NCBI GenBank assembly: GCA_018657495.1
Contig: JABHXA010000004.1
Location: 83,086 to 147,085, forward strand
Direction of reading: 5' to 3'
DNA from: Fidelibacterota bacterium
Lineage (GTDB): Bacteria; Fidelibacterota; Marinisomatia; SCGC-AAA003-L08; JACNLC01
Length of the DNA: 64,000 bases
The notes beneath the pieces were generated by a model that saw nothing but the letters and a program-made list of their open reading frames with translations, did not search any database and had not been told where the DNA came from. Positions within the stretch are counted from its first letter, which is position 1, and the number at the start of each line of letters is the position of its first letter. The translations under genes and the position numbers were made by a program. This document shows positions 1 to 64,000 of the stretch, piece after piece.

Positions 1-1
1 G

Positions 2-355
2 AGGATAAAAAAACTGGTGGATTCAGGTATTATTAGACAGTTTAAAGCCGTTGTTGATCCGCGGAAAGTGGGATTAGATGTAGCAGCCCTGATAACAGTT
101 ATTTCTGAATCATCAGCAAATTATGAAAAAGTCACGGAAAATGCTCAAAATACCGTTGAAATCAAAGAATGTTATTCTACTACCGGGCGTGGCTCTCATG
201 TTATGCTTATACATACAAAAAATACAGCATCTCTTGAAATGTTGTTAAGAAAAATTCAGTCCTGGCCGGGAGTTGAGCACACCGAGACGCAATTAATATT
301 GTCTTCCTATAAAAAATTAAGTACAATTCACATTACTAAAATCAGTGGAGATTAA
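2..355 (+). CDS. Lrp/AsnC-family transcriptional regulator, 5'-truncated by the window edge
   Basis: Frame 2 is open from nt 2 (RIKKLVDSGIIRQFKAVVDPRKVGL...). This covers the end of an Lrp-type HTH plus a complete AsnC/RAM ligand domain. The TAA stop at 353-355 directly abuts the next ATG. Confidence 0.8.
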   Translation, partial: RIKKLVDSGIIRQFKAVVDPRKVGLDVAALITVISESSANYEKVTENAQNTVEIKECYSTTGRGSHVMLIHTKNTASLEMLLRKIQSWPGVEHTETQLILSSYKKLSTIHITKISGD

Positions 356-1366
356 ATGAAAATTAAAATTGAGTATATTTGGATGGACGGGCATGTACCC
401 ACAGCAAAACTCAGATCAAAAACAAAAGTCATTGAAGGGCCTGTAACGGATATTAGTGAAATACCTGAGTGGGGATTTGACGGATCCAGTACTATGCAGG
501 CAGAAGGAGAAGACAGTGACTGTATTTTAAAACCGGTAAGATATATCAGTGATCCTATCAGGGGAGGAAATCACCTTCTTGTCATTTGTGAGGTTTTTAC
601 TGCTGAAGGCAAAGCACATGCCAGCAACACGCGGGCAAAACTGAAAGTAATCGCTGATAAATATAGGGATCAGGAGGCATGGTTTGGCATAGAACAGGAA
701 TACACTTTATTTAAGGGCAGATCTCCATTAGGTTGGCCGGATGGGGGCTACCCGGCACCTCAAGGACCTTTTTACTGCGGTGTTGGGGCTGATGAAGTAT
801 TTGGTCGCGAGCTGGTTGAAACCCATCTTGACCGCTGTATAAATGCCGGATTGAATATTTCCGGGATAAATGCTGAAGTAATGCCGGGACAATGGGAATT
901 TCAGATTGGGCCATGTGGTCCCCTTGAAGCTGCCGATGAGATATGGCTTGCTAGATGGTTATTATATCGTACCGGTGAAGAATCCAAAGTGAGTGCAACT
1001 TTGCACCCAAAACCGGTAAAAGGAGATTGGAACGGGGCTGGTGCACATACCAATTTCAGTACAAAAGCGATGAGAAGTAATGGTGGTCTGGAACTCATCC
1101 ATGAGGCTTGCCGAAAACTTGAGAAGAACCATCATGAGCATATTCTCCAATATGGGGCCCATAATGAAGAGCGACTCACAGGACTCCACGAAACCTGTAG
1201 TTTCGAAGACTTCAGATACGGTGTAAGTGACAGGGGTGCTTCCGTTCGCATACCACTTGCTACAGCTCTTGCCGGGAATGGTTATTTAGAAGATAGGCGC
1301 CCATCAGCAAATATGGATCCCTATATTGTATGCCGGATGTTATTGGAAACAGTTTGTGGTGATTGA
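356..1366 (+). CDS. glnII: Glutamine synthetase type II (eukaryote-like GSII)
   Basis: The 336-aa length is typical of GSII. The N-terminus KIEYIWMDGHVPTAKLRSKTKV and GFDGSSTMQAEGEDSDCILKPV match the GSII pattern. A GGAG Shine-Dalgarno site lies 6 nt upstream, inside the Lrp 3' end. Confidence 0.9.
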   Translation: MKIKIEYIWMDGHVPTAKLRSKTKVIEGPVTDISEIPEWGFDGSSTMQAEGEDSDCILKPVRYISDPIRGGNHLLVICEVFTAEGKAHASNTRAKLKVIADKYRDQEAWFGIEQEYTLFKGRSPLGWPDGGYPAPQGPFYCGVGADEVFGRELVETHLDRCINAGLNISGINAEVMPGQWEFQIGPCGPLEAADEIWLARWLLYRTGEESKVSATLHPKPVKGDWNGAGAHTNFSTKAMRSNGGLELIHEACRKLEKNHHEHILQYGAHNEERLTGLHETCSFEDFRYGVSDRGASVRIPLATALAGNGYLEDRRPSANMDPYIVCRMLLETVCGD

Positions 1367-1489
1367 TGGCTGATATATTTTTAAATCAGAACGATAAACT
1401 AAAATTGTTTTTGTAACTTTACTGTATTAAAGAATTACAGTTGATATAAAATGACTTCCAATATTGATTGCCGGCAAAACTGTTGGTAA

Positions 1490-2161
1490 TTATTCTTTCT
1501 CAGAATATCCAAGTCTCTCAAAAGGATTCACAACACTGGATATTAGATTTCTGGAATGCGCCCCAATTCTTTTTAAGAATCTTGCATACAGGGCAAGGGA
1601 AGCGCTCTGATCTGTGGTGAGATCAGCAACTTTCCCGGAAACGATGCTGTGGGTTATTTCGTCACAGGAATTAGAAATTTTCTTTTTATATGTTTTCATC
1701 AATTTTTGGGCAGCAGGAATATCCTGGTTCTTAAATGCGATAATACTGCCCTCAAAAACGTCCGTCACCTTTTTTTCAATTGCTAATAGATCTTTCTCAA
1801 GACTTCCACCAACCAATTTGGTAGGATGATTAATGGCCATTTCATAAATATTTTTTGTGTAATCACCAATTCGCTCGATATCAATAACAACACTCACCAA
1901 TACTAAACCGGAGCCTAAATCTTTTGAACCGCTGATGGCAAGATGAGTCATAATTTTCCGTCGCACATCTCTCTCAAAGCGATTTATTTTTTTATCCAAT
2001 TTAAAAATATTTATGGACATTTCAGCATTGTCACTTTCACGCAGTGAATACATCGAGGCTTTGAACATGGTTAAATCAATATCCAACATTTCATGACATT
2101 CCTCAAGTGCCTGCTCGTATAAACTATCCGAACTAAATAACTGAAATATTTGTTTAAACAT
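1490..2161 (-). CDS. PhoU-like domain protein, partner of the upstream Na/Pi cotransporter
   Basis: Two PhoU-type helical repeats are present (IERIGDYTKNIYEMAI and LKRIGAHSRNLISSV). I prefer the ATG at 2161 (MFKQIF...), which has a GGAGG SD 8 nt upstream, over the track's TTG at 2176. Confidence 0.75.
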   Translation of the reverse strand: MFKQIFQLFSSDSLYEQALEECHEMLDIDLTMFKASMYSLRESDNAEMSINIFKLDKKINRFERDVRRKIMTHLAISGSKDLGSGLVLVSVVIDIERIGDYTKNIYEMAINHPTKLVGGSLEKDLLAIEKKVTDVFEGSIIAFKNQDIPAAQKLMKTYKKKISNSCDEITHSIVSGKVADLTTDQSASLALYARFLKRIGAHSRNLISSVVNPFERLGYSEKE

Positions 2162-2162
2162 C

Positions 2163-3263
2163 TTACTTTCCTCCAAAATAAATTATGGTAAATGGGATAA
2201 CTATAAATACAATAAGTAAATAGGCAAATGGAATAAGACGATTTTTTATCGAATATTCCGCCAATGTTTCTGCCAGTTTTATTGGAATATTGCGAATAAA
2301 TGGGATCGGATATATGATCAGTATTCCAAAAATATTAAATATTAAATGGGCAAATGCTGTCACAAGTGCTGTGACATTTAAAGATAATGCGGCAAGAAGT
2401 GCTGTTGCAGTTGTCCCAATATTTGCCCCCAGGGTATAAGGGAAAATCTGGCGCAGACTAAGAACTCCGGCCCCGGCAAGGGGCACAATCAGAGAAGTAG
2501 TAATAGAAGAGCTTTGAACCATGAAAGTCAATAACATCCCAAACAATAATGCTCTGATAGCGGTCTTAAATATATATTTATCAAAGAAGACTTCAACCTT
2601 TGATAATACCATTTTTCTCAACACTTTTACTATCATATACAACATAAATAATGTGAGCAATACACTTAGGATTAAGTAAAATATATTATTATCAAATGAT
2701 AAAATTTCTATCTGCTTAGAACCCCATTTAACGGCAGTTTTTATTGGGCTTTTCATTACTTCATTGGAAGAGATATTCCCAAAAAGGAATTCTCCTAATC
2801 CAATGGCAGATTTCTGGATGAAATGAAATTTTAATTCCAAAGGAAACATGATCAGAACACTGAGCATATTAAAAAAGTCATGCACAGTGGAAGCGGCAAA
2901 AGCACGTTTAAATTCATTTCCTCGGCTGATATGTCCCATTGATACAATTGTATTGGTAACAGTGGTACCAATATTGGCCCCCATAATCATAGGAATGGAA
3001 CCTTCAATGGATAAAACACCAGCACTTACCATACCGACAATAAGAGAAGTTGTTGTCGAAGAACTTTGGAATAACACTGTAGCAAAAGTACCGATAAATA
3101 AAGCAAGAAAGGGATTATCAGTTGTGGATAAAACGGTATCTGCGAATCCGCTGCCAAAATGTTTGATTGCCGAACTCATTCCATTTATCCCAACCAAAAA
3201 TAAATACAGGAATGCAATGATTGAGATCGAATTGATGAGGGTTCTCTGAAGCTCTTTACTCAT
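2163..3263 (-). CDS. Na+/phosphate cotransporter family protein (NptA-type membrane domain)
   Basis: It is a polytopic membrane protein with the duplicated signature GANIGTTVT / GANIGTTAT. Its stop lies 1 nt before the PhoU-like ATG. Confidence 0.85.
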   Translation of the reverse strand: MSKELQRTLINSISIIAFLYLFLVGINGMSSAIKHFGSGFADTVLSTTDNPFLALFIGTFATVLFQSSSTTTSLIVGMVSAGVLSIEGSIPMIMGANIGTTVTNTIVSMGHISRGNEFKRAFAASTVHDFFNMLSVLIMFPLELKFHFIQKSAIGLGEFLFGNISSNEVMKSPIKTAVKWGSKQIEILSFDNNIFYLILSVLLTLFMLYMIVKVLRKMVLSKVEVFFDKYIFKTAIRALLFGMLLTFMVQSSSITTSLIVPLAGAGVLSLRQIFPYTLGANIGTTATALLAALSLNVTALVTAFAHLIFNIFGILIIYPIPFIRNIPIKLAETLAEYSIKNRLIPFAYLLIVFIVIPFTIIYFGGK

Positions 3264-3688
3264 ACCATTTTACCTGTTGATAAAGATTCTTCACGGGTGA
3301 ATCCTAACAGCCAAGTCTGAATTTGATCCCTTACCTTTCTATAAATATTTATTATTTCCTCACTGCTGCCAACAGCATGATAAGGATCCTGAAAATTATG
3401 ATGAATCTTTTTCCCAACGCTGTTTGGAAAAACTGGACAAGTTTCGTTGGCATGGTCACAAACGGTAACTATCACATCGAAAATATCATTTATATATTCA
3501 TCAACATGATTTGACTCTGATTTGGAAATATCTATTCCAATCTCTTTCATCACCGCAATGGCATTTGGATTCACAGGCGTCGGTTCTACTCCGGCGCTGA
3601 ATGCCTGCCATCCCATGCTTTTAGCTAATCCCTCTGCCATTTGTGACCTGCATGAATTTCCAGTACAGATAAATAAAATTTTTTTCAT
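3260..3688 (-). CDS. arsC: Arsenate reductase, thioredoxin-coupled LMW-PTP type
   Basis: The P-loop ILFICTGNSCRSQMAEG is followed by a downstream Cys pair, TVCDHANETCP, spaced as in the Staphylococcus/Bacillus ArsC type. Confidence 0.8.
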   Translation of the reverse strand: MKKILFICTGNSCRSQMAEGLAKSMGWQAFSAGVEPTPVNPNAIAVMKEIGIDISKSESNHVDEYINDIFDVIVTVCDHANETCPVFPNSVGKKIHHNFQDPYHAVGSSEEIINIYRKVRDQIQTWLLGFTREESLSTGKMV

Positions 3689-3899
3689 GAATAACTAATT
3701 ATATTTTGGATTAAAACAATTGGAAAAGTTAATACAGCTATTAATAATGATCCCGATAAAAACATCAAGATTATAAAAATATTATATTGATTTTCAGATG
3801 GATTGATAACATTATTTGAAAACAAATATTTTACAATATTCAGGTTGATGAATCATCTTAAATACTTTTATAGGAAAAGGATATCTCTTAAATTTATCG

Positions 3900-4379
3900 A
3901 TGTGTCAACCCGTTTTAATCAGCGCCTGTCTTCTGGGTGACAATTGTCGCTATGATGGATGCAACAGTCTCATCAGCCAACTGAAAAATGCCTCTATTAA
4001 CTGGATACCCGTTTGTCCTGAAATTGAAGGGGGCATGCCGACCCCAAGATTAAAATCTGAATTTCAGGATACTGCTTCTAATATTCTTAATACTGGAAAA
4101 GGTATCTTAAATGAAGTTGGCGAGGATAACGCTGATGCATTTATAACCGGTGCCAAAAAATCATTACAAAAAATATCAGGTCAAACAGTCAAATATGCTA
4201 TCCTGAAATCAAAAAGCCCCTCTTGCGGATTTGAACAGGTTTACGATGGTTCCTTTTCTGGGAAATTGATTCAAGGGAATGGAATATTGACACAGTTAGC
4301 AATGGATGCTGGAATAAAAGTTATATCCTCTGATGATACAGAAAAATGGTTCGAATTATTGGATAGGAAAATTAAATGA
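3900..4379 (+). CDS. DUF523 / TudS-like [4Fe-4S] protein (2-thiouracil desulfurase family)
   Basis: The N-terminal ISACLLGDNCRYDG, plus PVCPE and SPSCG, are the cysteine positions typical of DUF523. Confidence 0.7.
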   Translation: MCQPVLISACLLGDNCRYDGCNSLISQLKNASINWIPVCPEIEGGMPTPRLKSEFQDTASNILNTGKGILNEVGEDNADAFITGAKKSLQKISGQTVKYAILKSKSPSCGFEQVYDGSFSGKLIQGNGILTQLAMDAGIKVISSDDTEKWFELLDRKIK

Positions 4380-6178
4380 TCCTCACTGGTGACATGATTA
4401 TCCTCCTTCTCGTAATTGTAGCAGCAATTATCATGTTTGCTGTTGAGATAGTTCCCATAGAAGTCACCGCCCTAACCACCACAGGTATTTTATTATTATT
4501 CAGTGTAATCACTCCTGAAGAAGCAATTTCCGGTTTCTCCAATAAAGCGGTCATAACCATTGGAGCTATGTTTGTACTGAGTAGAGCGCTGGTAAAAACT
4601 GGATTTCTGGAGGTGATGTCAAATTCACTTTCTAAATCTGTAGGGGGGAGGAGCTGGCCGACATTTTTTATATTTTTTATAACTACTTCGCTTATCTCCG
4701 GATTCTTAAATAATACTGCAGCAGTTGCTATTTTTATACCGCTTGCTATTAATCTATGTCGAAAATTTCATGTAAGCCCCACAAGAATACTGATGCCTTT
4801 ATCATATGCGGCAATTTTTGGTGGCACCCTAACTCTTGTGGGTACATCCACCAACCTGGTTGTGAGTTCGGTTATGGAAGTTGAGGGGCTGCAGCCATTT
4901 AGAATGTTTGAGTTTACCAAATTGGGTCTGATATTCCTGGCAGTTGGGACTGTTTACAATATCGGGTTGGCCAGGTGGGCGCTGCCATCAAGATCTATTT
5001 TAAGTTCACTTGCCACAAAATATCATTTGGGTAGATATCTTACCGAATTTCGCATTGGTCCCGATTCGCCGATGATTTCAAAAACACATCATGAATTAAA
5101 TATCAGCGAAAAATATAATTTAAATGTCATCATGATAATCAGGGATAATGTGAGATATCGCTTTAATCTTAAATCACTGTATTTAAGAGAAGGTGATATT
5201 CTTCTGGTAAGACTAAATCTCAGCGAGATTTTAAAATTTAAAGATGAAATGAATCTATTATTGTTGACTGATGTGAAAATGACCCAGCAGGAATTATCTG
5301 GTGAAAATCACGTACTTATTGAAACGATTGTCAGTCAGGGGTCTAGCATTATCGGAAAGACTTTAAAGGAAATTGATTTTCGCCGTAGATATTATGGTTT
5401 TGTATTAGCGATTCGTCGTCATAGTGAAAACCTGATGCAGAAAATTGCCCGAATCCGTTTAAAGTTCTCAGACACCCTTCTGATTATGATACCCAAAAGT
5501 AAAATATCTGAGTTAAAAGCAACTACTGATCTGATATTGATGGAGGAACTGGATGTCAGTCTCAGATATGAAAAATACTGGTGGTTATCTATTTTGGTTA
5601 TTCCGCTAATTATGTTTCTCGCAGCTTTTAATATTATTCCCCTTGTGAAAGGTGCCGTTCTTGGATCAATACTATTATTACTGGTAAAAACGATATCAAT
5701 AGAAGAAGCATATGAAGCCGTCAATTGGCCGGTAATTTTTATGATCGCCGCTCTGGTACCCCTGGGCACCGCATTACATCAAACTGGAACAGATGTGATA
5801 ATTGGTAAATCCATTATCTACCTCGGTAATTTGTTTACAACCGGTGGAGAGGTGAATAACATTATCATGTTATCACTTATATATTTCTTTTCGTTTTTTC
5901 TCTCAGCCTTTATTTCAAATACTGCAATCGCCATTGTCATGACCCCTATAGCTATTGCGCTGGCAGTATCACTGGAAATTGATGCCAGACCATTTCTTGT
6001 TGCTGTGGCATTCGGATCATCTACCAGTTTCATGACCCCAATGGGATATCAGACAAATCTTATGGTATATGGACCCGGGCAATACAAATTCTGGGATTTT
6101 ATGAAAGCAGGATTCCCCCTTACTTTGATTTTTTGGGGCCTGGCGACCTATTTTATTCCTCGCTACTGGCATTTCTGA
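4376..6178 (+). CDS. SLC13/DASS-type anion permease with two central TrkA-C (RCK_C) domains
   Basis: Two multi-TM halves flank two soluble ~70-aa segments (LTEFRIGPDSPMISKTHHEL... and VLIETIVSQGSSIIGKTLKEI...) typical of TrkA-C. The start overlaps the DUF523 stop (ATGA). Confidence 0.75.
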   Translation: MILTGDMIILLLVIVAAIIMFAVEIVPIEVTALTTTGILLLFSVITPEEAISGFSNKAVITIGAMFVLSRALVKTGFLEVMSNSLSKSVGGRSWPTFFIFFITTSLISGFLNNTAAVAIFIPLAINLCRKFHVSPTRILMPLSYAAIFGGTLTLVGTSTNLVVSSVMEVEGLQPFRMFEFTKLGLIFLAVGTVYNIGLARWALPSRSILSSLATKYHLGRYLTEFRIGPDSPMISKTHHELNISEKYNLNVIMIIRDNVRYRFNLKSLYLREGDILLVRLNLSEILKFKDEMNLLLLTDVKMTQQELSGENHVLIETIVSQGSSIIGKTLKEIDFRRRYYGFVLAIRRHSENLMQKIARIRLKFSDTLLIMIPKSKISELKATTDLILMEELDVSLRYEKYWWLSILVIPLIMFLAAFNIIPLVKGAVLGSILLLLVKTISIEEAYEAVNWPVIFMIAALVPLGTALHQTGTDVIIGKSIIYLGNLFTTGGEVNNIIMLSLIYFFSFFLSAFISNTAIAIVMTPIAIALAVSLEIDARPFLVAVAFGSSTSFMTPMGYQTNLMVYGPGQYKFWDFMKAGFPLTLIFWGLATYFIPRYWHF

Positions 6179-6276
6179 TAATGAATAAATCCGCTACTAT
6201 AGGAATTATTTTCCTATATTTAAATAATTATATATAATACTATATACATATTATCCAAAAATGTTAAATTTCCGGC

Positions 6277-6570
6277 ATGACAAAAGAACTAACCTTAAAT
6301 AAAGTAACGTTGGCGGCGAAAACGCTGAAGGTACTGGCTCATCCAGTACGATTAAAAATTGTTGAATTCCTTGAAACTGAAGAAAAAAATGTTAGTGCAA
6401 TTCAGAAACATGTCAAACTCCAGCAGGCAGTAACAAGTCAGCATTTGAAATTGTTATATGTCCATAATTTGGTTGAGAAAAGACGACAAAAGAATTTTAT
6501 TTACTATCGTTTAAATAATGACATGTTATCTGGTATACTTAACTGCGTTAGAGATTGTAAATCAAACTGA
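6277..6570 (+). CDS. ArsR/SmtB-family winged-helix transcriptional regulator
   Basis: The sequence LKVLAHPVRLKIVEFL...NVSAIQKHVKLQQAVTSQHLKLL fits the family. There is no alpha-3 CVC metal site. The only cysteines are a C-terminal CVRDC pair. Confidence 0.85.
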   Translation: MTKELTLNKVTLAAKTLKVLAHPVRLKIVEFLETEEKNVSAIQKHVKLQQAVTSQHLKLLYVHNLVEKRRQKNFIYYRLNNDMLSGILNCVRDCKSN

Positions 6571-6749
6571 TTAAACGATTTCGCGGAGCTGCATTAGCCG
6601 CAGTCACCGGTGCTGCAATTGGTTTTATTTATTATAAAGTAATTGGCTGTCAAAATGGACAGTGCATGCTGACAGGAACTGTAGAAAGAAGTGTGCTCTA
6701 TTTTTCAATAGCCGGATTTATATCATTTTTTCCCTCCTTGAGAAAATAA
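6570..6749 (+). CDS. Small membrane protein, DUF6132-like; not in the ORF track and lacking a canonical start codon
   Basis: The open frame reads IKRFRGAALAAVTGAAIGFIYYKVIGCQNGQCMLTGTVERSVLYFSIAGFISFFPSLRK*. From memory, the pattern YYxxxGCxxGxCxxT between two hydrophobic helices matches DUF6132 proteins found next to ArsR genes. Only CTG (6567) or ATT (6570) is available as a start. Confidence 0.4.
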   Translation: MKRFRGAALAAVTGAAIGFIYYKVIGCQNGQCMLTGTVERSVLYFSIAGFISFFPSLRK

Positions 6750-6793
6750 CTTTGTAACGTATTTTTCTTTTTAAAGACTAATATGCAGACATA

Positions 6794-6859
6794 AATGGAT
6801 TTCAATTTTCCCGATCTCTCTGTGAGCTAATCGGGATAATCAATATTGAGAAATCCATT
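6794..6859. promoter_or_regulatory. Nested inverted repeat between the DUF6132-like and DUF302 genes
   Basis: A perfect 10-bp outer repeat, AATGGATTTC (6794-6803) / GAAATCCATT (6850-6859), encloses an inner 7-bp hairpin, TCCCGAT (6809-6815) / ATCGGGA (6830-6836). Confidence 0.3.
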
Positions 6860-6888
6860 ATAAAAAATTTATACAAAAGGAGAATGCA

Positions 6889-7275
6889 ATGTCTTACGGG
6901 TACTTCAAGAACATAAGTGCTGACTTCGATACTGTAGACGAAAAAATTCGTCAAACACTTGCCGATAATGGTTTTGGTGTTATTACGGAAATTGATGTGA
7001 AATCCACCTTTAAAACAAAATTAGATGCCGATTTTCAACCCTATAAAATTATTGGCGCCTGCAATCCTGCTATTGCTTACAAAGCATTATCTGAAGAACC
7101 GGATGTTGGTCTGTTACTTCCTTGTAATGTCGTTGTTATAGATAATTTGGATGGAACAATCAGGGTGGGTGCAATAGATGCTGAAAAAATGTTAACTATT
7201 TCTGGACGAGATGATTTGAAAATGCTCGCCGACAAAGTAAACTCCCTTTTAAAAATTGCTATAGACGCGGTGTGA
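6889..7275 (+). CDS. DUF302 domain protein
   Basis: Size and sequence (GFGVITEIDVKSTFKTKLD...YKIIGACNP) match my recollection of DUF302. An AAGGAGA SD is present. Confidence 0.6.
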   Translation: MSYGYFKNISADFDTVDEKIRQTLADNGFGVITEIDVKSTFKTKLDADFQPYKIIGACNPAIAYKALSEEPDVGLLLPCNVVVIDNLDGTIRVGAIDAEKMLTISGRDDLKMLADKVNSLLKIAIDAV

Positions 7276-7428
7276 ATATGAACGAATGGCTTCAAATAAT
7301 AATTTTTATTGTTTTGTGGATATCTTTAAATAGATATCTGAGTAAAAAAGGGTACCGAACATGAGCTTCTCCAATCCCCGGTGGGGATGAGCAAAATGAG
7401 AAAAATGAAAAATAAATTTTTTGACTTC

Positions 7429-7640
7429 TTGACCTAGTCCTTCAGACTGGGATTTAAAATCCCTTCGAAGAGAAGATATAAAAATAGGTCCATAGCTCAG
7501 TCCTTCAGGACTGTGGTTAAAGTTTAAGCGTTGGACAATTATGAGTTTGATTGAATCGATATTTTATGCCCTCTAAGCCAAGAAATATAATTTAGGTCCA
7601 TAGCCCAGTCCTTCAGGGCTGGGTTAACAGTCTCACCTGG
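7429..7640. repeat. Three copies of a conserved hairpin motif in a 436-nt ORF-free intergenic region
   Basis: The core is YAGTCC-TTCA-GRRCTG at 7433-7451, 7498-7513 and 7604-7623. Copies 2 and 3 share a ~37-nt unit, AGGTCCATAGCYCAGTCCTTCAGGRCTGKGGTTAA, spaced 107 nt apart. Confidence 0.6.
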
Positions 7641-7711
7641 GGTAAAAGTTTCAGGGCCTGGAGTTAGTAAGTCCATAATCGTTTCAGTAAAAAAAATAAT
7701 GGAGAATTAAA

Positions 7712-7936
7712 ATGCCGGTTTTTGAATATTCCTGCAACAGCTGTGGAAAAAAATATGATGCATTTGTCATTTCATTTTCCACACCAGATGAAGAATTGGA
7801 ATGTAGTCACTGTCAGGAGAAAAATTCCACGCGATTATTGTCGATGAAATCTACGATTGCCTCTTCTGTAGGGGGTTCAGCAGCCGGCGGTAATGCACCT
7901 GGATGCGGTGCGGCATCCGGCAGTCCATTTGGCTGA
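7712..7936 (+). CDS. FmdB-family zinc-ribbon protein
   Basis: It reads MPVFEYSCNSCGKKYD...ECSHCQEK (CxxC...CxxC) with a Gly/Ala/Ser-rich tail. A GGAG SD is present. Confidence 0.7.
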   Translation: MPVFEYSCNSCGKKYDAFVISFSTPDEELECSHCQEKNSTRLLSMKSTIASSVGGSAAGGNAPGCGAASGSPFG

Positions 7937-7982
7937 GCTTAAATAAGCTTCCTCTGGATGAAGATAACCATCTTAAATTTCT

Positions 7983-7998
7983 GTTGAAAATTTTCAAC
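7983..7998. promoter_or_regulatory. Perfect 16-bp palindrome GTTGAAAATTTTCAAC upstream of the PepSY-TM gene
   Basis: The sequence is self-complementary, lies 26 nt upstream of the ATG at 8024, and is followed by an ATATATATAAAT stretch. Confidence 0.25.
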
Positions 7999-8023
7999 AT
8001 ATATATAAATCTAACTGATCTCA

Positions 8024-8458
8024 ATGAAATACAAAACATGGCGACTGATCCATAGGTACTCTTTTGGTACATGGAAATGGTTTATGATTCTAACCAGTAT
8101 TATTCTCATTATCATTTCAATTACCGGTATTGTGCTTATACATGAACACGACACAAATTTCTTCTATAGAGTAAAAGTACCAACCGCAATATTACCTTCC
8201 CAATACGAGGAAAAAATTGACAATATCAGGGCAGCCCAGGGTTCCGCAAAGGCCCATTTCAACAAGGAAGCAAAATCGGTACCTCTTTCCTGGTTAATGT
8301 ATGATTTGCATTCTGGTGAATTCTTTGGTAAATGGACCTGGATTTACTACGATTTAATCTCTCTCGCTCTTATTGTATATAGTGTTAGCGGCATTGTCAT
8401 GTTTGTCGTTTTAAGAAATACTCATAAAAATCAACTGAAAAAAGGAAAACTCAAATGA
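8024..8458 (+). CDS. PepSY-associated TM-helix protein (short form)
   Basis: Two TM helices flank a soluble loop. The N-terminal WRLIHRY...ITGIVLIH and C-terminal LHSGEFFG...SGIVMF are typical of PepSY_TM proteins. Confidence 0.45.
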   Translation: MKYKTWRLIHRYSFGTWKWFMILTSIILIIISITGIVLIHEHDTNFFYRVKVPTAILPSQYEEKIDNIRAAQGSAKAHFNKEAKSVPLSWLMYDLHSGEFFGKWTWIYYDLISLALIVYSVSGIVMFVVLRNTHKNQLKKGKLK

Positions 8459-8886
8459 AAAAACTTTTTATATCTGTTGCAATTGTCTCATTAATCATTT
8501 TGTCATGTTCAGAAACCTCCTCAGGGAATTCTGATTTATATGGTGACAATATCACTATCGAGACATCAACAGCTCTTGCCACCATATTGGCTGATAGAGA
8601 TGCCAATGTGGGAATGGAATTTAAAATAGAAGGCGTCATGGTAGAGGTCTGCCAGAAAAAAGGCTGCTGGATAAATTTTAAAGATGGTGAAGAAATTATT
8701 ACTGTCCGTTTTAAAGACTATGGTTTTTTTATGCCAAAGGACGGAGCCGGCAGAAAAGCAAAAATCCAAGGATTTCTTGTTCACAATACTTTTGAAGAAA
8801 CGAATGATGCCGGCCAGATTATACGTACCGATTCATATGAAATAGTTGCAAGCGCCGTAGAATTGGCCAAGTCTGAAAAGTTCTAA
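8455..8886 (+). CDS. DUF4920-like periplasmic/lipoprotein
   Basis: It has a signal peptide with LSC, and the motif VCQKKGCWINF...RFKDYGFFMPKD fits my recollection of DUF4920. The start overlaps the previous stop. Confidence 0.5.
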   Translation: MKKLFISVAIVSLIILSCSETSSGNSDLYGDNITIETSTALATILADRDANVGMEFKIEGVMVEVCQKKGCWINFKDGEEIITVRFKDYGFFMPKDGAGRKAKIQGFLVHNTFEETNDAGQIIRTDSYEIVASAVELAKSEKF

Positions 8887-8917
8887 TATCTAAATATACT
8901 TACCGTAAAAAAATCTG

Positions 8918-8950
8918 GATGGCAGGATAATAATCCTGTCATCTTTTTTT
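8918..8950 (+). terminator. Rho-independent terminator
   Basis: An 11-bp stem, GATGGCAGGAT (8918-8928) / ATCCTGTCATC (8933-8943) with one G-U pair, is followed by T7 (8944-8950). Confidence 0.8.
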
Positions 8951-9061
8951 CATTTCGTTGCAACTTTTTACGTTGAACAGATGCCCATAAAGTGGTACTT
9001 TACAATTATCTATTTACGCCAAAATATATAAACAAAATTCCACTTCAAGGAGATTTAACAC

Positions 9062-9136
9062 ATGTCTGCTAAGAGATATTTTCTATTATTTGCTGTATGC
9101 GCTAGTTTATCCATATTTAACACCGCCTATTCTCAA
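9062..9136 (+). other. Signal peptide of the giant protein
   Basis: MSAKRYFLLFAVCASLSIFNTAYSQ has a basic n-region, a hydrophobic core and an AYS-Q cleavage-like site. Confidence 0.7.
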
Positions 9137-12100
9137 GATGATCCGCCTGCTGAATTTGAGTACAATCAGTCCTCCCAGCAGGCTTTTTATTTCCTACAAT
9201 CTGCCAATATTGAATCTGTTGAATTGGCAGCTGATGACTGGATAGCTGTATTTAAAAATGGCGTCTGCGTTGGTGCAGCAATCTGGGAAGGTCTTAATAC
9301 AACATTAACGGCGCAGGGAGACCAGGGTGAAGATTGGACAGTTGGTTACCTTGTTGACGGCGATATCCCTGATTTCGTTGTATATGATGCATCGGAAGGG
9401 ATATTTCTTGACCAAGTTATGGCCAGTGATGTCCATGATATTAATGATGTCCCTATTAGTCTTGAATGGCATAGTGGTGGTCCATTTATTTTCATTGGCT
9501 CATTAGATGCTTATATCCGACCACTTGAATTTATTTTTAATCAATCCTCCTTACAGGCAAATTATTTCATAATCTCAGCCGTGATCAATACCAGCGAAAT
9601 CAGTACGGATGACTGGATCGGTATTTTCAACGGTGATATATGCGTCGGTGCTGCTCAATGGGCCGGTGAATGGACCCTCGTTCCTGCCATGGGTGATAAT
9701 GGCTTAGACTGGACGGTAGGTTATATGGAAAGTGGGGGAATCCCATCATTCCAGATTTGGGATGCATCCATTGATTCAATTTTTACAACCACTGAAACCA
9801 CAGGTGTAGATCCAGGTCTCGAATGGGCCAATTTGGCTTTTATTAATATTGACCAATTAGCTGCTATAACTGTTGATTGTAATGGAGATGATGGCGGCAG
9901 CGCTATTCTTGATGAATGCGGTAACTGTGTTGAGGGTAGTACAGGTTTACTTTTTAATTATGCCATGGATTGTCTTGGTGTCTGTGAAGGAACAGCAGTT
10001 GAAGATTGTGCTGGCGTGTGTGATGGTTCGTCATTAGAAGATGATTTTGATGGTTGTTGTGAAGAGTTTACCACTTTTTATGCGGATACTGACATTGACA
10101 CCTTTGGTGATCTTGAAAATAGCATTCAGGCTTGTGACCTTCAAGATGGTTATGTTGCCAACTCCAATGACTGTGATGATACAAATGTAAATATAAATCC
10201 GGATGCTACTGATGCAAATTGCGATGGTGTTGATGATAATTGTAATGATGTCTCAGATGATCAATATGGTGCAACTGCTACTGTTTGTGGTGTCGGTGTT
10301 TGTGAGTCAAATGGTGTTTTAGATTGTATAGATGGTTTTGAAATCGATTCCTGCGTTGAAGGTGACCCTACCGGTGACGATACAGATTGCAATGGTTTTG
10401 ATGAAGATTGCAGTGGCACAGCCGATGATAATTATGTAGCGCCTGACACCGAATGTGGTGAAGGTGTATGTTTCTCAACTGGTATATTGGAATGTATTGA
10501 TGGTAGCCCATTTGATACTTGCGAAGAAGGATTACCCGCCGGTGATGATACCGATTGTAACGGTATTGACGAAGATTGCAGTGGCGGTGCAGATGATAAT
10601 TATGTAACGACTGACACTGAATGTGGTGAAGGTGTATGTTTCTCAACTGGTATATTGGAATGTATTGATGGTGGGGAAGTTGACTCTTGTGTTGAAGGAG
10701 ACCCTACCGGTTTAGATGATGATTGTAATGGTATCGACGAAGATTGTAGTGGCACAGCAGATGATAATTATTTGGCAACCGACACCGAATGTGGTGAAGG
10801 CGTATGTTTCTCTACTGGTACACTAGAATGTATAGATGGTGGGGAAGTTGACTCCTGTGTTGTAGGTGATATTACAGGACTAGATGATGATTGTAATGGT
10901 TTTGACGAAGATTGCAGTGGCACAGCTGATGACAATTATGTATCAACAAGCACAGAATGTGGTGAAGGAGTGTGTTTCTCTACTGGTTCTTTGGAATGTA
11001 TTGATGGTAGTCCATTTGATACTTGCGAGGAAGGATTACCTACTGGTGATGATACTGATTGTAATGGTGTTGATGAAGATTGTGCAGGTGGCGCAGATGA
11101 TAATTATCTTGCTGCCGAAACTGAATGTGGTGTTGGTGTTTGTATTGCAACAGGATTTTTAGAATGTGTAGATGGTGGGGAAGTTGATTCCTGTGTTGAA
11201 GGTGATCCCGCCGGTGATGATACCGATTGTGATGGGTTGGATGACGATTGCAGTGGGGCAGCGGATGATAATTATGTCGCCACTGCCACTGTTTGCGGAG
11301 TTGGAGTATGCGAATCGATTGGTGTATTAGATTGTATTGATGGCAATGAAGAAAATTCTTGTGTGGAAGGTGAAATAACAGGTGATGACACGGATTGTAA
11401 TGGGTTGGATGACGACTGTAGCGGTTTTGCCGATGATAATTATATCATTGATGATTCATGTTTTGTAGCTGGTGATTGTGTCATTGGCAATGTAGAATCA
11501 AGCTGTATAGATGGTACTCCAACTGAGTGCCTCGCAGGCGAAGATTTTATAGATGAATGCTCAGGTGAATGTTGTGATGGTGATACTGGTATTGAATGTT
11601 CATATTTTAATGCACAGGATGACTTCAGTGGATACTATGATTGTGCCGGTGTTTGTGATGGTTTTAGTTATGAAGATCCATGCGGTACCTGTGATGACGA
11701 TCCTTTAAATGATTGCACATATAGTTATTTTGAGGCAGTTTATGATACAATTCCCGATAATGGGACTTCTCAGTTGATTATTTTTGATGCTGGCATTACT
11801 TCATTATCAATTGGTGATGAAATTGCCATATTTGACGCCGCAGGACTAGATATTACCAATATTGAAAATTGTAATGGCAATATTGGTGAAGTAATGGTTG
11901 CGTCGGGGACATACTGGGGTGGTGTGCAAACTGAGATGGTTGCTACCGGATCTATTGATAATTGCGCCTTTGGCGGTTCAATGATGCCAGGTTGGATATC
12001 CGGCAATTCAATTGTTATCAGAGTATATAAACACGATGAAGAGATTGAATATGAAACTGTAGCCACATACAATGTGGGAAATGGTGTATTCGGTGATATT

Positions 12101-15100
12101 TTTACCAGCGTCGGCGAACTTACCTTAGTCGAAGATCAAAATATTGTTATAAACGAATTTTTCTTTAGAAACAGCAATTCTGATGTACCTGATTATATAG
12201 AATTATATAATACAGAGGATGTAGCTGTTGATTTGGCTGGATGGACAATTAATGGTGAAACAATAGTTTCAGGAATTATAGATTCTGCTGGATATTTCCT
12301 TTTAGCTACTGAAGATCCTTTCTATGATGCCAATGGCACTGAATATTTTGCCGGTGAAAATCTTCCAAACTCTGCCATGGTCGATATTAGCTTAGGTACC
12401 AGTTCCGATGGTTTAATCCTTGTCTCTGCTGTCGGCGCAGTCGTTGATGAAGTATCATATAATATTGACGAATGGCCAACCGGTTCTATTAATAGTGGGT
12501 ATGCTGTTGAATTAAAAAATGAGGATTTTGATAATTCACTGGCTGGAAACTGGGGTCAGGTTGAAGAAACACCAATTGGAACCTATATGTATCTTGATAG
12601 CGGTGACGACTGGGATTTTGGTTCTCCGCTGGCAATAAATACTGTATGGGAAGGACCTATAGAGGGGTGTATGGATTCTCAGGCATGTACTTATGATCCC
12701 TTGGCAAATATAAATGTACCCGAAGATTGCTTATATGATGCCATTTATTATGCCGATGTGGATGGTGATGGTTTTGGCGCTGGAGTTGGTGAGATTTTCT
12801 GTCCTGGTGATGAAACACCAGGTTGGGTCAGTAATACAGATGACCCCGAACCAGATTGCCCAAATATCACACCAGATATTTTACAGGTTGATGATTGTGG
12901 TGTATGTATTTGTTATGATGAAGATAATGAATTCTGTGAACCTACAGAATGGAATGAAGATATGGATTGTGCCGGAGAATGTTTTGGACCTGCTGTTTTA
13001 GACGATTGTTTGCATTGTTCCGGTGGCAACTCTGGACATATAGCCAATTCTGAAATCGATGAATGTAATGTTTGTCCGGAAGGATATTTAGCAATTGACG
13101 GAACTCCTCTTCCTCCTGATCCGGAATATATATATCTAGATGGTCCAGATTGCTTAGAAGTTTGTTTTGGTGATGCCGAGTTTGATGCCTGTGATATTTG
13201 TGAAGGTGGAAATGAAGAAATTCTCCCGGATTTCTGTGTTGGTCCCGACTGTGATTGTGAGGGTGTCTGTTTTGGTGATGCCGAGTTGGCAACATTCTGT
13301 TTAGACACCGATGGTGATGGTCTTGGAAACCCCGGGACAGAATATGAATATTGCGAGGGGCTTCCGGATGGCGGATATGTCCCAAATTGTGACGATGAAC
13401 ACCCTGATTGCTTCGAAAACTTCTTTGATTGTCTTGGTGAATGCGGTGGACCAGCTATAGAAGATTGTGCCGACGAATGTAATGGTAATGCACAAATAGA
13501 AGTTTTCTGTATCGATGAAGATCAGGATGGATATGGTGCATTTGGCTCAGAAACTGAATATTGTGATACCCAACTACCAGATCCAGATTTATGGATAACA
13601 GATTGTACTGACCAATGTGATGATATTTTTGGTATTGTATGTACCAATGTAATGGTAGTGGAAATTGATCCAACAGGTATATCTCAACTTATTATTTTTG
13701 AAAATACCATCACGGGTTTAATACCTGGAGATGAAGTTGGTATATTCGATCTAAATGGTTTGGATGCCACCAATGAAGGCAATTGTGAAGGAAATACTGG
13801 TGAAGTAATGGTTGGTGCCGGTTTATGGGAAGGTGACCAACTCAATATTGCTGCTATAGGTTCCGTTGACAATTGTGCCTTTGGTGCTACGATGCTGCCA
13901 GGTTATGTTAATGGAAATTCAATTGTTGTAAGGGTATACAGACCATCTGATGATATAATTTATGATACCAATCTCACCTTCAGTATAGGTAACGGTGTCT
14001 ATGGAGATATATTCTCTAACATTTCAGAAATTACATTTGCCCAATCTTATGATGTAGTTATCAATGAGTTCTTCTTTAGAAATCAAAATTCAGATGCTCC
14101 TGATTATGTGGAGCTTTATAACAATGAAACTGAAAATGTTGATCTGGCAGGCTGGACATTTAATGGTGAAGTAATTTCCTCTGGTACAATAAGTGCTGGC
14201 GGTTACTTCCTTATATCTATTGATGATCCTTTCTACGATGTCAGCGGTGAAGACTATTTTGCTGGTGTGGATTTTCCAAATAGTGCCTTTGCTGATATCA
14301 GCCTTGGTACCTCTTCTGATGAATTGGTTCTTGTTGCTAACGATGGCACCCCCATTGATGAAGTAAATTATAGTGCCGATGCCGGTTGGCCAACAGGATT
14401 GCCAAATCGCGGTTATGCCGTTGAATTGATTAGTCCAACACTTGATAACAGCCTGTTAATCAACTGGGCCCGTGCCCTTGAAGACCCTGTAGGCAGTTAT
14501 ATGTATAATCCCACTGGTGACGGCTGGGACTTTGGCTCTCCCCTTGAAGTAAATACTGTATTTGAAGAAGACGTCACAGAAGTACTAGGCTGTCCAGATG
14601 TTGATGCATGTAACTTTAATCCTGAAGCCAATATCGATGACGGCTCCTGTGAATACGATGCTACTTATTATGCCGATGTAGATGGTGATGGATTTGGTTT
14701 TGGTGATGGTGTGGTTTTCTGTGGCAATCCTGGCGAAGGTTGGGTAAGTAATAATCTCGATCAAGAAGAAAACTGCTGGAATCCAACACCTGAAACATTA
14801 CTTGTGGATGATTGCGGTGTCTGTAACGGAGAAAATGCCAGTATGGATTGTGCCGGTGTTTGTGATGGTACAGCACTAATCGATAACTGCGATGAATGTG
14901 TCCTCCCAGGAAATGAATGCGTACAAGACTGTAACGATGTTTGGGGTGGAAGTGGTCAACCAGATGCTTGTGGCGTTTGTGATGGTGACAACTACGAATT
15001 AGTCCCCGATTTCTTTGTTGGTCCTGATGCTGATTGCGCCGGTGTTTGTGATGGTGCCAGTTATGAAGATGAATGTGGTGTGTGTGATGATGACCCATCA

Positions 15101-18100
15101 AACGACTCATTCTATAACAGTTCTGAAGACTTTGGCGGAATATATGATTGTGCTGGTGTTTGTGATGGAGACAGCTACTTTGACGAATGCGGAGTTTGTG
15201 ATGATTTAGTCGAAAACGATAATGCTGATATGGATTGTCTTGGTGTCTGTTATGGTCCAAATCTGGAAGATGAATGTGGAACATGTGATGACGACACTCT
15301 CAATGATTGTATCCAGGATTGTGCTGGCGTCTGGGGTGGAGAATCATACCCGGATGAATGCGGTGTCTGTGATGATGACCCTGCAAACGATTCCTATTGG
15401 AATAGTTCAGCAGATTTTGGTGGAGTTTACGATTGTGCAGGAGATTGTTTTGGAGCCCTTATAGTTGACGATTGTGGTATTTGCGATGGTGACGGCAGCA
15501 GCTGCGATACGCCAATTGTCCTTGATCAGAGTTTATTTACTGACGAAAATACTGCACTTGATTTTGCCCTGACAGCACTCGATGTTGATCCATTAGAATT
15601 TCTACTTGTTGTTGATCCTCTCAGCGGTTCATTAGAATGCACTGATGGTACCGATATAAATTGTACCTATACACCAAATACAGGGTTTAGTGGAATTGAT
15701 CAATTCCAATACCAGGTGTTTGATGGTACATGGTTATCAAATCTTGGTACAGTGACAATCACTGTAAATAGCATTTCATCTCCACCAGTAGCTGAATCTT
15801 TTGGTCTGGAACTTGATGAAGATCAGGATCTTCTCTTGTATCTCATTGGCTCCAGTGGTGATGTTGATGATGATATGCTTGAATTCCAGATTACGTCATT
15901 TCCATCAAATGGTGACTTGAGCGCTGATCGTGCTCTTGAATCATATACCTATTCTCCATTTGACAATTACAATGGATCAGATAGTTTCACCTATACCGTA
16001 TTTGACGGTAACCTCACATCAGAAGAAGCGACTGTAGATCTAAATATCCTGCCTATGAACGATGCCCCGATTATAGAATCTGTTGATCCAGTTGGCGATA
16101 GCTTTGAAATTTTTGAGAATACATTTATCGATATAACCGTTAATGTTAACGAAGTGGATGGCGATGACTTTACTCTTGAATTCCCAGGTATGCCAGTCAA
16201 TGGTGAGCTGACTTATTTTGCAGGTCAGGATAACTTTATTTATACACCAACTCCTGGCTTTTCCGGTGGTGAGGTGATTACTGTACAAGCGGTAGAAACT
16301 GCAACTGGGGATTTACTTGCCTCCGCTCCAGCTGTAATTGAAATTACAATTCTACCTATCGAGCATACTCCAATTGCCTATGATGTCATTGAAGATTTAT
16401 TTGAAGATAGTGAAAATTTCCATATTTCTCTGATTGCCATTGATCCAGATGGGGATGCAATTGAATTCTTTATTGATCAGTCTCCAGATCATGGTTTACT
16501 GAATCTACATGGGGATTATGTGGAATATTCACCAGATGAAAATTATAATGGTACAGATGAATTCACATATTATGCCAGTGATGGTTCAAGTGATAGCGAT
16601 CCTGCAACTGTACATATTAATGTCATTCCTGTGAACGATCCACCAGATATTGCCGATGAGAATTTTACCGATGTCTCAGATGGATTTACATTTAACCTTC
16701 CCACAACTGACATTGATGGCGATGATCTTTCCGTAACATTTATTCCAGAAGTTGACGGTATTGGTCTCGCTTATCTTGGTGGTACGGTTACTCCACTTGG
16801 TAATGGTGAATATATGTACAATGTGGCAAATAATATGACAGACTGGGATATGATATTTATGAATGTTACTGATGGTGAAATAACCGTCAACGCCAGTATA
16901 CAGTTCAACATCACAGGTGGATTACAGCTTATGTCACGTGATGCGCCAAATGCCCTGGATCAATCAGTAGATGTGACAGAAGATGTTGTATCGGTTATCA
17001 CCCTCATTGGTGTTGACATTGGTTTTATCATGGATAATACTGCCACAGTTCAAATTACTCAGGACCCAATTAACGGATCAATTTCCGTACCGGTTCTGCA
17101 GAATGTTTTTGTCGAAAATGTCGCCAACTGGAATCTGAATTATACACCAAATGGAGATTTCTTTGGTTCGGATAGTATCAAATATCAGGTTACAAATCCA
17201 AATAATACCGATGGCAATACATCTGGTGAAGGAACCGTTTTGATAACTGTGCATCCAGTAAATGATATTCCATCTTTAACCGTTATTTCAAATACGGCAA
17301 TTGATGAAGATACTCAGACGACTTTAACGATGAATGGCACAGATCCCGATAATACATTAGTAATGACAGCCCTTTCAACGGATCCATCCAATCTGACCCT
17401 AGAGATTTCCGGTCTGGATTTGACTTTAGTACCGGCGGCAAATTATAATGGCGCTGTTGTGGTAACTGCAACCGTTACGGAAGCTGATGGCGATGATAAT
17501 TATACGGCTGTTCAGTCATTTACCTTGACGATAGATCCAATAAATGATACACCGGTAATGACACCGGTCACAGATATTTCAATGGCTGAAGAAGGTGTTT
17601 ATAATCTATCTATGAGTGCCTCAGATATTGATGGTGATAATTCCTTCACCTATAATGCTAGCTCAGATAACAATAGTTTAATTAGTCTGGCAATCGATGG
17701 CAATCAATTAACAATTACAGGTGAGCTAGATATGTCTGGTACAGCCACGGTTACTGCAAATGTAGATGACGGTGGCAATGTAAACTCTCAATCTGAGAGT
17801 ATTACTTTTGATGTAACTGTAAATAATACCAATGACGCACCGCTTGTAAATGTCAGCACGCCGGGAGCTGTGAATGAAGATGGCGCTAATGTTGTGCTCA
17901 ACTTTACACCAAGCGATGCGGATGATGATCAGGTAACTATAACATACAGTTATAATAATGATCAATTATTCCCAGAAGGATCGGTAGACTTAAATCTGTC
18001 TGTTGGAGATAGTGGTACTGCAAGAACGATTACAATGAATCCTGCTGAAAATGCCAGTGGAACGGCCATTTTAATTATTACTGCAGATGATGGTTCAGTT

Positions 18101-21100
18101 ACCTCATCTGAACAGGTAACTATTACTGTGAATGCAACAAACGATGCACCTGAAATGGTTGCCATTGGCAATCAAAATGTCAATGAAGACCAGGTGAAAA
18201 CAGTGGCTCTCGCCGCCAGTGATGCCGATAATCTTGCCAATGAACTGACATTCTCTGTTACCGCTGGAACAAATATAACCGCCTCTGTAAGCGGTAATGA
18301 ACTTACCTTGACCCCGGATGCAAATTATAACGGTTCCGAATCATTCACTGTAACCGTGACAGATGGTACCAATGAAGATTCTTCTACCTTCCTGTTGACA
18401 GTAGATCCAGTACCGGATTCACCAGTGATAACTTCAACTGCCGGTATAGAAGCTGTAGAAGGTATCGAATATACCTACCAGGTTGTTGCTACCGATGTCG
18501 ATGAAGAATCTCTAGAATATAGTTTATCCTCTGAACCTGCTGGTATGGCTGTTGACGGTCTCGGGTTAATCACCTGGACACCTGCAGACGGAATTTCAAC
18601 ATCCGGCACAGTGACACTCACAGTTGCCGATCCTGGTGGATTGGTGGCAATAGAGAATTTCACAATAAGTGTCAGTGATGTGGATTGTAATGGTCTTCAA
18701 GGTGGAACTGCGTTAGAAGATGATTGTGGTGATTGTGTGGACCCAGCAAACTTTAATGATGCCATGGATTGTAATGGTGTCTGCGATGGCACTGCTGTAA
18801 CAGATAATTGTGGTGACTGTGTCGAAGGTGATACAGGTTTAACATTTGATGGTGCCATGGATTGTAATGGCGTTTGTGATGGTACTGCTGTCACAGATGA
18901 ATGTAGTAATTGTGTTGATCCTTCCGACTTTAACGAAGCCATGGATTGTAATGGCGACTGTGATGGAACTGCCTTAACCGATGATTGTGGTGACTGTGTG
19001 GAAGGTAATACTGGCATCACATACAACGAAGCTATGGATTGTGCCGGTGTCTGCGATGGTGTCTCTTATGAAGATGATTGCGGCATCTGTGATAACAATG
19101 TTGACAACGATAATATTGATATGGATTGTGACGGTGTCTGTTTTGGTCCCAATCTGGAAGATGAATGTCTTACCTGCGATGACGATCCATTAAATGACTG
19201 TGTACAGGATTGTGCCGGTATTTGGGGTGGTACTGCATACGAAGATGAATGTGATGTCTGTGATGATGACCCACTAAATGACTGTGTACAGGATTGTGCC
19301 GGTGACTGGGGTGGTGATGCCTATGCAGATTTATGCGGTATATGTGATGATGATCCATTAAATGATTCGTTTTATATTGACCAAACAAATTTTGGTGGTG
19401 CCTATGACTGTAATGAAGTCTGCGAAGGAGATTGGGTCACTGATGACTGTGATGACTGTGTAGATCCTGAAAACTTTGATGAAGCCGATCTTGGTTGTGG
19501 CTGTGATGAACCAGCAGCAATTGAATACTGTCATGATACCGATAGTGATGGCAATGGTAATCCAGGCACTCAGACAGAATATTGTGCTGACGAATTACCA
19601 TTTGGCTGGGTAGTCAGTGATTCATGTGATGATCCCGATCCTGATTGTGCCACGGATGACACCGATGATTGTGGCGTTTGTGCAGGTAACAATGCCGATA
19701 TGGATTGCGATGGAGTTTGTTTTGGTAATTCATTGGAAGATATGTGTAACACTTGTGATAACAATCCTGATAACGACTGTGAACAGGATTGTGCTGGTGT
19801 TTGGGGTGGTGACTCTCTGACAGATGATTGCGGTATTTGTGATAATGATCCACTAAATGATAATGCTGACATGGATTGTGCTGGCGTTTGTTTTGGTGAT
19901 TCATTAGAAGATAATTGCGGAGTTTGTGATAATGATCCACTAAATGATGATGCCGACATGGATTGTGCTGGTGTTTGTTTTGGATCTTCACTTGAAGATA
20001 TGTGTGGAGTTTGTGATAATAATCCTGATAATGATTGTGAACAAGACTGTGCTGATGTCTGGGGTGGTGACTCACTGACAGATAATTGTGGTGTTTGTGA
20101 TAATGATCCACTAAATGATGATGCTGACATGGATTGTGCTGGCGTTTGTTTTGGTTCAAACCTGGTAGACGAATGCGGTGTTTGTGATGATGATGACACG
20201 AATGATTGTATCCAGGATTGTAACGATGTTTGGGGTGGTGATTCGTTAGAAGATGCCTGCGGTGTCTGTGATAATAATCCTGACAATGATAATTTAGATG
20301 ATGGTTCTGGCTTTATTACTGGACCTGATGCCGATTGCGCTGGTGTCTGTGATGGACTAAGTCTTGAAGATGAATGCGGAGATTGTGACGATGATGATAC
20401 TAATAATTGTGTACAGGATTGTAATGGCACATGGGGTGGATCATTTGTAATGGATGACTGTAGTGATTGTGTAGATCCTGCCGATTTAAATGGAGCCATG
20501 GATTGTAATGGTGTCTGTGATGGATTAGCTGTTACTGATGATTGCGGTGATTGTGTTGAAGGTGATACAGGTGCTGATTTCAATGATGCAATGGATTGTG
20601 CTGGAGTCTGTGATGGATTAAGCCTAGTAGATGAATGTGGCGTTTGTGATGATGATGACACAAATAATTGTACTCAGGATTGTGCCGATGTTTGGGGCGG
20701 TGATTCATTAGAAGATGCCTGTGGTGTCTGTGATAATAATCCTGACAACGATAATCTTGATGATGGTTTTGGTTTTATTACCGGACCTGATGCCGATTGT
20801 GCTGGTATATGTTTTGGAACTTCTGAAGTAGATGAATGCGGAGTCTGTGACGATGATGATACCAATGATTGTGAACAAGATTGTAATGGAACCTGGGGCG
20901 GATCATTTGTGATGGATGACTGCGCTGATTGTGTCGATCCGGCAAACTTTAATGACGCCATGGATTGTACTGGTCTTTGCGATGGTACTTCAATAGAGGA
21001 CGATTGTGGCGATTGTGTCGATCCTGCAGATTTTAATGCTGCCATGGATTGTAATGATGTCTGTAACGGTCTCAGTCTTGAAGATGATTGCGGTGTTTGC

Positions 21101-22183
21101 GATGAAGATCCATCAAATGATAATGATGATATGGATTGTGCCGGTGTTTGTTTTGGAACTGCTGCTGAAGACGATTGCGGATTCTGTGATGATGATAGCA
21201 GCAATGACTGTGCACTTGGTTGTATTGATCCATTAGCTGATAATTATGATCCTGATGCTGACACTGATGATGGATCATGTACATTTACCGATCTCATACC
21301 GCCAAATCAGTTTAATGATGTGACCTATTCGAGTCCAACTGGGGATATAACACTGTTCGTCCCCGGTAATAACCTGATGTTTGATGGAACAGCTCTTGTT
21401 GATTCAGTATTTTTCACTATCGGTTCATATATACCAGGTGGAATTGACCCGGATAAGGAAACATTAAAATCGTTTATTTCATCTGATTTCAGTGCTTTGC
21501 AGAATGTACTGATGTTCTGGCCTTATAGTATATATTTTGCCAATCCAGTTGAAATTACCATACCTTATGATATTTCATTGTCAAGAGGGGGGCAGGCCGT
21601 AACAAATGTTATACTTGGTCTTGATTCACCTTCAGATAATACATGGACAGTTGTTAATGGCAGTAATTGTGCTGCCGGCTCATGTAGCGGTAGTGTGAAT
21701 TCATTTGGAATTTATACCGTTGCTACCATGTTAGTGGATTGTAATGGTACACCTGGTGGTGAAGCATACGTTGATAACTGTGGTATTTGTAATGATGATC
21801 CAGATGATGATTGTATTCAGGATTGTGACGGCGACTGGGGCGGTACAGATGAAATTGATGATTGTGGTGTATGCGGTGGTGATAATTCATGCGCATTTGG
21901 AATCACAAACTTCCATGTTTATCCGAACCCAATAGATGCATCAGCTGATAGCTATTTCTATTTTGAAACAACAAAGGCCTTTGTCTTTGGCAGCATCAAA
22001 ATTTTTGATTTTGCTGGTAATGAAGTGGCTAAAATCTCTCTTGTCGGCGATGTTCTTGGTGAACAGAATATCCAATGGACAGATATGCAGGGGGTCGGCC
22101 GTGGAGGATATGTGGCTGTCCTTGTCTTGCGGGATGCTGATGGTACCAGGTTGAAGGCATATTCAAAAATTGCTGTCAAATAA
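9062..22183 (+). CDS. Giant (4,373 aa) secreted mosaic surface protein, putative T9SS cargo/adhesin
   Basis: A single uninterrupted 13,122-nt ORF with an AAGGAG SD, a signal peptide and a C-terminal YPNP-type tail. Internal modules are listed as separate features below. Confidence 0.9.
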   Translation: MSAKRYFLLFAVCASLSIFNTAYSQDDPPAEFEYNQSSQQAFYFLQSANIESVELAADDWIAVFKNGVCVGAAIWEGLNTTLTAQGDQGEDWTVGYLVDGDIPDFVVYDASEGIFLDQVMASDVHDINDVPISLEWHSGGPFIFIGSLDAYIRPLEFIFNQSSLQANYFIISAVINTSEISTDDWIGIFNGDICVGAAQWAGEWTLVPAMGDNGLDWTVGYMESGGIPSFQIWDASIDSIFTTTETTGVDPGLEWANLAFINIDQLAAITVDCNGDDGGSAILDECGNCVEGSTGLLFNYAMDCLGVCEGTAVEDCAGVCDGSSLEDDFDGCCEEFTTFYADTDIDTFGDLENSIQACDLQDGYVANSNDCDDTNVNINPDATDANCDGVDDNCNDVSDDQYGATATVCGVGVCESNGVLDCIDGFEIDSCVEGDPTGDDTDCNGFDEDCSGTADDNYVAPDTECGEGVCFSTGILECIDGSPFDTCEEGLPAGDDTDCNGIDEDCSGGADDNYVTTDTECGEGVCFSTGILECIDGGEVDSCVEGDPTGLDDDCNGIDEDCSGTADDNYLATDTECGEGVCFSTGTLECIDGGEVDSCVVGDITGLDDDCNGFDEDCSGTADDNYVSTSTECGEGVCFSTGSLECIDGSPFDTCEEGLPTGDDTDCNGVDEDCAGGADDNYLAAETECGVGVCIATGFLECVDGGEVDSCVEGDPAGDDTDCDGLDDDCSGAADDNYVATATVCGVGVCESIGVLDCIDGNEENSCVEGEITGDDTDCNGLDDDCSGFADDNYIIDDSCFVAGDCVIGNVESSCIDGTPTECLAGEDFIDECSGECCDGDTGIECSYFNAQDDFSGYYDCAGVCDGFSYEDPCGTCDDDPLNDCTYSYFEAVYDTIPDNGTSQLIIFDAGITSLSIGDEIAIFDAAGLDITNIENCNGNIGEVMVASGTYWGGVQTEMVATGSIDNCAFGGSMMPGWISGNSIVIRVYKHDEEIEYETVATYNVGNGVFGDIFTSVGELTLVEDQNIVINEFFFRNSNSDVPDYIELYNTEDVAVDLAGWTINGETIVSGIIDSAGYFLLATEDPFYDANGTEYFAGENLPNSAMVDISLGTSSDGLILVSAVGAVVDEVSYNIDEWPTGSINSGYAVELKNEDFDNSLAGNWGQVEETPIGTYMYLDSGDDWDFGSPLAINTVWEGPIEGCMDSQACTYDPLANINVPEDCLYDAIYYADVDGDGFGAGVGEIFCPGDETPGWVSNTDDPEPDCPNITPDILQVDDCGVCICYDEDNEFCEPTEWNEDMDCAGECFGPAVLDDCLHCSGGNSGHIANSEIDECNVCPEGYLAIDGTPLPPDPEYIYLDGPDCLEVCFGDAEFDACDICEGGNEEILPDFCVGPDCDCEGVCFGDAELATFCLDTDGDGLGNPGTEYEYCEGLPDGGYVPNCDDEHPDCFENFFDCLGECGGPAIEDCADECNGNAQIEVFCIDEDQDGYGAFGSETEYCDTQLPDPDLWITDCTDQCDDIFGIVCTNVMVVEIDPTGISQLIIFENTITGLIPGDEVGIFDLNGLDATNEGNCEGNTGEVMVGAGLWEGDQLNIAAIGSVDNCAFGATMLPGYVNGNSIVVRVYRPSDDIIYDTNLTFSIGNGVYGDIFSNISEITFAQSYDVVINEFFFRNQNSDAPDYVELYNNETENVDLAGWTFNGEVISSGTISAGGYFLISIDDPFYDVSGEDYFAGVDFPNSAFADISLGTSSDELVLVANDGTPIDEVNYSADAGWPTGLPNRGYAVELISPTLDNSLLINWARALEDPVGSYMYNPTGDGWDFGSPLEVNTVFEEDVTEVLGCPDVDACNFNPEANIDDGSCEYDATYYADVDGDGFGFGDGVVFCGNPGEGWVSNNLDQEENCWNPTPETLLVDDCGVCNGENASMDCAGVCDGTALIDNCDECVLPGNECVQDCNDVWGGSGQPDACGVCDGDNYELVPDFFVGPDADCAGVCDGASYEDECGVCDDDPSNDSFYNSSEDFGGIYDCAGVCDGDSYFDECGVCDDLVENDNADMDCLGVCYGPNLEDECGTCDDDTLNDCIQDCAGVWGGESYPDECGVCDDDPANDSYWNSSADFGGVYDCAGDCFGALIVDDCGICDGDGSSCDTPIVLDQSLFTDENTALDFALTALDVDPLEFLLVVDPLSGSLECTDGTDINCTYTPNTGFSGIDQFQYQVFDGTWLSNLGTVTITVNSISSPPVAESFGLELDEDQDLLLYLIGSSGDVDDDMLEFQITSFPSNGDLSADRALESYTYSPFDNYNGSDSFTYTVFDGNLTSEEATVDLNILPMNDAPIIESVDPVGDSFEIFENTFIDITVNVNEVDGDDFTLEFPGMPVNGELTYFAGQDNFIYTPTPGFSGGEVITVQAVETATGDLLASAPAVIEITILPIEHTPIAYDVIEDLFEDSENFHISLIAIDPDGDAIEFFIDQSPDHGLLNLHGDYVEYSPDENYNGTDEFTYYASDGSSDSDPATVHINVIPVNDPPDIADENFTDVSDGFTFNLPTTDIDGDDLSVTFIPEVDGIGLAYLGGTVTPLGNGEYMYNVANNMTDWDMIFMNVTDGEITVNASIQFNITGGLQLMSRDAPNALDQSVDVTEDVVSVITLIGVDIGFIMDNTATVQITQDPINGSISVPVLQNVFVENVANWNLNYTPNGDFFGSDSIKYQVTNPNNTDGNTSGEGTVLITVHPVNDIPSLTVISNTAIDEDTQTTLTMNGTDPDNTLVMTALSTDPSNLTLEISGLDLTLVPAANYNGAVVVTATVTEADGDDNYTAVQSFTLTIDPINDTPVMTPVTDISMAEEGVYNLSMSASDIDGDNSFTYNASSDNNSLISLAIDGNQLTITGELDMSGTATVTANVDDGGNVNSQSESITFDVTVNNTNDAPLVNVSTPGAVNEDGANVVLNFTPSDADDDQVTITYSYNNDQLFPEGSVDLNLSVGDSGTARTITMNPAENASGTAILIITADDGSVTSSEQVTITVNATNDAPEMVAIGNQNVNEDQVKTVALAASDADNLANELTFSVTAGTNITASVSGNELTLTPDANYNGSESFTVTVTDGTNEDSSTFLLTVDPVPDSPVITSTAGIEAVEGIEYTYQVVATDVDEESLEYSLSSEPAGMAVDGLGLITWTPADGISTSGTVTLTVADPGGLVAIENFTISVSDVDCNGLQGGTALEDDCGDCVDPANFNDAMDCNGVCDGTAVTDNCGDCVEGDTGLTFDGAMDCNGVCDGTAVTDECSNCVDPSDFNEAMDCNGDCDGTALTDDCGDCVEGNTGITYNEAMDCAGVCDGVSYEDDCGICDNNVDNDNIDMDCDGVCFGPNLEDECLTCDDDPLNDCVQDCAGIWGGTAYEDECDVCDDDPLNDCVQDCAGDWGGDAYADLCGICDDDPLNDSFYIDQTNFGGAYDCNEVCEGDWVTDDCDDCVDPENFDEADLGCGCDEPAAIEYCHDTDSDGNGNPGTQTEYCADELPFGWVVSDSCDDPDPDCATDDTDDCGVCAGNNADMDCDGVCFGNSLEDMCNTCDNNPDNDCEQDCAGVWGGDSLTDDCGICDNDPLNDNADMDCAGVCFGDSLEDNCGVCDNDPLNDDADMDCAGVCFGSSLEDMCGVCDNNPDNDCEQDCADVWGGDSLTDNCGVCDNDPLNDDADMDCAGVCFGSNLVDECGVCDDDDTNDCIQDCNDVWGGDSLEDACGVCDNNPDNDNLDDGSGFITGPDADCAGVCDGLSLEDECGDCDDDDTNNCVQDCNGTWGGSFVMDDCSDCVDPADLNGAMDCNGVCDGLAVTDDCGDCVEGDTGADFNDAMDCAGVCDGLSLVDECGVCDDDDTNNCTQDCADVWGGDSLEDACGVCDNNPDNDNLDDGFGFITGPDADCAGICFGTSEVDECGVCDDDDTNDCEQDCNGTWGGSFVMDDCADCVDPANFNDAMDCTGLCDGTSIEDDCGDCVDPADFNAAMDCNDVCNGLSLEDDCGVCDEDPSNDNDDMDCAGVCFGTAAEDDCGFCDDDSSNDCALGCIDPLADNYDPDADTDDGSCTFTDLIPPNQFNDVTYSSPTGDITLFVPGNNLMFDGTALVDSVFFTIGSYIPGGIDPDKETLKSFISSDFSALQNVLMFWPYSIYFANPVEITIPYDISLSRGGQAVTNVILGLDSPSDNTWTVVNGSNCAAGSCSGSVNSFGIYTVATMLVDCNGTPGGEAYVDNCGICNDDPDDDCIQDCDGDWGGTDEIDDCGVCGGDNSCAFGITNFHVYPNPIDASADSYFYFETTKAFVFGSIKIFDFAGNEVAKISLVGDVLGEQNIQWTDMQGVGRGGYVAVLVLRDADGTRLKAYSKIAVK
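9140..9870 (+). repeat. Two tandem A-type copies of an unnamed ~120-aa module
   Basis: FEYNQSSQQAFYF...DDWIAVFKNGVCVGAAIWEG...GYLVDGDIPDFVVYD aligns with FIFNQSSLQANYF...DDWIGIFNGDICVGAAQWAG...GYMESGGIPSFQIWD. Confidence 0.6.
10169..11551 (+). repeat. Eight tandem MopE-like putative metal-binding cysteine-rich units (~168 nt each)
   Basis: The first unit reads DCDDTNVNINPDATDANCDGVDDNC. Seven units of DDTDCNG[FIVL]D[ED]DCSG.ADDNY...ECGEGVCFSTG.LECIDG follow. The period of 168 nt was checked between 10376 and 10544. Stretches of more than 55 nt are nearly identical between units. Confidence 0.7.
11735..12660 (+). other. Module 1: B-type unnamed domain followed by a lamin-tail domain (LTD)
   Basis: The B-type part reads SQLIIFDAGITSLSIGDEIAIFD...NCNGNIGEVMV...DNCAFGG. 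The LTD signature is VINEFFFRNSNSDVPDYIELYNTEDVAVDLAGWTING. Confidence 0.7.
13655..14580 (+). other. Module 2: a second B-type domain + LTD pair
   Basis: SQLIIFENTITGLIPGDEVGIFD...NCEGNTGEVMV...DNCAFGA is followed by VINEFFFRNQNSDAPDYVELYNNETENVDLAGWTFNG. Confidence 0.7.
15500..18420 (+). repeat. Array of about ten cadherin-like / Ig-like ~95-105-aa domains
   Basis: Successive modules end in MNDAP, IEHTP, VNDPP, VNDIP, INDTP, TNDAP, TNDAP and VPDSP. Each contains a Y.P..(N/D)(Y/F).G.D.F.Y...DG pattern. Confidence 0.65.
18420..18680 (+). other. He_PIG / dystroglycan-type Ig-like domain
   Basis: PVITSTAGIEAVEGIEYTYQVVATDVDEESLEYSLSSEPAGMAVDGLGLITWTPA. Confidence 0.55.
18680..21230 (+). repeat. 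Long array of ~22-27-aa Cys4/Asp-rich units
   Basis: The recurrent pattern is DC[AN]G[VI]C[DF]G.[SA]..D[DE]CG[VDI]CD[DN][DN]P.ND. Shorter arrays occur at about 9870-10060, 11545-11730, 12860-13650, 14800-15500 and 21735-21895. Confidence 0.7.
21911..22180 (+). other. C-terminal Por-secretion-type (T9SS CTD-like) domain
   Basis: FHVYPNPIDASADSYFYFETT...IKIFDFAGNEVAKI...YVAVLVLRDADGTRLKAYSKIAVK* forms a ~90-aa beta-sandwich-like tail with the YPNP start. Confidence 0.6.
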
Positions 22184-22224
22184 GAATTAATTTTTATTCA
22201 TAATAATTTATAAATGGAAAGACT

Positions 22225-23178
22225 ATGAGAATATTCAAAAAGATCCAAATGAGCAGAAAGTTAATCATTATCGTTAGCCTTATGATGACGGGACTTATGG
22301 CAGAAGCAGATACCAATCCAGTTGCGCATACAGGCATGTTTGTAGATGCCCGGGCAGCCAGTATGGGTGGGGCTTATACTGCCGCCGCTTTTGGTGTTGA
22401 AGCTGCCTATTATAATCCAGCCGGACTCACAATGTTCGAAGGCAGGGAGTTTAGCTCTATGCTTTCAACAGGATTGGCATTCGACCGTAATTTTAGTTTT
22501 ATTGGTGTTGCCGCCAATCCTGGTTTCAAGAATAGAATGTCTGCCGCTGTCGCCTGGTCAAATGCCGGATGGGGAAATATGGATGGATATGATTCAAACA
22601 ATATGCCTGATGGTGATTTCGAAGTAAAGGAAAGCAGCTTGATGTTGAGTTTTGCTGAATATGTTGATTATCTGCGTCTTAGCTGGGGAACCACCATCAA
22701 AATGTTAAATTCTGACGTCGATGGTTCAAAAGCAGGTTTTGGATTGGATATTGGGCTTTTACATGAATTGGGTAATTTCCACATGTTCGAAGAGGTCATT
22801 GTTGGGGCTGTCGTCAAAGATTTCTATTCAAAAATTGATGATGAAAAATTGGATGCTGTCTATAAAATTGGTGTTTCTGGGTATTATTCACCGGAATTAT
22901 TCACCGTTTTTGATCTTGGTTTTGGCACTGGAGATAATAGTGAAACAACTTATGCACTTGGTGTGGAGTATCGCTATAATATCAGTGATTTGGGACCGGT
23001 ACAGAATATGTCGATTGAATCAGCAGATTTTCTGCCTCGATTCGGTATTAATACAGGTGATCTCTATTTTGGTTTTGGTCTCAACCTACCAAAGTTTTCA
23101 CTGGATTATGCCTTTATACCGGCACCAAATAGTGAATTCGATACATCTCACAGATTTTCACTAAATATTCCATTTTAA
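22225..23178 (+). CDS. PorQ/PorV-family-like outer-membrane beta-barrel
   Basis: It has a signal peptide, the motif FVDARAASMGGAYTAAAFGVEAAYYNPAGLTMF, alternating-hydrophobicity strands and a C-terminal ...FSLNIPF*. It is separated by 41-nt spacers from both flanking cargo genes. Confidence 0.6.
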   Translation: MRIFKKIQMSRKLIIIVSLMMTGLMAEADTNPVAHTGMFVDARAASMGGAYTAAAFGVEAAYYNPAGLTMFEGREFSSMLSTGLAFDRNFSFIGVAANPGFKNRMSAAVAWSNAGWGNMDGYDSNNMPDGDFEVKESSLMLSFAEYVDYLRLSWGTTIKMLNSDVDGSKAGFGLDIGLLHELGNFHMFEEVIVGAVVKDFYSKIDDEKLDAVYKIGVSGYYSPELFTVFDLGFGTGDNSETTYALGVEYRYNISDLGPVQNMSIESADFLPRFGINTGDLYFGFGLNLPKFSLDYAFIPAPNSEFDTSHRFSLNIPF

Positions 23179-23219
23179 TAAAGAAAAGAATTACAACTAA
23201 TAAACAAGGAGTTAAATAA

Positions 23220-26200
23220 ATGAGATCTATTTTTAGAATGTTTTCATTCGTCGTTTTGTTTGCAGCAGTGTCTGCACAATACTATAATGTTGAGATTGAA
23301 CAAACTGGAGAATATCAGTTAATATCATTTCAATCATCTATTACCGGACTACAGGTTGGTGATGAAATCGGTGTATTTGATACAAATGCTATCATGAATT
23401 CAGGAAATTGTGATAATGAAATTGGTGAATTACTCGTTGGTGCTGGTGTTTGGGATGGCAGCCAAATAAATATTTCAGCCATTGGCTCCCTTGATTATTG
23501 TGCCTTTGGCGGTGATCAATTTGCCGGTTGGGTTGATGGTAATCCAGTAGTCGTGAAAATCTATCGTCAATCAACGGGCATGGAATATGCTGCTACCGTA
23601 ACTTATTCTATTGGTACCGGGAGCTTTGGTGATTTACTACTTATTGTCTCTGAAATTACAATTGACGATACTCCTGTTGAAGATTATTATAACGTAGACA
23701 TTGATGAGACTGGTGAGTGGCAGTTGATTTCTCTCCAGACATCAATTACATTCCTGGAGCCTGGTGATGAAATTGGTATCTTTGATGCCAACGCCATTTT
23801 GAATTCAGGGAATTGCGATAACGATATTGGTGAATTACTGGTTGGTGCCGGTGTTTGGGATGGCAGTCAATTGGATATTTCTGCTATTGGATCTCTTGAC
23901 TACTGTGCTTTCGGCGGTGACCAGTTTGCTGGTTGGGTTGATGGCAATGAAGTAATTGTCAGAGTTTATGAGCCCGATACAGAAACAGAAACTGAAGTAG
24001 CAGCTACCTACCTTATTGGTACAGGGCACTTTGGTGATTTATTACTCATTATTTCTGAATTAACAGGTGATACATTTTGTGATGACATTGACGCATGTAA
24101 CTACGGCGCTGAAGAATCATGTTGGTATCCAGAAGATGAAGGCTGGTGCGATTGTGAAGAAAATGTCGAAGATTGTTTTGGCGAATGTGGCGGTACGGCA
24201 GAACTAGATGATTGTGGTGTTTGTGACGGATTGAATGCTGATATGGATTGTTCAGGTGAATGTTTTGGTGATGCATACGTAGATGATTGTGGTGTGTGTG
24301 ATGGAATGAATGCTGACATGGATTGTTCAGGTGAATGTTTTGGTGATGCCTATGTAGATGATTGTGGTATTTGTGATGGAATGAATGCTGATATGGATTG
24401 TTTAGGTGAATGTTTTGGTGATGCCTATGTAGATGATTGTGGTGTTTGTGATGGAATGAATGCTGACATGGATTGTTCAGGTGAATGTTTTGGTGATGCT
24501 GAGCTAGATGATTGTGGAGTCTGTGAAGGAATGAATGCCGACATGGATTGTTCAGGTGAATGTTTCGGCGATGCTTATGAAGATGATTGTGATGTTTGTG
24601 ATGATAATCCTGATAATGACAACGAAGATATGGATTGTGCTGGGGTATGTTTTGGTAATAGTTATGAGGATTTCTGTGGAGTCTGTGATGATGATCCTGA
24701 AAATGATTGTCCAGAATTAGTATATTTTACTGACTTGCCACCAGAAACTGGTGTCAGTTCATTAATCCTTGTAAATGTAACTGGCGGATTAAATGAGTAT
24801 GATGAAGTGGGTTTATTTGATGCTGCTGGTTTAATCAACTATAATGATTGTTCTGACCAATATGGTGAAATATTGGTGGGTGCATCTGCTTATCTAGGTG
24901 AGCAAATGGAAATTGTCGCTACCGGTTCAGTTGATAATTGCGCTTTTGGTGGTGTTCAGCTTTCAGGTTATGTCGCTGGTAATCCTGTTGATTATAAAAT
25001 TTGGAACAGTCAGGATGAAGCATGTGGAGAATATGCCATACCTGCTGATCAGGTCTCTTATGCGGTTGGTAATGGTGTATTTGGTGATATCATTACGGTA
25101 GCAAATCTTGACGCAAACCGTTATGGCTGTATGGATCCTGAATCTTTGAATTATGATCCATGCGCAACTGCTGAAATGGATGGTGATTGTCAATACTTCA
25201 CAATTCAAACTTTAGAATTGCTTGGACTAAGATGGAATAATATTTCATTTAATGTTGAACCTCTTGATCCTGCTGTAGAAAATTTATTCCCTGCTGATGA
25301 TGTATTGATTGTTACAAATGATCAATCTCAATTCTATCTTCCTGGATTTGGTGTCAACATGATTAATGACGTCCAATGCAGCGAAGGTTACTCAGTATAT
25401 CTAACTGGTGTAGATCCACTCATTATCGAGGTTGAAGGGGCAATGATTGTAGATTGTCCAATTGATTTATTTCCATTATTCTGGAATAATATCGCTTATC
25501 ATTGCACTGAAGCTATGGATGCTGCCGATGCCTTTAATGGCATTCCAGTTCTTCTTGTAACAGATGATAGTGGAAATTATTACTTACCTGGATTTGGTGT
25601 TAATACAATTGATTCCAATGGTGGAATGCAACCTGGTAAAGGTTATAGAGTTTATCTTGAGGGTTCAGACCCTGCAACTCTTGAATATGATTGTGGTGCA
25701 TCAATGGCGCGCGGTAATGACTACTTGCAATCACAGTTTGCTGCCACTCAATCTGACCAGTATCAGATAACAGAAACAGGTATGTCCCATCCTATTTTGA
25801 TAGAATCAATTGAAGGGAATGTGTCGGTTGGTGATGAAATTGTTGCTTATGCCAATGGTGATGTAGTTGGTGCAATAAAAATTACCGATCTTAATTCATC
25901 ATCTCTACTGGTTGCCTGGGAAGGTTACGAAAATTACAATATCTCATTGGATGGTTATACTGAAGGTGACAATATTGAATTAAGACTTTGGAGTTATGCG
26001 GAGAATACTGAGAAACATGTAGAAATGGATCTGAATAATTATCATTATGGTAGTACACCGCTCACAACGGGTAATATCATTGTAACTGATGAGTTGGCAG
26101 TACCTGAAAACTTTGCACTGTCTGCTGCATATCCAAATCCATTCAATCCAACTACCACAGTAAACTATAGAATCCCACAGGATTCCAATGTAAAAGTGGA

Positions 26201-26369
26201 AGTTTATGCTATGACTGGTCAGCTGGTTACCGAATTGGTTAATCAGAATCAGACAGCTGGTTATTACCAAATAACCTGGAATGCAGGGACTCAGCCAAGC
26301 GGTATTTACTTTGTAAAATTAACTGCTGGTAACTTCTCTCAAATTCAGAAAGTGATGCTGGTTAAATAA
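23220..26369 (+). CDS. Secreted 1,049-aa T9SS cargo, paralogous in modules to the giant protein
   Basis: The signal peptide is MRSIFRMFSFVVLFAAVSAQ. Three B-type modules lie at 23280-23670, 23685-24070 and 24711-25115. There are Cys4/Asp repeats, two ~80-aa modules (25200-25690), one A-like module (25760-26090) and a canonical CTD. Confidence 0.9.
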   Translation: MRSIFRMFSFVVLFAAVSAQYYNVEIEQTGEYQLISFQSSITGLQVGDEIGVFDTNAIMNSGNCDNEIGELLVGAGVWDGSQINISAIGSLDYCAFGGDQFAGWVDGNPVVVKIYRQSTGMEYAATVTYSIGTGSFGDLLLIVSEITIDDTPVEDYYNVDIDETGEWQLISLQTSITFLEPGDEIGIFDANAILNSGNCDNDIGELLVGAGVWDGSQLDISAIGSLDYCAFGGDQFAGWVDGNEVIVRVYEPDTETETEVAATYLIGTGHFGDLLLIISELTGDTFCDDIDACNYGAEESCWYPEDEGWCDCEENVEDCFGECGGTAELDDCGVCDGLNADMDCSGECFGDAYVDDCGVCDGMNADMDCSGECFGDAYVDDCGICDGMNADMDCLGECFGDAYVDDCGVCDGMNADMDCSGECFGDAELDDCGVCEGMNADMDCSGECFGDAYEDDCDVCDDNPDNDNEDMDCAGVCFGNSYEDFCGVCDDDPENDCPELVYFTDLPPETGVSSLILVNVTGGLNEYDEVGLFDAAGLINYNDCSDQYGEILVGASAYLGEQMEIVATGSVDNCAFGGVQLSGYVAGNPVDYKIWNSQDEACGEYAIPADQVSYAVGNGVFGDIITVANLDANRYGCMDPESLNYDPCATAEMDGDCQYFTIQTLELLGLRWNNISFNVEPLDPAVENLFPADDVLIVTNDQSQFYLPGFGVNMINDVQCSEGYSVYLTGVDPLIIEVEGAMIVDCPIDLFPLFWNNIAYHCTEAMDAADAFNGIPVLLVTDDSGNYYLPGFGVNTIDSNGGMQPGKGYRVYLEGSDPATLEYDCGASMARGNDYLQSQFAATQSDQYQITETGMSHPILIESIEGNVSVGDEIVAYANGDVVGAIKITDLNSSSLLVAWEGYENYNISLDGYTEGDNIELRLWSYAENTEKHVEMDLNNYHYGSTPLTTGNIIVTDELAVPENFALSAAYPNPFNPTTTVNYRIPQDSNVKVEVYAMTGQLVTELVNQNQTAGYYQITWNAGTQPSGIYFVKLTAGNFSQIQKVMLVK
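24207..24581 (+). repeat. Five near-identical in-frame 75-bp tandem repeats
   Basis: The unit GATGATTGTGGTGTTTGTGATGGAATGAATGCTGACATGGATTGTTCAGGTGAATGTTTTGGTGATGCCTATGTA encodes DDCGVCDGMNADMDCSGECFGDAYV. Copies differ at only a few positions. Degenerate copies continue to about 24715. Confidence 0.9.
26118..26366 (+). other. Canonical T9SS C-terminal sorting domain
   Basis: LSAAYPNPFNPTTTVNYRIPQDSNVKVEVYAMTGQLVTELVNQNQTAGYYQITWNAGTQPSGIYFVKLTAGNFSQIQKVMLVK*. Confidence 0.85.
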
Positions 26370-26390
26370 CAGCCATTATATAAAAACTTT

Positions 26391-26421
26391 AAACAGGGGC
26401 GGAACATTTTCGCCCCTGTTT
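26391..26421 (+). terminator. Hairpin terminator after the cargo cassette
   Basis: An 11-bp perfect stem, AAACAGGGGCG (26391-26401) / CGCCCCTGTTT (26411-26421), has a 9-nt loop. The T-tract is partly inside the stem and the A-tract on the other side suggests bidirectional function. Confidence 0.65.
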
Positions 26422-26597
26422 AATATTTGGGAATATTTTGATATCAGAGCTGCAATTGAATCAGGTTTTGCCTGATCCCAATTGATTATTTAATACGTAA
26501 ATAAGCTTTTCAATATCAAAACCCATAATTTGAATCTTGAGCTATAAAACATAAATGACATCTTCCAATTCAGCTTTTAGAACTGTTAAAAACTTCC

Positions 26598-28127
26598 ATG
26601 AGTAATATTAAAAAATTCATACTCATTATTCTTGATGGTTATGGTATCCGTGAAGAATCTGACGCCAATGCTGCTATCCTGGCCGAAACACCCAATCTGG
26701 ATTATCTGAAATCTGTTGGCTCCACAGTCAAACTGGAAACTTCAGGGGCAAATGTTGGACTCCCTGATGGTGTCATGGGCAACTCTGAGGTAGGGCATAC
26801 CAATATTGGTGCTGGAAGAATTGTAAAACAAGATTTGGTGAGAATAAATGATGCCATCAAATCCAATGAATTTAAAAATATTCCCGCTCTCAATAATTTA
26901 TTCAAGACGGTCATTGCCAATCATAGCACATTGCATTTAACCGGATTAATTAGTGATGCTGGTGTCCACAGTCATTTGGACCATCTCAAAGAAATACTTA
27001 TTTTAGCTAGGGATGCCGGTGTCCATAAGGCTGTAATCCATGCCATAACAGATGGCCGCGATACATCACCTACCAGTGGTATAAATTATATGACTATGTT
27101 CAGCGAATTTCTGACGGAGATTCAATTCGGATCAATCGCCACCGTCTGCGGAAGATATTATGCCATGGATCGGGATACCCGATGGGAACGAACAAAATTG
27201 GCCTACGACATGCTTATCTCCTGCCGGGGGGATAGATGCGATGATCCATTAAAAGCAATAACTGATTCGTACAGTATTGATATAACTGATGAGTTTATAA
27301 CCCCAAAAATCATCGGTGACGGATGCCCTGTAACTCAGGGTGACGGTTTTATAATGTTTAACTTCCGTGCCGATCGCATGCGTCAGATGGTAACAGCATT
27401 TACTGATGAGTCATTTGATCATTTTGACACCAATAATTTAGATCCACAACTGTTAAGCATGTCATCATACAGTGAGAAATTTACCTTCCCCGTTTTATTT
27501 CCATCTATTCCGCTGACAAATATCTTCCCTGAAGTTCTTGACCAAGCCGGCTACCGTCAGCTAAGAATCGCCGAAACGGAAAAATATGCCCATGTGACTT
27601 ATTTCATGAATGGTGGTGAAGAAAAAGTATTTCCTCACGAAAAAAGAATTCTAATCCCGTCACCCCGTGTTGCAACCTATGACTTGCAACCTGAAATGAG
27701 TGCTGTTCGAGTATGCGACAATGTGGTAGAATCCATTGAGTCTGAAACTTTTGATACTATCATTTTGAATTTTGCAAATCCAGACATGGTGGGGCATACA
27801 GGGAATTTAGACGCTGCTATTATAGCCCTGCAAACTGTTGACAATTGCGTCGGCAGAATAATCAAGTCCGTAAATAAATATGACTGGACGCTGTTCCTTA
27901 CTGCTGATCATGGAAACCTGGAGATGATGGAGGATCCCGTCACCGGAAAACCGCATACAGCTCACACGACTTTACCGGTTCCTTTCATTCTATTTGACCA
28001 GTCAAACTCATTTATACTGCACAGAGATGGGAAATTAGCAGACATTGCCCCTACTATTCTTGAGTATATTAATGTGCAAATCCCTGATGAGATGAACGGT
28101 GTGAGTTTATTAATGCGGAAGTCATGA
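26598..28127 (+). CDS. gpmI: 2,3-bisphosphoglycerate-independent phosphoglycerate mutase
   Basis: Motifs ILDGYG, GNSEVGHTNIGAGR, ITDGRDTSP and TADHGN are present, and the length is 509 aa. Confidence 0.95.
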   Translation: MSNIKKFILIILDGYGIREESDANAAILAETPNLDYLKSVGSTVKLETSGANVGLPDGVMGNSEVGHTNIGAGRIVKQDLVRINDAIKSNEFKNIPALNNLFKTVIANHSTLHLTGLISDAGVHSHLDHLKEILILARDAGVHKAVIHAITDGRDTSPTSGINYMTMFSEFLTEIQFGSIATVCGRYYAMDRDTRWERTKLAYDMLISCRGDRCDDPLKAITDSYSIDITDEFITPKIIGDGCPVTQGDGFIMFNFRADRMRQMVTAFTDESFDHFDTNNLDPQLLSMSSYSEKFTFPVLFPSIPLTNIFPEVLDQAGYRQLRIAETEKYAHVTYFMNGGEEKVFPHEKRILIPSPRVATYDLQPEMSAVRVCDNVVESIESETFDTIILNFANPDMVGHTGNLDAAIIALQTVDNCVGRIIKSVNKYDWTLFLTADHGNLEMMEDPVTGKPHTAHTTLPVPFILFDQSNSFILHRDGKLADIAPTILEYINVQIPDEMNGVSLLMRKS

Positions 28128-29716
28128 GATTAGTCTCACTGCTGTTTATAAGCGTAACAAATCTATCCATCATATTTGGACAGAATTTTTCGTATTCTGA
28201 AGACGACTGGGAAATATATTCTGAACCGGATAGAATTAACGCCATAACAGAAACCAGTTGGGAAATATATTTTGCTGCTGATGATGGTATTTATCGATGG
28301 GACAAATTTTATGAAACCATGGAATATTCCTCCTCAATGAGCCGGTACCTGGATGCAGAAATGATATATCATTTTTATTACGATCCCAATTCAGATTATT
28401 TTTGGGTAGTTCATAATGATGGCATCAGTTTTAAGTCATCCATAGCTTCTTATTGGCAGACCGCGAATATTTCTGTTTCAAGTCGCGGTATTAAGGATAT
28501 TGGCAGTACGGATGGTATTATTTGGATTGATTATGCCAATACCTATATTGCCGTAGACCCATACAGTGGTGTAGAGATAACACCAGAAGAAAATTTCAAT
28601 CCTGATTTTATTAAATGGGGATATTCACAATATGGCAGAGCCGGTCGGGATATAGAAGTTGATGAATATTTTTTTCAGGATGACGCTGATGATGATAATT
28701 ACCTGTTAAACCCCCGAAGAATACGTCAAAAACCAGTTATTTCAATGCAGGATTCTGATGGACGTTTATGGGTTGGAACAAATCTGGGTCAGATTTACAT
28801 GTCAAAAAATTACAGTCCTTATGGCACCCAAATTTATATGGGAATGCCCGATATAGATTTTATTACTGAGATTTATAATGATGGTTACGGGAACTGGTGG
28901 ATAACTGATAATGAATATAAACGGATAGGATATACTAAAATAAGACGTGAGATGAGTCCAATTTATCAATGGCGGAAAGATAGTAATGAATGGTTTGAAT
29001 TTATTGCTGAAAATACCGAGCGTCACCGGGATATAACCGTAAACAAAATGATTAGATCAGGATACTATTTATACATTGGTACATTGAATGGTTTGGTTAT
29101 CCTTGAGATATTAGAAAAAGAGTGGACAAATATTACAGAAGGATTGAATGATCCTGCAGTATGGGATATAGTGGAAAAAAGCGGTAAATTATATCTGGCT
29201 ACTGCCCGTGGAATTGATATAGTTAAGTTAAAAAACAATTCTCTCATTACCAATAAACCTCAGGTCATCAGCGAATTTGACGATGTTGAAATATATGATC
29301 TGGAAGTTTTAAACGATTTTCTCTATGTTGTATGTAAGAATGGCGTTTTCAAAATCAATTTGAAATCTGAAGAGGTCATCAAACTGACAGAAAAGGTATT
29401 TCGCTCTATCGAATGTACTGACGACTATACTTTACTTACAGGTGAGGGAATCTGGAAACTTGGTGAAGATAATACATTGGAGCAGGTATATGTTTATGAT
29501 GTATTCAAGATGTCTGTTTCAGGATTTTATGTATGGATCACCGATATGGACCAGGCAGTACTATTGAACCTGAAGTCGGGTCAAACATATTATTATAATT
29601 CCTTGGATGGAATACCAGGAAACCGGATATTCGAAATAGGCTGTGATGAAGCCTGGGTCTGGTTTGGCACAGATAGGGGAATGGCATTTTATAATTGGAG
29701 CAGGTATCATCAATAA
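28124..29716 (+). CDS. Secreted beta-propeller protein with Reg_prop-like repeats
   Basis: It has a signal peptide and recurrent blades LWVGTNLGQIYM, YLYIGTLNGLVIL and WVWFGTDRGMAFY. The start overlaps the gpmI stop (ATGA). No CTD is present. Confidence 0.5.
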   Translation: MRLVSLLFISVTNLSIIFGQNFSYSEDDWEIYSEPDRINAITETSWEIYFAADDGIYRWDKFYETMEYSSSMSRYLDAEMIYHFYYDPNSDYFWVVHNDGISFKSSIASYWQTANISVSSRGIKDIGSTDGIIWIDYANTYIAVDPYSGVEITPEENFNPDFIKWGYSQYGRAGRDIEVDEYFFQDDADDDNYLLNPRRIRQKPVISMQDSDGRLWVGTNLGQIYMSKNYSPYGTQIYMGMPDIDFITEIYNDGYGNWWITDNEYKRIGYTKIRREMSPIYQWRKDSNEWFEFIAENTERHRDITVNKMIRSGYYLYIGTLNGLVILEILEKEWTNITEGLNDPAVWDIVEKSGKLYLATARGIDIVKLKNNSLITNKPQVISEFDDVEIYDLEVLNDFLYVVCKNGVFKINLKSEEVIKLTEKVFRSIECTDDYTLLTGEGIWKLGEDNTLEQVYVYDVFKMSVSGFYVWITDMDQAVLLNLKSGQTYYYNSLDGIPGNRIFEIGCDEAWVWFGTDRGMAFYNWSRYHQ

Positions 29717-30899
29717 GAATTCAGCAATACTAATTTTAATAGCATTATTTACCGCGTGTTCAACGGGAAATCTCGATCGCAAAAGTCCCTTTAACAGTGC
29801 TCAACATAAGTTGTGGATCAATCACTACAAGATTACAGAAAGCGATAGTTTCCATGTTGATATAACCATTCATTCTCCAAATCCATTTTTTATTTTTTCA
29901 AAACATGATGATCATTTCAAAACTCAAGCAGAGTTCCAGCTCTCGGTTACTGATGTAGAAAGTGATAAGCAGGTATATCGTAAATCCTGGGTTGAAGATT
30001 CCGTTGAATTTTTCTACGAGGATACACGTCAACCTGAAAGATTCGTCAACAGTGAATTTTCAATTTATCTTGATGAGGGAAAATATGAATTTTCTCTTAT
30101 GGTTTTTGATAAAGATAGTAAGCATAATTGGAATGTCAAAAAAGAAGTGGATATATTGACAAAAACAAGTATGAGTGAAATATTCCCTGTATATTTAAAA
30201 GACTCTAAATATCTTTATACTGGTGATCAAATAAATCTTAAAATTGGCTCGTTTTTTCTAAGATTCCAAATCCCCCTTGAAAATGATGAAACAGAAATTC
30301 TGACAAAATATACGATTTCCGATATGGGGACTATTATTCTCAGCGATTCTTCAAATATACAAGTTGATGAAAAGGGTTTCATTTATCTTCCAATATCTAT
30401 TGATGAAGAATGGCTTGGTGTGATGGAATTTAAGGTAACTGCAGGAGGGTACAGCAACAATGTTGAATTATCCTTCATTAATACCTCAATAGACAAATAT
30501 TTTCAGGATATACCTCTGCTTGTACAGGTTATGTCTCTGATTCTTGAATATGATGATTATAAGGAATTATCAAAACTTGAACCTATCGATCAGAAACTCT
30601 ATGTGTATAATTACTGGCGCGATAACGATCCCACACCTGAAACGAAAGATAATGAGTTATTGATGGAATTCTACGGCCGGGTCGAATATTCCAATTCCCG
30701 TTTTGGCACGCTCTCATCAGGATGGAAATCTGATAGAGGAATTGTTTATATTCAAAATGGCAAACCTTCAACCGTCGAAGTTACAGGACGGGACAATTAT
30801 GGTAGAGCCTATGAGATATGGACTTACAGTGACCACCGACAATATGTTTTTCTGGATGATGGTTTTGGAGAATATAGACTATATAGGCAGACGAATTAA
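29643..30899 (+). CDS. GWxTD domain lipoprotein (start uncertain)
   Basis: The C-terminal FGTLSSGWKSDRGIVYIQNGKP...YEIWTY matches the GWxTD motif. A lipobox-like ILIALFTAC is present. The only ATG (29643/29646) overlaps the upstream gene by 74 nt. Confidence 0.65.
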   Translation: MMKPGSGLAQIGEWHFIIGAGIINKNSAILILIALFTACSTGNLDRKSPFNSAQHKLWINHYKITESDSFHVDITIHSPNPFFIFSKHDDHFKTQAEFQLSVTDVESDKQVYRKSWVEDSVEFFYEDTRQPERFVNSEFSIYLDEGKYEFSLMVFDKDSKHNWNVKKEVDILTKTSMSEIFPVYLKDSKYLYTGDQINLKIGSFFLRFQIPLENDETEILTKYTISDMGTIILSDSSNIQVDEKGFIYLPISIDEEWLGVMEFKVTAGGYSNNVELSFINTSIDKYFQDIPLLVQVMSLILEYDDYKELSKLEPIDQKLYVYNYWRDNDPTPETKDNELLMEFYGRVEYSNSRFGTLSSGWKSDRGIVYIQNGKPSTVEVTGRDNYGRAYEIWTYSDHRQYVFLDDGFGEYRLYRQTN

Positions 30900-30901
30900 T
30901 T

Positions 30902-31711
30902 ATGGGTTTTAAACCAAAAAATCATTATTCCTTCTCACAGATAAGTACATTTAAATCCTGTCGCGAACAGTATAAACTCGTTTATTTTGAGGGAATTCGG
31001 AAAAAGTCCGAAAGCATTGAAGCCTTCATGGGGAAATGTGTTCATGCTACCCTTGAATGGTTATATCAGAAAGAGAATATTGCCAAACCATATCTCACTT
31101 TCGACAGTATTTGCACCAAATATGATGATATCTGGGTTGGTAGTTGGCACAAAGATATTTTTATAGCTGATGTTCGGATGGGCAGCGATAATTATTATTC
31201 TATCGGAAAACGATGTCTGTCAAATTATTATCACAAATATGGTCCTACTTTTGACGAATATGTCGTTGGCACTGAGCTGGCATTGGATTTCAGAATGGAT
31301 GGTAAATATCATTTTAGAGGGGTCATAGATAGATTAGATCGACCTAAACCGGGTCGATATGTCATTCATGATTACAAAACAGGTAAACATCCACTAACGG
31401 TAAATTCTGCAAAAAATAATCTTCAATTGGTTATCTATCATCTATGTGTGCAAGAAAAATTTGATGATGTAAAGGATATCACTCTTACCTGGCATTTCCT
31501 GCGTCAAGGGGTTGAAGTGTCAATACATCATTCCGCAGATGAGATGATAAAATTCAAAAAGAAATTGAAAAAACAGGTTGACCAAATTGTTGACCTGACC
31601 TCCGATTCTGGTAATTTTTATCCGAAAGAATCGATTCTCTGTAATTGGTGTTACTACTGGCAGGAATGTTCGGCAAAAACTACTGGAAATCCTGTACGCC
31701 GGGCTGAGTAG
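30902..31711 (+). CDS. PD-(D/E)XK nuclease with a Cas4/AddB-like four-cysteine cluster
   Basis: The N-terminal part reads YSFSQISTFKSCREQY. The nuclease core is VIDRLD...VIHDYKTGK. The C-terminal CNWCYYWQEC plus the N-terminal Cys give four cysteines, as in Cas4-type Fe-S nucleases. Confidence 0.7.
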   Translation: MGFKPKNHYSFSQISTFKSCREQYKLVYFEGIRKKSESIEAFMGKCVHATLEWLYQKENIAKPYLTFDSICTKYDDIWVGSWHKDIFIADVRMGSDNYYSIGKRCLSNYYHKYGPTFDEYVVGTELALDFRMDGKYHFRGVIDRLDRPKPGRYVIHDYKTGKHPLTVNSAKNNLQLVIYHLCVQEKFDDVKDITLTWHFLRQGVEVSIHHSADEMIKFKKKLKKQVDQIVDLTSDSGNFYPKESILCNWCYYWQECSAKTTGNPVRRAE

Positions 31712-31718
31712 CATTATA

Positions 31719-32177
31719 TTGCCACCCCAAATCAAATCCAATTTGAAAATTACATCACCACTTTCTAAAGACGAATTCCAAAAATATTATCAAACGCGTT
31801 GGGAAATATTGCGTCAACCCTGGGGACAGATCCAGGGTACCGAGCGTGATGACAGTGATATACCATCCATCCACCGAATGCTGGTAACTGAGTCAAAGCA
31901 AGTTATCGCCGTTGCCAGATTGCATTTTAATTCTCCTGAGCAAGCTCAGATCAGATATATGGGTGTAACTAAGAAATTTCGCGGCACCGGAGCAGGCACA
32001 AAATTGATCAAAGATCTTGAAATAATTGCCGCTAAAAATAATGCCAAACAGATCATCCTCCAGGCTCGCGAAAATGCCGTGCAATTCTATCAATCCAATG
32101 GATTTACCATTGTTGAAAAAACCCATCTATTGTTTGGAACCATCCAGCACTTCCTCATGCAGAAAAAAATCAGGTAA
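31719..32177 (+). CDS. GNAT-family N-acetyltransferase
   Basis: The acetyl-CoA motif YMGVTKKFRGTGAGTKLI is present. The track gives a TTG start. Confidence 0.75.
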   Translation: MPPQIKSNLKITSPLSKDEFQKYYQTRWEILRQPWGQIQGTERDDSDIPSIHRMLVTESKQVIAVARLHFNSPEQAQIRYMGVTKKFRGTGAGTKLIKDLEIIAAKNNAKQIILQARENAVQFYQSNGFTIVEKTHLLFGTIQHFLMQKKIR

Positions 32178-32323
32178 ATACGTATTATTAGAGCTTTAAT
32201 GTAATTGATTAATTACTTCAAATATTATAAATCGTTAATCAACATTCGATATTCAAGGCATTTTAGTTTATTTTGTCCTCGAACACTAACAAATCAATTT
32301 TACAAGACGATAAAATAATATTT

Positions 32324-33460
32324 TCAAGTTGTATCCTTCGTTTTCTTTTCGGAGACTGCCAACTGCATAAATTCATCAAGTTTTTTACCAATAACCGCCC
32401 ATGAGTATTTAATTCCAATACTTCGACAAATATTTTCAATTGAATGATCATATCCCGTTAGTGTCGTTTCAAGTTTTCTCACTAAATCATCAAAGTCAGA
32501 ATAAAACAATTTATCGTGATATTCTTTTGGAATTAACTCTGGATATGATAGCCTAACAGGCAGGAGGGGTTGAAGCCCGCAATAAATTGCCTCAATAATG
32601 CTGATTCCGAAAAAGTCCTGATTGGAAGTTACGGGGAGGATGGATCCGCTCTGAAGTATTTTGGCATAATCTTCTATATTGTCGGCAAATCCGAAATGGA
32701 CAATATGTTCACAAAACTCCGATTGGATATCGCCAAATATCTTTGGTGAGTTATGATATTTCTCACCCAAAACCGCTAACTTGAATGGTATGCTATTTTT
32801 CTTTATTATTTTTAATGCTTTAAAGAATTCTTCAGGATTTTTATCATATTCCCACCGATGGTTCCAAATAATCAAAAGTGGATCAGATGGTTTGGCAGTC
32901 AATTGAAATAGATCAAATAATTCTGTATCAATCCCAGGATAGATGACCTTTGATTTGTTCCGGATATGTGAAACTTCTGAATAATTTTGGTAATCAGGGA
33001 ACGAATGTAAAAATGTCTCCAACGTAGAGGTGAAGGAATTTAAATGGAAATGACTATTGAATAGTATACCGTCACTAATCATAGCGGATGTATAATTGAT
33101 AAACCCATAATGTGCATCTCTTCCATTACCCACATCTGAATCGGCAGATGACCATGGGTAAGTTAATTGGTTTTCATGAAAATATGTAATCACTGGGATA
33201 TCACCAATTTTATGCCGAACTAATGAGATGAATAAAGAGACATCCAGCATGTCTGATGCAATAATTACATCTGGTAGTTGAGACAATTCGTTGAATTTTT
33301 CAGCAAGGGTGATTGCCCCGCCATGCATACGCCACTTCCAATGCCTGCCTGGTAAGCTCAGTATGCTTACATTGTGAATACTATTTTCAACATAACCCTG
33401 GGCCCAAATTGCATGAGATCCGGCAAAAAATGGTTCGACAATAAGAATATTTAGTTTCAT
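32324..33460 (-). CDS. DUF3524 + GT4 glycosyltransferase (GTDC1/QTMAN-like)
   Basis: MKLNILIVEPFFAGSHAIWAQGY...LSLPGRHWKWRMHGGA matches the DUF3524 N-domain of GTDC1-like enzymes, and a GT-B C-terminal half follows. I start at the internal ATG at 33460 rather than 33511. Confidence 0.7.
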   Translation of the reverse strand: MKLNILIVEPFFAGSHAIWAQGYVENSIHNVSILSLPGRHWKWRMHGGAITLAEKFNELSQLPDVIIASDMLDVSLFISLVRHKIGDIPVITYFHENQLTYPWSSADSDVGNGRDAHYGFINYTSAMISDGILFNSHFHLNSFTSTLETFLHSFPDYQNYSEVSHIRNKSKVIYPGIDTELFDLFQLTAKPSDPLLIIWNHRWEYDKNPEEFFKALKIIKKNSIPFKLAVLGEKYHNSPKIFGDIQSEFCEHIVHFGFADNIEDYAKILQSGSILPVTSNQDFFGISIIEAIYCGLQPLLPVRLSYPELIPKEYHDKLFYSDFDDLVRKLETTLTGYDHSIENICRSIGIKYSWAVIGKKLDEFMQLAVSEKKTKDTT

Positions 33461-33663
33461 AACAGGATAAAAATTACAATAGTGTGTGAGCATAATCCCA
33501 AGATTATACAATTTGAGAATGAATCTTCAATGTTTAAAAATCTACACTAAATTTGTGATGAAAATTCTCTTCGAAATAAGATATTGGCGATTGAAAAATG
33601 CCTTAATCTAAAAGTAATTTATTAGCTTGATTTCAATATAAAAAAACAAATTAAAAGCACCTA

Positions 33664-34668
33664 ATGTCAAAAAATAATATTCTGGTTGAGGTTAAAAACC
33701 TAAAAAAATATTTCCCAATACGAACTGGATTTTTATCAAAAGTTACTGGTCATGTAAAAGCTGTCGATGATGTTTCATTCAAACTGTATCAGGGAGAGAC
33801 CATGGGTCTTGTCGGTGAATCGGGATGCGGCAAAACAACAGTAGGGCGTTTAATACTAAAACTTCTGGCTGCCACCGAAGGCAATGTCTATTTCCAGGGA
33901 ATGGATCTATCAAAAACTGATAAACCTACTATGAGGAAACTGCGACGTGATATGCAGATCATCTTCCAGGATCCGTATAGTTCTCTTAATCCACGAATGA
34001 CCGTGGGAAATATGTTATCTGAAGCTCTAAAGGTTCACAAAGTGGTACCAAAAGATAAGATCCAGAAAGAGGTGGCGAGATTATTAGATATTGTTGGCTT
34101 GCCTAGAGAACATGCCTCACGATATCCACATGAGTTTTCAGGCGGTCAACGACAGCGAATTGGCATTGCCCGGGCTATATCGGTCAGACCAAAGTTGATC
34201 ATTTGTGATGAAGCAGTTTCGGCTCTGGATGTCTCGATACAGGCCCAGGTCATAAATCTATTAAAAGAGCTGCAAAAAGAATTCAATCTCACCTACTTAT
34301 TTATTGCCCACGATCTCACGGTAGTAGAATATATTTCTGATCGGGTTGCAGTTATGTATCTTGGTAAAATTATGGAGATTGCCGATGCCAGGGAGTTATA
34401 CAAAAATACACTCCATCCTTATTCTGAAGCATTATTATCTGCAGTCCCAATCCCTGATCCCACCAAGGTTTCAAAACGAATTATTTTGAAGGGTGATATA
34501 CCAAGCCCTTCAAACCCTCCTTCAGGATGTTCTTTTCATCCCCGATGCCATGTAGCTGCTAAAAATGAGGAGATAATGCAGGAATGCACTGCTGATGAAC
34601 CAGTTCTCATGGAAAAATCTGAAGAACATCAGGTAGCCTGCCATCAAGTTGAGTCAAAACTAAATTAA
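33664..34668 (+). CDS. Oligopeptide/dipeptide-type ABC transporter ATP-binding protein (OppF/DppF-like), solitary
   Basis: It has Walker A GESGCGKTT, signature FSGGQRQRIGIARA, Walker B LIICDEAVSALD, and an Opp-type C-terminal extension with CSFHPRC. Confidence 0.85.
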   Translation: MSKNNILVEVKNLKKYFPIRTGFLSKVTGHVKAVDDVSFKLYQGETMGLVGESGCGKTTVGRLILKLLAATEGNVYFQGMDLSKTDKPTMRKLRRDMQIIFQDPYSSLNPRMTVGNMLSEALKVHKVVPKDKIQKEVARLLDIVGLPREHASRYPHEFSGGQRQRIGIARAISVRPKLIICDEAVSALDVSIQAQVINLLKELQKEFNLTYLFIAHDLTVVEYISDRVAVMYLGKIMEIADARELYKNTLHPYSEALLSAVPIPDPTKVSKRIILKGDIPSPSNPPSGCSFHPRCHVAAKNEEIMQECTADEPVLMEKSEEHQVACHQVESKLN

Positions 34669-34685
34669 TAATCTGGGAAGCATTC

Positions 34686-35984
34686 TTGGGCACACCCTAT
34701 AAAACAATTGCATTTCATACCTTGGGCTGTAAATTGAATTTTTCAGAAACTTCCACTATATCAAGAGAATTCATTGAACATGGATATAAGCAGGTTAGAT
34801 TTTCTGAATCTGCAGATGTCTATCTTCTGAATACATGTTCTGTTACCGAAAATGCCGATCGGAAATGCCGCAAAGCAATCAGAAAAATTAAGCGTCGGAA
34901 TCCAGATTCAATCATTGCTGTAACCGGATGTTATGCCCAGCTTAAACCTGATGACTTATCCGCCATACCTGGTGTTAACTTAATTGTCGGTTCTGAAGAA
35001 AAATTTCATATTCCATCCCATATTGAAAATACATATTTTAATGGCGAGCCGGTAATATTTCACTCAGATGTAAATATGGTCAAACAATTTGTATCATCTT
35101 ATTCTGAAAGTGAAAGGACCCGGGCATTTCTAAAAATCCAGGATGGCTGTGATTATCCATGCACCTATTGCACTATACCCCTCGCCAGGGGCAGAAGTCG
35201 AAGCGATACTATTGAGAATGTCATCAAACAGGCAGAACAGATATCATCACTTGGACTAAAGGAAATTGTTCTCACCGGTGTCAATGTTGGAGACTTCAGG
35301 ACATCCAATGATGAAACTCTTATTGATTTATTATTTAACCTGGAAGAAGTAAATGGTATTGAGAGAATTCGTATATCCTCTATTGAACCAAATTTATTGA
35401 GTGATGAAATCATAGAATTTGCCAGGACTTCTCAAACTCTGGTGCCGCATTTTCATATACCGCTGCAGTCAGGATCGAATAAAATTTTAAAAATGATGCA
35501 GCGAAGATATAACAGGGAATTATATGAGGATAGGGTGAATTCTATTCATTCTATTCATAATAATGCCTGTATCGGCGCTGATGTGATTGTTGGCTTTCCA
35601 GGGGAAACAGATGATGATTTTCTTGATACTATCCAGTTTATTCAAAATCTGAATATTGCATATCTACATGTATTTTCCTATTCCAGCCGTGATAATACCC
35701 CTGCCAAAATGATGAAAAACCAGGTGGACAGGCAAGTATTACACGATCGAAGTGTGAAACTCCATGAAATATCCCGCACGATGAGAGAATCATATTATTC
35801 ACAATATATTGGAATAAAAAAAGAAGTGTTATTTGAATCTTTCCTGGATGGAGAAGCGATTGGACATACGGATAATTATATAAAGGTTCATTTAAAAAGC
35901 GATACAGATCTCTCGAATTCTATAAAAAATATTCGCCTAAAACCAAGCAATGCCGAATTCATGACTGGGGAGATAGTCGATTGA
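34686..35984 (+). CDS. mtaB: tRNA (t6A37) methylthiotransferase
   Basis: The N-terminal UPF0004 domain reads FHTLGCKLNFSE..NTCSVT, the radical-SAM motif is GCDYPCTYC, and a TRAM-like C-terminus follows. Confidence 0.8.
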   Translation: MGTPYKTIAFHTLGCKLNFSETSTISREFIEHGYKQVRFSESADVYLLNTCSVTENADRKCRKAIRKIKRRNPDSIIAVTGCYAQLKPDDLSAIPGVNLIVGSEEKFHIPSHIENTYFNGEPVIFHSDVNMVKQFVSSYSESERTRAFLKIQDGCDYPCTYCTIPLARGRSRSDTIENVIKQAEQISSLGLKEIVLTGVNVGDFRTSNDETLIDLLFNLEEVNGIERIRISSIEPNLLSDEIIEFARTSQTLVPHFHIPLQSGSNKILKMMQRRYNRELYEDRVNSIHSIHNNACIGADVIVGFPGETDDDFLDTIQFIQNLNIAYLHVFSYSSRDNTPAKMMKNQVDRQVLHDRSVKLHEISRTMRESYYSQYIGIKKEVLFESFLDGEAIGHTDNYIKVHLKSDTDLSNSIKNIRLKPSNAEFMTGEIVD

Positions 35985-36607
35985 AATCAGATGTATTTGT
36001 GGGAGTAGCCGGTAATATTGGTGTGGGTAAAACAACCTTCACAAAAAATATAGCCAAACATTTTGGCTGGGAAGCATTTTTTGAATCAGTTGTGGATAAT
36101 CCATACTTGAGTGATTTTTATGACAACATGAAGCGATGGTCATTTAATTTACAAATCTACTTTTTACATCATCGTTTTCAGACCCATATCGAAATGTCAA
36201 ATACGCAAACAGGGGCAATACAGGATAGAACCATTTATGAGGATGTTGAAATATTCGCTAAAAATCTTCATAAATTAAAATTTATGTCTGAAAGGGATTG
36301 GGATACGTATCAGCATTTATTCGAAAATATGACATCATTCCTCAGAAAACCGGATGTGATAATTTATCTTAAAGCAACAACCGACACCTTACTAACAAGG
36401 ATAAAAAATCGCAGTCGGGATTTTGAAAGTGATATCGATCCGGAATACCTCCACACCTTAAATATTTCGTATGATCGGTGGATAAAAAGTATCACTGATA
36501 TACCTGTAATGGTTATTCCAACTGATACATTCAATATTTTTACAGATAAGGATACATTGCAGGAAATTTATAAAGAAATTGAGAGCAGACTCACAATCAC
36601 AGAATGA
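35981..36607 (+). CDS. Deoxynucleoside kinase
   Basis: The P-loop VAGNIGVGKTTF is present, along with dNK-type FFESV..NPYL..FY and DRTIYED motifs. Confidence 0.8.
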   Translation: MKSDVFVGVAGNIGVGKTTFTKNIAKHFGWEAFFESVVDNPYLSDFYDNMKRWSFNLQIYFLHHRFQTHIEMSNTQTGAIQDRTIYEDVEIFAKNLHKLKFMSERDWDTYQHLFENMTSFLRKPDVIIYLKATTDTLLTRIKNRSRDFESDIDPEYLHTLNISYDRWIKSITDIPVMVIPTDTFNIFTDKDTLQEIYKEIESRLTITE

Positions 36608-37230
36608 CAATTACAAAAAATATTACTGTATTTGCATCCGGGGGAGGATCAAACTTCATTGCGATTCATAAGGAAATACTTTCTAATAATATCTCCGGCA
36701 ATATTCAGTTGTTGATAAGTAATAACCCAGGCTGCGGGGCAGTTGCCTACGCCAATGAATCAGGTGTCAGAACAATGGTGATCAATAAAATAAGGTATCC
36801 ATCAACCCAGGATTTAATAAATGTGATGATCAGGGAATTAGAAAAAGTAAAAACTGAGCTCATCATTTTAGCAGGATATATGAAATTGATTCCAAATGAA
36901 GTTATTAAAAAGTATAAAGATAGAATTCTCAACATTCATCCGGCACTGCTGCCGTCATTTGGCGGCAAGGGCTATTACGGGAAATTGGTTCATAGGGCAG
37001 TTATTGAATCTGGAGTAAAAACATCAGGAGTTACGGTTCATTTGGTTGATGAGGTCTATGATCATGGTAAAATTATTCAGCAGGTCACAGTCCCTGTTGA
37101 GAAGAGTGATACTGAAGAGATTTTAGCCTCACGCGTTCTAAAAGCAGAGCATAAGTTATATCCAATAGTAGTGAAGGCATTTTGCGAAGATAGAATTGAA
37201 TGGGTAAATAATATTCCATGGATAATATAA
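36604..37230 (+). CDS. purN: Phosphoribosylglycinamide formyltransferase
   Basis: Motifs VFASGGGSNF, NIHPALLPSFGG and SGVTVHLVDEVYDHG are present. Confidence 0.9.
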   Translation: MTITKNITVFASGGGSNFIAIHKEILSNNISGNIQLLISNNPGCGAVAYANESGVRTMVINKIRYPSTQDLINVMIRELEKVKTELIILAGYMKLIPNEVIKKYKDRILNIHPALLPSFGGKGYYGKLVHRAVIESGVKTSGVTVHLVDEVYDHGKIIQQVTVPVEKSDTEEILASRVLKAEHKLYPIVVKAFCEDRIEWVNNIPWII

Positions 37231-37249
37231 ATTTGGAGAATATGAATAT

Positions 37250-38779
37250 ATGATTAAAAGAGCATTAATAAGTGTCTGGTTCAAAGATGGTATTGTTGAA
37301 CTGGCAAATTTCCTCAATGAAAAAGGTGTTGAGATAGTTTCTACAGGCGGCACCCAGAAAAAACTCGAAGAGGCTGGAATTCCAGTTACACCGATCTCAC
37401 AGATTACCGGTTTGAACTCAGTTATGGATGGGCGAGTGAAAACACTGGATCCAAAGATATTTGGCGGCATACTTGCCGATCGGAATAATGTATCCCATAT
37501 GACAGATCTGACAAGTATAGGTGGATTACAAATCGATCTGATAATTGTCAATTTCTATCCCTTTGTTCAAGAAGCTGTGGATAAAAAACTTGAATTCAAA
37601 AAAGCCATTGAATATATTGACATTGGTGGGCCATCTATGATTCGGGCAGCAGCAAAAAATTATCATTCGGTTATACCGTTGTGCGACCCGTCACTATATA
37701 CAGATTTCATAAAACAATTTAATAAAAATGATGGGACTATTCCTCTCGAAATAAGAGAAAAATATGTTCAAGCAGTTTTTAAAATGACTTCTGAATATGA
37801 GTCAGCAATTTATTCATTCTTTTCCAACTCTGCTATGGAGCTTCAGGAAAACTTTTCAGTAGAAACAAAAAAACAACAGGATATGAGATATGGTGAAAAT
37901 CCTCATCAGAAAGCTGGATTTTTTATTTCCAAGGGAAAATCACTGCCTTGGTTTCAGCATCAGGGAAAAGATCTATCATATAATAATTATGCCGACTTGG
38001 AATCTGCTATAAACATTTCACGTGAATTCTCAGAACCTGCATGCACAATCATCAAACATGCAAATCCATGTGGTTTTGGACTCGGAACGGATAATCTGCA
38101 AGCCTATCAACGAGCTGTCTCAACCGATCCAGTCAGCTATTTTGGCGGTATTGTTGGATTTAATACAATCGTCACAGAGGGTCTGGCTGAATTGCTGGTT
38201 AAACCATTTCTGGAATGTATTGTCGCACCGGAATTTTCACCGGCAGCGCTAAAGATATTCAAAAAGAAAAAGAATCTCAGGGTGATAGAATTGAATAGTG
38301 AATATGAACCAGATTGTCAGGTGATAAAATCTGTTGCTGGTGGATTTTTAATTCAGGATAGGGATTCAGATCAGGGTGAAATTGAAGAATTAAATATTGT
38401 TACCAAACTGAAGCCAACAGACACTCAGATCGCTGCATTAAAACTTGGCTGGAAGCTGGTTCGTTATGTCAAGTCAAATGCTATTGTATTTGCCAATGAA
38501 AATCAGCTGCTAGGAGTTGGTGCTGGCCAGATGTCGCGGGTAGATTCAGTTAAAATCGCTATTCGTAAGTCTGGTGAAGCAGGGTTAAATTTAAGTGGGT
38601 CAATTCTAGCGTCAGATGCATTTTTCCCCTTTCCTGATAGTATAGAGCTCGCTGCCGAAACAGGGGCCTCAGCGATTATACAGCCAGGAGGATCCATCAA
38701 AGATGGTGAGGTGGTTAAAAAAGCAGATGAATTGAACCTATCGATGGTAATGACCGGAACCCGGCATTTTTATCATTAA
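37250..38779 (+). CDS. purH: Bifunctional AICAR transformylase / IMP cyclohydrolase
   Basis: The MGS-like N-terminus reads ALISVWFKDGIVELA...STGGT. RYGENPHQ is present and the length is 509 aa. Confidence 0.95.
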   Translation: MIKRALISVWFKDGIVELANFLNEKGVEIVSTGGTQKKLEEAGIPVTPISQITGLNSVMDGRVKTLDPKIFGGILADRNNVSHMTDLTSIGGLQIDLIIVNFYPFVQEAVDKKLEFKKAIEYIDIGGPSMIRAAAKNYHSVIPLCDPSLYTDFIKQFNKNDGTIPLEIREKYVQAVFKMTSEYESAIYSFFSNSAMELQENFSVETKKQQDMRYGENPHQKAGFFISKGKSLPWFQHQGKDLSYNNYADLESAINISREFSEPACTIIKHANPCGFGLGTDNLQAYQRAVSTDPVSYFGGIVGFNTIVTEGLAELLVKPFLECIVAPEFSPAALKIFKKKKNLRVIELNSEYEPDCQVIKSVAGGFLIQDRDSDQGEIEELNIVTKLKPTDTQIAALKLGWKLVRYVKSNAIVFANENQLLGVGAGQMSRVDSVKIAIRKSGEAGLNLSGSILASDAFFPFPDSIELAAETGASAIIQPGGSIKDGEVVKKADELNLSMVMTGTRHFYH

Positions 38780-38811
38780 TTATTGGCCAATCATTATTAC
38801 AGGTATAAAAT

Positions 38812-39831
38812 ATGTCTAAACTGTTAAATCTTTCAAATCTCGTATCAGGAGATATTGCAATTGACCTCGGTACAGCCAATACACTGATCTGGATAAAAGG
38901 AAAAGGAATTTGCGTAAACGAACCATCAGTCGTCGCCGTTAGTGTCATTGATGATAAGGTTATCGCTGTCGGCAATGAAGCAAATGCCATGGTGGGGAAA
39001 ACGCATAATGATATAAAAACAGTCCGTCCATTGAAAGACGGTGTGATCGCCGATTTCAAAATGACTGATGGCATGATACAGGGATTTGTCAGGAAAATTA
39101 ATATCAGTAGGATTGCCAGACCGAGGATGGTCATATGTATCCCGTCCGGGGTAACCGATGTGGAAAGAAGGGCTGTCCGTGAATCTGCAGAACGTGCTAA
39201 CGCAAGTGAAGTGTATCTCGTCGAGGAACCAATGGCTGCGGCAATCGGTATCGGGATTGATATAAGTCTGCCAAAAGGCAATATGATTGTTGATATTGGT
39301 GGAGGTACAACAGAAATCGCTGTCATATCTCTCAATGGGATTGTCGTAATACAGGCAATCAGGATTGCCGGTGATGAGCAGGATGAAGCCATCATCAGCT
39401 GGTTTAAAAATGAACATAAGCTGGAAATCGGCCAACGAACCTCAGAGAAAATAAAGTGTAATGTTGGATCGGCTATCAGAAGTAAAGGTACAACTATTGC
39501 CGTTAAAGGAAGAGATCTTGTTTCCGGAATTCCAAAAACGATAGAAGTTTCATCAGACGAAATCAGGCAGGCACTGGCTGATACAATTCATCAAATACAG
39601 ACTGCCGTAAAAAAAGCTCTTGAAAATACCCCTCCTGAACTTGCATCTGATATCATTGAGTATGGGATTATCCTTACTGGAGGTGGTGCAAAATTAAAAG
39701 GTTTAGATCAACATATCAGGAATAAAACCGGTCTTCCTGTACATGTATCTGAAGAACCGCTGCTTTCGGTGGTTAAAGGTACAGGGATGATCCTCGAAGA
39801 CATCAAGAAATATCAGGATATCTTGATTTGA
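38812..39831 (+). CDS. mreB: Rod shape-determining actin homologue
   Basis: IAIDLGTANTLI, EPMAAAIG and IVDIGGGTTEIAV are present. Confidence 0.95.
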   Translation: MSKLLNLSNLVSGDIAIDLGTANTLIWIKGKGICVNEPSVVAVSVIDDKVIAVGNEANAMVGKTHNDIKTVRPLKDGVIADFKMTDGMIQGFVRKINISRIARPRMVICIPSGVTDVERRAVRESAERANASEVYLVEEPMAAAIGIGIDISLPKGNMIVDIGGGTTEIAVISLNGIVVIQAIRIAGDEQDEAIISWFKNEHKLEIGQRTSEKIKCNVGSAIRSKGTTIAVKGRDLVSGIPKTIEVSSDEIRQALADTIHQIQTAVKKALENTPPELASDIIEYGIILTGGGAKLKGLDQHIRNKTGLPVHVSEEPLLSVVKGTGMILEDIKKYQDILI

Positions 39832-40087
39832 TTTTTGAACATCAGCGAAATTTATAATATTGCGCTGAGCTTTCTGCGTATTGATGTTTAGGATACATCG
39901 ATCTTATCTAATACCCTTAATCACAGCGTGATGATATGCCAGGTTTGTTCATAATTTATTAAGGAAAGAATCTTTTGAACATCTTATTTCTTAAGCAATC
40001 AACAAGCGATTTTATATTTAACTTTTTAATATTATTTTCTATTTTCTCATTGATTAAAACTCACTCAAGTTAGATTACTCAGAAAGA

Positions 40088-40864
40088 ATGCTGATTTTAA
40101 AAAAAATATATAACTACAAAGAAATTGTTGCAATTATCACAACATCATTTCTTTCGTTGATATTGTTTTTTAATGCACAATCCCCAAGGGTATCCGCGGT
40201 AAAGGCGGATATCGCCGATATAGTTACATTTATCTCAACACCAAAAACCTGGTATCAAGATTTACTGACAGTAAGAAAAGAAAATCAAATACTGAAGGAA
40301 TCTCTCGTTCAAATGCAGCTTTTGAATGCTAGGCTTTTCCATCATAAAAATGAAAATATCGCTTTAAAGGGAATGCTGCAATTCTCAGAACAATCCCCCC
40401 TTTCACTTAAACCCTGTGCTGTCGTCGATTTGGAGCTAACATCCTCAATACAGTCAATTATTGTGGACGTCGGTTCAAATGATTTTATTTTAAAAGAGCT
40501 TGGTGTCCTTGATATGAAAGGTCTTATTGGGAAAATAATCTCTGTGGGAAATAATGCTAGTTTTGTTCAATTAATATCTGATAAGAATTATCGGGTTTCT
40601 ATTCGTGTGGGAGAAGAAAGAACATTGGGAATATTTCTGCCTACACATGGAAAATTCGGAATATTGGAGGGGATACAGGAGAGCATCCATATTGAACCAG
40701 GTGACATTGCCTACACTTCAGGAATCTCCGATATTTATCCCATGGACATTCCAGTTGCCAGGGTTCTGACAACATTGAATAACTCAGAAAGTGGTTTTCA
40801 GGAAGTCAGTGTTGAGATTATCGCTGATATATATAACTTAAATTATGTTTTCATTATCCAATGA
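40088..40864 (+). CDS. mreC: Rod shape-determining protein MreC
   Basis: It has an N-terminal TM helix, a coiled-coil (LTVRKENQILKESLVQMQLLN), beta-rich C-terminal domains, and a position between mreB and mreD. Confidence 0.75.
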   Translation: MLILKKIYNYKEIVAIITTSFLSLILFFNAQSPRVSAVKADIADIVTFISTPKTWYQDLLTVRKENQILKESLVQMQLLNARLFHHKNENIALKGMLQFSEQSPLSLKPCAVVDLELTSSIQSIIVDVGSNDFILKELGVLDMKGLIGKIISVGNNASFVQLISDKNYRVSIRVGEERTLGIFLPTHGKFGILEGIQESIHIEPGDIAYTSGISDIYPMDIPVARVLTTLNNSESGFQEVSVEIIADIYNLNYVFIIQ

Positions 40865-41346
40865 ATATTAAAAAAATTCTGTTTTTCAGTCTGGTATTTA
40901 TAGCTGTGGTTATAATCCAGGCCTTATTGCCGAATATTATTGTTGTTCATCACCCGGTAAAATTGGACTTGTTTTTGCTTTATCTAACCGTGATTGCCCT
41001 AATGTATAACCAGCTATCGGCAATATTAATTGGATTTTTTATGGGATTAATCCAGGATATTTCAACACAGTCTTATATGCTTGGGGCATTTGCTTTCATG
41101 AAATCGCTCACCGGTTATTTACTGGGGGGTATAAATAACTTTAAACAAATATGGAACAGAAAAATTCGATACCTATTCGTTTTTGGATGTTACATTATTC
41201 ATTTTACAGTTTATCACTATATTTATCTTACAAGAAATCAGGAGTCGATGATAATCGGTATTAAACTGGTATTGATTCATTCTTTGATAAATATGCTGGT
41301 GCTCTGGTTTATAGATAAATTTATTTATCAATCAAAGCTAGTTTAA
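40861..41346 (+). CDS. mreD: Rod shape-determining protein MreD
   Basis: It is a 161-aa polytopic membrane protein whose start overlaps the mreC stop, in the conserved position. Confidence 0.7.
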   Translation: MNIKKILFFSLVFIAVVIIQALLPNIIVVHHPVKLDLFLLYLTVIALMYNQLSAILIGFFMGLIQDISTQSYMLGAFAFMKSLTGYLLGGINNFKQIWNRKIRYLFVFGCYIIHFTVYHYIYLTRNQESMIIGIKLVLIHSLINMLVLWFIDKFIYQSKLV

Positions 41347-41348
41347 TA

Positions 41349-43115
41349 ATGCGTCATTATCAGCTCATTCCTCTGCATCGAAAAAATATGATGTTGATCA
41401 TAATAAGTATCTTTATGCTTATTTTGGTATCTCGACTATACAGCCTTCAGATAAAGAATTATCAAAAATATCAAAGCAAGGCAAATGCCAATAGCATTCG
41501 TAAAATTCGATTAACTGCTTCACGAGGCGTGATTTACGATCGATTTGGCAGTAGATTGACAGATAATCGTCCTACTTATGATTTGAATGTTATTCCGGTG
41601 GATGTAAATGATCAATTCAATTATAATCTTCTTTCAGGAGTAATTAATAAATCCGAAAACGAAATAAAAACTGAAATTGAAAAACTCAAAAGAGGAATCG
41701 GGAGATTTCGACCACATCTATTAAAAAGACATGTGAATTTTGAAGATATGTCTCGCCTTGAGGAGTATAAATTGGATCTCCCCGGTGTAATGTTTAGTGA
41801 AATGCCGGCAAGAATATATCCTGATTCAGCGAAATTAAGCCATGCCCTTGGATATATGAGATCCATCACTGAGGAAATGATAACTGCTGCCGATCCCGAA
41901 TTAAATTATAGCTTTGACGAAGTTTATGGTGCTTCTGGACTGGAAAGAGTATATGAATCAGACTTGCGTGGAGAAAATGGCATTGAATTTCACCGAGTGG
42001 ATATTTACAATCGTGATCATGGTGTACTGCATAATGAAGAAAGATTCCCTCCCGTTCCCGGCAATCCGCTATACACAACGATAAATTCCCGTTTACAGCA
42101 ATTAACTGAATCCTTGATTTCAGAATATCGTGGAGCAGTTGTTGCAATGGATCCGGATAATGGCGAAGTACTGGTTTTCGCAAGTGCGCCGGATTATTCT
42201 CTTGATTCTTTTGTTGGTCCTATACCTATTGATATTTGGTCAGGCTGGAATACGGATGAAAATAAACCACTGGTCAATCGCGGAATAAACGGTTTATATC
42301 CTCCCGGTTCGACATTTAAGCTGGTAGCTGCCGCTCTCATAATGGAATCGGAAATGATTAATCCGTATTATAAAGTAAATTGCACAGGAAGTTATACACT
42401 CGGGGATCGAATATTCCACTGTTGGAATCTTGCCGGGCATGGCCAGGTAAATCTTAAATCTGCTATCAAGTACTCATGCAATGTCTATTTCTACCAGGTA
42501 ATTCAAGGACTTATTTTTGCCGAGTGGAGTAATATGGCCACAGATTTTGGATTTGGAAGTGTCACTGGAATTGATCTTCCATTTGAATCTGAAGGACTTG
42601 TTCCTACCAAAGCTTATCTAAATGAAAAATATACCAGTAGGGGTTGGTCAACTGGAAATCTCCTCACCTTTGTCATTGGGCAGGGAGATGTTCTCGCCAC
42701 CCCAATCCAGGTTTGCCAAATGATGAATCTGATTGCTTCAAACGGGGCAACAGCAAAACCACATTTTAATCTCAATGCAGAACTAGTTCCGTTTAAGATT
42801 AATTTAAAACCAAAAACATGGGATTTCCTTCAGGCAGCAATAAACGATGTAGTTAATGGCGAAGCAGGAACTGGCAAAAATGTCAAAATTGAGAATGGGG
42901 GAATCGTTTATGGAAAAACAGGCACATCCCAGAATCCCCATGGGGAAGATCATTCCTCTTTTGTTGGGTATATTGTAACCGATGATAATCGAAAGATGAC
43001 CCTTTATGTCATAATAGAAAATGGTGGAAAAGGATCTGGAATTGCCTCGGAAATAGCCAAACAAATATTCCAGGGATTTATTGATCAGCAGGACGAGGTA
43101 TCAGGTATTGATTAA
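41349..43115 (+). CDS. mrdA: Penicillin-binding protein 2 (elongasome transpeptidase)
   Basis: It has an N-terminal TM anchor and the motifs SxxK (GSTFK), SxN (YSCN) and KTG (GKTGTS). Confidence 0.9.
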   Translation: MRHYQLIPLHRKNMMLIIISIFMLILVSRLYSLQIKNYQKYQSKANANSIRKIRLTASRGVIYDRFGSRLTDNRPTYDLNVIPVDVNDQFNYNLLSGVINKSENEIKTEIEKLKRGIGRFRPHLLKRHVNFEDMSRLEEYKLDLPGVMFSEMPARIYPDSAKLSHALGYMRSITEEMITAADPELNYSFDEVYGASGLERVYESDLRGENGIEFHRVDIYNRDHGVLHNEERFPPVPGNPLYTTINSRLQQLTESLISEYRGAVVAMDPDNGEVLVFASAPDYSLDSFVGPIPIDIWSGWNTDENKPLVNRGINGLYPPGSTFKLVAAALIMESEMINPYYKVNCTGSYTLGDRIFHCWNLAGHGQVNLKSAIKYSCNVYFYQVIQGLIFAEWSNMATDFGFGSVTGIDLPFESEGLVPTKAYLNEKYTSRGWSTGNLLTFVIGQGDVLATPIQVCQMMNLIASNGATAKPHFNLNAELVPFKINLKPKTWDFLQAAINDVVNGEAGTGKNVKIENGGIVYGKTGTSQNPHGEDHSSFVGYIVTDDNRKMTLYVIIENGGKGSGIASEIAKQIFQGFIDQQDEVSGID

Positions 43116-44331
43116 AAAATTATTTATAATACCGCCGTCATTGAAGTTATACTGGAGGATAATACTTCCAGTAATATTCCTTTGTGTTGTTAGTTTATTT
43201 TTATTAAAAAGTACGAGTAATCAGGCTGCATTTTTCAATTCTACATTGTTTCGGCAAATGATCTGGATTCTCGCTGGCGCAATAGGTATAGTTATCATTC
43301 AATATTTAAGGATTCAGCTGTTTTATGAATTTGGATATTTCTTTTATGGATTCTTGATATTTCTATTAATTCTGACAATGTTTATGCCGACTATTTCAGG
43401 GGCGAAAAGGTGGATAATGCTGGGACCTATAAACTTTCAACCTTCCGAGATTGGTAAAATTATTGTCATTTTTGTTCTTGCTAAATTCTTATCAGATCGT
43501 CGTGAAATACAAAATTCATGGATGGTCATTTTAATATCGATAACTCTTGCCCTGGTGCCGGCCTTATTAGTATTTAAACAACCAGATCTGGGGACTGCAA
43601 TAGTCTATTTAGCGGTAACAATTCCAATGTTATACTGGGTTGGTGTCAAACCATTCTATTTATTTATTGTTATCGCTCCAATTGTGAGTATACTGGCGGC
43701 GTCAAACCTTATTTCATTTTATATATGGATCATCATTATCCTCATCACCCTGTTTATCATCCGGCCAAAACTGAAATACGGCATATTAATTCTGGTAATG
43801 AATATTTCATTTGGTACACTTACATCTTTTATATGGAGCAATCTTTATCCGCATCAGAGAGAACGGGTACTAACATTTCTTGACCCCATGAAAGACCCTC
43901 ACGGGGCAGGATATCAGATCATCCAGTCAATGACGGCTATTGGTTCAGGAGGACTTACCGGAAAGGGTTTTGGGCTTGGGACTCAAACCCATTTGAGATT
44001 TCTCCCAGTTCGGGATACTGACTTTATCCTATCAGTTGCAGGTGAAGAATTTGGATTTCTTGGGATCTTACTGATATTAGGATTATTTCTTTCATTATTT
44101 TTTTGGATGATAACGTATGCCCAAAAAATAACAAATAAATTTGCCAGCTTATCCATCATTGGTTTTGCATCCCTTTTATTTGTTCATCTATTTATAAATC
44201 TGTCTATGACAATTGGTATATTCCCTGTCACCGGTCTTCCGGCACCATTTATAAGTTATGGCGGTACCTTTCTACTTACCTGTCTTTGTATTATCGGTAT
44301 CACAAATAATATCATATCGCAAAACATCTGA
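43081..44331 (+). CDS. rodA: SEDS-family peptidoglycan polymerase RodA
   Basis: It is polytopic, with NFQPSEIGKI, the periplasmic loop PHGAGYQIIQS..AIGSGG..GKG and a C-terminal PFISYGG. The TTG start overlaps mrdA by 35 nt and may lie further downstream. Confidence 0.85.
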   Translation: MISRTRYQVLIKKLFIIPPSLKLYWRIILPVIFLCVVSLFLLKSTSNQAAFFNSTLFRQMIWILAGAIGIVIIQYLRIQLFYEFGYFFYGFLIFLLILTMFMPTISGAKRWIMLGPINFQPSEIGKIIVIFVLAKFLSDRREIQNSWMVILISITLALVPALLVFKQPDLGTAIVYLAVTIPMLYWVGVKPFYLFIVIAPIVSILAASNLISFYIWIIIILITLFIIRPKLKYGILILVMNISFGTLTSFIWSNLYPHQRERVLTFLDPMKDPHGAGYQIIQSMTAIGSGGLTGKGFGLGTQTHLRFLPVRDTDFILSVAGEEFGFLGILLILGLFLSLFFWMITYAQKITNKFASLSIIGFASLLFVHLFINLSMTIGIFPVTGLPAPFISYGGTFLLTCLCIIGITNNIISQNI

Positions 44332-44443
44332 TCTAACCTAAGACGTTGGAAACACCTGAATAAGTTCACTAAATTAACATGCTGTATCTGTTTCATTTTT
44401 TATTGTTAAAAGTACGATTATAATTAAACCAACTAATTCAAGA

Positions 44444-45163
44444 ATGATTAAAATAACTGTAGTATTAATGATTTGCGCTTTCATGACTGTGAATTGCTCA
44501 AACCCACCAATTATTGAACCCGAGTTGAGTTCTGATATGGAATCTTTTGTTTCTAATGATTCCATACCGGCAATCCACCTGGAATCCGAGATATTGGATG
44601 ATGCTAATGTCAAACCTGACTATGACAAAAAAATCAGAGTTCTGGAATATAGAACTCGGTATCTCGACAGTGTTTATTTTGAGCTTGCCGGACAGTTTAA
44701 ATCTCTTGAAAAAGAACTGAATGATATAAAATCTCCTGCCAGCAAATATGCTTCAGGATTTTCCGGTTTGAATAACAGTGAACCAATAAATGACGAAGAG
44801 TACAGGGCTAGATATATTGATGCTTTGGCAAATTACCAAAATGGAATTTATGATGTGGCCACAAAAGAGTTCAGCCAACTTATCGCAATAGATCAACATC
44901 ATGAGCTGTCTGATAATTGTCAGTACTGGATCGGTGAAATATATTATGATCAGAAGGAATTCATGAAGGCACTTTCAAGTTTCCAGCAAGTATTGGCTTT
45001 CCCTGGTGCAAACAAATCTGATCATGCGCAATTTAAAATAGGACTTTGCTATATCAATCTTGGTGACACAGATAAAGCAGTTGATGCATTCAAACTACAT
45101 ATGATCAACTACCCTTCCAGCGATCAATATAACTCATCAAAAAAATATGTTGAAAAATACTAA
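44444..45163 (+). CDS. YbgF/CpoB-like TPR protein
   Basis: It has a signal/lipoprotein-like N-terminus, a coiled-coil segment, then YbgF-type TPRs (YIDALANYQNGIYDVATKEFSQLI...NCQYWIGEIYYDQKEF...HAQFKIGLCYINLGDTDKA). Confidence 0.55.
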   Translation: MIKITVVLMICAFMTVNCSNPPIIEPELSSDMESFVSNDSIPAIHLESEILDDANVKPDYDKKIRVLEYRTRYLDSVYFELAGQFKSLEKELNDIKSPASKYASGFSGLNNSEPINDEEYRARYIDALANYQNGIYDVATKEFSQLIAIDQHHELSDNCQYWIGEIYYDQKEFMKALSSFQQVLAFPGANKSDHAQFKIGLCYINLGDTDKAVDAFKLHMINYPSSDQYNSSKKYVEKY

Positions 45164-45174
45164 GTGAGGATTTC

Positions 45175-46002
45175 ATGCCATTAAATTTATACTTTGCTAC
45201 TTCTGAGGTTGCACCCTTTTGCGGAGCATATTCACTGTCAACTTTTTCCAGACGTATTACGACTATTTATAATGAAGATCCGGATCTTAATATTCGGGTG
45301 GTTCATCCCAAATACGGCTTTATTAGCGAAAGAAAATATATTCTCCGTGAGGTAATAAGATTAAAGGATTTACCAATTGAGTTTGACGGCAAGGAAAATA
45401 TTATAAATTTGAAATCTGCATTTATTCCCGAATCTAGAGTACAGGTCTATTTTTTACAATATAATGAGTACTTTAAACCACTCCCTGAATTATTATATAA
45501 AGCACGTAATGGAAGAGTATATAAAGATAACGACGAAAAATTCTCATTCTTTTCAAAAGTGGCATTGTCGGCATTGAAAGATTTATTCTGGGCACCTGAT
45601 ATAGTGCTGTGTAACGATTGGCAGACTGCGATGATTCCAGGCCTACTGAACAATAAGTTCAAACAGGATGAATTCTATCAGGAAATGAAAACAGTCTTTT
45701 TGCTGCATAGCTGGAATGATACAAATCGCTATTATTCAAAAGATATTTTTGCCAAATTGAATATGGAACCTCCAACAAATGATAATGTACAGGACATGCT
45801 CAAAATTGCTATGGACAATTCAGATAGCATAATTATAATCGATAATGAGAAAGAAAAAGTGCATGAAAAAGCAATGGCTGATCCTGTGATTAGTAAAATT
45901 CTTGACAATAAAAAACATCATGTTATTCCTGTGCCTGCCAATCCAATTGGGAAATGGTCTGGAATAGCCAAATCAATCAAAACCGTCCTACAGGAAATAT
46001 AA
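45175..46002 (+). CDS. Glycogen-synthase-like N-terminal half-protein lacking the KTGGL motif
   Basis: LYFATSEVAPFCGAYSLSTF aligns to the GlgA start ...SE(V/M)APFxKTGGLADV, but KTGGLADV is replaced. The protein ends at 275 aa without the second GT-B half. Confidence 0.6.
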   Translation: MPLNLYFATSEVAPFCGAYSLSTFSRRITTIYNEDPDLNIRVVHPKYGFISERKYILREVIRLKDLPIEFDGKENIINLKSAFIPESRVQVYFLQYNEYFKPLPELLYKARNGRVYKDNDEKFSFFSKVALSALKDLFWAPDIVLCNDWQTAMIPGLLNNKFKQDEFYQEMKTVFLLHSWNDTNRYYSKDIFAKLNMEPPTNDNVQDMLKIAMDNSDSIIIIDNEKEKVHEKAMADPVISKILDNKKHHVIPVPANPIGKWSGIAKSIKTVLQEI

Positions 46003-46012
46003 CCCACAAAAT

Positions 46013-48829
46013 ATGACTAAAACTCTAAAAATCCTCTGCTTGGTTTTTGCAGGGGTTTTAATGATTAATACAGGATGCGACTCAAAACCTGTTAACATAG
46101 ACCTTGGTGATAATGGATACAAACTTGATTCATTCTATACCAATTCCAATTTTTCCAGATCAATACAAGATGGTTCTGGAATAGGCCATAGTTCACGCCT
46201 TTATCTAGGTAAACTTGATTCTGTTAGAAGTAGCTATGCACTCTTAAAACTCAATAAGGATGTTCTGGAGAATCATTCAGATATCTGCTCACTTCCTTCT
46301 GACAGCGTCATCTACAAAGAATCCTTCATTAGGTTGAATTCTGTAATACGTTTGACCACCCAGGGCGAAATTTCGGAATCTGATTCAGCTTATCAAGACA
46401 ACCATTTCGATTTTCATGAAGAGTTTCAATCGTTTCAAGCTTTTTGGATAAATTTTGATAATACAGATTTTTCCTGGAATGAGTTTTCCACTTTCAGCTT
46501 AAACGACTCCATAATTACTGAAATTGGAGAACTGTCAAATATCCAATCTTACAATAGCAATATTTCTGAGTTGGTAGTTACGGTTAAAAACTTTATTTTA
46601 GATATTCATCTGATTCCAACACTAGGTGGCAATAATAATTACCTATCAGATTTATGTGATGCGTCCTCAAGTGATAGTTATGGAATTTTATTACGTTACA
46701 ATAACCCAGATGAATATATTGAATTGTATTCAACAGATTATTCTATTTTATCGGGACAGCCGTATTTTGATGCCATGTATGAAAAATATACCGATGTTTT
46801 TCTAAATGAAAATAAATATGAAATATCCAGCGTAACTCCAATTGCTTTCGATTTAAATGGTATATTATCGGACCTCGAGTCAGCCAGCGCTGGATGGGGT
46901 ACTGTAATTGCCATGAATTTTGATCTAGACTCACCTCCATCAGGCACTATTAATCCACAGATTGGCATGATTGACAGTACCTTTGAACTCATGTCATTTG
47001 AGATCGACTTAATCGACCATGAAACTGATTCTTCCGGTTTAGTTGATATCTATCTTTCTGATATAATTTTAGCAAATATGGATATAGACCCCAGTAATGA
47101 TAATTACTCAGAAAATGATACTTTGGGAACGGAGAATAATTTTCTCCCTGACGATGGAGAATTATATTTTGATTGTGGGCTGGATGGTTTATGTGATGAA
47201 GATGAACCGGGATATTTCCCAGAGGGTACTGAAAATAATGAGTTATGGGATGATGGAGAATTCTTTAGTGATACCGGCATCGATAGTCTGTTTAATATAG
47301 ATGAGCCCAATTATGATGCAATTACAAATCCTGATCCAAATAGCGATGACTATAATATTGATCCGACAGAAGATAATTGGTTAGATTGTGGTTTTGATAA
47401 TATTTGCCCTGAAGATGCCAATTATATTGAATCCGATGAAGGTGAAAATAATGGTGAATGGGATTTTGGAGAGACTGGCGAAGAAGGGAATGGTCAATTT
47501 GAAAACGGTGAATTATATTGGGATTATGGCCTGGATGGGATTCACGACGTCAATGAACCCGGCTATGATGCTATTCTAAATCCCGATCCAAATAATGATA
47601 ATTGGGATGAAAACACCCAAACCGGAACAGAAGGCAATAACATATTTGACTGGACCGATGTAAATGATGATGACAGGATGGATGATGATGATGTATTTGA
47701 AGTTTTTATGGATGCTGGTCTTGATACACTCTGGAGTTTGAATGAGGATGGATTTAATCCTCTCGGAACAGAAGGTAATGGTTTATACAATTTTGGTGAG
47801 GGTTTCGAGGACTGCGGAATTGATATGGTGTGTGATGAACCTGACGATATTGATGATTACATACCTGATCCATCTGAAGATAATTATGATGTGGAAAATA
47901 ATCCTGATGGAACAGAAATAAACGGAGTTCTTGACTGGCAAGATTCAAATGACAATGGATTATGGGATATGAATGAAGGTGAAGAATGGTTTGACTGGGG
48001 TGTGGATCAAGTTCAAAATGAGTTAGAACCATATTATGGGGGGCGAAGAATAAACTTGCCATCAGCAATAAATTTTGTGGAATGGGATTTTGTCGATAAT
48101 CCCACGATAACATTTGACATGCCGACCTATAATCAGGATCAAGGGGAAGAAGCCGTAATTTGGATCTCATCAATCGAACCTGACGGTACACCGGAAAAAT
48201 ACATTGTCACCTTATCAGTGAATACATCAATTGCCTTACACGGATTTCAACTAAAGCTGAATCATATCCCATTTAGCTTCACTGAATCTCAGTTGACAGA
48301 ATTTCATACCGGTCTAAGATATATTGAAGGCGATAAACTTATCGAAGATGTATCATTGTATCAGCAACACGAGATTGATGAAGACAGCTTAATAAATACA
48401 CTTCAAATAAAATATGGCGATAATCTAAAAGCATATTTGGATTTTACTGAATTAATAGATTTCCAAATCGAACATCAGGATGCTATAATTTCAAAATCAC
48501 TTCTGACGCTTTATATCGATTCTTCAAGGACAGATATAGATGGCACTATATTCCTCAATGTTAATAGGATGACTGATCCACTGGAGCTGCCTGTTGATTC
48601 TCTAATGACAAATGAGATGAATAGCATAGTAGTGTCAGAAATAAATGATGGTATTATTCAAATCGATATCAAACCCTTTATTCAGGATATTGCTTTTGGG
48701 GAATATGAATTTTTTGGTCTTATTCTTGAAGCATCTAGCTTAGGCAATAATTTTTCAATACTTACAATAAATAATGATATGAGTCCAGATACACTGAAAC
48801 CCCAAATAGAAATTTTGTTCTCAGAATGA
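46013..48829 (+). CDS. Large lipoprotein with a central acidic repeat region (possibly DUF4270-related)
   Basis: The lipobox is LMINTGC. The central ~320 aa (nt 47078-48045) holds about seven [FWM]D.G.D...(E/D)P.Y(D/F)-type acidic repeats. Confidence 0.5.
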   Translation: MTKTLKILCLVFAGVLMINTGCDSKPVNIDLGDNGYKLDSFYTNSNFSRSIQDGSGIGHSSRLYLGKLDSVRSSYALLKLNKDVLENHSDICSLPSDSVIYKESFIRLNSVIRLTTQGEISESDSAYQDNHFDFHEEFQSFQAFWINFDNTDFSWNEFSTFSLNDSIITEIGELSNIQSYNSNISELVVTVKNFILDIHLIPTLGGNNNYLSDLCDASSSDSYGILLRYNNPDEYIELYSTDYSILSGQPYFDAMYEKYTDVFLNENKYEISSVTPIAFDLNGILSDLESASAGWGTVIAMNFDLDSPPSGTINPQIGMIDSTFELMSFEIDLIDHETDSSGLVDIYLSDIILANMDIDPSNDNYSENDTLGTENNFLPDDGELYFDCGLDGLCDEDEPGYFPEGTENNELWDDGEFFSDTGIDSLFNIDEPNYDAITNPDPNSDDYNIDPTEDNWLDCGFDNICPEDANYIESDEGENNGEWDFGETGEEGNGQFENGELYWDYGLDGIHDVNEPGYDAILNPDPNNDNWDENTQTGTEGNNIFDWTDVNDDDRMDDDDVFEVFMDAGLDTLWSLNEDGFNPLGTEGNGLYNFGEGFEDCGIDMVCDEPDDIDDYIPDPSEDNYDVENNPDGTEINGVLDWQDSNDNGLWDMNEGEEWFDWGVDQVQNELEPYYGGRRINLPSAINFVEWDFVDNPTITFDMPTYNQDQGEEAVIWISSIEPDGTPEKYIVTLSVNTSIALHGFQLKLNHIPFSFTESQLTEFHTGLRYIEGDKLIEDVSLYQQHEIDEDSLINTLQIKYGDNLKAYLDFTELIDFQIEHQDAIISKSLLTLYIDSSRTDIDGTIFLNVNRMTDPLELPVDSLMTNEMNSIVVSEINDGIIQIDIKPFIQDIAFGEYEFFGLILEASSLGNNFSILTINNDMSPDTLKPQIEILFSE

Positions 48830-50049
48830 AGTACATTTTAATTATTCTTCTAACCTGTTTTGCCTGGTCACAAACAAGCACATCATCTTTACTGGGTCTT
48901 GGCGAAAACATACAGTATTATGATCCATCCACTGTTGGAGCAGGAGGAAATACGTTATTTTCCTCCCATTCAGATGAATTCACATCTTCATCTCCAACAA
49001 CATTATGGAAAACAAATACTACACGATTGAGCATATCCACATCATTTAACAGGAATAGGACGGATGGAGGCGGGCGTCAGGAATCACAGCTGATAAATCA
49101 GATTTCATTTACCTTCCCCATTAAACCTATGAGCGCCATTTCATTTGGTCTTCGACCTCACACTCGTTCAGCATTTCAAATTCGTACCAATTACGATGAA
49201 GCCGAGCATGTCCAATTTGATGAAAATGTATTTGCCCCGGCATTTTATTATCACAGCAGTGGCGGAATCAGCAGATATTTTATATCGTATTCTAAGAAGA
49301 TTAATGATACCTACTCACTAGGAATCACATGGAATAATGAATTTGGTAATCTGTTTTTGACAGATTCAGTCCTTACTTATAAAGTAACTACCAATTCGGA
49401 ATCTGGGGCAACAGTTTATAGTTTATCTGATATTTCAATAAACAATCTTACTCAAAATTTTAATGGCAGCAGTATCTATTTTGAAGGTAGGTACACTCAA
49501 AACAAAAATCATATGGTCCTTGGTATTGAATTAGAAAATTCATTGACTATCAAATCAAAAAATTACAACCCGATTACCGGTAGTGAATCCACAACAGCAG
49601 AAACAATCAAAATGGAATTTACCGGGTTCAAAGGGGGATATGAGTATAAACATAACGAGACTATCAGCGGAATTGTTGAAGTTAATTATTACAAACCGCT
49701 CAAGACTGCAAATCCAATATTTGGCTTGAATAATATAAGTCAGTTAGGATTGCATACAGGTATTATAAAAAGAGTTAAAAATTCCAAATTAGGTCGATGG
49801 GACTTTTTAAATATTTCCACGGGATTATATTCGTATCAACATAAAACTTCAAATGGAAATTATAGTGATACAGGGATCAGCTTTGGATTGGGAATGGAAT
49901 ATTTCAATAAAAGAAATATGATTGATCTTGTTATTACTGCTGGAAAGCGTACGAGTCCATTTGATGAATTGACAAATGAAGAATATATAAACCTGATGGT
50001 AGGTATAACTACAGGGGAAACATGGTTTATAAAAAGGAGAAAAAAATAA
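48826..50049 (+). CDS. Hypothetical exported protein, possible outer-membrane beta-barrel
   Basis: The signal peptide is MKYILIILLTCFAWSQ. The sequence is Ser/Thr/Asn/Gly/Tyr-rich with alternating patterns. The start overlaps the upstream stop (ATGA). It has no terminal Phe. Confidence 0.35.
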   Translation: MKYILIILLTCFAWSQTSTSSLLGLGENIQYYDPSTVGAGGNTLFSSHSDEFTSSSPTTLWKTNTTRLSISTSFNRNRTDGGGRQESQLINQISFTFPIKPMSAISFGLRPHTRSAFQIRTNYDEAEHVQFDENVFAPAFYYHSSGGISRYFISYSKKINDTYSLGITWNNEFGNLFLTDSVLTYKVTTNSESGATVYSLSDISINNLTQNFNGSSIYFEGRYTQNKNHMVLGIELENSLTIKSKNYNPITGSESTTAETIKMEFTGFKGGYEYKHNETISGIVEVNYYKPLKTANPIFGLNNISQLGLHTGIIKRVKNSKLGRWDFLNISTGLYSYQHKTSNGNYSDTGISFGLGMEYFNKRNMIDLVITAGKRTSPFDELTNEEYINLMVGITTGETWFIKRRKK

Positions 50050-50053
50050 TCAT

Positions 50054-51307
50054 ATGAAAAAGCAATTTATATTATATGCGATAATTTTATTATTAATTGG
50101 AGTTGGATGTGTACCTCCTGAAACTACAGTTGAAGATGAAGATACTGGAATGACGGCTATTGAACGCAACAAAGAATGTGATTTGTATTTAAGTTTTGCT
50201 CATACAAATTATCAAAATAGAGATTATCGGAGTGCTATAAGAAATTTTTCAAATATTATCGATTTAGGTTGTGCAAAAAGAAATAGCCTGGAAATATTTC
50301 CGTGGATGACCAGATCTTATATCGAACTATCAAAAGATGAGAAAGAACCCAAATTAGCAACCGTATTGATGGATAGTTCGTATTGGTCCATTCGACAGGG
50401 TCTAAAATATTCTCCAGATGAAATGAGCATGCTGGAATTAGCCGCCTGGATAGCAGGAGATATGGGTAAAACAGATGACCAGATATATTATATTGATAAG
50501 ATCCTTTCCATTGATCCGGAGAATACTTCGATTCTTTGGAAAATCTTTGATATTTATTCTGAGCAGGATAATTGTACTGAAATGTTAAATATTTTAAACA
50601 TATTGTTAAATATAGATTCTGAAGATAAAAAAGCCCTCGGTGAATTACGCAATGTTTATGAATGCCTTGGCATGGATCCCATTGAGATTGACAAAGAAAG
50701 ATGCGAAAATGATCCGTCAAATGTACCGCTATGTTTTTCGTATGCCAAAGCATTACAGCAACGTAGTGATTATGACGAGTTATTGTATGTTTTACCAAGA
50801 TTACTGTCCCATGACCCATCCAATAAAGATATAATTCAAATGCTTGCAGAAACTTATAATCAATTGGATAAATCCGCTGATGCCCTAAAGGCTTATGAAA
50901 AATTATTTAACATCACAAGAGATTATAAAATTGCTCTGATAATATCCGAATTACATTTGGATGATGAGGACTTCAAAAATGCTCTGAAATGGGCCGAAAC
51001 AGCGATATCTGTCAGTAATGGAAAAGGTGAAGCCTACTATGGAAGAGGGGAAGTTTATCGTGAAGGTATAAGCGCCTGCAGTGGTGAGGGATTAACATTC
51101 TCTGATAAACTTGGCTATGAAATGGCCTTTGAAGATTATTCAACTGCCTTAGATAAAAAGTATTTCTCTGCAAGAGCAAGAAAAGAATCATTGAGCGAGT
51201 TTATTACAACTTCATCTGATTGGTTCATGCGTCCGGATGGTGAACGTGAGGCAAAACCGGAGGGAGCATGTGTCAATTGGATAACAAGGACAATTAAAAG
51301 AAAATAA
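50054..51307 (+). CDS. TPR-repeat lipoprotein
   Basis: The lipobox is LLIGVGC. Multiple TPR-like helical pairs are present (DYRSAIRNFSNII, ADALKAYEKLFNI, FKNALKWAETAI). Confidence 0.5.
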   Translation: MKKQFILYAIILLLIGVGCVPPETTVEDEDTGMTAIERNKECDLYLSFAHTNYQNRDYRSAIRNFSNIIDLGCAKRNSLEIFPWMTRSYIELSKDEKEPKLATVLMDSSYWSIRQGLKYSPDEMSMLELAAWIAGDMGKTDDQIYYIDKILSIDPENTSILWKIFDIYSEQDNCTEMLNILNILLNIDSEDKKALGELRNVYECLGMDPIEIDKERCENDPSNVPLCFSYAKALQQRSDYDELLYVLPRLLSHDPSNKDIIQMLAETYNQLDKSADALKAYEKLFNITRDYKIALIISELHLDDEDFKNALKWAETAISVSNGKGEAYYGRGEVYREGISACSGEGLTFSDKLGYEMAFEDYSTALDKKYFSARARKESLSEFITTSSDWFMRPDGEREAKPEGACVNWITRTIKRK

Positions 51308-51744
51308 TGGAAATAGCCATCGGAGCCGATCATGCCGGTTTCAAAGCGAAAATATTTCTTATTGCACATTTAGAAAGTAAGGGATATGGAATTCACGATG
51401 TCGGTACTGATTCTGTAAAATCTGTAGACTACCCACATTTCGCCCATGCCGTTGGAAAAATGGTTATTGACGGGCATGCCGATAAAGGAATTGTAATTTG
51501 CGGTACGGGTATAGGGGTATCCATATCTGCAAATAAAATCCCCGGTGTTAGAGCTGCCCTCTGTAGTACAAATGAAGATGCAGAGATGAGTCGAAAACAT
51601 AATAATTCAAATGTCCTGGCATTGGGGGCAAGATCATGCGGACCTCCCGATCTTGTTGCAATTACAGATACATGGCTGAATACAGCTTTTGAAGGGGGCA
51701 GACATGAGCGAAGAGTTAACCAAATAGAAAATATAAATATATAA
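51307..51744 (+). CDS. rpiB: Ribose-5-phosphate isomerase B
   Basis: [13 protein letters not shown] and [14 protein letters not shown] are present. The ATG overlaps the previous TAA by 1 nt. Confidence 0.9.
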
Positions 51745-51746
51745 TT

Positions 51747-53048
51747 ATGATTGACAAATTAAAAATATCCGATCCTCAAGTATATGCATCAATCCAGGGA
51801 GAATTGAAAAGACAGCAGTTTACTTTGGAAATGATAGCATCTGAAAATTTTACCAGTCCTCAGGTGATGGAAGCTGTTGGATCTATTATGACCAACAAAT
51901 ATGCTGAAGGATATCCTGGGAAAAGATATTATGGTGGTTGTGAACAAGTAGATATTGCTGAGGATCTGGCTCGGGATAGAGCAAAGAAATTATTCAATTG
52001 TGAATATGCAAATGTTCAGCCTCATTCAGGATCACAGGCAAATATGGGTGTTTACATGGCTATTTTAAAACCCGGTGATACAGTGCTTGGATTAAATTTA
52101 TCCCATGGTGGTCACCTTACCCATGGTAGTCATGTGAGTTTCTCAGGCAAACTCTATAATTTTGTATCTTATGGAGTTGATGCCCAAAGCGGTCGAGTTG
52201 ATTTCAACCAAGTGGCTAAACTCGCCAGGGAGCATAAACCAAAGATGATTATCTGTGGTGGCAGTGCATATCCTCGATTTATAGAGTTTGAACAATTTAG
52301 GGAAGTTGCCGATTCTGTCGATGCTTTACTAATGGCCGATATTGCCCATCCATCTGGTCTTGTTGCAGCAGGAATTCATCCTTCACCATGGCCACATTGC
52401 CATGTTGTTACCAGCACAACTCATAAAACCCTTCGTGGCCCCAGGGGAGGGATAATCCTTGTCGGCAAAGATTTTGAAAACTCGTGGGGTATGGTAGCAC
52501 CCAAATCAGGTCGTATAAAAATGTTTTCAGAACTTCTTGACAGTTCTGTAATGCCTGGAATTCAAGGTGGACCGCTGATGCATGTGATTGCGGGAAAAGC
52601 TGTGGCATTTGCTGAAGCACTAAAACCGGATTTCACCACCTATGCCAGGCAGATTACCTCAAATGCAAAAGTGCTGGCTGAAAAATTACTTTCGTTAGAT
52701 TATCAATTAGTCTCTGGTGGAACAGATACTCATCTGGTCTTAATCGACTTGTCAAAAGAAGGAATATCTGGTAAAAAGGCTGAAAGAAGACTTGAGGAGG
52801 CAGGGATTACTACAAATAAAAATATGGTACCATTTGATCAAAGAAGTCCTATGGTAACCAGTGGTATCCGAATAGGAACTCCTGCATTGACTTCCCGGGG
52901 TATGGGTATTGATGCAATGAAATTGATCGCTGGATTGATTGACAGCGTAATCAAAAATATTGATGACGATAGCGTAATAAAAAAGGTAAATGAAAAAGTC
53001 ATTGAGCTTTGTGATGGGTTCCCGCTATACCCTGAATTCAACGATTAA
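51747..53048 (+). CDS. glyA: Serine hydroxymethyltransferase
   Basis: [24 protein letters not shown] and [14 protein letters not shown] are present. Confidence 0.95.
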
Positions 53049-53200
53049 TTTGATTTAGTAATCGTCCTTTTTAGGCAAAATATTATTCATATTTGACTCA
53101 AGTATTTTAACGACTTTGGGTGTCTGAGATCAGCTAATTGTTCTCACTTATCTGAAATCCAATTCTTGCACTAAAACATATAAATGTAATATTATCGCAC

Positions 53201-53971
53201 ATGTTGAGAGTTATTTTATATCCTTTTACTTTGGCAATACGAATATTTGAGGATATCGGGCGCTACGTCCTGCTTCTCCTGAATATTTTTAGATCCATTC
53301 GAAATTGGCATCAGTATTTTGGGGTTACCATTGATCAGATGATTTTTATTGGTGCAAAATCAATTCCCATCGTGATTTTGACATCATTATTTTCAGGCAT
53401 GGTCACCTCTGTTCAATCAGCATATCAGTTCAGTAGTTGGGTTCCTTCCTGGTATGTTGGAAGTGTAGTTGGAGAATCCGTTTTACTGGAACTGGCCCCG
53501 ATGATTACCGGCCTCGTGTTAACCGGCAGAGTAGGGGCAACAATAGCAGCAGAATTAGGCACGATGCGAGTTACTGAGCAAATCGATGCTCTTGAATCCC
53601 TTTCTTTTGATCCCGTTTCCTATCTCATTTTACCCAGAGTCGTTGCTGGAACCGTAATGTTCCCTTTTTTAATTATCATCGCCGATATTTTTGGAGTTAC
53701 TGGCGGTTGGTTAGCAGCTTCCGTTTCTATGGATGTATCATCCTATGAGTTTATCAAGGGGTTTCGAACCTGGTTCCATCCGTTTGATGCATGGTTTGGA
53801 CTAATTAAAGCGACAGCATTTGGTTTTTCAATTACATCTATTGCCTGCTATCAGGGTTTTTATACCAAGGGCGGTGCAATGGGTGTAGGTAAGGCAACTA
53901 CCGTAACTGTAGTTGTATCCTGCGTGACTATAGTATTTCTAGACTATGTCTTGGCGACTTTAATGTTATGA
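53201..53971 (+). CDS. mlaE: MlaE-family ABC transporter permease
   Basis: The signature GRVGATIAAELGTMRVTEQIDALESL is present, the protein is polytopic, and an MlaF-like ATPase follows. Confidence 0.85.
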   Translation: MLRVILYPFTLAIRIFEDIGRYVLLLLNIFRSIRNWHQYFGVTIDQMIFIGAKSIPIVILTSLFSGMVTSVQSAYQFSSWVPSWYVGSVVGESVLLELAPMITGLVLTGRVGATIAAELGTMRVTEQIDALESLSFDPVSYLILPRVVAGTVMFPFLIIIADIFGVTGGWLAASVSMDVSSYEFIKGFRTWFHPFDAWFGLIKATAFGFSITSIACYQGFYTKGGAMGVGKATTVTVVVSCVTIVFLDYVLATLML

Positions 53972-54717
53972 TTCAAGTAAAAGATCTTCATAAAACCTTC
54001 GAAGGTAAACATGTTTTACGCGGTGTAGAATTCGATGTAAAAACGGGTGAGGCAATCGCCATTATCGGCATAAGCGGATCCGGAAAAAGTGTAATCCTAA
54101 AACATTTAATCGGATTACTTAAACCGGATAGAGGCGAGGTCTGGATGGATAATAATCTTGTAAGTGCAATGTCATTCAGAAAACTCCAGACTGTTAGAGA
54201 AAAAATTGGCATGGTATTCCAGTCAGGTGCTCTCTTTGACTCTATGAATGTTAAAGATAATATATCGCTGGCATTAAAAAAATTAACCAAGCTAAAGGGT
54301 AAATCACTTGAAGACAGGGTGAAGGAAAGTCTTGAAAGTGTGAATATGTCAGGGACCCAGGATTTGATGCCCTCAGAACTATCAGGTGGAATGAAAAAAA
54401 GAGTGGGGATTGCCAGGGCTATAGCAATAAAACCTGAATATCTTTTTTATGATGAGCCTACTACCGGGTTAGACCCTATAATGACAGATGTCATCAATAG
54501 ATTAATTATAAAATTCCAAAAAAGCGGTAATATCACCACCGTGATTGTAACACATGAAATGTCAACAGTTTATGATGTTGTTGATAGGGTGATTCTGCTT
54601 CATGATGGAAAGATCAGGTTTAGTGGTACTCCGGATGAAATCAAAGAATCAGAAGATGTGGTAGTAAAACAATTTATAAATGGTGACAGCACATTAATCG
54701 AACAGGAGATTGCATGA
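53968..54717 (+). CDS. mlaF: MlaF-type ABC transporter ATP-binding protein
   Basis: It has Walker A GISGSGKS, signature LSGGMKKRVGIARA and Walker B LFYDEPTTGLD. Confidence 0.85.
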   Translation: MIQVKDLHKTFEGKHVLRGVEFDVKTGEAIAIIGISGSGKSVILKHLIGLLKPDRGEVWMDNNLVSAMSFRKLQTVREKIGMVFQSGALFDSMNVKDNISLALKKLTKLKGKSLEDRVKESLESVNMSGTQDLMPSELSGGMKKRVGIARAIAIKPEYLFYDEPTTGLDPIMTDVINRLIIKFQKSGNITTVIVTHEMSTVYDVVDRVILLHDGKIRFSGTPDEIKESEDVVVKQFINGDSTLIEQEIA

Positions 54718-55721
54718 AGCTTTCAAGAGTATTTTGGGTGGGTTTTATCATCACTATTACATCAGTGGCATTCATTGGCGGCATGTTGTATCTTCAGGAA
54801 ATATCCTTTTCAAAATCAAATTTTACATTTACAATTATACTGGATAGCGTCCAGGGGCTGAATGAGGGTGACAATGTAAGTATGCTTGGTAAAAGAATTG
54901 GAAAAGTTACAAAAACAAAAATTATCGGACAGAAAATTGCCGTGGAATTATCAATAGATAACTCTTTTGCCTTTAGGATCCCTGTAGATTCAATAATTGA
55001 GGTAAAAAGTGAGGGATTGCTTGGTGAGAAATATGTTTCTATTTCCCCAGGGGTTGATACCAAACACTATCTATTAGAAGGGGAAACCGTTCAGGGTACA
55101 AGAGAGAAGGACCTATCTGAGATTACTCCTGGAATAATACCAATAACAAAGGATTTAGGTGCAATTGCCAGACGCTTACGCGCTACGCTTGGTGAAGATG
55201 AGAAAACACGGATTCAATCCACTATTAAAAATATCGAAAGTCTAACCGCCGAACTCAATCTATTGACTACAGAATTCAGAGGCACTATCAGTGAAGAAGA
55301 TAAAGAATATATACACGCATTTACTCTAAATATGAAATTACTATCAGATAGCCTGCGCACAGAATTTGATAATAGTTTTAAATCAGTTGATGCCATACTC
55401 TCAGATGTGAATGATATCACCTCAAGTGTAAAAAGTAAAACAGATACATTTAATGAATCTATCGACAAATTAAATCAAAGTGCTGAAATCCTTTTGAGTA
55501 CGGCCGAAACTTTTAATTCAATAACAAATGAATTAAAAACATCTATTGATAAGCTAAACGGGATGGAAGGGACCCTGCCAAGATTGTTAAATGATGACAA
55601 AGTCTACAATAATGTCGATAGCTTAATATTTGATATTCGATATATTGTCGACGATTTCAAGGAAAATCCCGGTAGATATCTTAAAGCATATATGAAAGCG
55701 AAAAAGACTGATGACGATTAA
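54714..55721 (+). CDS. mlaD: MlaD-like MCE-domain protein
   Basis: It has an N-terminal TM helix, an MCE beta-barrel segment (GLNEGDNVSMLGKRIGKVTK...EVKSEGLLGEKYVSISPG) and a long helical C-terminus. Confidence 0.8.
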   Translation: MKLSRVFWVGFIITITSVAFIGGMLYLQEISFSKSNFTFTIILDSVQGLNEGDNVSMLGKRIGKVTKTKIIGQKIAVELSIDNSFAFRIPVDSIIEVKSEGLLGEKYVSISPGVDTKHYLLEGETVQGTREKDLSEITPGIIPITKDLGAIARRLRATLGEDEKTRIQSTIKNIESLTAELNLLTTEFRGTISEEDKEYIHAFTLNMKLLSDSLRTEFDNSFKSVDAILSDVNDITSSVKSKTDTFNESIDKLNQSAEILLSTAETFNSITNELKTSIDKLNGMEGTLPRLLNDDKVYNNVDSLIFDIRYIVDDFKENPGRYLKAYMKAKKTDDD

Positions 55722-55887
55722 CGGTGAAAATAAATCGCAGGATTCTATGGAAGAACTTTTAGAGATAATTTGCTGTCCATACTGCAAACATGACTTATCA
55801 TATGAAACAACATCAAATTTAATCTGTCATAATTGTAATCAGAGATACTTAATTCAAGATGAAATACCGGTTTTACTTACAAAATAG
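55711..55887 (+). CDS. Trm112/UPF0434-family zinc-ribbon protein (58 aa, below the ORF-track cutoff)
   Basis: My own translation gives MTINGENKSQDSMEELLEIICCPYCKHDLSYETTSNLICHNCNQRYLIQDEIPVLLTK*. The pattern CPxC...CxxC...Y.I.D.IPVLL fits the family. The ATG overlaps the mlaD stop. Confidence 0.7.
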   Translation: MTINGENKSQDSMEELLEIICCPYCKHDLSYETTSNLICHNCNQRYLIQDEIPVLLTK

Positions 55888-56081
55888 GCTGGCTGAAATA
55901 AATTTGTATATAATCGTATCAATCATTGTATGATATTAAAAAGTAGCTATACATTTCACATCGAAAAAAATAGGAGATTTTACATAAACTTTCGTTAACA
56001 GGATGCATTATTCACACAGAGAACAGGTGGGAATAATTAATATAATATTATGCATGTATATCCTTAGCGAAAGGTACTTTG

Positions 56082-56116
56082 ACCGAGTAACCGATAGGAT
56101 GTACTCGGTTTTTTTT
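56082..56116 (+). terminator. Rho-independent terminator-like hairpin 195 nt after the last upstream gene
   Basis: A perfect 8-bp stem, ACCGAGTA (56082-56089) / TACTCGGT (56102-56109), is followed by T7 (56110-56116). Confidence 0.65.
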
Positions 56117-56141
56117 ATAGAAAATAGGAGTAATTATAAAA

Positions 56142-57518
56142 ATGAAGTGGTTGGTGAAAATAACAGCAATTTCAATGTTAATCACAAGCGCCTGGGCAGT
56201 TGGTGAAGCCGGTGCAATATTTCTGATGATCGCCCCCGGGGCAGGACCTGCAGCCACCGGTGAGGCTCAGGTAGCGAAGGTGGGAGATGCATATGCGTCA
56301 TATTATAATCCTGCCGGTTTGGGTTTCCTAAGCGGAAGGGAAGCAGCCCTTATGCATGTCAATTGGTTACCCAATTTGGCGGATGATTTGTTTTATGAAT
56401 TCATGGCTTACAGGCACGAAGTTCCAGGTTTGGGTACATTTGGTGGACATATAATATTTTTAAATCTTGGCAAGCAAATTCAAACAGATGAAAATGGAAA
56501 TCAAATTGGAGTTTTTCGCAGTAATATGTGGGCTATTACCGGAAGTTTTGGAACCATGTTGAACGCACGTTCATCTATTGGTGTGAGCGCTAAAATATTT
56601 CATCAAAAATTATTTGATAAGGGTGTAAGCGGAGAGGCCGGGAAAGGAATCTCAACAGATTTCGCCTTTGACCTTGGTTACCTGTGGAAAAGCGATAGAA
56701 TAAATTTTGGTATAAGCATCGCTAATATTGGGCCAAGCATCGCTTTTATCGATGAGAACCAGGCTGATCCTGCTCCAACAAATATGAGGATGGGAGTTAA
56801 ATTTGACGTTTTTAAAAATGAATTCAACCGTCTTGAATTGTTTTTTGACATGAATAAAATGCTGGTGGCATCCTATTCTGAAATGGATTGGGATGATAAT
56901 GGAGTTATTGGTGGTTATACCGATAATGGAAATGAATCATGGGGTGGCGATTACAATTCAGACGGTCAACAGGAAACTGCTTATAAAGACAAATGGTATA
57001 AAGCGCTTTTCACATCATGGTTAGATGATTGGTACCTTGGAGGAGACCTCAATCTGGGCGGTTGGACAACACAACAGGAAGCGGATAATGTCATTGGTGG
57101 TTATACATGGATAGATAATCCTTTAAATACAGATGATATCGGTGAAATTTATGGCAAAGGAGATTCACAGGTATCTAATTATGTATCTAGACCTGAATGC
57201 CCACAATGTGAAATTGTTGCTGAAGAAAATGGTAAATTAAATGAATGGGGTGTCAAAGAGATTGGCACAGGTGATGACAGAAAATTCTCCGCCGAATTTA
57301 AAGAAATGGTCTATAATTTTGGTGCAGAATATTGGTACACAGATAACTTTGTTCTAAGGGGTGGATTTATATATGATGAGGTAGGTAAAATAAAAGTTCC
57401 TACATTTGGTGCCGGTATTCATCTGGGCCAGTATGGATTCGATTTTGGCTACACCGCCGGCAAGAGTGGTCATCCCAGAGCAAACACGATGTATTTTTCT
57501 TTAAATATTGAAATCTAA
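56142..57518 (+). CDS. porV: T9SS outer-membrane shuttle protein PorV (LptO) family
   Basis: It has a signal peptide. GAIFLMIAPGAGPAATGEAQVAKVGDAYASYYNPAGLGFL is followed by MHVNWLPNLADDLFYEFMAYR. The C-terminus is ...NTMYFSLNIEI*. Confidence 0.7.
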   Translation: MKWLVKITAISMLITSAWAVGEAGAIFLMIAPGAGPAATGEAQVAKVGDAYASYYNPAGLGFLSGREAALMHVNWLPNLADDLFYEFMAYRHEVPGLGTFGGHIIFLNLGKQIQTDENGNQIGVFRSNMWAITGSFGTMLNARSSIGVSAKIFHQKLFDKGVSGEAGKGISTDFAFDLGYLWKSDRINFGISIANIGPSIAFIDENQADPAPTNMRMGVKFDVFKNEFNRLELFFDMNKMLVASYSEMDWDDNGVIGGYTDNGNESWGGDYNSDGQQETAYKDKWYKALFTSWLDDWYLGGDLNLGGWTTQQEADNVIGGYTWIDNPLNTDDIGEIYGKGDSQVSNYVSRPECPQCEIVAEENGKLNEWGVKEIGTGDDRKFSAEFKEMVYNFGAEYWYTDNFVLRGGFIYDEVGKIKVPTFGAGIHLGQYGFDFGYTAGKSGHPRANTMYFSLNIEI

Positions 57519-57530
57519 CCAAAATATCCG

Positions 57531-60176
57531 TTGAAAATATCTCCTATAATTATAAGTATTTCCCTTTGTCTTGCTGGGAATACGCCGGATTTTATCCTAC
57601 CATCAAGTACAGTAAATAATATTGCAAGTTATTCCACAGTGACATCAATAATTGGAGTCATGGTAGATTTTCAAATTGAAACTGAAGATTCACCGGATTT
57701 ACTTACAAGTGGCAACGGTGCTTTTCTACAAAGTTCAGAAGATGTGTTTGATGAACGATGCATTGATTTCCATGCCGATCCACCGCCTCATAATCATGCC
57801 TATTTTACATCACAGATAAAAGCCCTAAATAATTACTATAAAAATGTGTCGCAGGGAAGTATTGATTTATCTTACCATGTCATTGATTCAGTTTACCATC
57901 TTCCAAATATTATGAGACATTATGCCACTGAAGATACATCCCTTGGATTATTGTTTAATGATGCAGTTAATTTGGCTCAAGACTCTCTCGCTTATTATTA
58001 TGATGATAATACCATTGTTGTAATATTTCATGCCGGCATTGGGCAAGATTTTGCCATCCCGTTTCTTGATCCAACACCCTATGATTTAAAAAGTGCTTTT
58101 GTGGATGATGAGATAATGGCAGAGACTCCTTGGCCACAGATAAATGGACAAACACTATCCCGCGGAATTATTTTGCCTGAAACCCAAAATCATCTCTATT
58201 ATGATGTAATAGAAGAGATATTCTTTGGTGAAACCGATTATTGCGATTACCAGGTTGGCATGACCGGTACTTTTGCTTTTCTAATGGGTTATGCATTTGG
58301 ATTACCTCCGTTATTTAATACTGAAACAGGAGAATCCGGTATTGGTGTATTTGGATTAATGGATCAGGGGTCAAATAATGGACGCGGGGTTATACCAGCC
58401 CCACCAACTGCGTGGACAAGAATATTAAAAGACTGGGATCAATATGATGACATTAATCAGCAGGGATCACAGCAAATTTCAATTAATTATGACAGCGGAC
58501 AATTTCACGATATACATAAGATCAAAATTTCAGAGAGTGAATACTATTTATTAGAAAACCGTACAAACCGGGTAAATCGATTCGTAGACAAGAGCATAGA
58601 TGATATCCGCTATGACAATCGCGATTCTGATAATCGTAGAGCGCATTGGTTTGATACCGTTGAGGAAGAATTTACTCAAGCACAAATAGAAATCGATAGT
58701 GAAACTGGAGTAATCACCTGGTTTGACCATTATGATTATGGATTACCAGGATCAGGATTACTGATCTGGCACATAAATGAACCGGAAATTGACCATCTTA
58801 TGGATGGAATCAATAATGATCGCCAAAACAGATCAGTTCACCTTGAAGAGGCAGATGGATCTGTAGACATAGGTTTTGAAAGTTATGCCGTCTTTCAATC
58901 CGATGACCCCACAAATGGCCGTATTTGGGATATGTGGTACAGGGGGAATGGTGGATTTTTCTTCGCAAATGATACATTGCAAATACCACCAGGTGATGAG
59001 CCCTTTGGACCAAATCCATGGTTTAATGATTCTTCTTATCCAAATACAGAGTCCCAATCAGGTGGTAAAACTTATATATCAATAGATTCCATCAGTTATT
59101 CTGGTACAGCCATGAGCTATGTCTATGCATTAACTCCGCCATTTGAATCTCAATTTCTTTCTGATGAGGAAATATTTGTTTCAGGTGGATATATTGACGA
59201 AGAGGCCAGCGATGGCGGTTTATATTATATACTAAACGAGCAATTATTCAGAAGAAATCAGAATGAAATTGAATCGATTGCTGTTGGAAGCTGGTTGGGA
59301 TATGTCCTGACTTCTAGTGAATGCTTTCAGGACACATTTAACATTGATTTGGATCAATATACTGACCTTTATATTAATGAAGAAAGCTGCCAGGTTGAAT
59401 CATCCACAAACATTCTGCCAATGGCATATTTGAACGATGACACAATCCTTGAAGAAGTGGAAGTGGCAGATGCCCTGGGTGATATTGATATGGATGGCCT
59501 TGATGAAATAATTACCACTGAGAATGGCTCTATCTTTTCCAGAAATAGTAACAGTATAATGAATAATGGATTTCCTGTAGCAGGTAATTTTTATGGTAAT
59601 ATTCTGATTGCAAATGTTATTGGCAATGCATCTCCTGAAATCATTTGCCGTGAAAATGATAATATTGTCTTCATTAGCAACGGGGGTGAGAGGTTGTATG
59701 AAATTTCCTCATATCAACCGGAACAACCACTTATGACCATTCCTTATTGGTCAAATGACTCCATGGCGATAATCGATGGGAGAAGGATATTTTTATTTCC
59801 AAATGATTTAGATCATTCCTACTGGTTATTTCCTGGCGGAAGTCCATCAAATAATCTCGTTGTTACCGGTGCTCATCACACTTCTGCTATACCATCATTT
59901 GGATTTGATAAAAATCGGGCATACAATTACCCGAATCCAATTACAGATAATCGCACTACATTTAGATATTTTGTTGGTTCTGCCGCATCAATTGAGATAA
60001 AGATATATGATTCATCGGGGCACCTTATAAAAAATCTATACAATGATGATCTAACCCATAATGAGTATAATGAAACAGCCTGGATACCTGGAAAAATAAA
60101 TCCTGGATTATACCTGGCTGAAATAAAACCAGATGTGGGTTCTTCCAATATTATTCAAGTAGTTTATTTAAAATAA
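57531..60176 (+). CDS. CTD-bearing M6 (InhA)-like protein with the HExxH motif replaced (putative pseudo-peptidase)
   Basis: M6-like landmarks are IIGVMVDFQIE, VIFHAGIGQDF, GIILPETQ and GTFAFLMGYAFGLPPLFNTE...GVFGLMDQGS, compared with the M6 pattern G.FAHEFGHDLGLPDLYDT. An FG-GAP-like GDIDMDGLDEII is present. The CTD YNYPNPITDNRTTFRYF... spans 59922-60173. Confidence 0.55.
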   Translation: MKISPIIISISLCLAGNTPDFILPSSTVNNIASYSTVTSIIGVMVDFQIETEDSPDLLTSGNGAFLQSSEDVFDERCIDFHADPPPHNHAYFTSQIKALNNYYKNVSQGSIDLSYHVIDSVYHLPNIMRHYATEDTSLGLLFNDAVNLAQDSLAYYYDDNTIVVIFHAGIGQDFAIPFLDPTPYDLKSAFVDDEIMAETPWPQINGQTLSRGIILPETQNHLYYDVIEEIFFGETDYCDYQVGMTGTFAFLMGYAFGLPPLFNTETGESGIGVFGLMDQGSNNGRGVIPAPPTAWTRILKDWDQYDDINQQGSQQISINYDSGQFHDIHKIKISESEYYLLENRTNRVNRFVDKSIDDIRYDNRDSDNRRAHWFDTVEEEFTQAQIEIDSETGVITWFDHYDYGLPGSGLLIWHINEPEIDHLMDGINNDRQNRSVHLEEADGSVDIGFESYAVFQSDDPTNGRIWDMWYRGNGGFFFANDTLQIPPGDEPFGPNPWFNDSSYPNTESQSGGKTYISIDSISYSGTAMSYVYALTPPFESQFLSDEEIFVSGGYIDEEASDGGLYYILNEQLFRRNQNEIESIAVGSWLGYVLTSSECFQDTFNIDLDQYTDLYINEESCQVESSTNILPMAYLNDDTILEEVEVADALGDIDMDGLDEIITTENGSIFSRNSNSIMNNGFPVAGNFYGNILIANVIGNASPEIICRENDNIVFISNGGERLYEISSYQPEQPLMTIPYWSNDSMAIIDGRRIFLFPNDLDHSYWLFPGGSPSNNLVVTGAHHTSAIPSFGFDKNRAYNYPNPITDNRTTFRYFVGSAASIEIKIYDSSGHLIKNLYNDDLTHNEYNETAWIPGKINPGLYLAEIKPDVGSSNIIQVVYLK

Positions 60177-60205
60177 TTTTATTCATAATACAGTATATTA
60201 ATTAA

Positions 60206-63205
60206 TTGAGTATGACTTCTACAAGGAACCCACTTATTTCTATATTTAATTACATTTCTGACAATTTAAAATCTCATTCGCGATTTATAGTATATGTTAG
60301 TTTTCTGCTCACAACATTTATATATCCTCAAAGTTGGTATAACCATGTTGAATTGGATTGGCATACCATTGAAACAGATCATTTTTTCGTTCATTATCAT
60401 GATGAAACAGAAAGAAGCGCTAGAGAAGCGGCAGTCGTGGCCGAATTTATTTACGGACCTATCACCGGCATTTATAATTTTGAACCGAGTTCAAAAACTC
60501 ATTTGATTATAAAGGACGTTGATGATTATTCAAATGGTGCAGCATATTACTACGACAATAAAATTGAGATATGGGCTCGTCCTCTAGAATTTGATTTAAG
60601 AGGTGCGCATCGTTGGATGCAGGACGTAATCACCCACGAATTCACTCATATTGTTCAAATCCAGGCATCAATGAAATATCCGCGAAAAGTCCCTGGATTT
60701 TATTTCCAATCCCTCATGTACGAAGATGAAAAAAGAGACGACGTATTATATGGATATCCCAATGTAATCATATCTTACCCAATTCCCGGCACTGCTGTAC
60801 CGCCATGGTTTGCCGAAGGGACTGCACAGGTAATGTATAAAGATGCTAATTTTGATTTCTGGGATTCTCACCGGGATATGATTCTTAGGGACCGCACCCT
60901 AAACAATAATCTGCTTTCGTTTGATGCAATGAATACTTTTGGTAAAAAGGGCATTGGTAATGAATCCATATATAATCAGGGTTTTTCGTTTGTAAACTAT
61001 CTCGCCAATCGATTTGGTATGGATGTGCTCCATGATATCTCAAAGGCCTTGAGAAATCGCCTCAATTATTCGATTCGCAAAGCAATGAAGGATGCAACTG
61101 GCATCGATGGAGAGAATCTTTATAATGAATGGGTGAAAGATTTAAATACTAAATATGTTGCTAAAACAATACATCTCAATGGAAATATTCAATCAGGGGA
61201 TGTTATAATTAGGGGGGGTACAACAAATATCCATCCTGTATGGTCACCTAACGGAAATCGATTCCTGTATTTATCCAATGTTGAAAATGATTATTTTAGC
61301 CAGACAGATTTATTTTTATATGACTTCAGCGACTCCACGTCAAAAAAGATTTTTTCACGTATAGAAACTGCACCATGCTGGGTAAATGATTCCACTATCA
61401 TTTATACACGAAAGGATAAACCAAATAAAAATGGTTCCAGGTTATATGATCTCTTTCAATATGATCTGGTAGAGGAAGAAGAAACAAAACTTACACATGA
61501 CCAAAGATTGATTTCACCTGTTATCAATAGACAACTGAATATGATTGCAGCTATTACTACCTATGACGGGACATCCAATATATTGATAAGTGAATTAGAT
61601 AGTATTGATTTTAAACCTCTGACAAATGAAAAAAACGGTCTGCAAATGTTTTCTCTTGATTGGTCGGGAGAATCATTATTAGTAGATGCAACAGAACATC
61701 ATGGCCGGCAGGTATATGAAGTGCTTCCGGATGGTCAACTAAATATTAAATCAGCGATAGGATTTGATACCAGGGATCCGGAAAACTCTGAAAACTTAAT
61801 TATAACTTCAAATGATAAATCCGGGATTTTTAATCTTGAAATTCATGGTGATAATCAATCAGGCTACATTACCAATGTAACCGGTGGGGCATTTATGCCT
61901 GATATTTCGAATGATGGTAGAATTCTGTACAGTCTCTATCAAAACGGAAGTTACAATATCGCCTTAATAAATGATTATGATGTAATTGATTCAGAAATAA
62001 TAGGGTACGCTGACAATTATTTTGAGACATACCCAGAGTCAGATTTGATAGATTATGGAATTCGGGCAGAATCAAAATCATATGAGGATACATTCCCAAA
62101 TCCATTTATCCTGCCAAGATTGATGATGGATTATAAGACTTTAAAACCAGGGTTTTATCTGTTTAGCAGTGACATTCTAAATCGTCTGTTTCTTTTTGGT
62201 GGTGCTTCGCTAAATCGATTGGGTGATAAAGATATATTCCTTATCATTGAGTATGGAAAATGGAAACCAACATTTTACACAAATCTGTTTTGGATTTCAC
62301 GAAATACTGTTCAGAACACAACTTATAATGAAATCTATCCAACTAAAAGTGATCTTACAATTCAGTTCTTTTCAACAGATATAGGATTGAGATTTCCCTT
62401 TATGAACAATAAAATCTGGCTATACTATACCTATACAAAATATCGACAAGTAATTAATCAAGTTATTAATAATGATGATGGACATGTCGAGTCCTTTGGT
62501 GGTATTGCATTTGATTATTTTAGGACTCATATATTATCGTTGAAAGGCGAGTATTCAACGAGAAAACCAGAATATGCCGGTAACATGCTGCCTTCCAACG
62601 GATACGAAATTGAATTCTTACTTTCCCGGGAAAACAATAAGTTTATGGATGGTTTTGGGTTTAATGAAGAGTATAGCACCTTTGAAACATTTTTTAAAGA
62701 TCACTTCACCGAAAGACTTACAATCACTGGAAAAAAACATTTTACATTAAATCAAGAGAAAAAATTCGTCGCATCTCTTGAAACGCAGATTGGTTATTTA
62801 TCAAATAAACATGTTGATGATTTCTTTTATTTTTTTGCCGGTGGTTTACCAGGATTAAAGGGATATACATTTTATAATGAAGATTTGCACGGGCCGTATT
62901 TATGGGTGAATACCGGTACAGTCAGACTTCCATTATTTATGGAAAAAAGTTATTCCTTTGCACATATGAATTTTCAGAATATGTCAGTTGGCATGATCAT
63001 GCAAATGGGAGGTGGATTTGAAAGTAATCTATCAGGTTTTTTAAAGAATAAAGAATACAAAGTTTCTGGGGGTGTAGAATTCAGGCTAAGTGGATATTCA
63101 TTTTTTGGATATCCAACTGCAATAGCTTACGAATATCACAAGCCCATTGCAGATTCGGAAGAGTCTAAAGGTAAACAGTATTTAACAATACTTTTTGATT
63201 TTTAA
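60206..63205 (+). CDS. Fusion protein: HExxH metallopeptidase-like domain + PD40/TolB-like beta-propeller + Omp85-type barrel
   Basis: VITHEFTHIVQ lies at 60635-60649. PD40-like blades are PVWSPNGNRFLYLSN and FMPDISNDGRILYSL. The C-terminal FFAGGLPGLKGYTFY...VRLPL matches the Omp85 motif, and the terminal residues are ...ILFDF*. Confidence 0.6.
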   Translation: MSMTSTRNPLISIFNYISDNLKSHSRFIVYVSFLLTTFIYPQSWYNHVELDWHTIETDHFFVHYHDETERSAREAAVVAEFIYGPITGIYNFEPSSKTHLIIKDVDDYSNGAAYYYDNKIEIWARPLEFDLRGAHRWMQDVITHEFTHIVQIQASMKYPRKVPGFYFQSLMYEDEKRDDVLYGYPNVIISYPIPGTAVPPWFAEGTAQVMYKDANFDFWDSHRDMILRDRTLNNNLLSFDAMNTFGKKGIGNESIYNQGFSFVNYLANRFGMDVLHDISKALRNRLNYSIRKAMKDATGIDGENLYNEWVKDLNTKYVAKTIHLNGNIQSGDVIIRGGTTNIHPVWSPNGNRFLYLSNVENDYFSQTDLFLYDFSDSTSKKIFSRIETAPCWVNDSTIIYTRKDKPNKNGSRLYDLFQYDLVEEEETKLTHDQRLISPVINRQLNMIAAITTYDGTSNILISELDSIDFKPLTNEKNGLQMFSLDWSGESLLVDATEHHGRQVYEVLPDGQLNIKSAIGFDTRDPENSENLIITSNDKSGIFNLEIHGDNQSGYITNVTGGAFMPDISNDGRILYSLYQNGSYNIALINDYDVIDSEIIGYADNYFETYPESDLIDYGIRAESKSYEDTFPNPFILPRLMMDYKTLKPGFYLFSSDILNRLFLFGGASLNRLGDKDIFLIIEYGKWKPTFYTNLFWISRNTVQNTTYNEIYPTKSDLTIQFFSTDIGLRFPFMNNKIWLYYTYTKYRQVINQVINNDDGHVESFGGIAFDYFRTHILSLKGEYSTRKPEYAGNMLPSNGYEIEFLLSRENNKFMDGFGFNEEYSTFETFFKDHFTERLTITGKKHFTLNQEKKFVASLETQIGYLSNKHVDDFFYFFAGGLPGLKGYTFYNEDLHGPYLWVNTGTVRLPLFMEKSYSFAHMNFQNMSVGMIMQMGGGFESNLSGFLKNKEYKVSGGVEFRLSGYSFFGYPTAIAYEYHKPIADSEESKGKQYLTILFDF

Positions 63206-63231
63206 TTTTTGATATAAATAAAAGGCTAAAT

Positions 63232-64000
63232 ATGAAAAAATATCTGACAATATTATATATCACCATTAGTGTTATTGCTTCAATGAATTTTACATTCGGG
63301 GGTGAATTGGGTTTTAGTTATGATAAGATGCTTTTGATCAATAGCACATTAGATTCAACAATTACAAGCGATGAAAATCTAAGTCAAAATATTATAACAA
63401 ATAAAAAATATACCGGCCGGGCAATGTTGTATTCGGGTTTGTTGCCGGGGTTAGGTGAGTACTATACAGGTGCATGGAAGCGAGGACTTGTTTTTGCTGG
63501 AATAGAGATAGCTGCCTGGATGAGCTGGTCAAAATTTGAGAAAAAAGGAGATGATGCATCCGATGATTACGAATTATATGCAGATGATCATTGGGAATTC
63601 TCCAGATGGGTTGCAAATCATGACAATTGGGAAGGGGATACTTTATTCCAATCCATGTTCTCAAAAAATATAGCAGATGAAGGCGATGAACCTCTTTATT
63701 TGTATGAAGATATATGGGAAGGCAGCCACTCAATCGAAATTGCCTATACAGTTTATGAAGACGGTATTGAAAAAATAAAACTGCTTGATACCAATTCTAA
63801 AAGTGGAACAGGAAGTAGTGATAGTTACCTTTTTGAAGAATTATTTTATGACGGCTTTTTATTTGAACAGAATGGTATTCAATATAATTTTGTAAATATG
63901 TCTGATGAACAAATTGCTTGTTATATCGGGGAATATGAATGCGATCCATCTTTTGTAACAGATCCAAATTTTCAAGTAATTAAAGACAATACTTATTATG
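63232..64000 (+). CDS. Hypothetical membrane-anchored protein, 3'-truncated by the window edge (not in the ORF track)
   Basis: My own translation from the ATG at 63232 is open to the window end: MKKYLTILYITISVIASMNF...YSGLLPGLGEYYTGAWKRGLVFAGIEIAAWMSW... It starts 26 nt after the upstream stop. Confidence 0.5.
   Translation, partial: MKKYLTILYITISVIASMNFTFGGELGFSYDKMLLINSTLDSTITSDENLSQNIITNKKYTGRAMLYSGLLPGLGEYYTGAWKRGLVFAGIEIAAWMSWSKFEKKGDDASDDYELYADDHWEFSRWVANHDNWEGDTLFQSMFSKNIADEGDEPLYLYEDIWEGSHSIEIAYTVYEDGIEKIKLLDTNSKSGTGSSDSYLFEELFYDGFLFEQNGIQYNFVNMSDEQIACYIGEYECDPSFVTDPNFQVIKDNTYY

What the first reader, a model, noticed from the sequence alone, without database searches (positions are those of the whole stretch)
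8918..26421. Terminator-bounded three-gene cassette: giant T9SS cargo, PorQ/PorV-like barrel, paralogous second cargo
Seen in the sequence: a hairpin+T7 terminator (8918-8950) precedes three same-strand genes, and an 11-bp GC-rich hairpin (26391-26421) follows them. The genes are separated by two 41-nt spacers without hairpins. Genes 1 and 3 have AAGGAG SDs, signal peptides and YPNP-type C-terminal tails, and they share an unnamed ~130-aa module. Gene 2 has a signal peptide, the motif DARAASMGGAYTAAAFGVEAAYYNPAGL and a terminal Phe.
Established knowledge: this motif class marks the PorV/PorQ barrels that handle CTD cargo in type IX secretion. In Flavobacterium johnsoniae the giant adhesin SprB depends on a small barrel (SprF, PorP-like) encoded immediately downstream.
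Inference: gene 2 is a cargo-dedicated shuttle or anchor barrel for its two flanking cargos. That would be a SprB/SprF-like logic built with a different barrel family, in a genome that does not look like classical Bacteroidia.
Basis: partly seen in the sequence, partly recalled or inferred. Interest (0 to 1): 0.75.

Follow-up and report, generated by a model that had tools for sequence, protein, structure and literature searches.

The report
Giant adhesin with its own barrel
An abundant marine Marinimicrobia (SAR406) bacterium encodes a 4373-residue surface adhesin, then a small outer-membrane barrel related to the type IX secretion proteins PorQ and PorV, then a second adhesin-like protein; the barrel is most likely a private carrier and anchor for the giant protein, a role so far assigned only to a different barrel family.

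Summary
Three same-strand genes (9062-22183, 22225-23178, 23220-26369) sit between two strong hairpins, with unstructured 41-nt spacers.

Gene 2 is a divergent PorV/PorQ homologue:
- NCBIfam PorV_fam gives E 1e-21 but 77.6 bits, below the cutoff of 90. NCBI names it "hypothetical protein".
- The AlphaFold model (pLDDT 90) is a 14-strand barrel, and its best solved match is PorV.
- No PorP/SprF match was found, and the FadL match is weaker.

Its nearest clade is the PorQ-like barrels that follow PorZ-like proteins next to sprA in other Marinimicrobia.

In 91 homologous barrels from many phyla, the gene directly upstream carries a T9SS C-terminal domain (CTD) in 58 cases. The background rate is about 5%.

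Gene 1's CTD is unusually divergent, whereas gene 3's is a generic type A CTD. The likely private partner is therefore the upstream giant adhesin, not both neighbours.

The barrel has no cysteine and no C-terminal tail, so it cannot couple to a track as SprF does.

Function is inferred, not shown. Core T9SS genes of this genome lie outside the window.

Verdict: a new variant of a known kind, of moderate to good interest. It extends the "dedicated carrier" idea to type-A-like cargo and to PorQ/PorV-type barrels outside Bacteroidota.

The parts
8917..8951 (+). Intrinsic-terminator-like hairpin (12-bp stem, 4-nt loop) followed by T7. It closes the upstream gene (8455-8886) and marks the 5' boundary of the cassette.
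   Evidence: Terminator scan. RNA fold -17.6 kcal/mol, z -5.8, with 0 of 200 shuffles folding as well.
9062..22183 (+). Gene 1: a 4373-aa secreted giant adhesin-like protein. It has a signal peptide, Cys-rich repeats, two copies of the unnamed module each followed by a lamin-tail domain, a Big_9/cadherin/tandem-95 repeat region, further Cys-rich repeats and a C-terminal CTD.
   Evidence: ORF list and translation. Pfam Big_9 3.5e-76, Cadherin_5, Cadherin_4 and LTD; NCBIfam tandem-95 repeat. Tandem DNA repeats. AAGGAG Shine-Dalgarno sequence.
21911..22180 (+). Divergent type-A-like T9SS C-terminal domain of gene 1 (VYPNP...KIAVK). This is the proposed ligand of the barrel.
   Evidence: TIGR04183 scores 17.8 bits, below the cutoff of 23, E 0.0025. 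The best partial matches are to the CTD ends of the PorU and M6i models. A local CTD profile gives E 2.8e-15. It has only 3 non-orthologous CTD matches, against 30 and 32 for the other two window CTDs. It is 55-59% conserved in orthologues.
22225..23178 (+). Gene 2: a 317-aa outer-membrane 14-strand beta-barrel. It is a divergent PorQ/PorV-family (FadL-superfamily) protein with a signal peptide, an N-terminal NPA hatch motif and a terminal Phe. It has no cysteine and no C-terminal tail.
   Evidence: NCBIfam PorV_fam 77.6 bits (cutoff 90), PorQ 52.4 bits, PorV 16 bits. No Pfam hit. AF2 model pLDDT 89.8, pTM 0.85, 14 strands. Foldseek best hit is PorV 8gl6_F at TM 0.70. Profile against PDB gives PorV at 8e-33. 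hhalign places it closest to the PorQ-like clade.
23220..26369 (+). Gene 3: a 1049-aa secreted protein, partly paralogous to gene 1. It has 3 full and 1 partial copies of the unnamed module, 25-aa Cys-rich repeats and a canonical type A CTD.
   Evidence: Translation. BLASTP against gene 1. Module mapping. TIGR04183 50.1 bits and Pfam Por_Secre_tail 42.7 bits.
26118..26366 (+). Canonical type A T9SS CTD of gene 3.
   Evidence: TIGR04183 50.1 bits, above the cutoff of 23. It matches many unpaired cargo CTDs from other phyla at 1e-14 to 1e-25.
24205..24603 (+). 75-nt tandem repeat (5.3 copies, 90% matches) encoding the 25-aa unit CGVCDGMNADMDCSGECFGDAYVDD. Its copy number differs among otherwise identical assemblies.
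   Evidence: TRF. Units number 3, 5, 6, 8, 9 and 10 in eight assemblies that have 0 mismatches over the adjacent 5154 nt.
11744..12127 (+). Unnamed ~125-aa module, gene 1 copy 1.
   Evidence: Local HMM, domain E 9e-58.
13658..14038 (+). Unnamed ~125-aa module, gene 1 copy 2.
   Evidence: Local HMM, domain E 2e-60. 49% identical to gene 3 copy 1.
23289..25112 (+). Region of gene 3 holding the three full copies of the unnamed module (23289-23663, 23694-24068, 24735-25112). A partial fourth copy lies at 25761-26084.
   Evidence: Local HMM. No Pfam model matches. 460 representative proteins carry the module among 1.84 billion.
26389..26423 (+). Strong 16-bp hairpin that marks the 3' boundary of the cassette. 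It lacks a clean T-run.
   Evidence: RNA fold -24.2 kcal/mol, z -8.2. Sequence.
56142..60176 (+). Context, not part of the cassette: the genome's better PorV candidate (56142-57518, 458 aa), followed by a CTD-bearing 'T9SS-dependent M6-like inactivated metalloprotease' (57531-60176).
   Evidence: PorV_fam 228 bits (cutoff 90) and PorV equivalog 165 bits (cutoff 250). Pfam PorV 80.6 bits. M6i model 366 bits. CTD E 8e-17.

Best explanation
The region is a three-gene surface-display operon of a marine Marinimicrobia bacterium.

Proposed route: genes 1 and 3 are exported by Sec and then cross the outer membrane through the type IX secretion system, directed by their C-terminal domains (CTDs).

Role of gene 2: it is a compact PorQ-like 14-strand barrel, a paralogue that split from the PorQ-like barrels normally paired with PorZ-like proteins. 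It most likely serves as the private carrier and anchor of the upstream giant adhesin. It would take that adhesin's divergent CTD at the translocon and keep it bound, uncleaved, so that the 4373-aa protein stays tethered to the outer membrane. PorQ holds PorZ and PorV holds PorU in the same way.

Gene 3: it has a generic type A CTD and probably uses the general PorV route. Its shared modules suggest that it works together with gene 1 on the surface.

Shown: gene structure, homology, fold, conserved order and the general CTD-then-barrel rule. Inferred: operon status, secretion route, CTD-barrel binding and anchoring.
For: Homology and fold:
- PorV_fam E 1.2e-21 and PorQ E 4e-14, with no PorP/SprF hit.
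- The profile of 113 homologues matches solved PorV at 8.3e-33, against 1.8e-11 for TodX.
- The AF2 model has pLDDT 89.8 and 14 strands.
- Foldseek ranks PorV of the substrate-bound translocon first, at TM 0.70.

Placement:
- An NJ tree and hhalign put the gene 2 clade next to the first barrel after a PorZ-like CTD protein. The hhalign score is 221, against 146-175 for other clades and 93 for the window's own PorV candidate.
- Those partners are beta-propeller proteins with PorZ/PorU-like CTDs.
- The module lies downstream of sprA in Marinimicrobia and Calditrichota.

Pairing rule:
- A same-strand CTD gene lies directly upstream of 58 of 91 barrels. The figures are 8 of 88 directly downstream and 4.7% background.
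- 20 of 33 clusters at 40% identity have such a partner, and 6 more are second barrels of tandems. The median gap is 13.5 nt.
- Ig-repeat-rich partners of 712 to 2532 aa occur in other lineages.

Cassette conservation:
- The cassette is kept in relatives with 54-60% identical barrels. All three proteins are about as conserved as the housekeeping iPGM.

CTD contrast:
- Gene 1's CTD is an outlier, while gene 3's is generic.

Literature:
- PorU and PorZ are anchored through PorV and PorQ (PMC12365241).
- A review proposes cognate PorV-like barrels that protect CTDs from cleavage (PMC10202324).
- The carrier-protein model comes from PMC10994853 and PMC12635249.
Against: - No binding, localisation or transcript data exist.
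- Gene 2 is below the curated PorV_fam cutoff and matches only the N-terminal half of that model.
- The orthologous cassettes share the wider synteny (iPGM, GWxTD and others), so they are not independent support.
- Partner CTDs as a class are not more divergent than unpaired ones (median 41.5 against 48.5 matches). The 'specialised CTD' argument therefore rests on gene 1 alone.
- I could not show that the same genome also holds a housekeeping PorZ-like/PorQ-like locus or sprA/porKLMN. They are absent from the window and from the 10 kb upstream and about 3.5 kb downstream of it that could be read.
- Gene 3 is also conserved next to the barrel, so it may share it.
Confidence: 0.55

Rival explanations
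1. Gene 2 is simply this organism's general PorQ, a housekeeping part of the T9SS attachment complex. It happens to lie between two cargo genes and is not dedicated to them.
For: Among the named equivalog models, PorQ scores best at 52 bits. Its nearest clade is the PorQ-like barrels. No other PorQ-like gene could be shown in the same genome.
Against: The score is far below the PorQ cutoff of 220. In other Marinimicrobia the PorQ-like barrels sit in a conserved sprA ... PorZ-like - barrel - barrel locus, and gene 2 is not in such a locus. The gene 2 clade is a long, rare branch: only 5 clusters at 54% identity or more among 5.8 billion, then a drop to 36% or less. Its upstream partner is an adhesin, not a propeller protein.
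Confidence: 0.15
2. Gene 2 is a transient PorV-like shuttle that extracts both flanking cargos from the translocon and then hands them on for CTD cleavage, release or lipid attachment. It is not a permanent anchor.
For: The best structural match is PorV in the substrate-bound translocon. Both flanking genes carry CTDs and are conserved with the barrel. The carrier model for type A cargo is described in PMC10994853.
Against: The window already encodes a much better PorV candidate, which scores 228 bits against PorV_fam and matches Pfam PorV. Gene 2 is PorQ-sized (317 aa, against 458 aa for the window's PorV candidate) and groups with PorQ-like barrels. Downstream CTD genes are not enriched in general, at 8 of 88.
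Confidence: 0.15
3. Gene 2 is a FadL/TodX-type uptake channel for hydrophobic compounds, or a BamG-like assembly factor, with no link to its neighbours.
For: The NPA hatch motif and the 14-strand fold are shared with FadL. FadL, TodX and BAM-associated barrels appear among the Foldseek matches at TM 0.53-0.62. Some homologues carry a weak precomputed Toluene_X hit.
Against: PorV ranks above FadL/TodX by sequence profile (8e-33 against 2e-11) and by structure. Gene 2 has no Pfam Toluene_X hit and no NCBIfam BamG hit. A separate BamG-like gene lies at 48826-50049. The strong CTD-upstream rule is not expected for uptake channels.
Confidence: 0.05

Closest known systems
PorQ-PorZ and PorV-PorU pairs of the Porphyromonas gingivalis T9SS attachment complex
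   Same: The barrel belongs to the same FadL-like 14-strand family. In each pair a CTD-bearing surface protein is held on the outer membrane by keeping its CTD bound to the barrel (PMC12365241, PMC10202324). Gene 2 is closest to PorQ-like barrels that are genetically paired with PorZ-like proteins.
   Different: Here the partner is a 4373-aa Ig/cadherin/Cys-rich adhesin, not part of the secretion machinery. Gene 2 is below the curated thresholds of the PorQ, PorV and PorV_fam models. The organism is a Marinimicrobia, not a Bacteroidota.
SprB-SprF (and other type B CTD / PorP-like carrier pairs) of Flavobacterium johnsoniae
   Same: A giant adhesin gene is followed directly by a small barrel gene. 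The barrel is a dedicated carrier that exports the adhesin and anchors it (PMC9143113, PMC12635249).
   Different: The barrel family differs: there is no PorP/SprF match. The CTD is type-A-like, not type B. Gene 2 has no cysteine and no periplasmic C-tail, so the CxC disulfide link to GldK that drives SprF along the track cannot exist (PMC12635249). A static anchor is therefore expected.
PorV, the general type A carrier (F. johnsoniae, PDB 6h3i / 8gl6)
   Same: It is the best solved structural and sequence match. It binds CTDs through its extracellular loops.
   Different: PorV serves many cargos and is larger. The window has its own, better PorV candidate at 56142-57518. Gene 2 scores only 16 bits against the PorV equivalog model.
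FadL/TodX hydrophobic-compound channels
   Same: They share the 14-strand barrel and the N-terminal hatch with the NPA motif.
   Different: Sequence and structure scores are lower than for PorV. These channels are not genetically paired with CTD proteins.

Membership tests
PorV/PorQ family (NCBIfam NF033709) | Whole-protein score at or above the curated cutoff of 90 bits | tested here: not met
   77.6 bits, E 1.2e-21. Only model positions 11-185 of 326 are matched. Orthologues score 75-79 bits. NCBI names the protein 'hypothetical protein'.
PorV/PorQ family (NCBIfam NF033709) | Significant homology to PorV/PorQ proteins, stronger than to other FadL-like barrels | tested here: met
   The profile of 113 homologues matches PorV 6h3i_F at E 8.3e-33, against TodX at 1.8e-11. 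Many homologues are named PorV/PorQ family or carry Pfam PF19572.
PorV/PorQ family (NCBIfam NF033709) | 14-strand FadL-like beta-barrel with an N-terminal plug | tested here: met
   The AF2 model has pLDDT 89.8 and pTM 0.85, with 14 strands and an N-terminal helical segment at pLDDT about 97. The top Foldseek hits are PorV 8gl6_F and 6h3i_F, at TM 0.70 and 0.67.
PorV/PorQ family (NCBIfam NF033709) | Physical binding of a T9SS CTD | not testable with these tools
   No complex prediction or experiment was available. There is only the genetic pairing with CTD genes.
PorQ (NCBIfam NF033711 equivalog) | Score at or above 220 bits, and a PorZ-type partner | tested here: not met
   52.4 bits. The upstream partner is an adhesin without PorZ propellers. 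The sister clade does have PorZ-like partners.
PorV (NCBIfam NF033710 equivalog; Pfam PF19572) | Score at or above 250 bits, or a Pfam PorV match | tested here: not met
   16 bits and no Pfam hit. The ORF at 56142-57518 is the better PorV candidate, at 165 bits and Pfam PorV 80.6 bits.
PorP/SprF dedicated carriers of type B cargo | Match to the PorP/SprF models | tested here: not met
   No such family appears among the NCBIfam or Pfam hits at E up to 0.01.
PorP/SprF dedicated carriers of type B cargo | Periplasmic C-tail with a Cys-X-Cys motif that links to GldK (PMC12635249) | tested here: not met
   The gene 2 product contains no cysteine and ends with the barrel's terminal Phe.
FadL/TodX transporters (Pfam PF03349) | Match to Toluene_X; NPA hatch motif | tested here: inconclusive
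   Gene 2 has no Pfam match. The NPA motif is present. Structural similarity is TM 0.52-0.62, below that to PorV. The relation is at superfamily level only.
T9SS type A CTD (TIGR04183 / PF18962) | Score at or above the curated cutoff, at the C-terminus | tested here: met
   Gene 3 scores 50.1 bits (cutoff 23) and 42.7 bits (cutoff 27).
T9SS type A CTD (TIGR04183 / PF18962) | The same test applied to gene 1 | tested here: inconclusive
   17.8 bits, below the cutoff of 23, E 0.0025. A profile built from 86 CTDs of these loci gives E 2.8e-15. The YPNP and terminal K..K motifs are present.
Type IX secretion system (whole system) | Core genes sprA and porK/L/M/N in the same genome | not testable with these tools
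   None were found in the 64-kb window, in the 10 kb upstream of it, or in about 3.5 kb downstream. SprA is present in other Marinimicrobia next to the PorZ-like/barrel locus. A PorV-family gene and three CTD proteins are in the window.

The most novel reading that the evidence does not exclude
PorV/PorQ-type barrels are, as a rule, genetically wired one-to-one to a particular CTD protein. PorU-PorV and PorZ-PorQ are then two specialised cases of an old, modular 'CTD protein plus cognate barrel' surface-display unit.

This unit is reused for giant adhesins (this SAR406 cassette). It is also reused for TonB-receptor-linked surface proteins in Ignavibacteriota, Calditrichota and KSB1, and for ~1800-aa kelch-like proteins in Elusimicrobia. 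T9SS has not been described in some of these phyla.

The current view is that type A cargo uses one general carrier and only type B cargo has private carriers. That view would need revising.
Probability: 0.35. Interest if true: 0.75.

Novelty: new variant of a known kind. Interest (0 to 1): 0.58.

Why it matters
The current T9SS model comes from Bacteroidota. It says that type A cargo shares one general carrier (PorV) and that only type B cargo has private carriers of the PorP/SprF family.

This cassette and the wider CTD-then-barrel rule found here suggest something different. PorQ/PorV-type barrels may also serve as private carriers and anchors for particular type-A-like cargos, across much of the FCB group and beyond.

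It also offers a concrete hypothesis for how an abundant, uncultured ocean lineage (SAR406) could mount a 4373-residue adhesin on its surface. Finally, it assigns a likely role to a protein that public annotation calls hypothetical.

Tried and rejected
1. The first AF2 model, built from 7 sequences, was poor (pLDDT 57). I replaced it with a model built from 113 sequences.
3. I tested whether CTDs paired with barrels are in general more divergent than unpaired ones. They are not (median 41.5 against 48.5 matches). Only gene 1's CTD is an outlier.
4. I tried to show a housekeeping PorQ-like paralogue in the same MAG through neighbouring NCBI accession numbers and by reading past the window's ends. 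Nothing was found and the question stays open.
5. The equal 41-nt spacers turned out to be coincidence.
6. Rfam found nothing in the window.
7. Promoter and terminator consensus counts are not above the shuffled expectation. Only the two flanking hairpins stand out when folded.
8. I expected the ~1200-aa CTD proteins upstream of clade B barrels to be PorU. They match no PorU model.
9. Literature searches found no description of T9SS in Marinimicrobia or Elusimicrobia, and none of PorQ-like dedicated carriers.

Full report
**Observation**

The window holds three same-strand ORFs at 9062-22183 (4373 aa), 22225-23178 (317 aa) and 23220-26369 (1049 aa). Each spacer is 41 nt.

- The upstream hairpin (8917-8944, followed by T7) folds at -17.6 kcal/mol (z -5.8).
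- The downstream hairpin (26389-26423) folds at -24.2 kcal/mol (z -8.2).
- Neither spacer folds better than shuffled sequence.
- AAGGAG precedes genes 1 and 3.
- All three products start with signal-peptide-like sequences. Gene 2 ends in Phe.
- The shared module is real: 49% identity over 138 aa, with two copies in gene 1 and three full plus one partial copy in gene 3.
- The equal spacer length is coincidence, because orthologous cassettes have 26/60 and 45/72 nt.

**Source organism**

Proteins in the same 90% cluster as gene 2 are deposited as 'hypothetical protein [Candidatus Marinimicrobia bacterium]'. The exact protein is indexed in about 275 blocks of public assemblies. These include the MAGs GCA_018674335.1 and GCA_018661275.1 on contigs of 216-254 kb. 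This is an abundant marine SAR406 population with about 38% G+C.

**What gene 2 is**

By sequence:
- NCBIfam gives PorV_fam E 1.2e-21 but 77.6 bits, below the cutoff of 90. PorQ scores 52 bits (cutoff 220) and PorV 16 bits (cutoff 250). There is no PorP/SprF match and no Pfam match.
- A profile of 113 homologues matches solved F. johnsoniae PorV at E 8.3e-33, and TodX/FadL only at 1e-11 or weaker.

By structure:
- The AlphaFold model built from that alignment is confident (pLDDT 89.8, pTM 0.85) and shows 14 strands behind an N-terminal helical plug.
- Its best solved matches are PorV in the substrate-bound and resting translocons (TM 0.70 and 0.67), ahead of FadL.

The FadL N33A, P34A and delta-NPA entries appear in the same hit list. 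The motif alone therefore does not mark PorV/PorQ.

Gene 2 is best described as a divergent outlier of the PorV/PorQ family.

**Which PorV/PorQ lineage**

I fetched 80 loci from one genome per species. I called ORFs in them and built local profiles for the barrel and for the CTD.

- An NJ tree of 88 barrels and profile-profile comparison both place the gene 2 clade next to the 'first barrel after a ~500-aa CTD protein'. That clade occurs in Marinimicrobia, Calditrichota, Gemmatimonadota and Rhodothermia. The hhalign score is 221, against 146-175 for other clades and 93 for the window's own PorV candidate.
- Those ~500-aa partners are beta-propeller proteins whose tails match the CTD ends of the PorZ and PorU models.
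- In Marinimicrobia this PorZ-like - barrel - barrel module lies a few genes downstream of a protein with a SprA_N domain. Homologues of that protein's C-terminus are upstream in six of my loci.

The sister clade therefore looks like the housekeeping PorQ-type component of a real T9SS locus. Gene 2 looks like a paralogue that moved next to an adhesin.

**The pairing rule**

- Across all loci, the gene directly upstream on the same strand carries a CTD for 58 of 91 barrels.
- The figure is 8 of 88 for the gene directly downstream, and 4.7% for other ORFs in the same loci.
- After clustering barrels at 40% identity, 20 of 33 clusters have such a partner. Six more are the second barrel of a tandem. 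The median gap is 13.5 nt.
- Barrel clades follow partner classes.
- Ig-repeat-rich partners of 712 to 2532 aa occur in other lineages (L011, L023, L031).

So the arrangement 'CTD protein, then its barrel' is general, and the window's cassette is one case of it.

**Which neighbour is the partner**

- Gene 3's tail is a canonical type A CTD (TIGR04183, 50 bits). It matches unpaired cargo CTDs from several phyla at 1e-14 to 1e-25.
- Gene 1's tail scores only 17.8 bits against TIGR04183. My CTD profile does recognise it (E 2.8e-15).
- Gene 1's tail has just 3 non-orthologous matches among 86 CTDs. The other two CTDs in the window have 30 and 32.
- Together with the upstream-only enrichment, this points to gene 1 as the cognate partner.

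One caution applies. Paired CTDs as a class are not more divergent than unpaired ones.

**Conservation**

The cassette is kept in relatives whose barrels are 54-60% identical (GCA_041294345.1, GCA_054014955.1 and others). The barrel and both CTDs are about as conserved as the neighbouring iPGM. These relatives also keep the wider gene order, so they do not give independent evidence of linkage.

**Mechanism proposed**

In the current model, a carrier barrel docks on SprA, binds the cargo CTD and leaves with it (PMC10994853). Type A cargo is said to use the general carrier PorV. Each type B cargo is said to have a private carrier of the SprF family, to which it stays bound (PMC12635249). PorU and PorZ are held on the surface by PorV and PorQ (PMC12365241). 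A review has suggested that cognate PorV-like barrels protect such CTDs from cleavage (PMC10202324).

I propose that gene 2 is such a cognate carrier and anchor for the giant adhesin. Unlike SprF it has no cysteine and no C-terminal tail, so it cannot form the disulfide link to GldK. It should therefore be a static anchor. Gene 3 probably uses the general route through the PorV candidate at 56142-57518. Binding, anchoring and co-transcription are all inferences.

**Rivals**

1. Gene 2 is the organism's only PorQ and is not dedicated. This cannot be excluded, because I could not see the rest of the genome.
2. It is a transient shuttle for both neighbours.
3. It is a FadL-type channel or a BamG-like factor. 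Sequence, structure and context all disfavour this.

**Novelty**

I found no paper that describes T9SS in Marinimicrobia, or dedicated PorQ/PorV-type carriers for adhesins. The idea exists only as a remark in a review. I rate the finding a new variant of a known kind.

**Limits**

- ORF calling in the fetched loci was my own simple longest-ORF method.
- The CTD profile was built iteratively from these same loci.
- The tree is a distance tree on very divergent sequences.
- Loci were chosen by similarity to gene 2, so they sample the family unevenly.

Noticed in passing
window 24205-24603 (gene 3); loci L108-L116: A 75-nt tandem repeat encodes a 25-aa Cys-rich unit. It is present in 3, 5, 6, 8, 9 or 10 copies in eight independent assemblies, giving gene 3 products of 999 to 1174 aa. 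Those assemblies have 0 mismatches in the adjacent 5154 nt and identical gene 3 ends. This may be real length variation of a surface stalk or a short-read assembly artefact.
   Followed up: partly
window 56142-63205: A better PorV candidate (458 aa) is followed by a CTD-bearing 'T9SS-dependent M6-like inactivated metalloprotease' (881 aa), then a 999-aa Peptidase_MA/PD40 protein. Here the CTD gene lies downstream of the barrel, the reverse of the usual order. No PorU (C25 sortase) was seen.
   Followed up: partly
window 28124-29716: A 530-aa secreted protein has weak Reg_prop and PorZ N-terminal beta-propeller matches (22 bits, cutoff 27) and no CTD. It is conserved two genes downstream of the cassette in all relatives. 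It is followed by a GWxTD-domain protein (29643-30899).
   Followed up: no
L099 1-7843; L017, L018, L019, L021, L041, L043: Marinimicrobia and Calditrichota share a conserved locus. Its order is SprA-like giant protein, M28 peptidase, PrmA, a ~370-aa protein, a ~520-aa propeller protein with a CTD (PorZ-like), and then one or two PorV/PorQ-family barrels of about 300-320 aa. This looks like a T9SS attachment module outside Bacteroidota.
   Followed up: partly
L062 3310-18526; L075 3493-18405; also L057, L066, L074, L076: A repeated trio consists of a TonB-dependent receptor (~950 aa), a ~1100-1250-aa protein whose only recognised part is a PorZ-like CTD, and a ~345-aa PorV/PorQ-family barrel. 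The trio is tandemly duplicated in L062 and L075. It occurs in Ignavibacteriota, Calditrichota, KSB1 and Kryptonia, and recalls SusC/SusD-type surface complexes.
   Followed up: partly
L036, L044, L046, L059, L077, L078, L085: Elusimicrobia carry ~1750-1960-aa kelch/GlxA-like proteins with a PorZ-like CTD, followed directly by a ~350-aa PorV/PorQ-family barrel. I found no paper that describes T9SS in that phylum.
   Followed up: no
window 23289-23663 and five further copies in genes 1 and 3: The unnamed ~125-aa module has no Pfam or NCBIfam model. It matches 460 representative proteins (E up to 0.001) out of 1.84 billion, many of them very large (up to 4522 aa). In gene 1, the second copy (aa 1533-1659) is followed directly by a lamin-tail domain (Pfam LTD, aa 1661-1771).
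   Followed up: partly
window 48826-50049: A 407-aa protein matches the BamG family of Bacteroidota-type BAM complexes weakly (73 bits, cutoff 250). It follows an uncharacterised 938-aa protein (46013-48829) that has no family match.
   Followed up: no
window 10254-11403 and 18681-21018 (gene 1): Gene 1 holds long arrays of Cys-rich repeats. Periods of 168/336 nt occur near the N-terminus, and periods of 84-462 nt in the C-terminal third. The latter are related to the 25-aa unit of gene 3.
   Followed up: no

What the first reader, a model, noticed from the sequence alone, without database searches (positions are those of the whole stretch)
9062..22183. 4,373-aa mosaic giant protein combining metal-binding, lamin-tail, cadherin-like and Cys4/Asp modules
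Seen in the sequence: one uninterrupted 13,122-nt ORF. In order it contains a signal peptide, two A-type modules, eight MopE-like units and a B-type module + LTD. Next comes a GC.D..AC.Y.P.A...D..C.Y knot with YYADVDGDGFG, then a second B+LTD copy of the same block. After that come about ten cadherin-like domains ending in xNDxP, a He_PIG-like Ig domain and ~2.5 kb of Cys4/Asp units. A ~150-aa unassigned region (21285-21735) and a YPNP tail close the protein.
Established knowledge: LTD, MopE-type putative metal-binding repeats, cadherin-like repeats and Por-type tails are known extracellular modules.
Inference: it is a disulfide- and Ca2+-stabilised surface fibre or adhesin. I do not know of a characterised protein with this particular combination and order.
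Basis: partly seen in the sequence, partly recalled or inferred. Interest (0 to 1): 0.65.

Follow-up and report, generated by a model that had tools for sequence, protein, structure and literature searches.

The report
Giant acidic secreted surface-fibre protein
This is a real 4,373-residue, extremely acidic, cysteine-rich protein of an uncultured marine Marinimicrobia bacterium. It is most likely exported by the type IX secretion system to form a long surface fibre or adhesin; the kind is familiar, but several of its building blocks have no description in the libraries I searched.

Summary
ORF 9062..22183 (+) is uninterrupted and encodes 4,373 aa. The exact protein occurs on 92 contigs in about 140 blocks of the public collection, and its DNA repeats are only 60-87% alike, so a chimeric assembly is unlikely.

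- signal peptide, then two A modules
- eight 56-aa MopE-type units
- two B+LTD blocks
- ten cadherin-like domains and one He_PIG domain
- about 40 four-cysteine/Asp units
- a 143-aa orphan domain
- a divergent T9SS C-terminal sorting domain.

New here:
- The host is Candidatus Marinimicrobia (Neomarinimicrobiota); NCBI calls the protein only "tandem-95 repeat protein".
- A and B are related beta-sandwiches (AF2 pLDDT 97 for A) with no Pfam or PDB match.
- The four-cysteine unit has no Pfam or PDB match, yet matches about 3,600 protein clusters, many listed hits being ocean-metagenome fragments.
- The gene is followed by a PorV/PorQ-family outer-membrane barrel and a B-module T9SS protein. This trio recurs in two other genomes.

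No catalytic domain was found. D+E is 21.5% and K+R 0.7%.

Best reading: a T9SS-exported surface fibre or adhesin, stabilised by disulfides and Ca2+ and possibly held by its own barrel. It is a new variant of a known kind, of moderate interest.

The parts
8917..8944 (+). Terminator-like hairpin with a T-run after the upstream DUF4920 gene. It implies that the giant gene starts its own transcription unit.
9062..9133 (+). Signal peptide (aa 1-24, MSAKRYFLLFAVCASLSIFNTAYS)
   Evidence: Read from the sequence: basic n-region, hydrophobic core and an AYS|Q cleavage-like site. No signal-peptide predictor was available.
9140..9859 (+). Two A modules (aa 27-148 and 153-266): beta-sandwich domains with no Pfam family
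   Evidence: 58 copies in 21 of 121 related proteins. AF2 pLDDT 97.4, pTM 0.90. No PDB fold match below E 0.09. No Pfam hit.
9869..10219 (+). Cys-rich linker (aa 270-386) with three- and four-cysteine units and one near-canonical MopE motif
   Evidence: PF11617 at 23.7 bits, below the cut-off of 27, at aa 370-400
10220..11545 (+). Eight tandem 56-aa MopE-type units (aa 387-828): CxGxD(D/E)DCxG..DDNY...CGxGxC...G...C..G....C
   Evidence: 168-nt DNA period at 63-76% identity. Units listed. The same unit occurs in 32-62 copies in PF11617-annotated giants P0004, P0007, P0008 and P0011.
11735..12655 (+). B module 1 (aa 892-1022) followed by lamin-tail domain 1 (aa 1023-1198)
   Evidence: B. B is related to A by hhalign (88% probability, E 3e-6). 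LTD PF00932 at 3.6e-12.
12662..13645 (+). Knot motif with the YYADVDGDGFG (DxDxDG) unit (aa 1201-1290), then a mixed Cys-rich stretch (to aa 1528)
   Evidence: no Pfam family
13646..14581 (+). B module 2 (aa 1529-1659) followed by lamin-tail domain 2 (aa 1658-1840)
   Evidence: 58% identical to block 1
14585..15508 (+). Second knot/DxDxDG unit (aa 1842-1922) and a four-cysteine/Asp array (to aa 2149). This stretch holds the site that varies among assemblies (aa 1929-1990).
15509..18418 (+). Ten cadherin-like / Big_9 / tandem-95 Ig-like domains (aa 2150-3119). Six of the linkers read xNDxP.
   Evidence: Big_9 3.5e-76, Cadherin_5 6e-35, Cadherin_4 3e-33. NF012211 1.8e-76.
18422..18682 (+). He_PIG-type Ig domain (aa 3121-3207)
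   Evidence: PF05345 at 3.8e-8, 34.1 bits against a cut-off of 24
18683..21220 (+). Main four-cysteine/Asp array (aa 3208-4053), with units of about 25-31 aa: D-C-x3-C-x-G-x4-D-x-C-G-x-C-D-x-D-x-x-N-D
   Evidence: No Pfam or PDB sequence match. AF2 pLDDT 77.6, pTM 0.39. 3,598 clusters match at E<=1e-3.
21221..21727 (+). Third knot (aa 4054-4079) and a 143-aa orphan domain (aa 4080-4222)
   Evidence: Found in full only in P0001-P0003, with partial matches in P0100 and in both large ORFs of locus L007. No Pfam hit. A stand-alone search found nothing.
21728..21901 (+). Two terminal three-/four-cysteine units (aa 4223-4280), ending in CGVCGGDNSC
21902..22183 (+). Divergent T9SS type-A-like C-terminal sorting domain (aa 4281-4373, starting HVYPNP) plus the stop codon
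   Evidence: TIGR04183 E 0.0019; T9SS M6-like C-terminus 2.4e-4; PorU C-terminus 0.009. FlgD_ig 0.009 and Por_Secre_tail 0.07. hhalign against family CTDs: 90% probability, E 1.6e-6.
22225..23178 (+). 317-aa PorV/PorQ-family outer-membrane beta-barrel, 41 nt downstream; a candidate dedicated partner of the giant
   Evidence: NF033709 at 1.2e-21 (77.6 bits, below the cut-off of 90) and T9SS_PorQ at 4e-14. A small gene in the same position follows the giant in L083; in L007 it is 37% identical to this barrel.
23220..26369 (+). 1,049-aa T9SS cargo built from the same parts (B, B, 25-aa four-cysteine units, B, knot, canonical CTD); a probable operon partner
   Evidence: TIGR04183 1.9e-13; architecture; no terminator-like site between the three genes

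Best explanation
**What it is.** The gene encodes a non-enzymatic, very long cell-surface fibre or adhesin of a marine Candidatus Marinimicrobia (Neomarinimicrobiota) bacterium. The proposed route has five steps, each marked as shown or inferred.

1. **Export to the periplasm (inferred).** The Sec signal peptide takes the protein across the inner membrane.
2. **Folding (inferred).** The roughly 270 cysteines of the MopE-type and four-cysteine units form disulfides there, and the Asp-rich loops load Ca2+. A DsbA-like gene sits two genes downstream of a paralogous giant in the same genome.
3. **Secretion (sequence features shown, transport inferred).** The C-terminal beta-sandwich sorting domain directs the protein through the type IX secretion system.
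4. **Anchoring (inferred).** This CTD is divergent but conserved among orthologues, and a PorV/PorQ-family barrel is encoded immediately downstream in all three genomes examined. I therefore propose that the giant is handed to this cognate barrel and kept on it. That would resemble PorZ on PorQ or SprB with SprF, rather than (or as well as) cleavage by PorU and linkage to anionic LPS.
5. **Surface function (inferred).** The Cys-rich arrays and the 11 Ig-like/cadherin-like domains act as a stiff, Ca2+-loaded, protease-resistant polyanionic stalk. My rough estimate of its length is 100-200 nm. The stalk displays the globular modules (A, A, B-LTD, B-LTD and the orphan domain), which do the binding, whether to particles, polymers, other cells or the co-encoded B-module protein.

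**Support for a spacer role.** Between orthologues the globular domains keep their order, whereas the type and number of Cys-rich units change.
For: **The gene is real.** The ORF and its composition are. The exact protein is on 92 contigs. Its repeats are diverged.

**Host.** NCBI names for the identical protein and its neighbours read Candidatus Marinimicrobia / Neomarinimicrobiota.

**Adhesin-type domains only.** Hits are Big_9, Cadherin_4, Cadherin_5, tandem-95, LTD and He_PIG. No catalytic family appears in any segment.

**CTD.** Several independent weak hits, all at the extreme C-terminus. hhalign gives 90% probability, E 1.6e-6.

**T9SS in the window.** PorV-family barrel at 228 bits, next to a CTD-bearing M6-like protein. 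A weak PorZ-like hit and a GWxTD protein lie downstream.

**Dedicated barrel.**
- NF033709 at 1.2e-21 and T9SS_PorQ at 4e-14.
- The trio of giant, small gene and B-module T9SS protein recurs in L083, the P0003 orthologue from another MAG. It also recurs in L007, a third MAG.
- In L007 the small gene is 37% identical to the window's barrel, and the giant ends in the same CTD type.
- P0014, a paralogous giant in the window's own MAG, has a canonical CTD and no adjacent barrel.

**Stalk role of the Cys-rich arrays.**
- The globular order is conserved: A-A...B-LTD...B-LTD...Cad x11...orphan...CTD.
- The arrays differ: MopE x8 near the N-terminus here, but x15 near the C-terminus in P0003.
- Unit-number variants exist within the population.
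- The AF2 model of four units has local confidence but low pTM, as expected for beads on a string.

**Acidity is specific to the secreted proteins.** The giant has D+E 21.5% and K+R 0.7%. Most other proteins in the window have K+R of about 7-15%.

**Literature.** The T9SS review PMC10202324 describes PorV shuttling, the PorQUZ attachment complex and clustering of type-B cargo genes with PorP/SprF genes. It also states the hypothesis that cognate PorV-like barrels protect a CTD from cleavage.
Against: - There is no expression, localisation or binding data of any kind.
- The CTD falls below the curated thresholds of TIGR04183 and PF18962. BLASTP against the neighbour's canonical CTD aligns only the YPNP motif.
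- The barrel is below the NF033709 cut-off (77.6 against 90 bits).
- The link between barrel and CTD rests on three loci and one negative control.
- Ca2+ binding and disulfide formation are inferred from motifs. Fold matches of the four-cysteine model to LDL-receptor class A repeats are not significant (E about 0.9-5).
- T9SS is best characterised in Bacteroidota. I did not verify that this genome has a complete core apparatus (SprA/Sov, PorK, L, M, N).
- The ligand is unknown. The A module has no informative structural neighbour.
Confidence: 0.7

Rival explanations
1. It is an ordinary T9SS type-A cargo. PorU removes the CTD, and the protein is either linked to anionic LPS or released into the water as a matrix or aggregation protein. 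The neighbouring PorV/PorQ-family barrel is then a general T9SS part or an unrelated porin, not a dedicated anchor.
For: - The CTD resembles type A rather than type B: it matches TIGR04183 and PF18962 weakly and gives no TIGR04131 or CHU_C hit.
- A bona fide PorV lies elsewhere in the window.
- Type-A cargo normally uses PorV and PorU (PMC10202324).
Against: - The barrel sits immediately downstream with no terminator-like site between the genes.
- The arrangement is kept in three divergent genomes, at 37% barrel identity in L007.
- The giant's CTD forms its own conserved subtype: 54% identity between the window protein and P0003, but almost none to canonical CTDs.
- A paralogous giant with a canonical CTD has no adjacent barrel.
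Confidence: 0.25
2. It is a motility adhesin comparable to SprB or RemA of Flavobacterium. In that case it would be secreted by T9SS and then driven along the cell surface to give gliding on particles.
For: It is a giant repetitive T9SS cargo whose gene is followed by a PorV-like barrel gene. This echoes the sprB-sprF arrangement (PMC10202324).
Against: - No gld or spr motility genes were seen in the 64-kb window.
- The barrel matches PorV/PorQ models, not PorP/SprF.
- The CTD is not type B.
- I know of no report of gliding in Marinimicrobia. That rests on my own knowledge, and literature searches returned nothing relevant.
Confidence: 0.07
3. It is chiefly a cation or metal sponge: a polyanionic, Cys- and Asp-rich surface layer that sequesters Ca2+, Cu, Fe or other metals in oxygen-deficient water. 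Adhesion would then be secondary.
For: - D+E is 21.5%, with about 900 net negative charges.
- It carries MopE-type units, named after a copper-binding surface protein.
- DxDxDG loops occur six times.
- Dockerin_1 and TSP_3 (both Ca2+-binding repeats) appear among the precomputed Pfam hits of some relatives.
Against: - The PF11617 matches are below threshold, and that family's 'metal-binding' label is only putative.
- The cysteines fall in regular four- and six-cysteine patterns typical of structural disulfides, not free thiol ligands.
- Eleven cadherin-like domains and two LTDs are typical of adhesins.
Confidence: 0.1
4. The ORF is an assembly artefact: a chimera or a collapsed repeat.
For: - All assemblies are from metagenomes, and no long-read evidence was available.
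- Two single-contig variants differ by whole repeat units.
- One scaffold examined breaks at about 15032-15086 with a 100-N gap.
Against: - The identical 4,373-aa product is on 92 contigs in about 140 blocks of the collection, from NCBI, JGI and ENA records.
- Repeats are only 60-87% identical at the DNA level.
- Orthologues of 4,280 and 5,061 aa share the architecture, and the P0003 locus has the same gene order on both flanks.
Confidence: 0.03

Closest known systems
SprB / RemA of Flavobacterium johnsoniae, and giant T9SS-secreted surface adhesins in general
   Same: A very large repetitive protein with an N-terminal signal peptide and a C-terminal T9SS sorting domain, no catalytic domain, and a gene next to a PorV-like barrel gene (compare sprB-sprF).
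   Different: - No detectable sequence homology to SprB or RemA was seen.
- The CTD is type-A-like, not type B.
- The barrel matches PorV/PorQ models, not PorP/SprF.
- The host is Marinimicrobia, not Bacteroidota.
- No motility genes lie nearby.
- The protein is built largely of disulfide-rich mini-units, which SprB lacks.
Tandem-95 / Big_9 / bacterial cadherin-like repeat adhesins (NF012211, PF17963, PF17892, PF17803), such as the giant proteins of Vibrio and other marine bacteria
   Same: Eleven such domains with xNDxP linkers form the central quarter of the protein. This is the basis of the NCBI name.
   Different: These domains cover only about 24% of the protein. Many of the named relatives carry no T9SS CTD hit, and several carry other modules such as RHS or RTX-type repeats. 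They lack the A, B, LTD and four-cysteine modules.
MopE-related proteins (PF11617 'putative metal-binding motif'), giant Cys-rich repeat proteins of Myxococcota, Chitinophagales and Saprospiraceae
   Same: The 56-aa unit CxGxDxDCxGxxDE...CGxGxC...C...C is the same repeat. It occurs in 32-62 copies in PF11617-annotated proteins.
   Different: Here the units score below Pfam's threshold. They form only 10% of the protein, and no copper-binding function can be inferred from them.
PorZ-PorQ and type-B-cargo-PorP/SprF pairs of the T9SS (cargo retained on a cognate PorV-like barrel)
   Same: A cargo gene directly followed by a PorV/PorQ-family barrel gene, with a CTD subtype that is conserved along with it.
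   Different: The pairing is inferred here from synteny in three genomes only. The cargo is a 4,373-aa fibre rather than a T9SS component.
LDL-receptor class A and thrombospondin type-3 repeats (small disulfide-bonded, Ca2+-binding acidic modules in tandem)
   Same: Short tandem units with a fixed cysteine pattern and Asp-rich loops. LDL-receptor class A repeats are the top fold matches, though not significant.
   Different: No significant sequence or fold similarity. The units have four cysteines in about 25-31 aa, against six in about 40 aa. The resemblance is an analogy, not family membership.

Membership tests
T9SS type A cargo (TIGR04183 / PF18962 C-terminal sorting domain) | The C-terminal 70-90 aa beta-sandwich domain matches the curated CTD model above threshold | tested here: inconclusive
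   TIGR04183 scores 18.1 bits against a cut-off of 23 (E 0.0019). PF18962 gives E 0.07 and FlgD_ig 0.009. Profile-profile comparison with CTDs of related giants gives 90% probability, E 1.6e-6. The YPNP start and the GGYV motif are visible in the sequence.
T9SS type A cargo (TIGR04183 / PF18962 C-terminal sorting domain) | N-terminal Sec signal peptide | tested here: met
   aa 1-24 have a basic n-region and a hydrophobic core. This was read by eye; no predictor was available.
T9SS type A cargo (TIGR04183 / PF18962 C-terminal sorting domain) | The host genome encodes a T9SS | tested here: inconclusive
   PorV-family barrel at 56142-57518 (228 bits). Further CTD-bearing proteins at 23220-26369 and 57531-60176. 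A weak PorZ-like hit. The core parts SprA/Sov and PorK/L/M/N were not looked for outside the window.
T9SS type B cargo (TIGR04131 / CHU_C) with a PorP/SprF partner | A type B CTD and an adjacent PorP/SprF-family barrel | tested here: not met
   The C-terminus gives no type B CTD hit. The adjacent barrel matches PorV/PorQ models and not TIGR03519.
Tandem-95 repeat / Big_9 / bacterial cadherin-like adhesins | Several tandem domains of about 95 aa matching NF012211 or PF17963 above threshold | tested here: met
   NF012211 scores 252 bits against a cut-off of 90, in 9 stretches. PF17963 scores 252.6 bits in 11 stretches. PF17892 and PF17803 are also above threshold.
Lamin-tail domain (PF00932) | Match to the LTD profile above the gathering score | tested here: met
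   Two copies, at 47.1 and 50.9 bits against a cut-off of 34.3
MopE-related / PF11617 putative metal-binding motif | Match to PF11617 above the gathering score (27 bits) | tested here: not met
   The best stretches score 23.7 bits (aa 370-400) and 17.9 bits (within a 56-aa unit). Homology of the 56-aa unit to repeats in PF11617-annotated proteins is clear. The units are therefore MopE-like in sequence but not members by Pfam's own criterion.
MopE-related / PF11617 putative metal-binding motif | Copper or other metal binding | not testable with these tools
   No experimental data. The family name itself says 'putative'.
He_PIG (PF05345) | Match above the gathering score | tested here: met
   34.1 bits against a cut-off of 24 for aa 3115-3207
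PorV/PorQ family (NF033709), for the 317-aa neighbour | Match above the subfamily cut-off (90 bits) | tested here: inconclusive
   77.6 bits, E 1.2e-21; T9SS_PorQ at 52.4 bits; PorV at 16 bits. The N-terminal motif and the terminal aromatic residue of a barrel are visible.

The most novel reading that the evidence does not exclude
The locus would define a previously undescribed cargo-specific branch of type IX secretion outside Bacteroidota. It would consist of three co-inherited elements:
- a family of giant fibres with their own CTD subtype
- a dedicated PorQ-like barrel that retains the fibre at the surface
- a partner protein that shares the B module.

The fibre's stalk would be built from a new class of tandem four-cysteine/Asp Ca2+-binding mini-domains. 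This unit matches about 3,600 protein clusters, many of the listed hits being ocean-metagenome fragments, and has no Pfam or PDB representative. The fibre's tips would carry a new beta-sandwich superfamily (A and B modules).
Probability: 0.3. Interest if true: 0.55.

Novelty: new variant of a known kind. Interest (0 to 1): 0.4.

Why it matters
Marinimicrobia (SAR406) are abundant and uncultured in the dark and oxygen-poor ocean. How they interact with particles is largely unknown.

A conserved 13-kb gene, identical on 92 contigs from many assemblies, is a large investment for one cell. It points to surface attachment or a surface coat as part of their lifestyle.

The analysis also gives three practical leads:
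- two unannotated domain families (the A/B beta-sandwich and the four-cysteine/Asp unit) that could be added to domain databases and would annotate thousands of metagenomic proteins
- a testable case of a type-A-like T9SS cargo paired with its own PorQ-like barrel
- an example of extreme Lys/Arg depletion in secreted proteins.

None of this overturns current ideas. Giant repeat adhesins exported by T9SS are a well-known kind.

Tried and rejected
**Searches that gave nothing useful**
- Whole-protein and per-segment Pfam and NCBIfam scans found no enzyme, toxin, RHS or RTX module. I therefore dropped an enzymatic or toxin reading.
- PDB sequence searches with a 240-aa four-cysteine stretch and with a 27-sequence profile found nothing meaningful.
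- Foldseek against PDB gave only non-significant generic beta-sandwich hits for the A module (TTR-52, SKICH, transthyretin). For the four-cysteine model it gave only non-significant LDL-receptor repeat hits. I did not file either module under those folds.
- BLASTP between the giant's CTD and the neighbour's canonical CTD aligned only YPNP. A profile-profile comparison was needed.
- A stand-alone homology search with the orphan domain returned nothing. Only two structure predictions were allowed, so its fold remains unknown.
- Pfam scans of all A and B module copies found no recurring family.
- Literature searches on Marinimicrobia with T9SS, adhesin, cadherin or giant proteins found no description of this protein.

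**Limits of particular searches**
- The genome-contig scan chose LTD-derived patterns. Most of its 76 loci were therefore generic LTD proteins from other phyla, and only 11 carried B+LTD. The window's own species was not among the representative genomes.

**Hypothesis rejected**
- I tested the idea that the truncated cluster members (2,339-3,429 aa) reflect frameshifts. In the one examined (P0126), the break is a 100-N scaffold gap with 100% identical flanks.
Full report

The window has a single uninterrupted ORF at 9062..22183 on the + strand, starting with ATG and encoding 4,373 aa. An AAGGAG-like ribosome-binding site precedes the start. A terminator-like hairpin with a T-run at 8917-8944 closes the upstream DUF4920 gene.

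The composition is extreme: D 15.3%, G 10.7%, C 6.2% (273 Cys) and only 30 Lys+Arg (0.7%). Most other proteins in the window have 7-15% K+R, so the bias belongs to this protein and to a few neighbouring secreted ones, not to the whole proteome.

**2. Could it be a misassembly?**

This is unlikely, for four reasons.
- The exact 4,373-aa sequence is indexed in 140 blocks of the public collection and was seen on 92 contigs, the longest 254 kb.
- These records come from NCBI MAGs (for example GCA_018674335.1), JGI metagenomes and ENA assemblies.
- The internal DNA repeats are well diverged. The 168-nt units are 63-76% identical and the 75-nt four-cysteine units 60-80%; the best long pair is 87%.
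- Orthologues of 4,280 aa (82% identity) and 5,061 aa (about 40-50%) have the same architecture.

There are two caveats.
- Two single-contig variants lack exactly one 56-aa unit (aa 518-573; 4,317 aa) or two four-cysteine units (aa 1929-1990; 4,311 aa).
- In the one 'split' form examined (P0126), the break is a 100-N scaffold gap at about window 15032-15086, with flanks 100% identical to the window.

Unit number at one or two sites is therefore either polymorphic or hard to assemble. The overall structure is solid.

**3. Anatomy**

| aa | Module |
|---|---|
| 1-24 | signal peptide |
| 27-148, 153-266 | A modules |
| 270-386 | Cys-rich linker with one near-canonical MopE motif (PF11617, 23.7 bits; cut-off 27) |
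| 387-828 | eight 56-aa MopE-type units |
| 892-1198 | B + lamin-tail domain (LTD) |
| 1201-1290 | knot 'GCxDxxACxYxP...C.Y' followed by YYADVDGDGFG |
| 1291-1528 | mixed Cys-rich stretch |
| 1529-1840 | second B + LTD (58% identical to the first) |
| 1842-1922 | second knot |
| 1923-2149 | four-cysteine units |
| 2150-3119 | ten cadherin-like / Big_9 / tandem-95 domains; six linkers read xNDxP |
| 3121-3207 | He_PIG Ig domain (3.8e-8) |
| 3208-4053 | main four-cysteine/Asp array (2.54 kb) |
| 4054-4079 | third knot |
| 4080-4222 | orphan domain |
| 4223-4280 | two more Cys units |
| 4281-4373 | C-terminal domain starting HVYPNP |

**4. The unannotated modules**

*A module.*
- There are 58 copies in 21 of the 121 related giants. 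They are typically placed just after the signal peptide and again just before the CTD.
- AlphaFold2 with a 35-sequence alignment gives a very confident beta-sandwich (pLDDT 97.4, pTM 0.90).
- Foldseek against PDB finds nothing below E 0.09. The top hits are generic transthyretin-, SKICH- and Ig-like sandwiches.
- Pfam finds nothing recurrent.

*B module.*
- There are 11 copies in 6 proteins.
- It is a relative of A with a Cys-pair insertion (hhalign 88% probability, E 3e-6).
- It is also absent from Pfam.
- B+LTD fusions at 44-51% identity occur in 11 loci. These come from uncultured-bacterium MAGs and one Candidatus Neomarinimicrobiota MAG, often several per genome.

*Four-cysteine/Asp unit.*
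- Each unit has invariant D-C...C.G....D.C..C.
- It has no Pfam hit and no PDB sequence relative, even with a profile.
- AF2 gives moderate local confidence with low pTM (77.6 and 0.39), as expected for tandem mini-domains.
- The top fold matches are LDL-receptor class A repeats, which are not significant.
- A profile search of 1.84 billion cluster representatives finds 3,598 proteins at E<=1e-3 and 354 at E<=1e-30.
- In the word-indexed search, many of the listed hits are unannotated TARA Oceans fragments labelled eggNOG NOG267260.

*56-aa unit.* It is the same repeat that occurs in 32-62 copies in PF11617-annotated 'MopE-related' or 'Notch-like' giants.

*Orphan domain.* It is found in full only in the orthologues, with partial matches in P0100 and in both large ORFs of locus L007. 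Its fold is unknown.

**5. Host and genomic context**

NCBI labels the identical protein 'tandem-95 repeat protein [Candidatus Marinimicrobia / Neomarinimicrobiota bacterium]' (MBT3251435.1 and others). The window is ordinary chromosome, carrying mreB, mreC, PBP2, rodA, purH, purN, glyA and mla genes among others.

*Genes immediately downstream.*
- A 317-aa outer-membrane barrel of the PorV/PorQ family lies 41 nt after the giant (NF033709 1.2e-21; T9SS_PorQ 4e-14).
- A 1,049-aa protein follows 41 nt later. It is made of the same parts (B, B, 25-aa four-cysteine units, B, knot) and ends in a canonical T9SS CTD (TIGR04183 1.9e-13).
- No terminator-like site separates the three genes.
- Further downstream lie iPGM, a weak PorZ-like/Reg_prop protein and a GWxTD protein.
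- A bona fide PorV-family barrel (228 bits) and a CTD-bearing M6-like protein lie at 56142-60176.

*Conservation of the arrangement.*
- The neighbourhood ArsR - DUF302 - PepSY_TM - DUF4920 - giant - small gene - CTD protein - iPGM - Reg_prop - GWxTD recurs around the 5,061-aa orthologue P0003 in another MAG (L083).
- The trio also recurs in a third MAG (L007). There the giant has the same C-terminal half and the same CTD subtype, the barrel is 37% identical, and a 3,296-aa protein starting with B+LTD follows.
- P0014, a paralogous giant in the window's own MAG, has a canonical CTD and no adjacent barrel. A DsbA-like gene lies two genes downstream of it.

**6. The C-terminal domain**

Curated models score it weakly. 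TIGR04183 gives E 0.0019 (18.1 bits; cut-off 23), PF18962 gives 0.07 and FlgD_ig 0.009. The C-termini of a T9SS M6-like protein and of PorU give 2.4e-4 and 0.009. All of these hits fall on the last 90 residues.

A profile of the three giant-type CTDs aligns to CTDs of 21 related cargo proteins with 90% probability, E 1.6e-6. No type-B CTD hit was seen.

I read it as a divergent type-A-like CTD subtype. It is conserved among the orthologues (54% identity between the window protein and P0003).

**7. How it most likely works**

*Shown by sequence analysis.*
- A secretion signal at each end.
- Only adhesin-type and structural modules.
- A T9SS context.
- A conserved gene trio.
- Globular domains that keep their order while the Cys-rich arrays change in type and number between orthologues (MopE x8 near the N-terminus here, x15 near the C-terminus in P0003).

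*Inferred.*
- Sec export, then periplasmic disulfide formation and Ca2+ loading.
- T9SS export.
- Retention at the surface, possibly on the dedicated PorQ-like barrel.

The T9SS review PMC10202324 proposes that cognate PorV-like barrels can protect a CTD from cleavage, as with PorZ on PorQ and type-B cargo on PorP/SprF. It also notes that such gene pairs are usually clustered.

The Cys-rich arrays and Ig-like domains would form a stiff polyanionic stalk that presents the A, B-LTD and orphan modules for binding. The ligand is unknown. Candidates are particles, polymers, other cells or the co-encoded B-module protein.

**8. Rivals**

- Standard PorU cleavage with A-LPS linkage or release, the barrel being incidental. 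This is plausible and cannot be excluded.
- A SprB-like gliding adhesin. This is unlikely: no motility genes lie nearby, the CTD is not type B and the barrel is not PorP/SprF.
- A cation or metal sponge. This is possible as a side property, but the MopE label is nominal and below threshold.
- An assembly artefact. This is very unlikely.

**9. Comparison with known families, and novelty**

By function the protein resembles giant T9SS surface adhesins and tandem-95/cadherin-like repeat adhesins. By membership:
- it meets the tandem-95/Big_9, LTD and He_PIG criteria
- it is inconclusive for the type-A CTD models
- it fails Pfam's threshold for PF11617
- it fails the type-B/PorP criteria.

No characterised full-length homologue exists, and no paper in the library describes it.

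I rate it a new variant of a known kind. The features that stand out are the unannotated four-cysteine and A/B module families, the paired B-LTD blocks, the near absence of Lys and Arg, and the conserved cargo-barrel-partner trio. A specialist would find these useful rather than startling, so I set interest at about 0.4.

Noticed in passing
window 23220-26369: The downstream 1,049-aa B-module T9SS protein has tandem 25-aa units (C.GECFGDAY.DDCG.CDGMNADMD). Its length is 1,049, 1,074 or 1,149 aa in different assemblies, steps of 25 aa. One scaffold has a 100-N gap just upstream of the shortened gene call, in the position of this gene. This points to unit copy-number variation or assembly ambiguity.
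   Followed up: partly
window 22225-23178: The 317-aa PorV/PorQ-family barrel scores below the curated cut-off and NCBI calls it 'hypothetical'. A small gene is conserved directly after the giant in two other genomes; in L007 it is 37% identical to this barrel. It may be a cargo-dedicated barrel.
   Followed up: partly
window 56142-60176: A bona fide PorV-family barrel (NF033709, 228 bits) is followed by an 881-aa homologue of the 'T9SS-dependent M6-like inactivated metalloprotease', which carries its own CTD. This is a second barrel-plus-cargo pair in the same window.
   Followed up: partly
window 46013-48829 and 48826-50049: A 938-aa ORF with D+E 20.9% and K+R 3.3% has no Pfam or NCBIfam match. 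It is probably another acidic secreted protein. The next ORF, which overlaps it by 4 nt, is BamG-like (2e-20, below cut-off).
   Followed up: no
locus L086 (GCA_018674335.1, contig JABHAJ010000003.1): The same MAG encodes a paralogous 3,534-aa giant (P0014) with A modules, four-cysteine units, ten cadherin-like domains and a canonical CTD. A DsbA/thioredoxin-like gene lies two genes downstream, which fits periplasmic oxidation of these Cys-rich cargos.
   Followed up: partly
window 28124-30899: A 530-aa protein with weak Reg_prop and PorZ N-terminal beta-propeller hits and a GWxTD-domain protein lie downstream. Both keep the same position next to the P0003 orthologue (L083).
   Followed up: partly
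window 14661-15284, 19570-20661, 19614-20159, 20674-21204 (minus strand): Long minus-strand ORFs lie inside the giant gene. They are most likely shadows of its biased, repetitive codon usage (rich in GAT, GGT and TGT) and not genes.
   Followed up: no
window 6277-8886: A small upstream cluster (ArsR-type HTH, DUF302, Zn-ribbon, PepSY_TM-like, DUF4920 lipoprotein-like) keeps its order upstream of the orthologous giant in L083, where no Zn-ribbon gene is listed. Its relation to the giant, if any, is unknown.
   Followed up: no
locus L007 9926-19813: In another MAG the protein after the PorQ-like barrel is 3,296 aa. It starts with B+LTD and then carries about 13 further B modules separated by knot motifs, so the B module can itself form long arrays.
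   Followed up: partly

Follow-up and report, generated by a model that had tools for sequence, protein, structure and literature searches.

Four consecutive genes, encoding a PorV-family barrel, an M6-like pseudo-peptidase, a peptidase-propeller-Omp85 protein and a DUF5683-like membrane protein, probably represent the Marinimicrobia copy of an ancient FCB-group module that works alongside the PorU sortase and does not replace it. Comparison of proteins and gene neighbourhoods across phyla supports the view that the row is a functional unit linked to type IX secretion (T9SS).

The genes lie at the end of a 64-kb stretch of DNA, the whole of which is referred to here as the window; its host is a Marinimicrobia (SAR406/Fidelibacterota) bacterium. 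A preliminary description had listed a row of four same-strand reading frames, all of which were present, and the intergenic gaps of 12, 29 and 26 nt were as given there. On the forward strand, the row consists of genes for the PorV-family outer-membrane barrel (56142..57518, 458 aa), the M6-like pseudo-peptidase with a T9SS type-A CTD (57531..60176, 881 aa, TTG start), a protein combining an MA-clan HExxH peptidase, a TolB-like propeller and an Omp85 barrel, hereafter the Omp85-peptidase (60206..63205, 999 aa, TTG start), and the DUF5683-like membrane protein (63232..64000), which runs off the window and is represented there by its N-terminal 256 of 366 aa. The full length of the latter was taken from the same contig in public assemblies, and public gene calls begin the Omp85-peptidase gene at ATG 60212, giving 997 aa.

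Directly upstream of porV, direct reading of the forward strand revealed a hairpin (ACCGAGTA...TACTCGGT then eight T, 56086..56124), which was also found in the centroid fold and was not reported by the consensus terminator scan. It looks like a terminator marking the upstream limit of the unit. The space before porV was always at least 146 nt in Marinimicrobia loci, and the genes upstream of it vary, with Mla transporters in some loci and TRAP transporters in others. Rfam searches and promoter/terminator scans produced nothing useful. In the downstream direction, the tight gene run in Marinimicrobia goes on through bamD, nadD and ftsEX, and close spacing was therefore discarded as evidence for a functional unit.

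At the family level, the porV call survived HMM verification. The 458-aa protein passed both the NCBIfam PorV/PorQ family model NF033709 (228 bits, cutoff 90) and the Pfam PorV model PF19572 (80.6 bits, cutoff 27), and missed the cutoff of the PorV equivalog model NF033710 (165 bits vs 250), which separates PorV from PorQ and other paralogues. The NF033710 score was far above those obtained for PorQ (63.5 bits) and PorV2 (32.8 bits), and the positional orthologue in Rhodothermales passes the equivalog cutoff (287 vs 250). The solved PorV structure of F. johnsoniae (6h3i_F, residues 28–393 of 402) aligned with the window protein end to end (E = 1.7e-23), leaving a lineage-specific insertion of ~ 85 aa, and identity to the Calditrichota PorV that adjoins PorU was 41%. 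Collectively, these matches point to a probable PorV orthologue.

The neighbouring 881-aa protein is, by profile search, a clear homologue of NCBIfam family NF052323 (E = 4e-109, model positions 38–634 plus the CTD) without equivalog status, scoring 366 bits against a curated cutoff of 600; its orthologues from Calditrichota and Rhodothermales score 573 and 692 bits, respectively, the second of these passing. The window protein departs from the family model in having a shorter stretch between the M6-like domain and the CTD. NF052323 also belongs to a set with NF052324 (PorU2) and NF052325 (PorV2), whereas the neighbour in the window scores as PorV (165 bits) and not as PorV2 (33 bits); no loci with the PorU2 context known from Pedobacter were found in the metagenome scan. 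The family carries the name 'T9SS-dependent M6-like inactivated metalloprotease', which conveys dependence on T9SS only and no role.

Following an N-terminal signal peptide, this protein contains an inactivated M6-like domain (residues ~ 38–500, nt 57642–59030), an FG-GAP-type β-propeller with a GDIDxDGxDEI motif (residues ~ 510–790, nt 59058–59900) and a seven-strand type-A CTD (residues 792–881, nt 59904–60173). The M6 domain model TIGR03296 was matched below its cutoff (60 bits vs 110.8, E = 3e-16), and neither a Pfam Peptidase_M6 match nor a PDB sequence match was obtained for the protein. HExxH was absent from it and from six cross-phylum homologues (seven of seven representatives), the equivalent site reading FLMGY in the window protein, where it precedes a conserved GLPPLF, and LQIGF, ASFFN and the like in others. 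Judged from these sequences, the loss of HExxH is ancient and shared, with other motifs still conserved.

The Por-type CTD that had been assigned to this protein was confirmed by the type-A model TIGR04183 (25.4 vs a cutoff of 23) and by a seven-strand C-terminal sandwich in the AlphaFold2 model (pLDDT 84); Pfam Por_Secre_tail (PF18962) remained under cutoff (21.6 vs 27). Homologues conserve its YNYPNP, GLY and terminal K motifs. Likeness of the CTD to that of PorU, considered as a sign of CTD retention, proved non-discriminating, as PorZ and M36-cargo models match too. A Foldseek search with the predicted model returned propeller and Ig-like folds only, and apart from the propeller and CTD the predicted fold has no specific resemblance to PorZ or PorU.

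The combination of HExxH, PD40 and an Omp85 barrel reported for the third gene was likewise borne out. The 999-aa protein comprises an MA-clan HExxH peptidase domain (residues ~ 45–325, nt 60338–61180) carrying the zinc motif HEFTH (residues 144–148, nt 60635–60649), a TolB-like propeller (residues ~ 330–590, nt 61193–61975) and a 16-strand Omp85 barrel (residues ~ 620–999, nt 62063–63205) with the loop-6 motif FFYFFAGGLPGLKGYTFY (nt 62816–62875). PD40 was passed (33.1 vs 20.9) and Peptidase_MA_2 fell just under its cutoff (29.6 bits vs 32.4, E = 7e-7), while precomputed PF13485 matches exist in many homologues. Across 37 homologues H144, E145 and H148 are invariant and E204 nearly so; we infer that the latter is the third zinc ligand. 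All 12 homologues checked possess HExxH.

An AlphaFold2 model of this protein (pLDDT 84.7, pTM 0.82) placed 16 barrel strands between residues 634 and 997. Foldseek related the barrel to those of BamA (6fsu, 7nre; probability 1.0, TM-score on target 0.55) and the propeller to TolB/tricorn protease propellers, with sequence-level TolB matches in a profile search. As in BamA, a long loop with (R/K)G(Y/F) connects strands 11 and 12 of the model. The loop-6 lid-lock GGLPGLKGY (residues 879–887) does not vary among the 37 homologues and recurs in most orthologues from other phyla, both HExxH and (R/K)G(Y/F) being retained across phyla. The sequence itself gave no match to Pfam Omp85 (PF01103) at E ≤ 0.1; the same model is precomputed in several homologues, and PGAP calls C-terminal fragments 'BamA/TamA family outer membrane protein'. 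HMM searches detected no POTRA domain; the barrel is preceded by the peptidase and propeller instead.

This architecture was catalogued in 2014 as 'WD40-like Omp85', with function unknown (Heinz and Lithgow, PMC4104836), and the shared features are an aminopeptidase-like MA domain, a TolB-like propeller and a POTRA-less Omp85 barrel. The examples given, from Caldithrix, Rhodothermus, Chloroherpeton and Cloacimonas, are all from FCB lineages (PMC4104836), similar to those in which the module was found in this analysis. Unlike the present description, that paper includes neither an intact HExxH as a feature nor any connection with porU, porV or the gene of the M6-like protein (PMC4104836), and we found no paper connecting the NF052323 protein or WD40-like Omp85 proteins to porUV.

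The fourth protein has a signal peptide and a hydrophobic hairpin (LLPGLGEYY). Its full-length 366-aa copy passes the DUF5683 model (31.4 bits vs 26.7) and ends in an aromatic C-terminus resembling those of outer-membrane proteins. Homologues occupy the equivalent position in Calditrichota, Rhodothermales and loci L092–L094.

Within Marinimicrobia, the order PorV, M6-like, Omp85-peptidase and DUF5683-like was unbroken in ~ 75 species loci, even where identity of the M6-like protein falls to 32%, and the gaps are tight or overlapping. As evidence this is weak, because the entire neighbourhood is syntenic in the phylum, and loci from outside it were therefore needed. These were found in Calditrichota (PorU with 696 bits to NF033707, PorV, M6-like with 573 bits to NF052323, Omp85-peptidase, DUF5683-like), in Rhodothermales (PorU, PorV, M6-like, Omp85-peptidase, a thioredoxin-like gene, DUF5683) and in Fibrobacterota (a PorV fusion, M6-like, Omp85-peptidase), with three more lineages showing the same module order. 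The conservation of gene order that the preliminary description had suggested checking was thus found both inside and outside the phylum.

An unbiased metagenome sample of 80 loci, recruited through the M6-like protein only, gave a similar picture. PorV was directly upstream of the M6-like gene in 68 of 69 evaluable loci, in lineages with GC contents from 27 to 63%, and the Omp85-peptidase gene was directly downstream in 46 of 50 (missing in the other four), followed by a DUF5683-like gene in 44 of 45. In 29 of the 49 loci evaluable for it, porV was itself immediately preceded by a canonical C25 porU. Overlaps of 1–4 nt between the M6-like and Omp85-peptidase genes are frequent and occur in several phyla. 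An apparent fusion of these two genes in one low-coverage MAG out of 65 (locus L063) was taken as an assembly artefact. Retention of exactly these four genes across phyla is far beyond chance.

It is highly improbable that the M6-like protein is no more than T9SS cargo, encoded beside porV by chance in a row without joint function. A canonical type-A CTD, an NCBIfam 'T9SS-dependent' label of the kind also given to cargo enzymes such as the M36 family, and the limited weight of in-phylum order in a neighbourhood that is syntenic throughout would all fit plain cargo. However, chance placement is difficult to reconcile with adjacency to porV in nearly every evaluable locus over so wide a range of GC content, with an ancient and shared catalytic loss during which other motifs were kept, or with translational coupling to the next gene in several phyla. 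The preliminary description had kept mere cargo as its fallback, and the phylum-wide occurrence of the protein, its 68 of 69 adjacencies and its frequent coupling disfavour that fallback.

The main proposal of the same description, that a CTD-bearing protein of another peptidase clan occupies the slot of PorU in an alternative CTD-processing machine, was contradicted by the arrangement of the loci: porU lies upstream of porV and the M6-like gene downstream, and both are present in 29 of 49. In every lineage checked, moreover, the M6-like protein no longer has its HExxH. What stood was a T9SS-linked module, its order recurring in FCB phyla and often behind porU; its role as a substitute for PorU did not stand, because the module usually accompanies porU-porV.

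A narrower form of substitution, confined to Marinimicrobia, was also considered, with the HExxH peptidase of the barrel protein cutting CTDs and the PorV-bound pseudo-peptidase presenting cargo, together a machine for attachment or processing that would not depend on PorU. No C25/PorU domain was detected in the 64-kb window, or at distances of up to 10 kb from porV in 77 Marinimicrobia loci; a five-sequence PorU profile found no match outside the CTD in the window and 80 Marinimicrobia loci. The possibility of a porU concealed ahead of porV in other clades of Marinimicrobia was rejected, because TRAP or Mla transporters occupy the 3–4 kb there. The 938-aa ORF upstream, considered as a possible degenerate PorU, was likewise rejected, having neither family matches nor a match to the PorU profile. 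A protein-database search with PorU returned 55 matches, none of them named Marinimicrobia. The sole marine stand-alone PorU found (TARA locus L095) could not be assigned to Marinimicrobia, as it had no orthologues in common with the loci compared and tetranucleotide correlation was non-discriminating in controls.

These results, together with an adjacent porU missing from 20 of 49 metagenome clusters and the invariant HExxH site of the Omp85-peptidase, would agree with replacement of PorU in Marinimicrobia. We nevertheless regard it as unlikely. The same genes stand directly behind canonical porU not only in those 29 loci but also in Calditrichota, Rhodothermales and loci L093 and L094, so the module is not a general alternative to PorU. 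CTD cleavage by PorU takes place on the cell surface, whereas Omp85 topology would put the peptidase of the barrel protein in the periplasm, and the non-adjacency of porU does not equal its absence from the genome.

The Omp85-peptidase family is not exclusively T9SS-bound, as homologues occur without a PorV, PorU or M6-like gene nearby (loci L088–L091). This bears on a further reading, in which the Omp85-peptidase with its DUF5683-like partner is a factor for outer-membrane biogenesis or quality control, a BamA/BamB-like fusion with a BepA-like protease, acting outside cargo attachment; co-transcription with porV would then reflect the building or policing of barrels, those of T9SS included. 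Consistent with such a factor are the genuine Omp85 barrel bearing a loop-6 motif, the TolB-like propeller, bamD as the directly following gene in Marinimicrobia and the homologues outside T9SS contexts, and a BamA-BamB-like role was suggested by Heinz and Lithgow in 2014 (PMC4104836). Adjacency to bamD, however, is confined to Marinimicrobia-like loci (5 of ~ 45), while adjacency to the M6-like gene and porV is near-universal, and the 1–4 nt overlaps often seen between the Omp85-peptidase and M6-like genes speak for a specific partnership. A biogenesis factor appears rather unlikely.

Under the preferred reading of a module that accompanies PorU, we infer the functional links among the proteins from gene neighbourhood. 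The M6-like protein would be exported by T9SS and retained on the surface, docked through its CTD on a PorV-family barrel as PorU and PorZ are, and could act there as a non-catalytic binding or adaptor subunit comparable to PorZ. The peptidase and propeller of the Omp85 protein would face the periplasmic side of the outer membrane, where other Omp85 proteins have POTRA domains. This placement, suggested by Omp85 topology, is favoured by TolB, the closest propeller, being periplasmic; PlpD-type Omp85 proteins, which export an N-terminal enzyme, are the counter-case (PMC11116518). The peptidase may cleave substrates related to T9SS, for example stalled cargo, CTDs after their release or pro-pieces, or alternatively the protein may help to assemble T9SS barrels, with the DUF5683-like protein as a membrane partner.

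The attachment complex of P. gingivalis (PorU-PorV, PorZ-PorQ) offers a close parallel to this arrangement in that genes for large surface proteins with CTDs neighbour that of a PorV-family barrel and, in sister phyla, the PorU sortase belongs to the same cluster. Like PorZ, the M6-like protein joins a β-propeller to a type-A CTD and lacks an evident catalytic site (PMC12365241, PMC8545088). It differs in having an inactivated M6-like domain and one FG-GAP-type propeller where PorZ has two Reg_prop-type propellers, and only the CTD of the Calditrichota M6-like homologue is matched by the PorZ model NF052228. The window offers no PorU, PorZ or PorQ-type partner for the row, and subunits of the Omp85 type or resembling DUF5683 are absent from the known complex.

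For the Omp85-peptidase, BepA and PlpD provide precedents of a zinc peptidase or other enzyme physically tied to an outer-membrane Omp85 barrel, and represent two possible topologies, periplasmic quality control and surface display. BepA is a BAM-associated periplasmic M48 zinc protease, and differs in being a free-standing, soluble TPR protein from a different peptidase family. To our knowledge, neither BepA nor PlpD has been linked to T9SS. PlpD, of type Vd, differs in having a POTRA domain and a patatin passenger (PMC11116518).

Knowledge of type IX secretion comes nearly all from two Bacteroidota model organisms. We tentatively propose, as a possibility only, that the M6-like protein, the WD40-like Omp85 peptidase and the DUF5683-like protein are unrecognised subunits of the surface-attachment and processing stage of T9SS in FCB phyla outside the model Bacteroidia, that the pseudo-peptidase is a PorZ-like adaptor and that in lineages whose cluster lacks porU, such as Marinimicrobia, the module might even be C25-independent. 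In any case, the module supplies three candidate missing T9SS parts in other FCB phyla, including the abundant marine SAR406, and its context gives the orphan Omp85 subfamily catalogued in 2014 a first functional setting. If the proposal is true, the Omp85 protein would be the first member of its family dedicated to the type IX system; presence of the module in the cultivable Rhodothermus and Caldithrix makes genetics and pull-downs feasible.

The module consists of four consecutive + strand genes: porV (56142–57518, 458 aa), an M6-like gene (57531–60176, 881 aa, TTG start), an Omp85-peptidase gene (60206–63205, 999 aa, or 997 aa from the ATG at 60212 used in public gene calls) and a DUF5683-like gene starting at 63232 and continuing past the window end. 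ORF listing with translation, and domain analysis, confirmed every ORF, domain and intergenic gap (12, 29 and 26 nt) of the preliminary description. Close homologues carry source names that assign the organism to Marinimicrobia (SAR406, Fidelibacterota). On an identical public contig (ENA HAWL17 scaffold_21; NCBI GCA_018674335.1), the DUF5683-like gene has a full length of 366 aa and is followed 3′ by bamD, nadD, a Na/Ca exchanger gene, ftsE, ftsX, grpE and dnaJ.

The first product belongs to the PorV/PorQ family of barrels (NF033709, 228 bits, cutoff 90; Pfam PorV, 80.6 bits, cutoff 27), and the solved Flavobacterium johnsoniae PorV aligned with it across the full length, with one insertion of ~ 85 aa. 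The porV assignment held with family models but missed the strict PorV equivalog cutoff (165 vs 250 bits). The 881-aa protein matched NF052323, ‘T9SS-dependent M6-like inactivated metalloprotease’ (E = 4e-109, 366 bits, under the cutoff of 600), and passed the type-A sorting-domain model. In an alignment of 37 homologues, F-L-x-G-Y replaces the M6 HExxH ahead of a conserved GLPPLF, and the motif FHAGIGQDF is invariant. Judged by the loss of HExxH, the M6-like protein is catalytically dead in 7/7 representative lineages. Its AlphaFold2 model (pLDDT 84) comprises an N-terminal alpha/beta domain, an FG-GAP-motif beta-propeller and a seven-strand C-terminal sandwich.

The HExxH of the Omp85-peptidase is invariant (H144, E145, H148) and was kept in 12/12 homologues checked, with E204 nearly invariant. 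Its confidently predicted model (pLDDT 84.7, pTM 0.82) resolves into a peptidase domain, a propeller resembling those of TolB and tricorn protease and a BamA-like barrel of 16 strands, with the Omp85 loop-6 motif GGLPGLKGY on the long loop joining strands 11 and 12. The barrel had therefore been correctly recognised as Omp85, although Pfam alone does not make that call; no POTRA domain was found in the 999-aa protein. The full-length fourth gene product scored 31.4 bits against DUF5683 (cutoff 26.7); besides a signal peptide and a hydrophobic hairpin, it has an outer-membrane-protein-like aromatic C-terminal residue. DUF5683-like proteins of five lineages share YYENIGKYxQFxxGW and NDxY...NHxxSAxDA (15702–16802 in L001, the public copy of this contig; alignment A5), and their C-termini form an alternating hydrophobic strand ending in W or F, resembling an outer-membrane beta-signal.

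With each species represented by a single genome, 225 species had a relative of the M6-like protein, and the best 80 loci were all Marinimicrobia. Wherever contigs were long enough, the order PorV, M6-like, Omp85-peptidase, DUF5683-like, bamD, nadD ... ftsX was unbroken, down to 32% M6-like protein identity. Gaps from porV to ftsX were tight or overlapping (medians −4 to 33 nt), while the stretch 5′ of porV always measured at least 146 nt, the genes upstream varied by clade (Mla in the window, a TRAP transporter elsewhere) and a hairpin with a T-run lies just 5′ of porV in the window; the unit therefore starts at porV. Order within the phylum alone is no proof of joint function, since the whole region is syntenic in a streamlined phylum. 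An apparent M6-like/Omp85-peptidase fusion (L063, 728–6409) was set aside as a probable assembly error: it is one stop-free frame in a ~ 3x-coverage MAG, with the CTD end abutting a signal peptide.

The decisive evidence is conservation across phyla. A profile of the 999-aa protein retrieved 1156 cluster representatives at E ≤ 1e-30, among them named members from Calditrichota, Rhodothermales, Fibrobacterota, Latescibacterota and others. The Calditrichota locus encodes PorU (NF033707, 696 bits), PorV, M6-like (NF052323, 573 bits), Omp85-peptidase and DUF5683-like proteins; that of Rhodothermales encodes PorU, PorV (equivalog cutoff passed), M6-like (692 bits, passing), Omp85-peptidase, an inserted thioredoxin-like protein and DUF5683. 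The four-gene order also recurs in three further lineages, where a C25 gene is the immediate neighbour or lies two genes off, and Fibrobacterota has a propeller-PorV fusion followed by M6-like and Omp85-peptidase genes. The fusion (L087, 3045–5225) is 726 aa long, its N-terminal extension giving a faint Reg_prop match; a metagenome PorV ORF of ~ 860 aa (L147, 6486–9074) is likewise extended, at a locus missing the Omp85-peptidase. Four Omp85-peptidase homologues (L088–L091) lay outside any PorV context. At L088 (6452–14881), a locus lacking PorV in a MAG labelled Nitrospirota, two tandem paralogues directly precede a 453-aa FG-GAP protein echoing the M6-like propeller, which suggests an older peptidase/FG-GAP pairing.

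Eighty metagenome loci (L096–L175; GC 27–63%) were recruited solely via the M6-like protein, and their neighbours were scored with profiles derived from the loci just described. PorV was directly upstream of the M6-like gene in 68/69 evaluable loci, the Omp85-peptidase directly downstream in 46/50, and a DUF5683-like gene came next in 44/45. PorU directly preceded PorV in 29/49 loci and was absent from 10 kb either side in the remaining 20, and bamD lay 3′ of the module in only five, all marinimicrobial-looking. The universal core is therefore exactly the four genes originally singled out. Two tandem DUF5683-like genes occurred in 13/18 clusters without adjacent porU, and one in 17/21 clusters with it. 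M6-like and Omp85-peptidase genes overlap by 1–4 nt in several phyla (Marinimicrobia median gap −1 nt).

By gene neighbourhood, then, the module is tied to T9SS. The earlier reading, an alternative T9SS module with the M6-like protein in PorU's slot, is partly supported: its T9SS linkage stood, whereas the slot assignment failed, as porV has PorU on its upstream side and the M6-like gene on its downstream side, usually with both present. Neither the window nor any of the 80 Marinimicrobia loci gave a C25 domain with a five-sequence PorU profile. A stand-alone 1251-aa C25/PorU homologue (L095, 10001–13756) was seen on a TARA scaffold of 33% GC, with no porV nearby, directly upstream of a dcw cluster (maf, mraZ, rsmH, ftsL, ftsI, murE, murF, mraY). 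This homologue is abundant in marine assemblies, its cluster counting 50 members, and is a candidate for the Marinimicrobia PorU.

Most simply, the M6-like protein would be exported by the T9SS and stay on the cell surface as a non-catalytic adaptor; the analogy is to PorU and PorZ, which retain the CTD and are docked to PorV and PorQ (PMC12365241). The peptidase and propeller of the Omp85 protein probably face the periplasm, judging by the TolB-like character of the propeller and by Omp85 topology, with loop 6 joining strands 11 and 12, although they may instead be displayed on the surface in a PlpD-like manner. In the periplasm they would act by cutting T9SS-related substrates or by policing the assembly of barrels.

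Other envelope and T9SS-like genes were observed in the window. A second PorV/PorQ-family gene (22225–23178, 317 aa; NF033709 77.6 bits, under cutoff; PorQ 52 bits) is flanked by a 4373-aa tandem-95-repeat protein (9062–22183) and a 1049-aa protein (23220–26369) with a strong type-A CTD (TIGR04183, 50 bits); barrel and CTD neighbour may form a dedicated barrel-cargo pair. A 530-aa Reg_prop-type propeller protein (28124–29716) with a weak PorZ_N_b_propeller match (22.3 vs 27 bits) and no CTD match is followed by a GWxTD-domain protein (29643–30899; TIGR04514, 93.5 bits). The envelope-biogenesis-rich stretch 38812–55721, all + strand, holds mreBCD, pbp2, rodA and a ybgF/cpoB-like gene, then a 275-aa truncated GlgA-N-like gene, rpiB, glyA, mlaEFD and a Trm112-like gene. 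[quoted passage not shown]

A curated NCBIfam entry for the M6-like family already exists, as do ‘PorU2’ (NF052324) and ‘PorV2’ (NF052325) models. Heinz and Lithgow (2014) described a ‘WD40-like’ Omp85 subfamily with a TolB-like propeller and an aminopeptidase-like match, exemplified by Caldithrix, Rhodothermus, Chloroherpeton and Cloacimonas, and proposed a BamA-BamB-like role for it (PMC4104836). Full-text searching turned up no paper tying the M6-like family, WD40-like Omp85 or DUF5683 to porU/porV, and none on T9SS in Marinimicrobia; the parts are therefore already known as orphan families, while the conserved module, like its link to the T9SS, appears to be new. The module supplies testable candidates for T9SS components beyond the model organisms.
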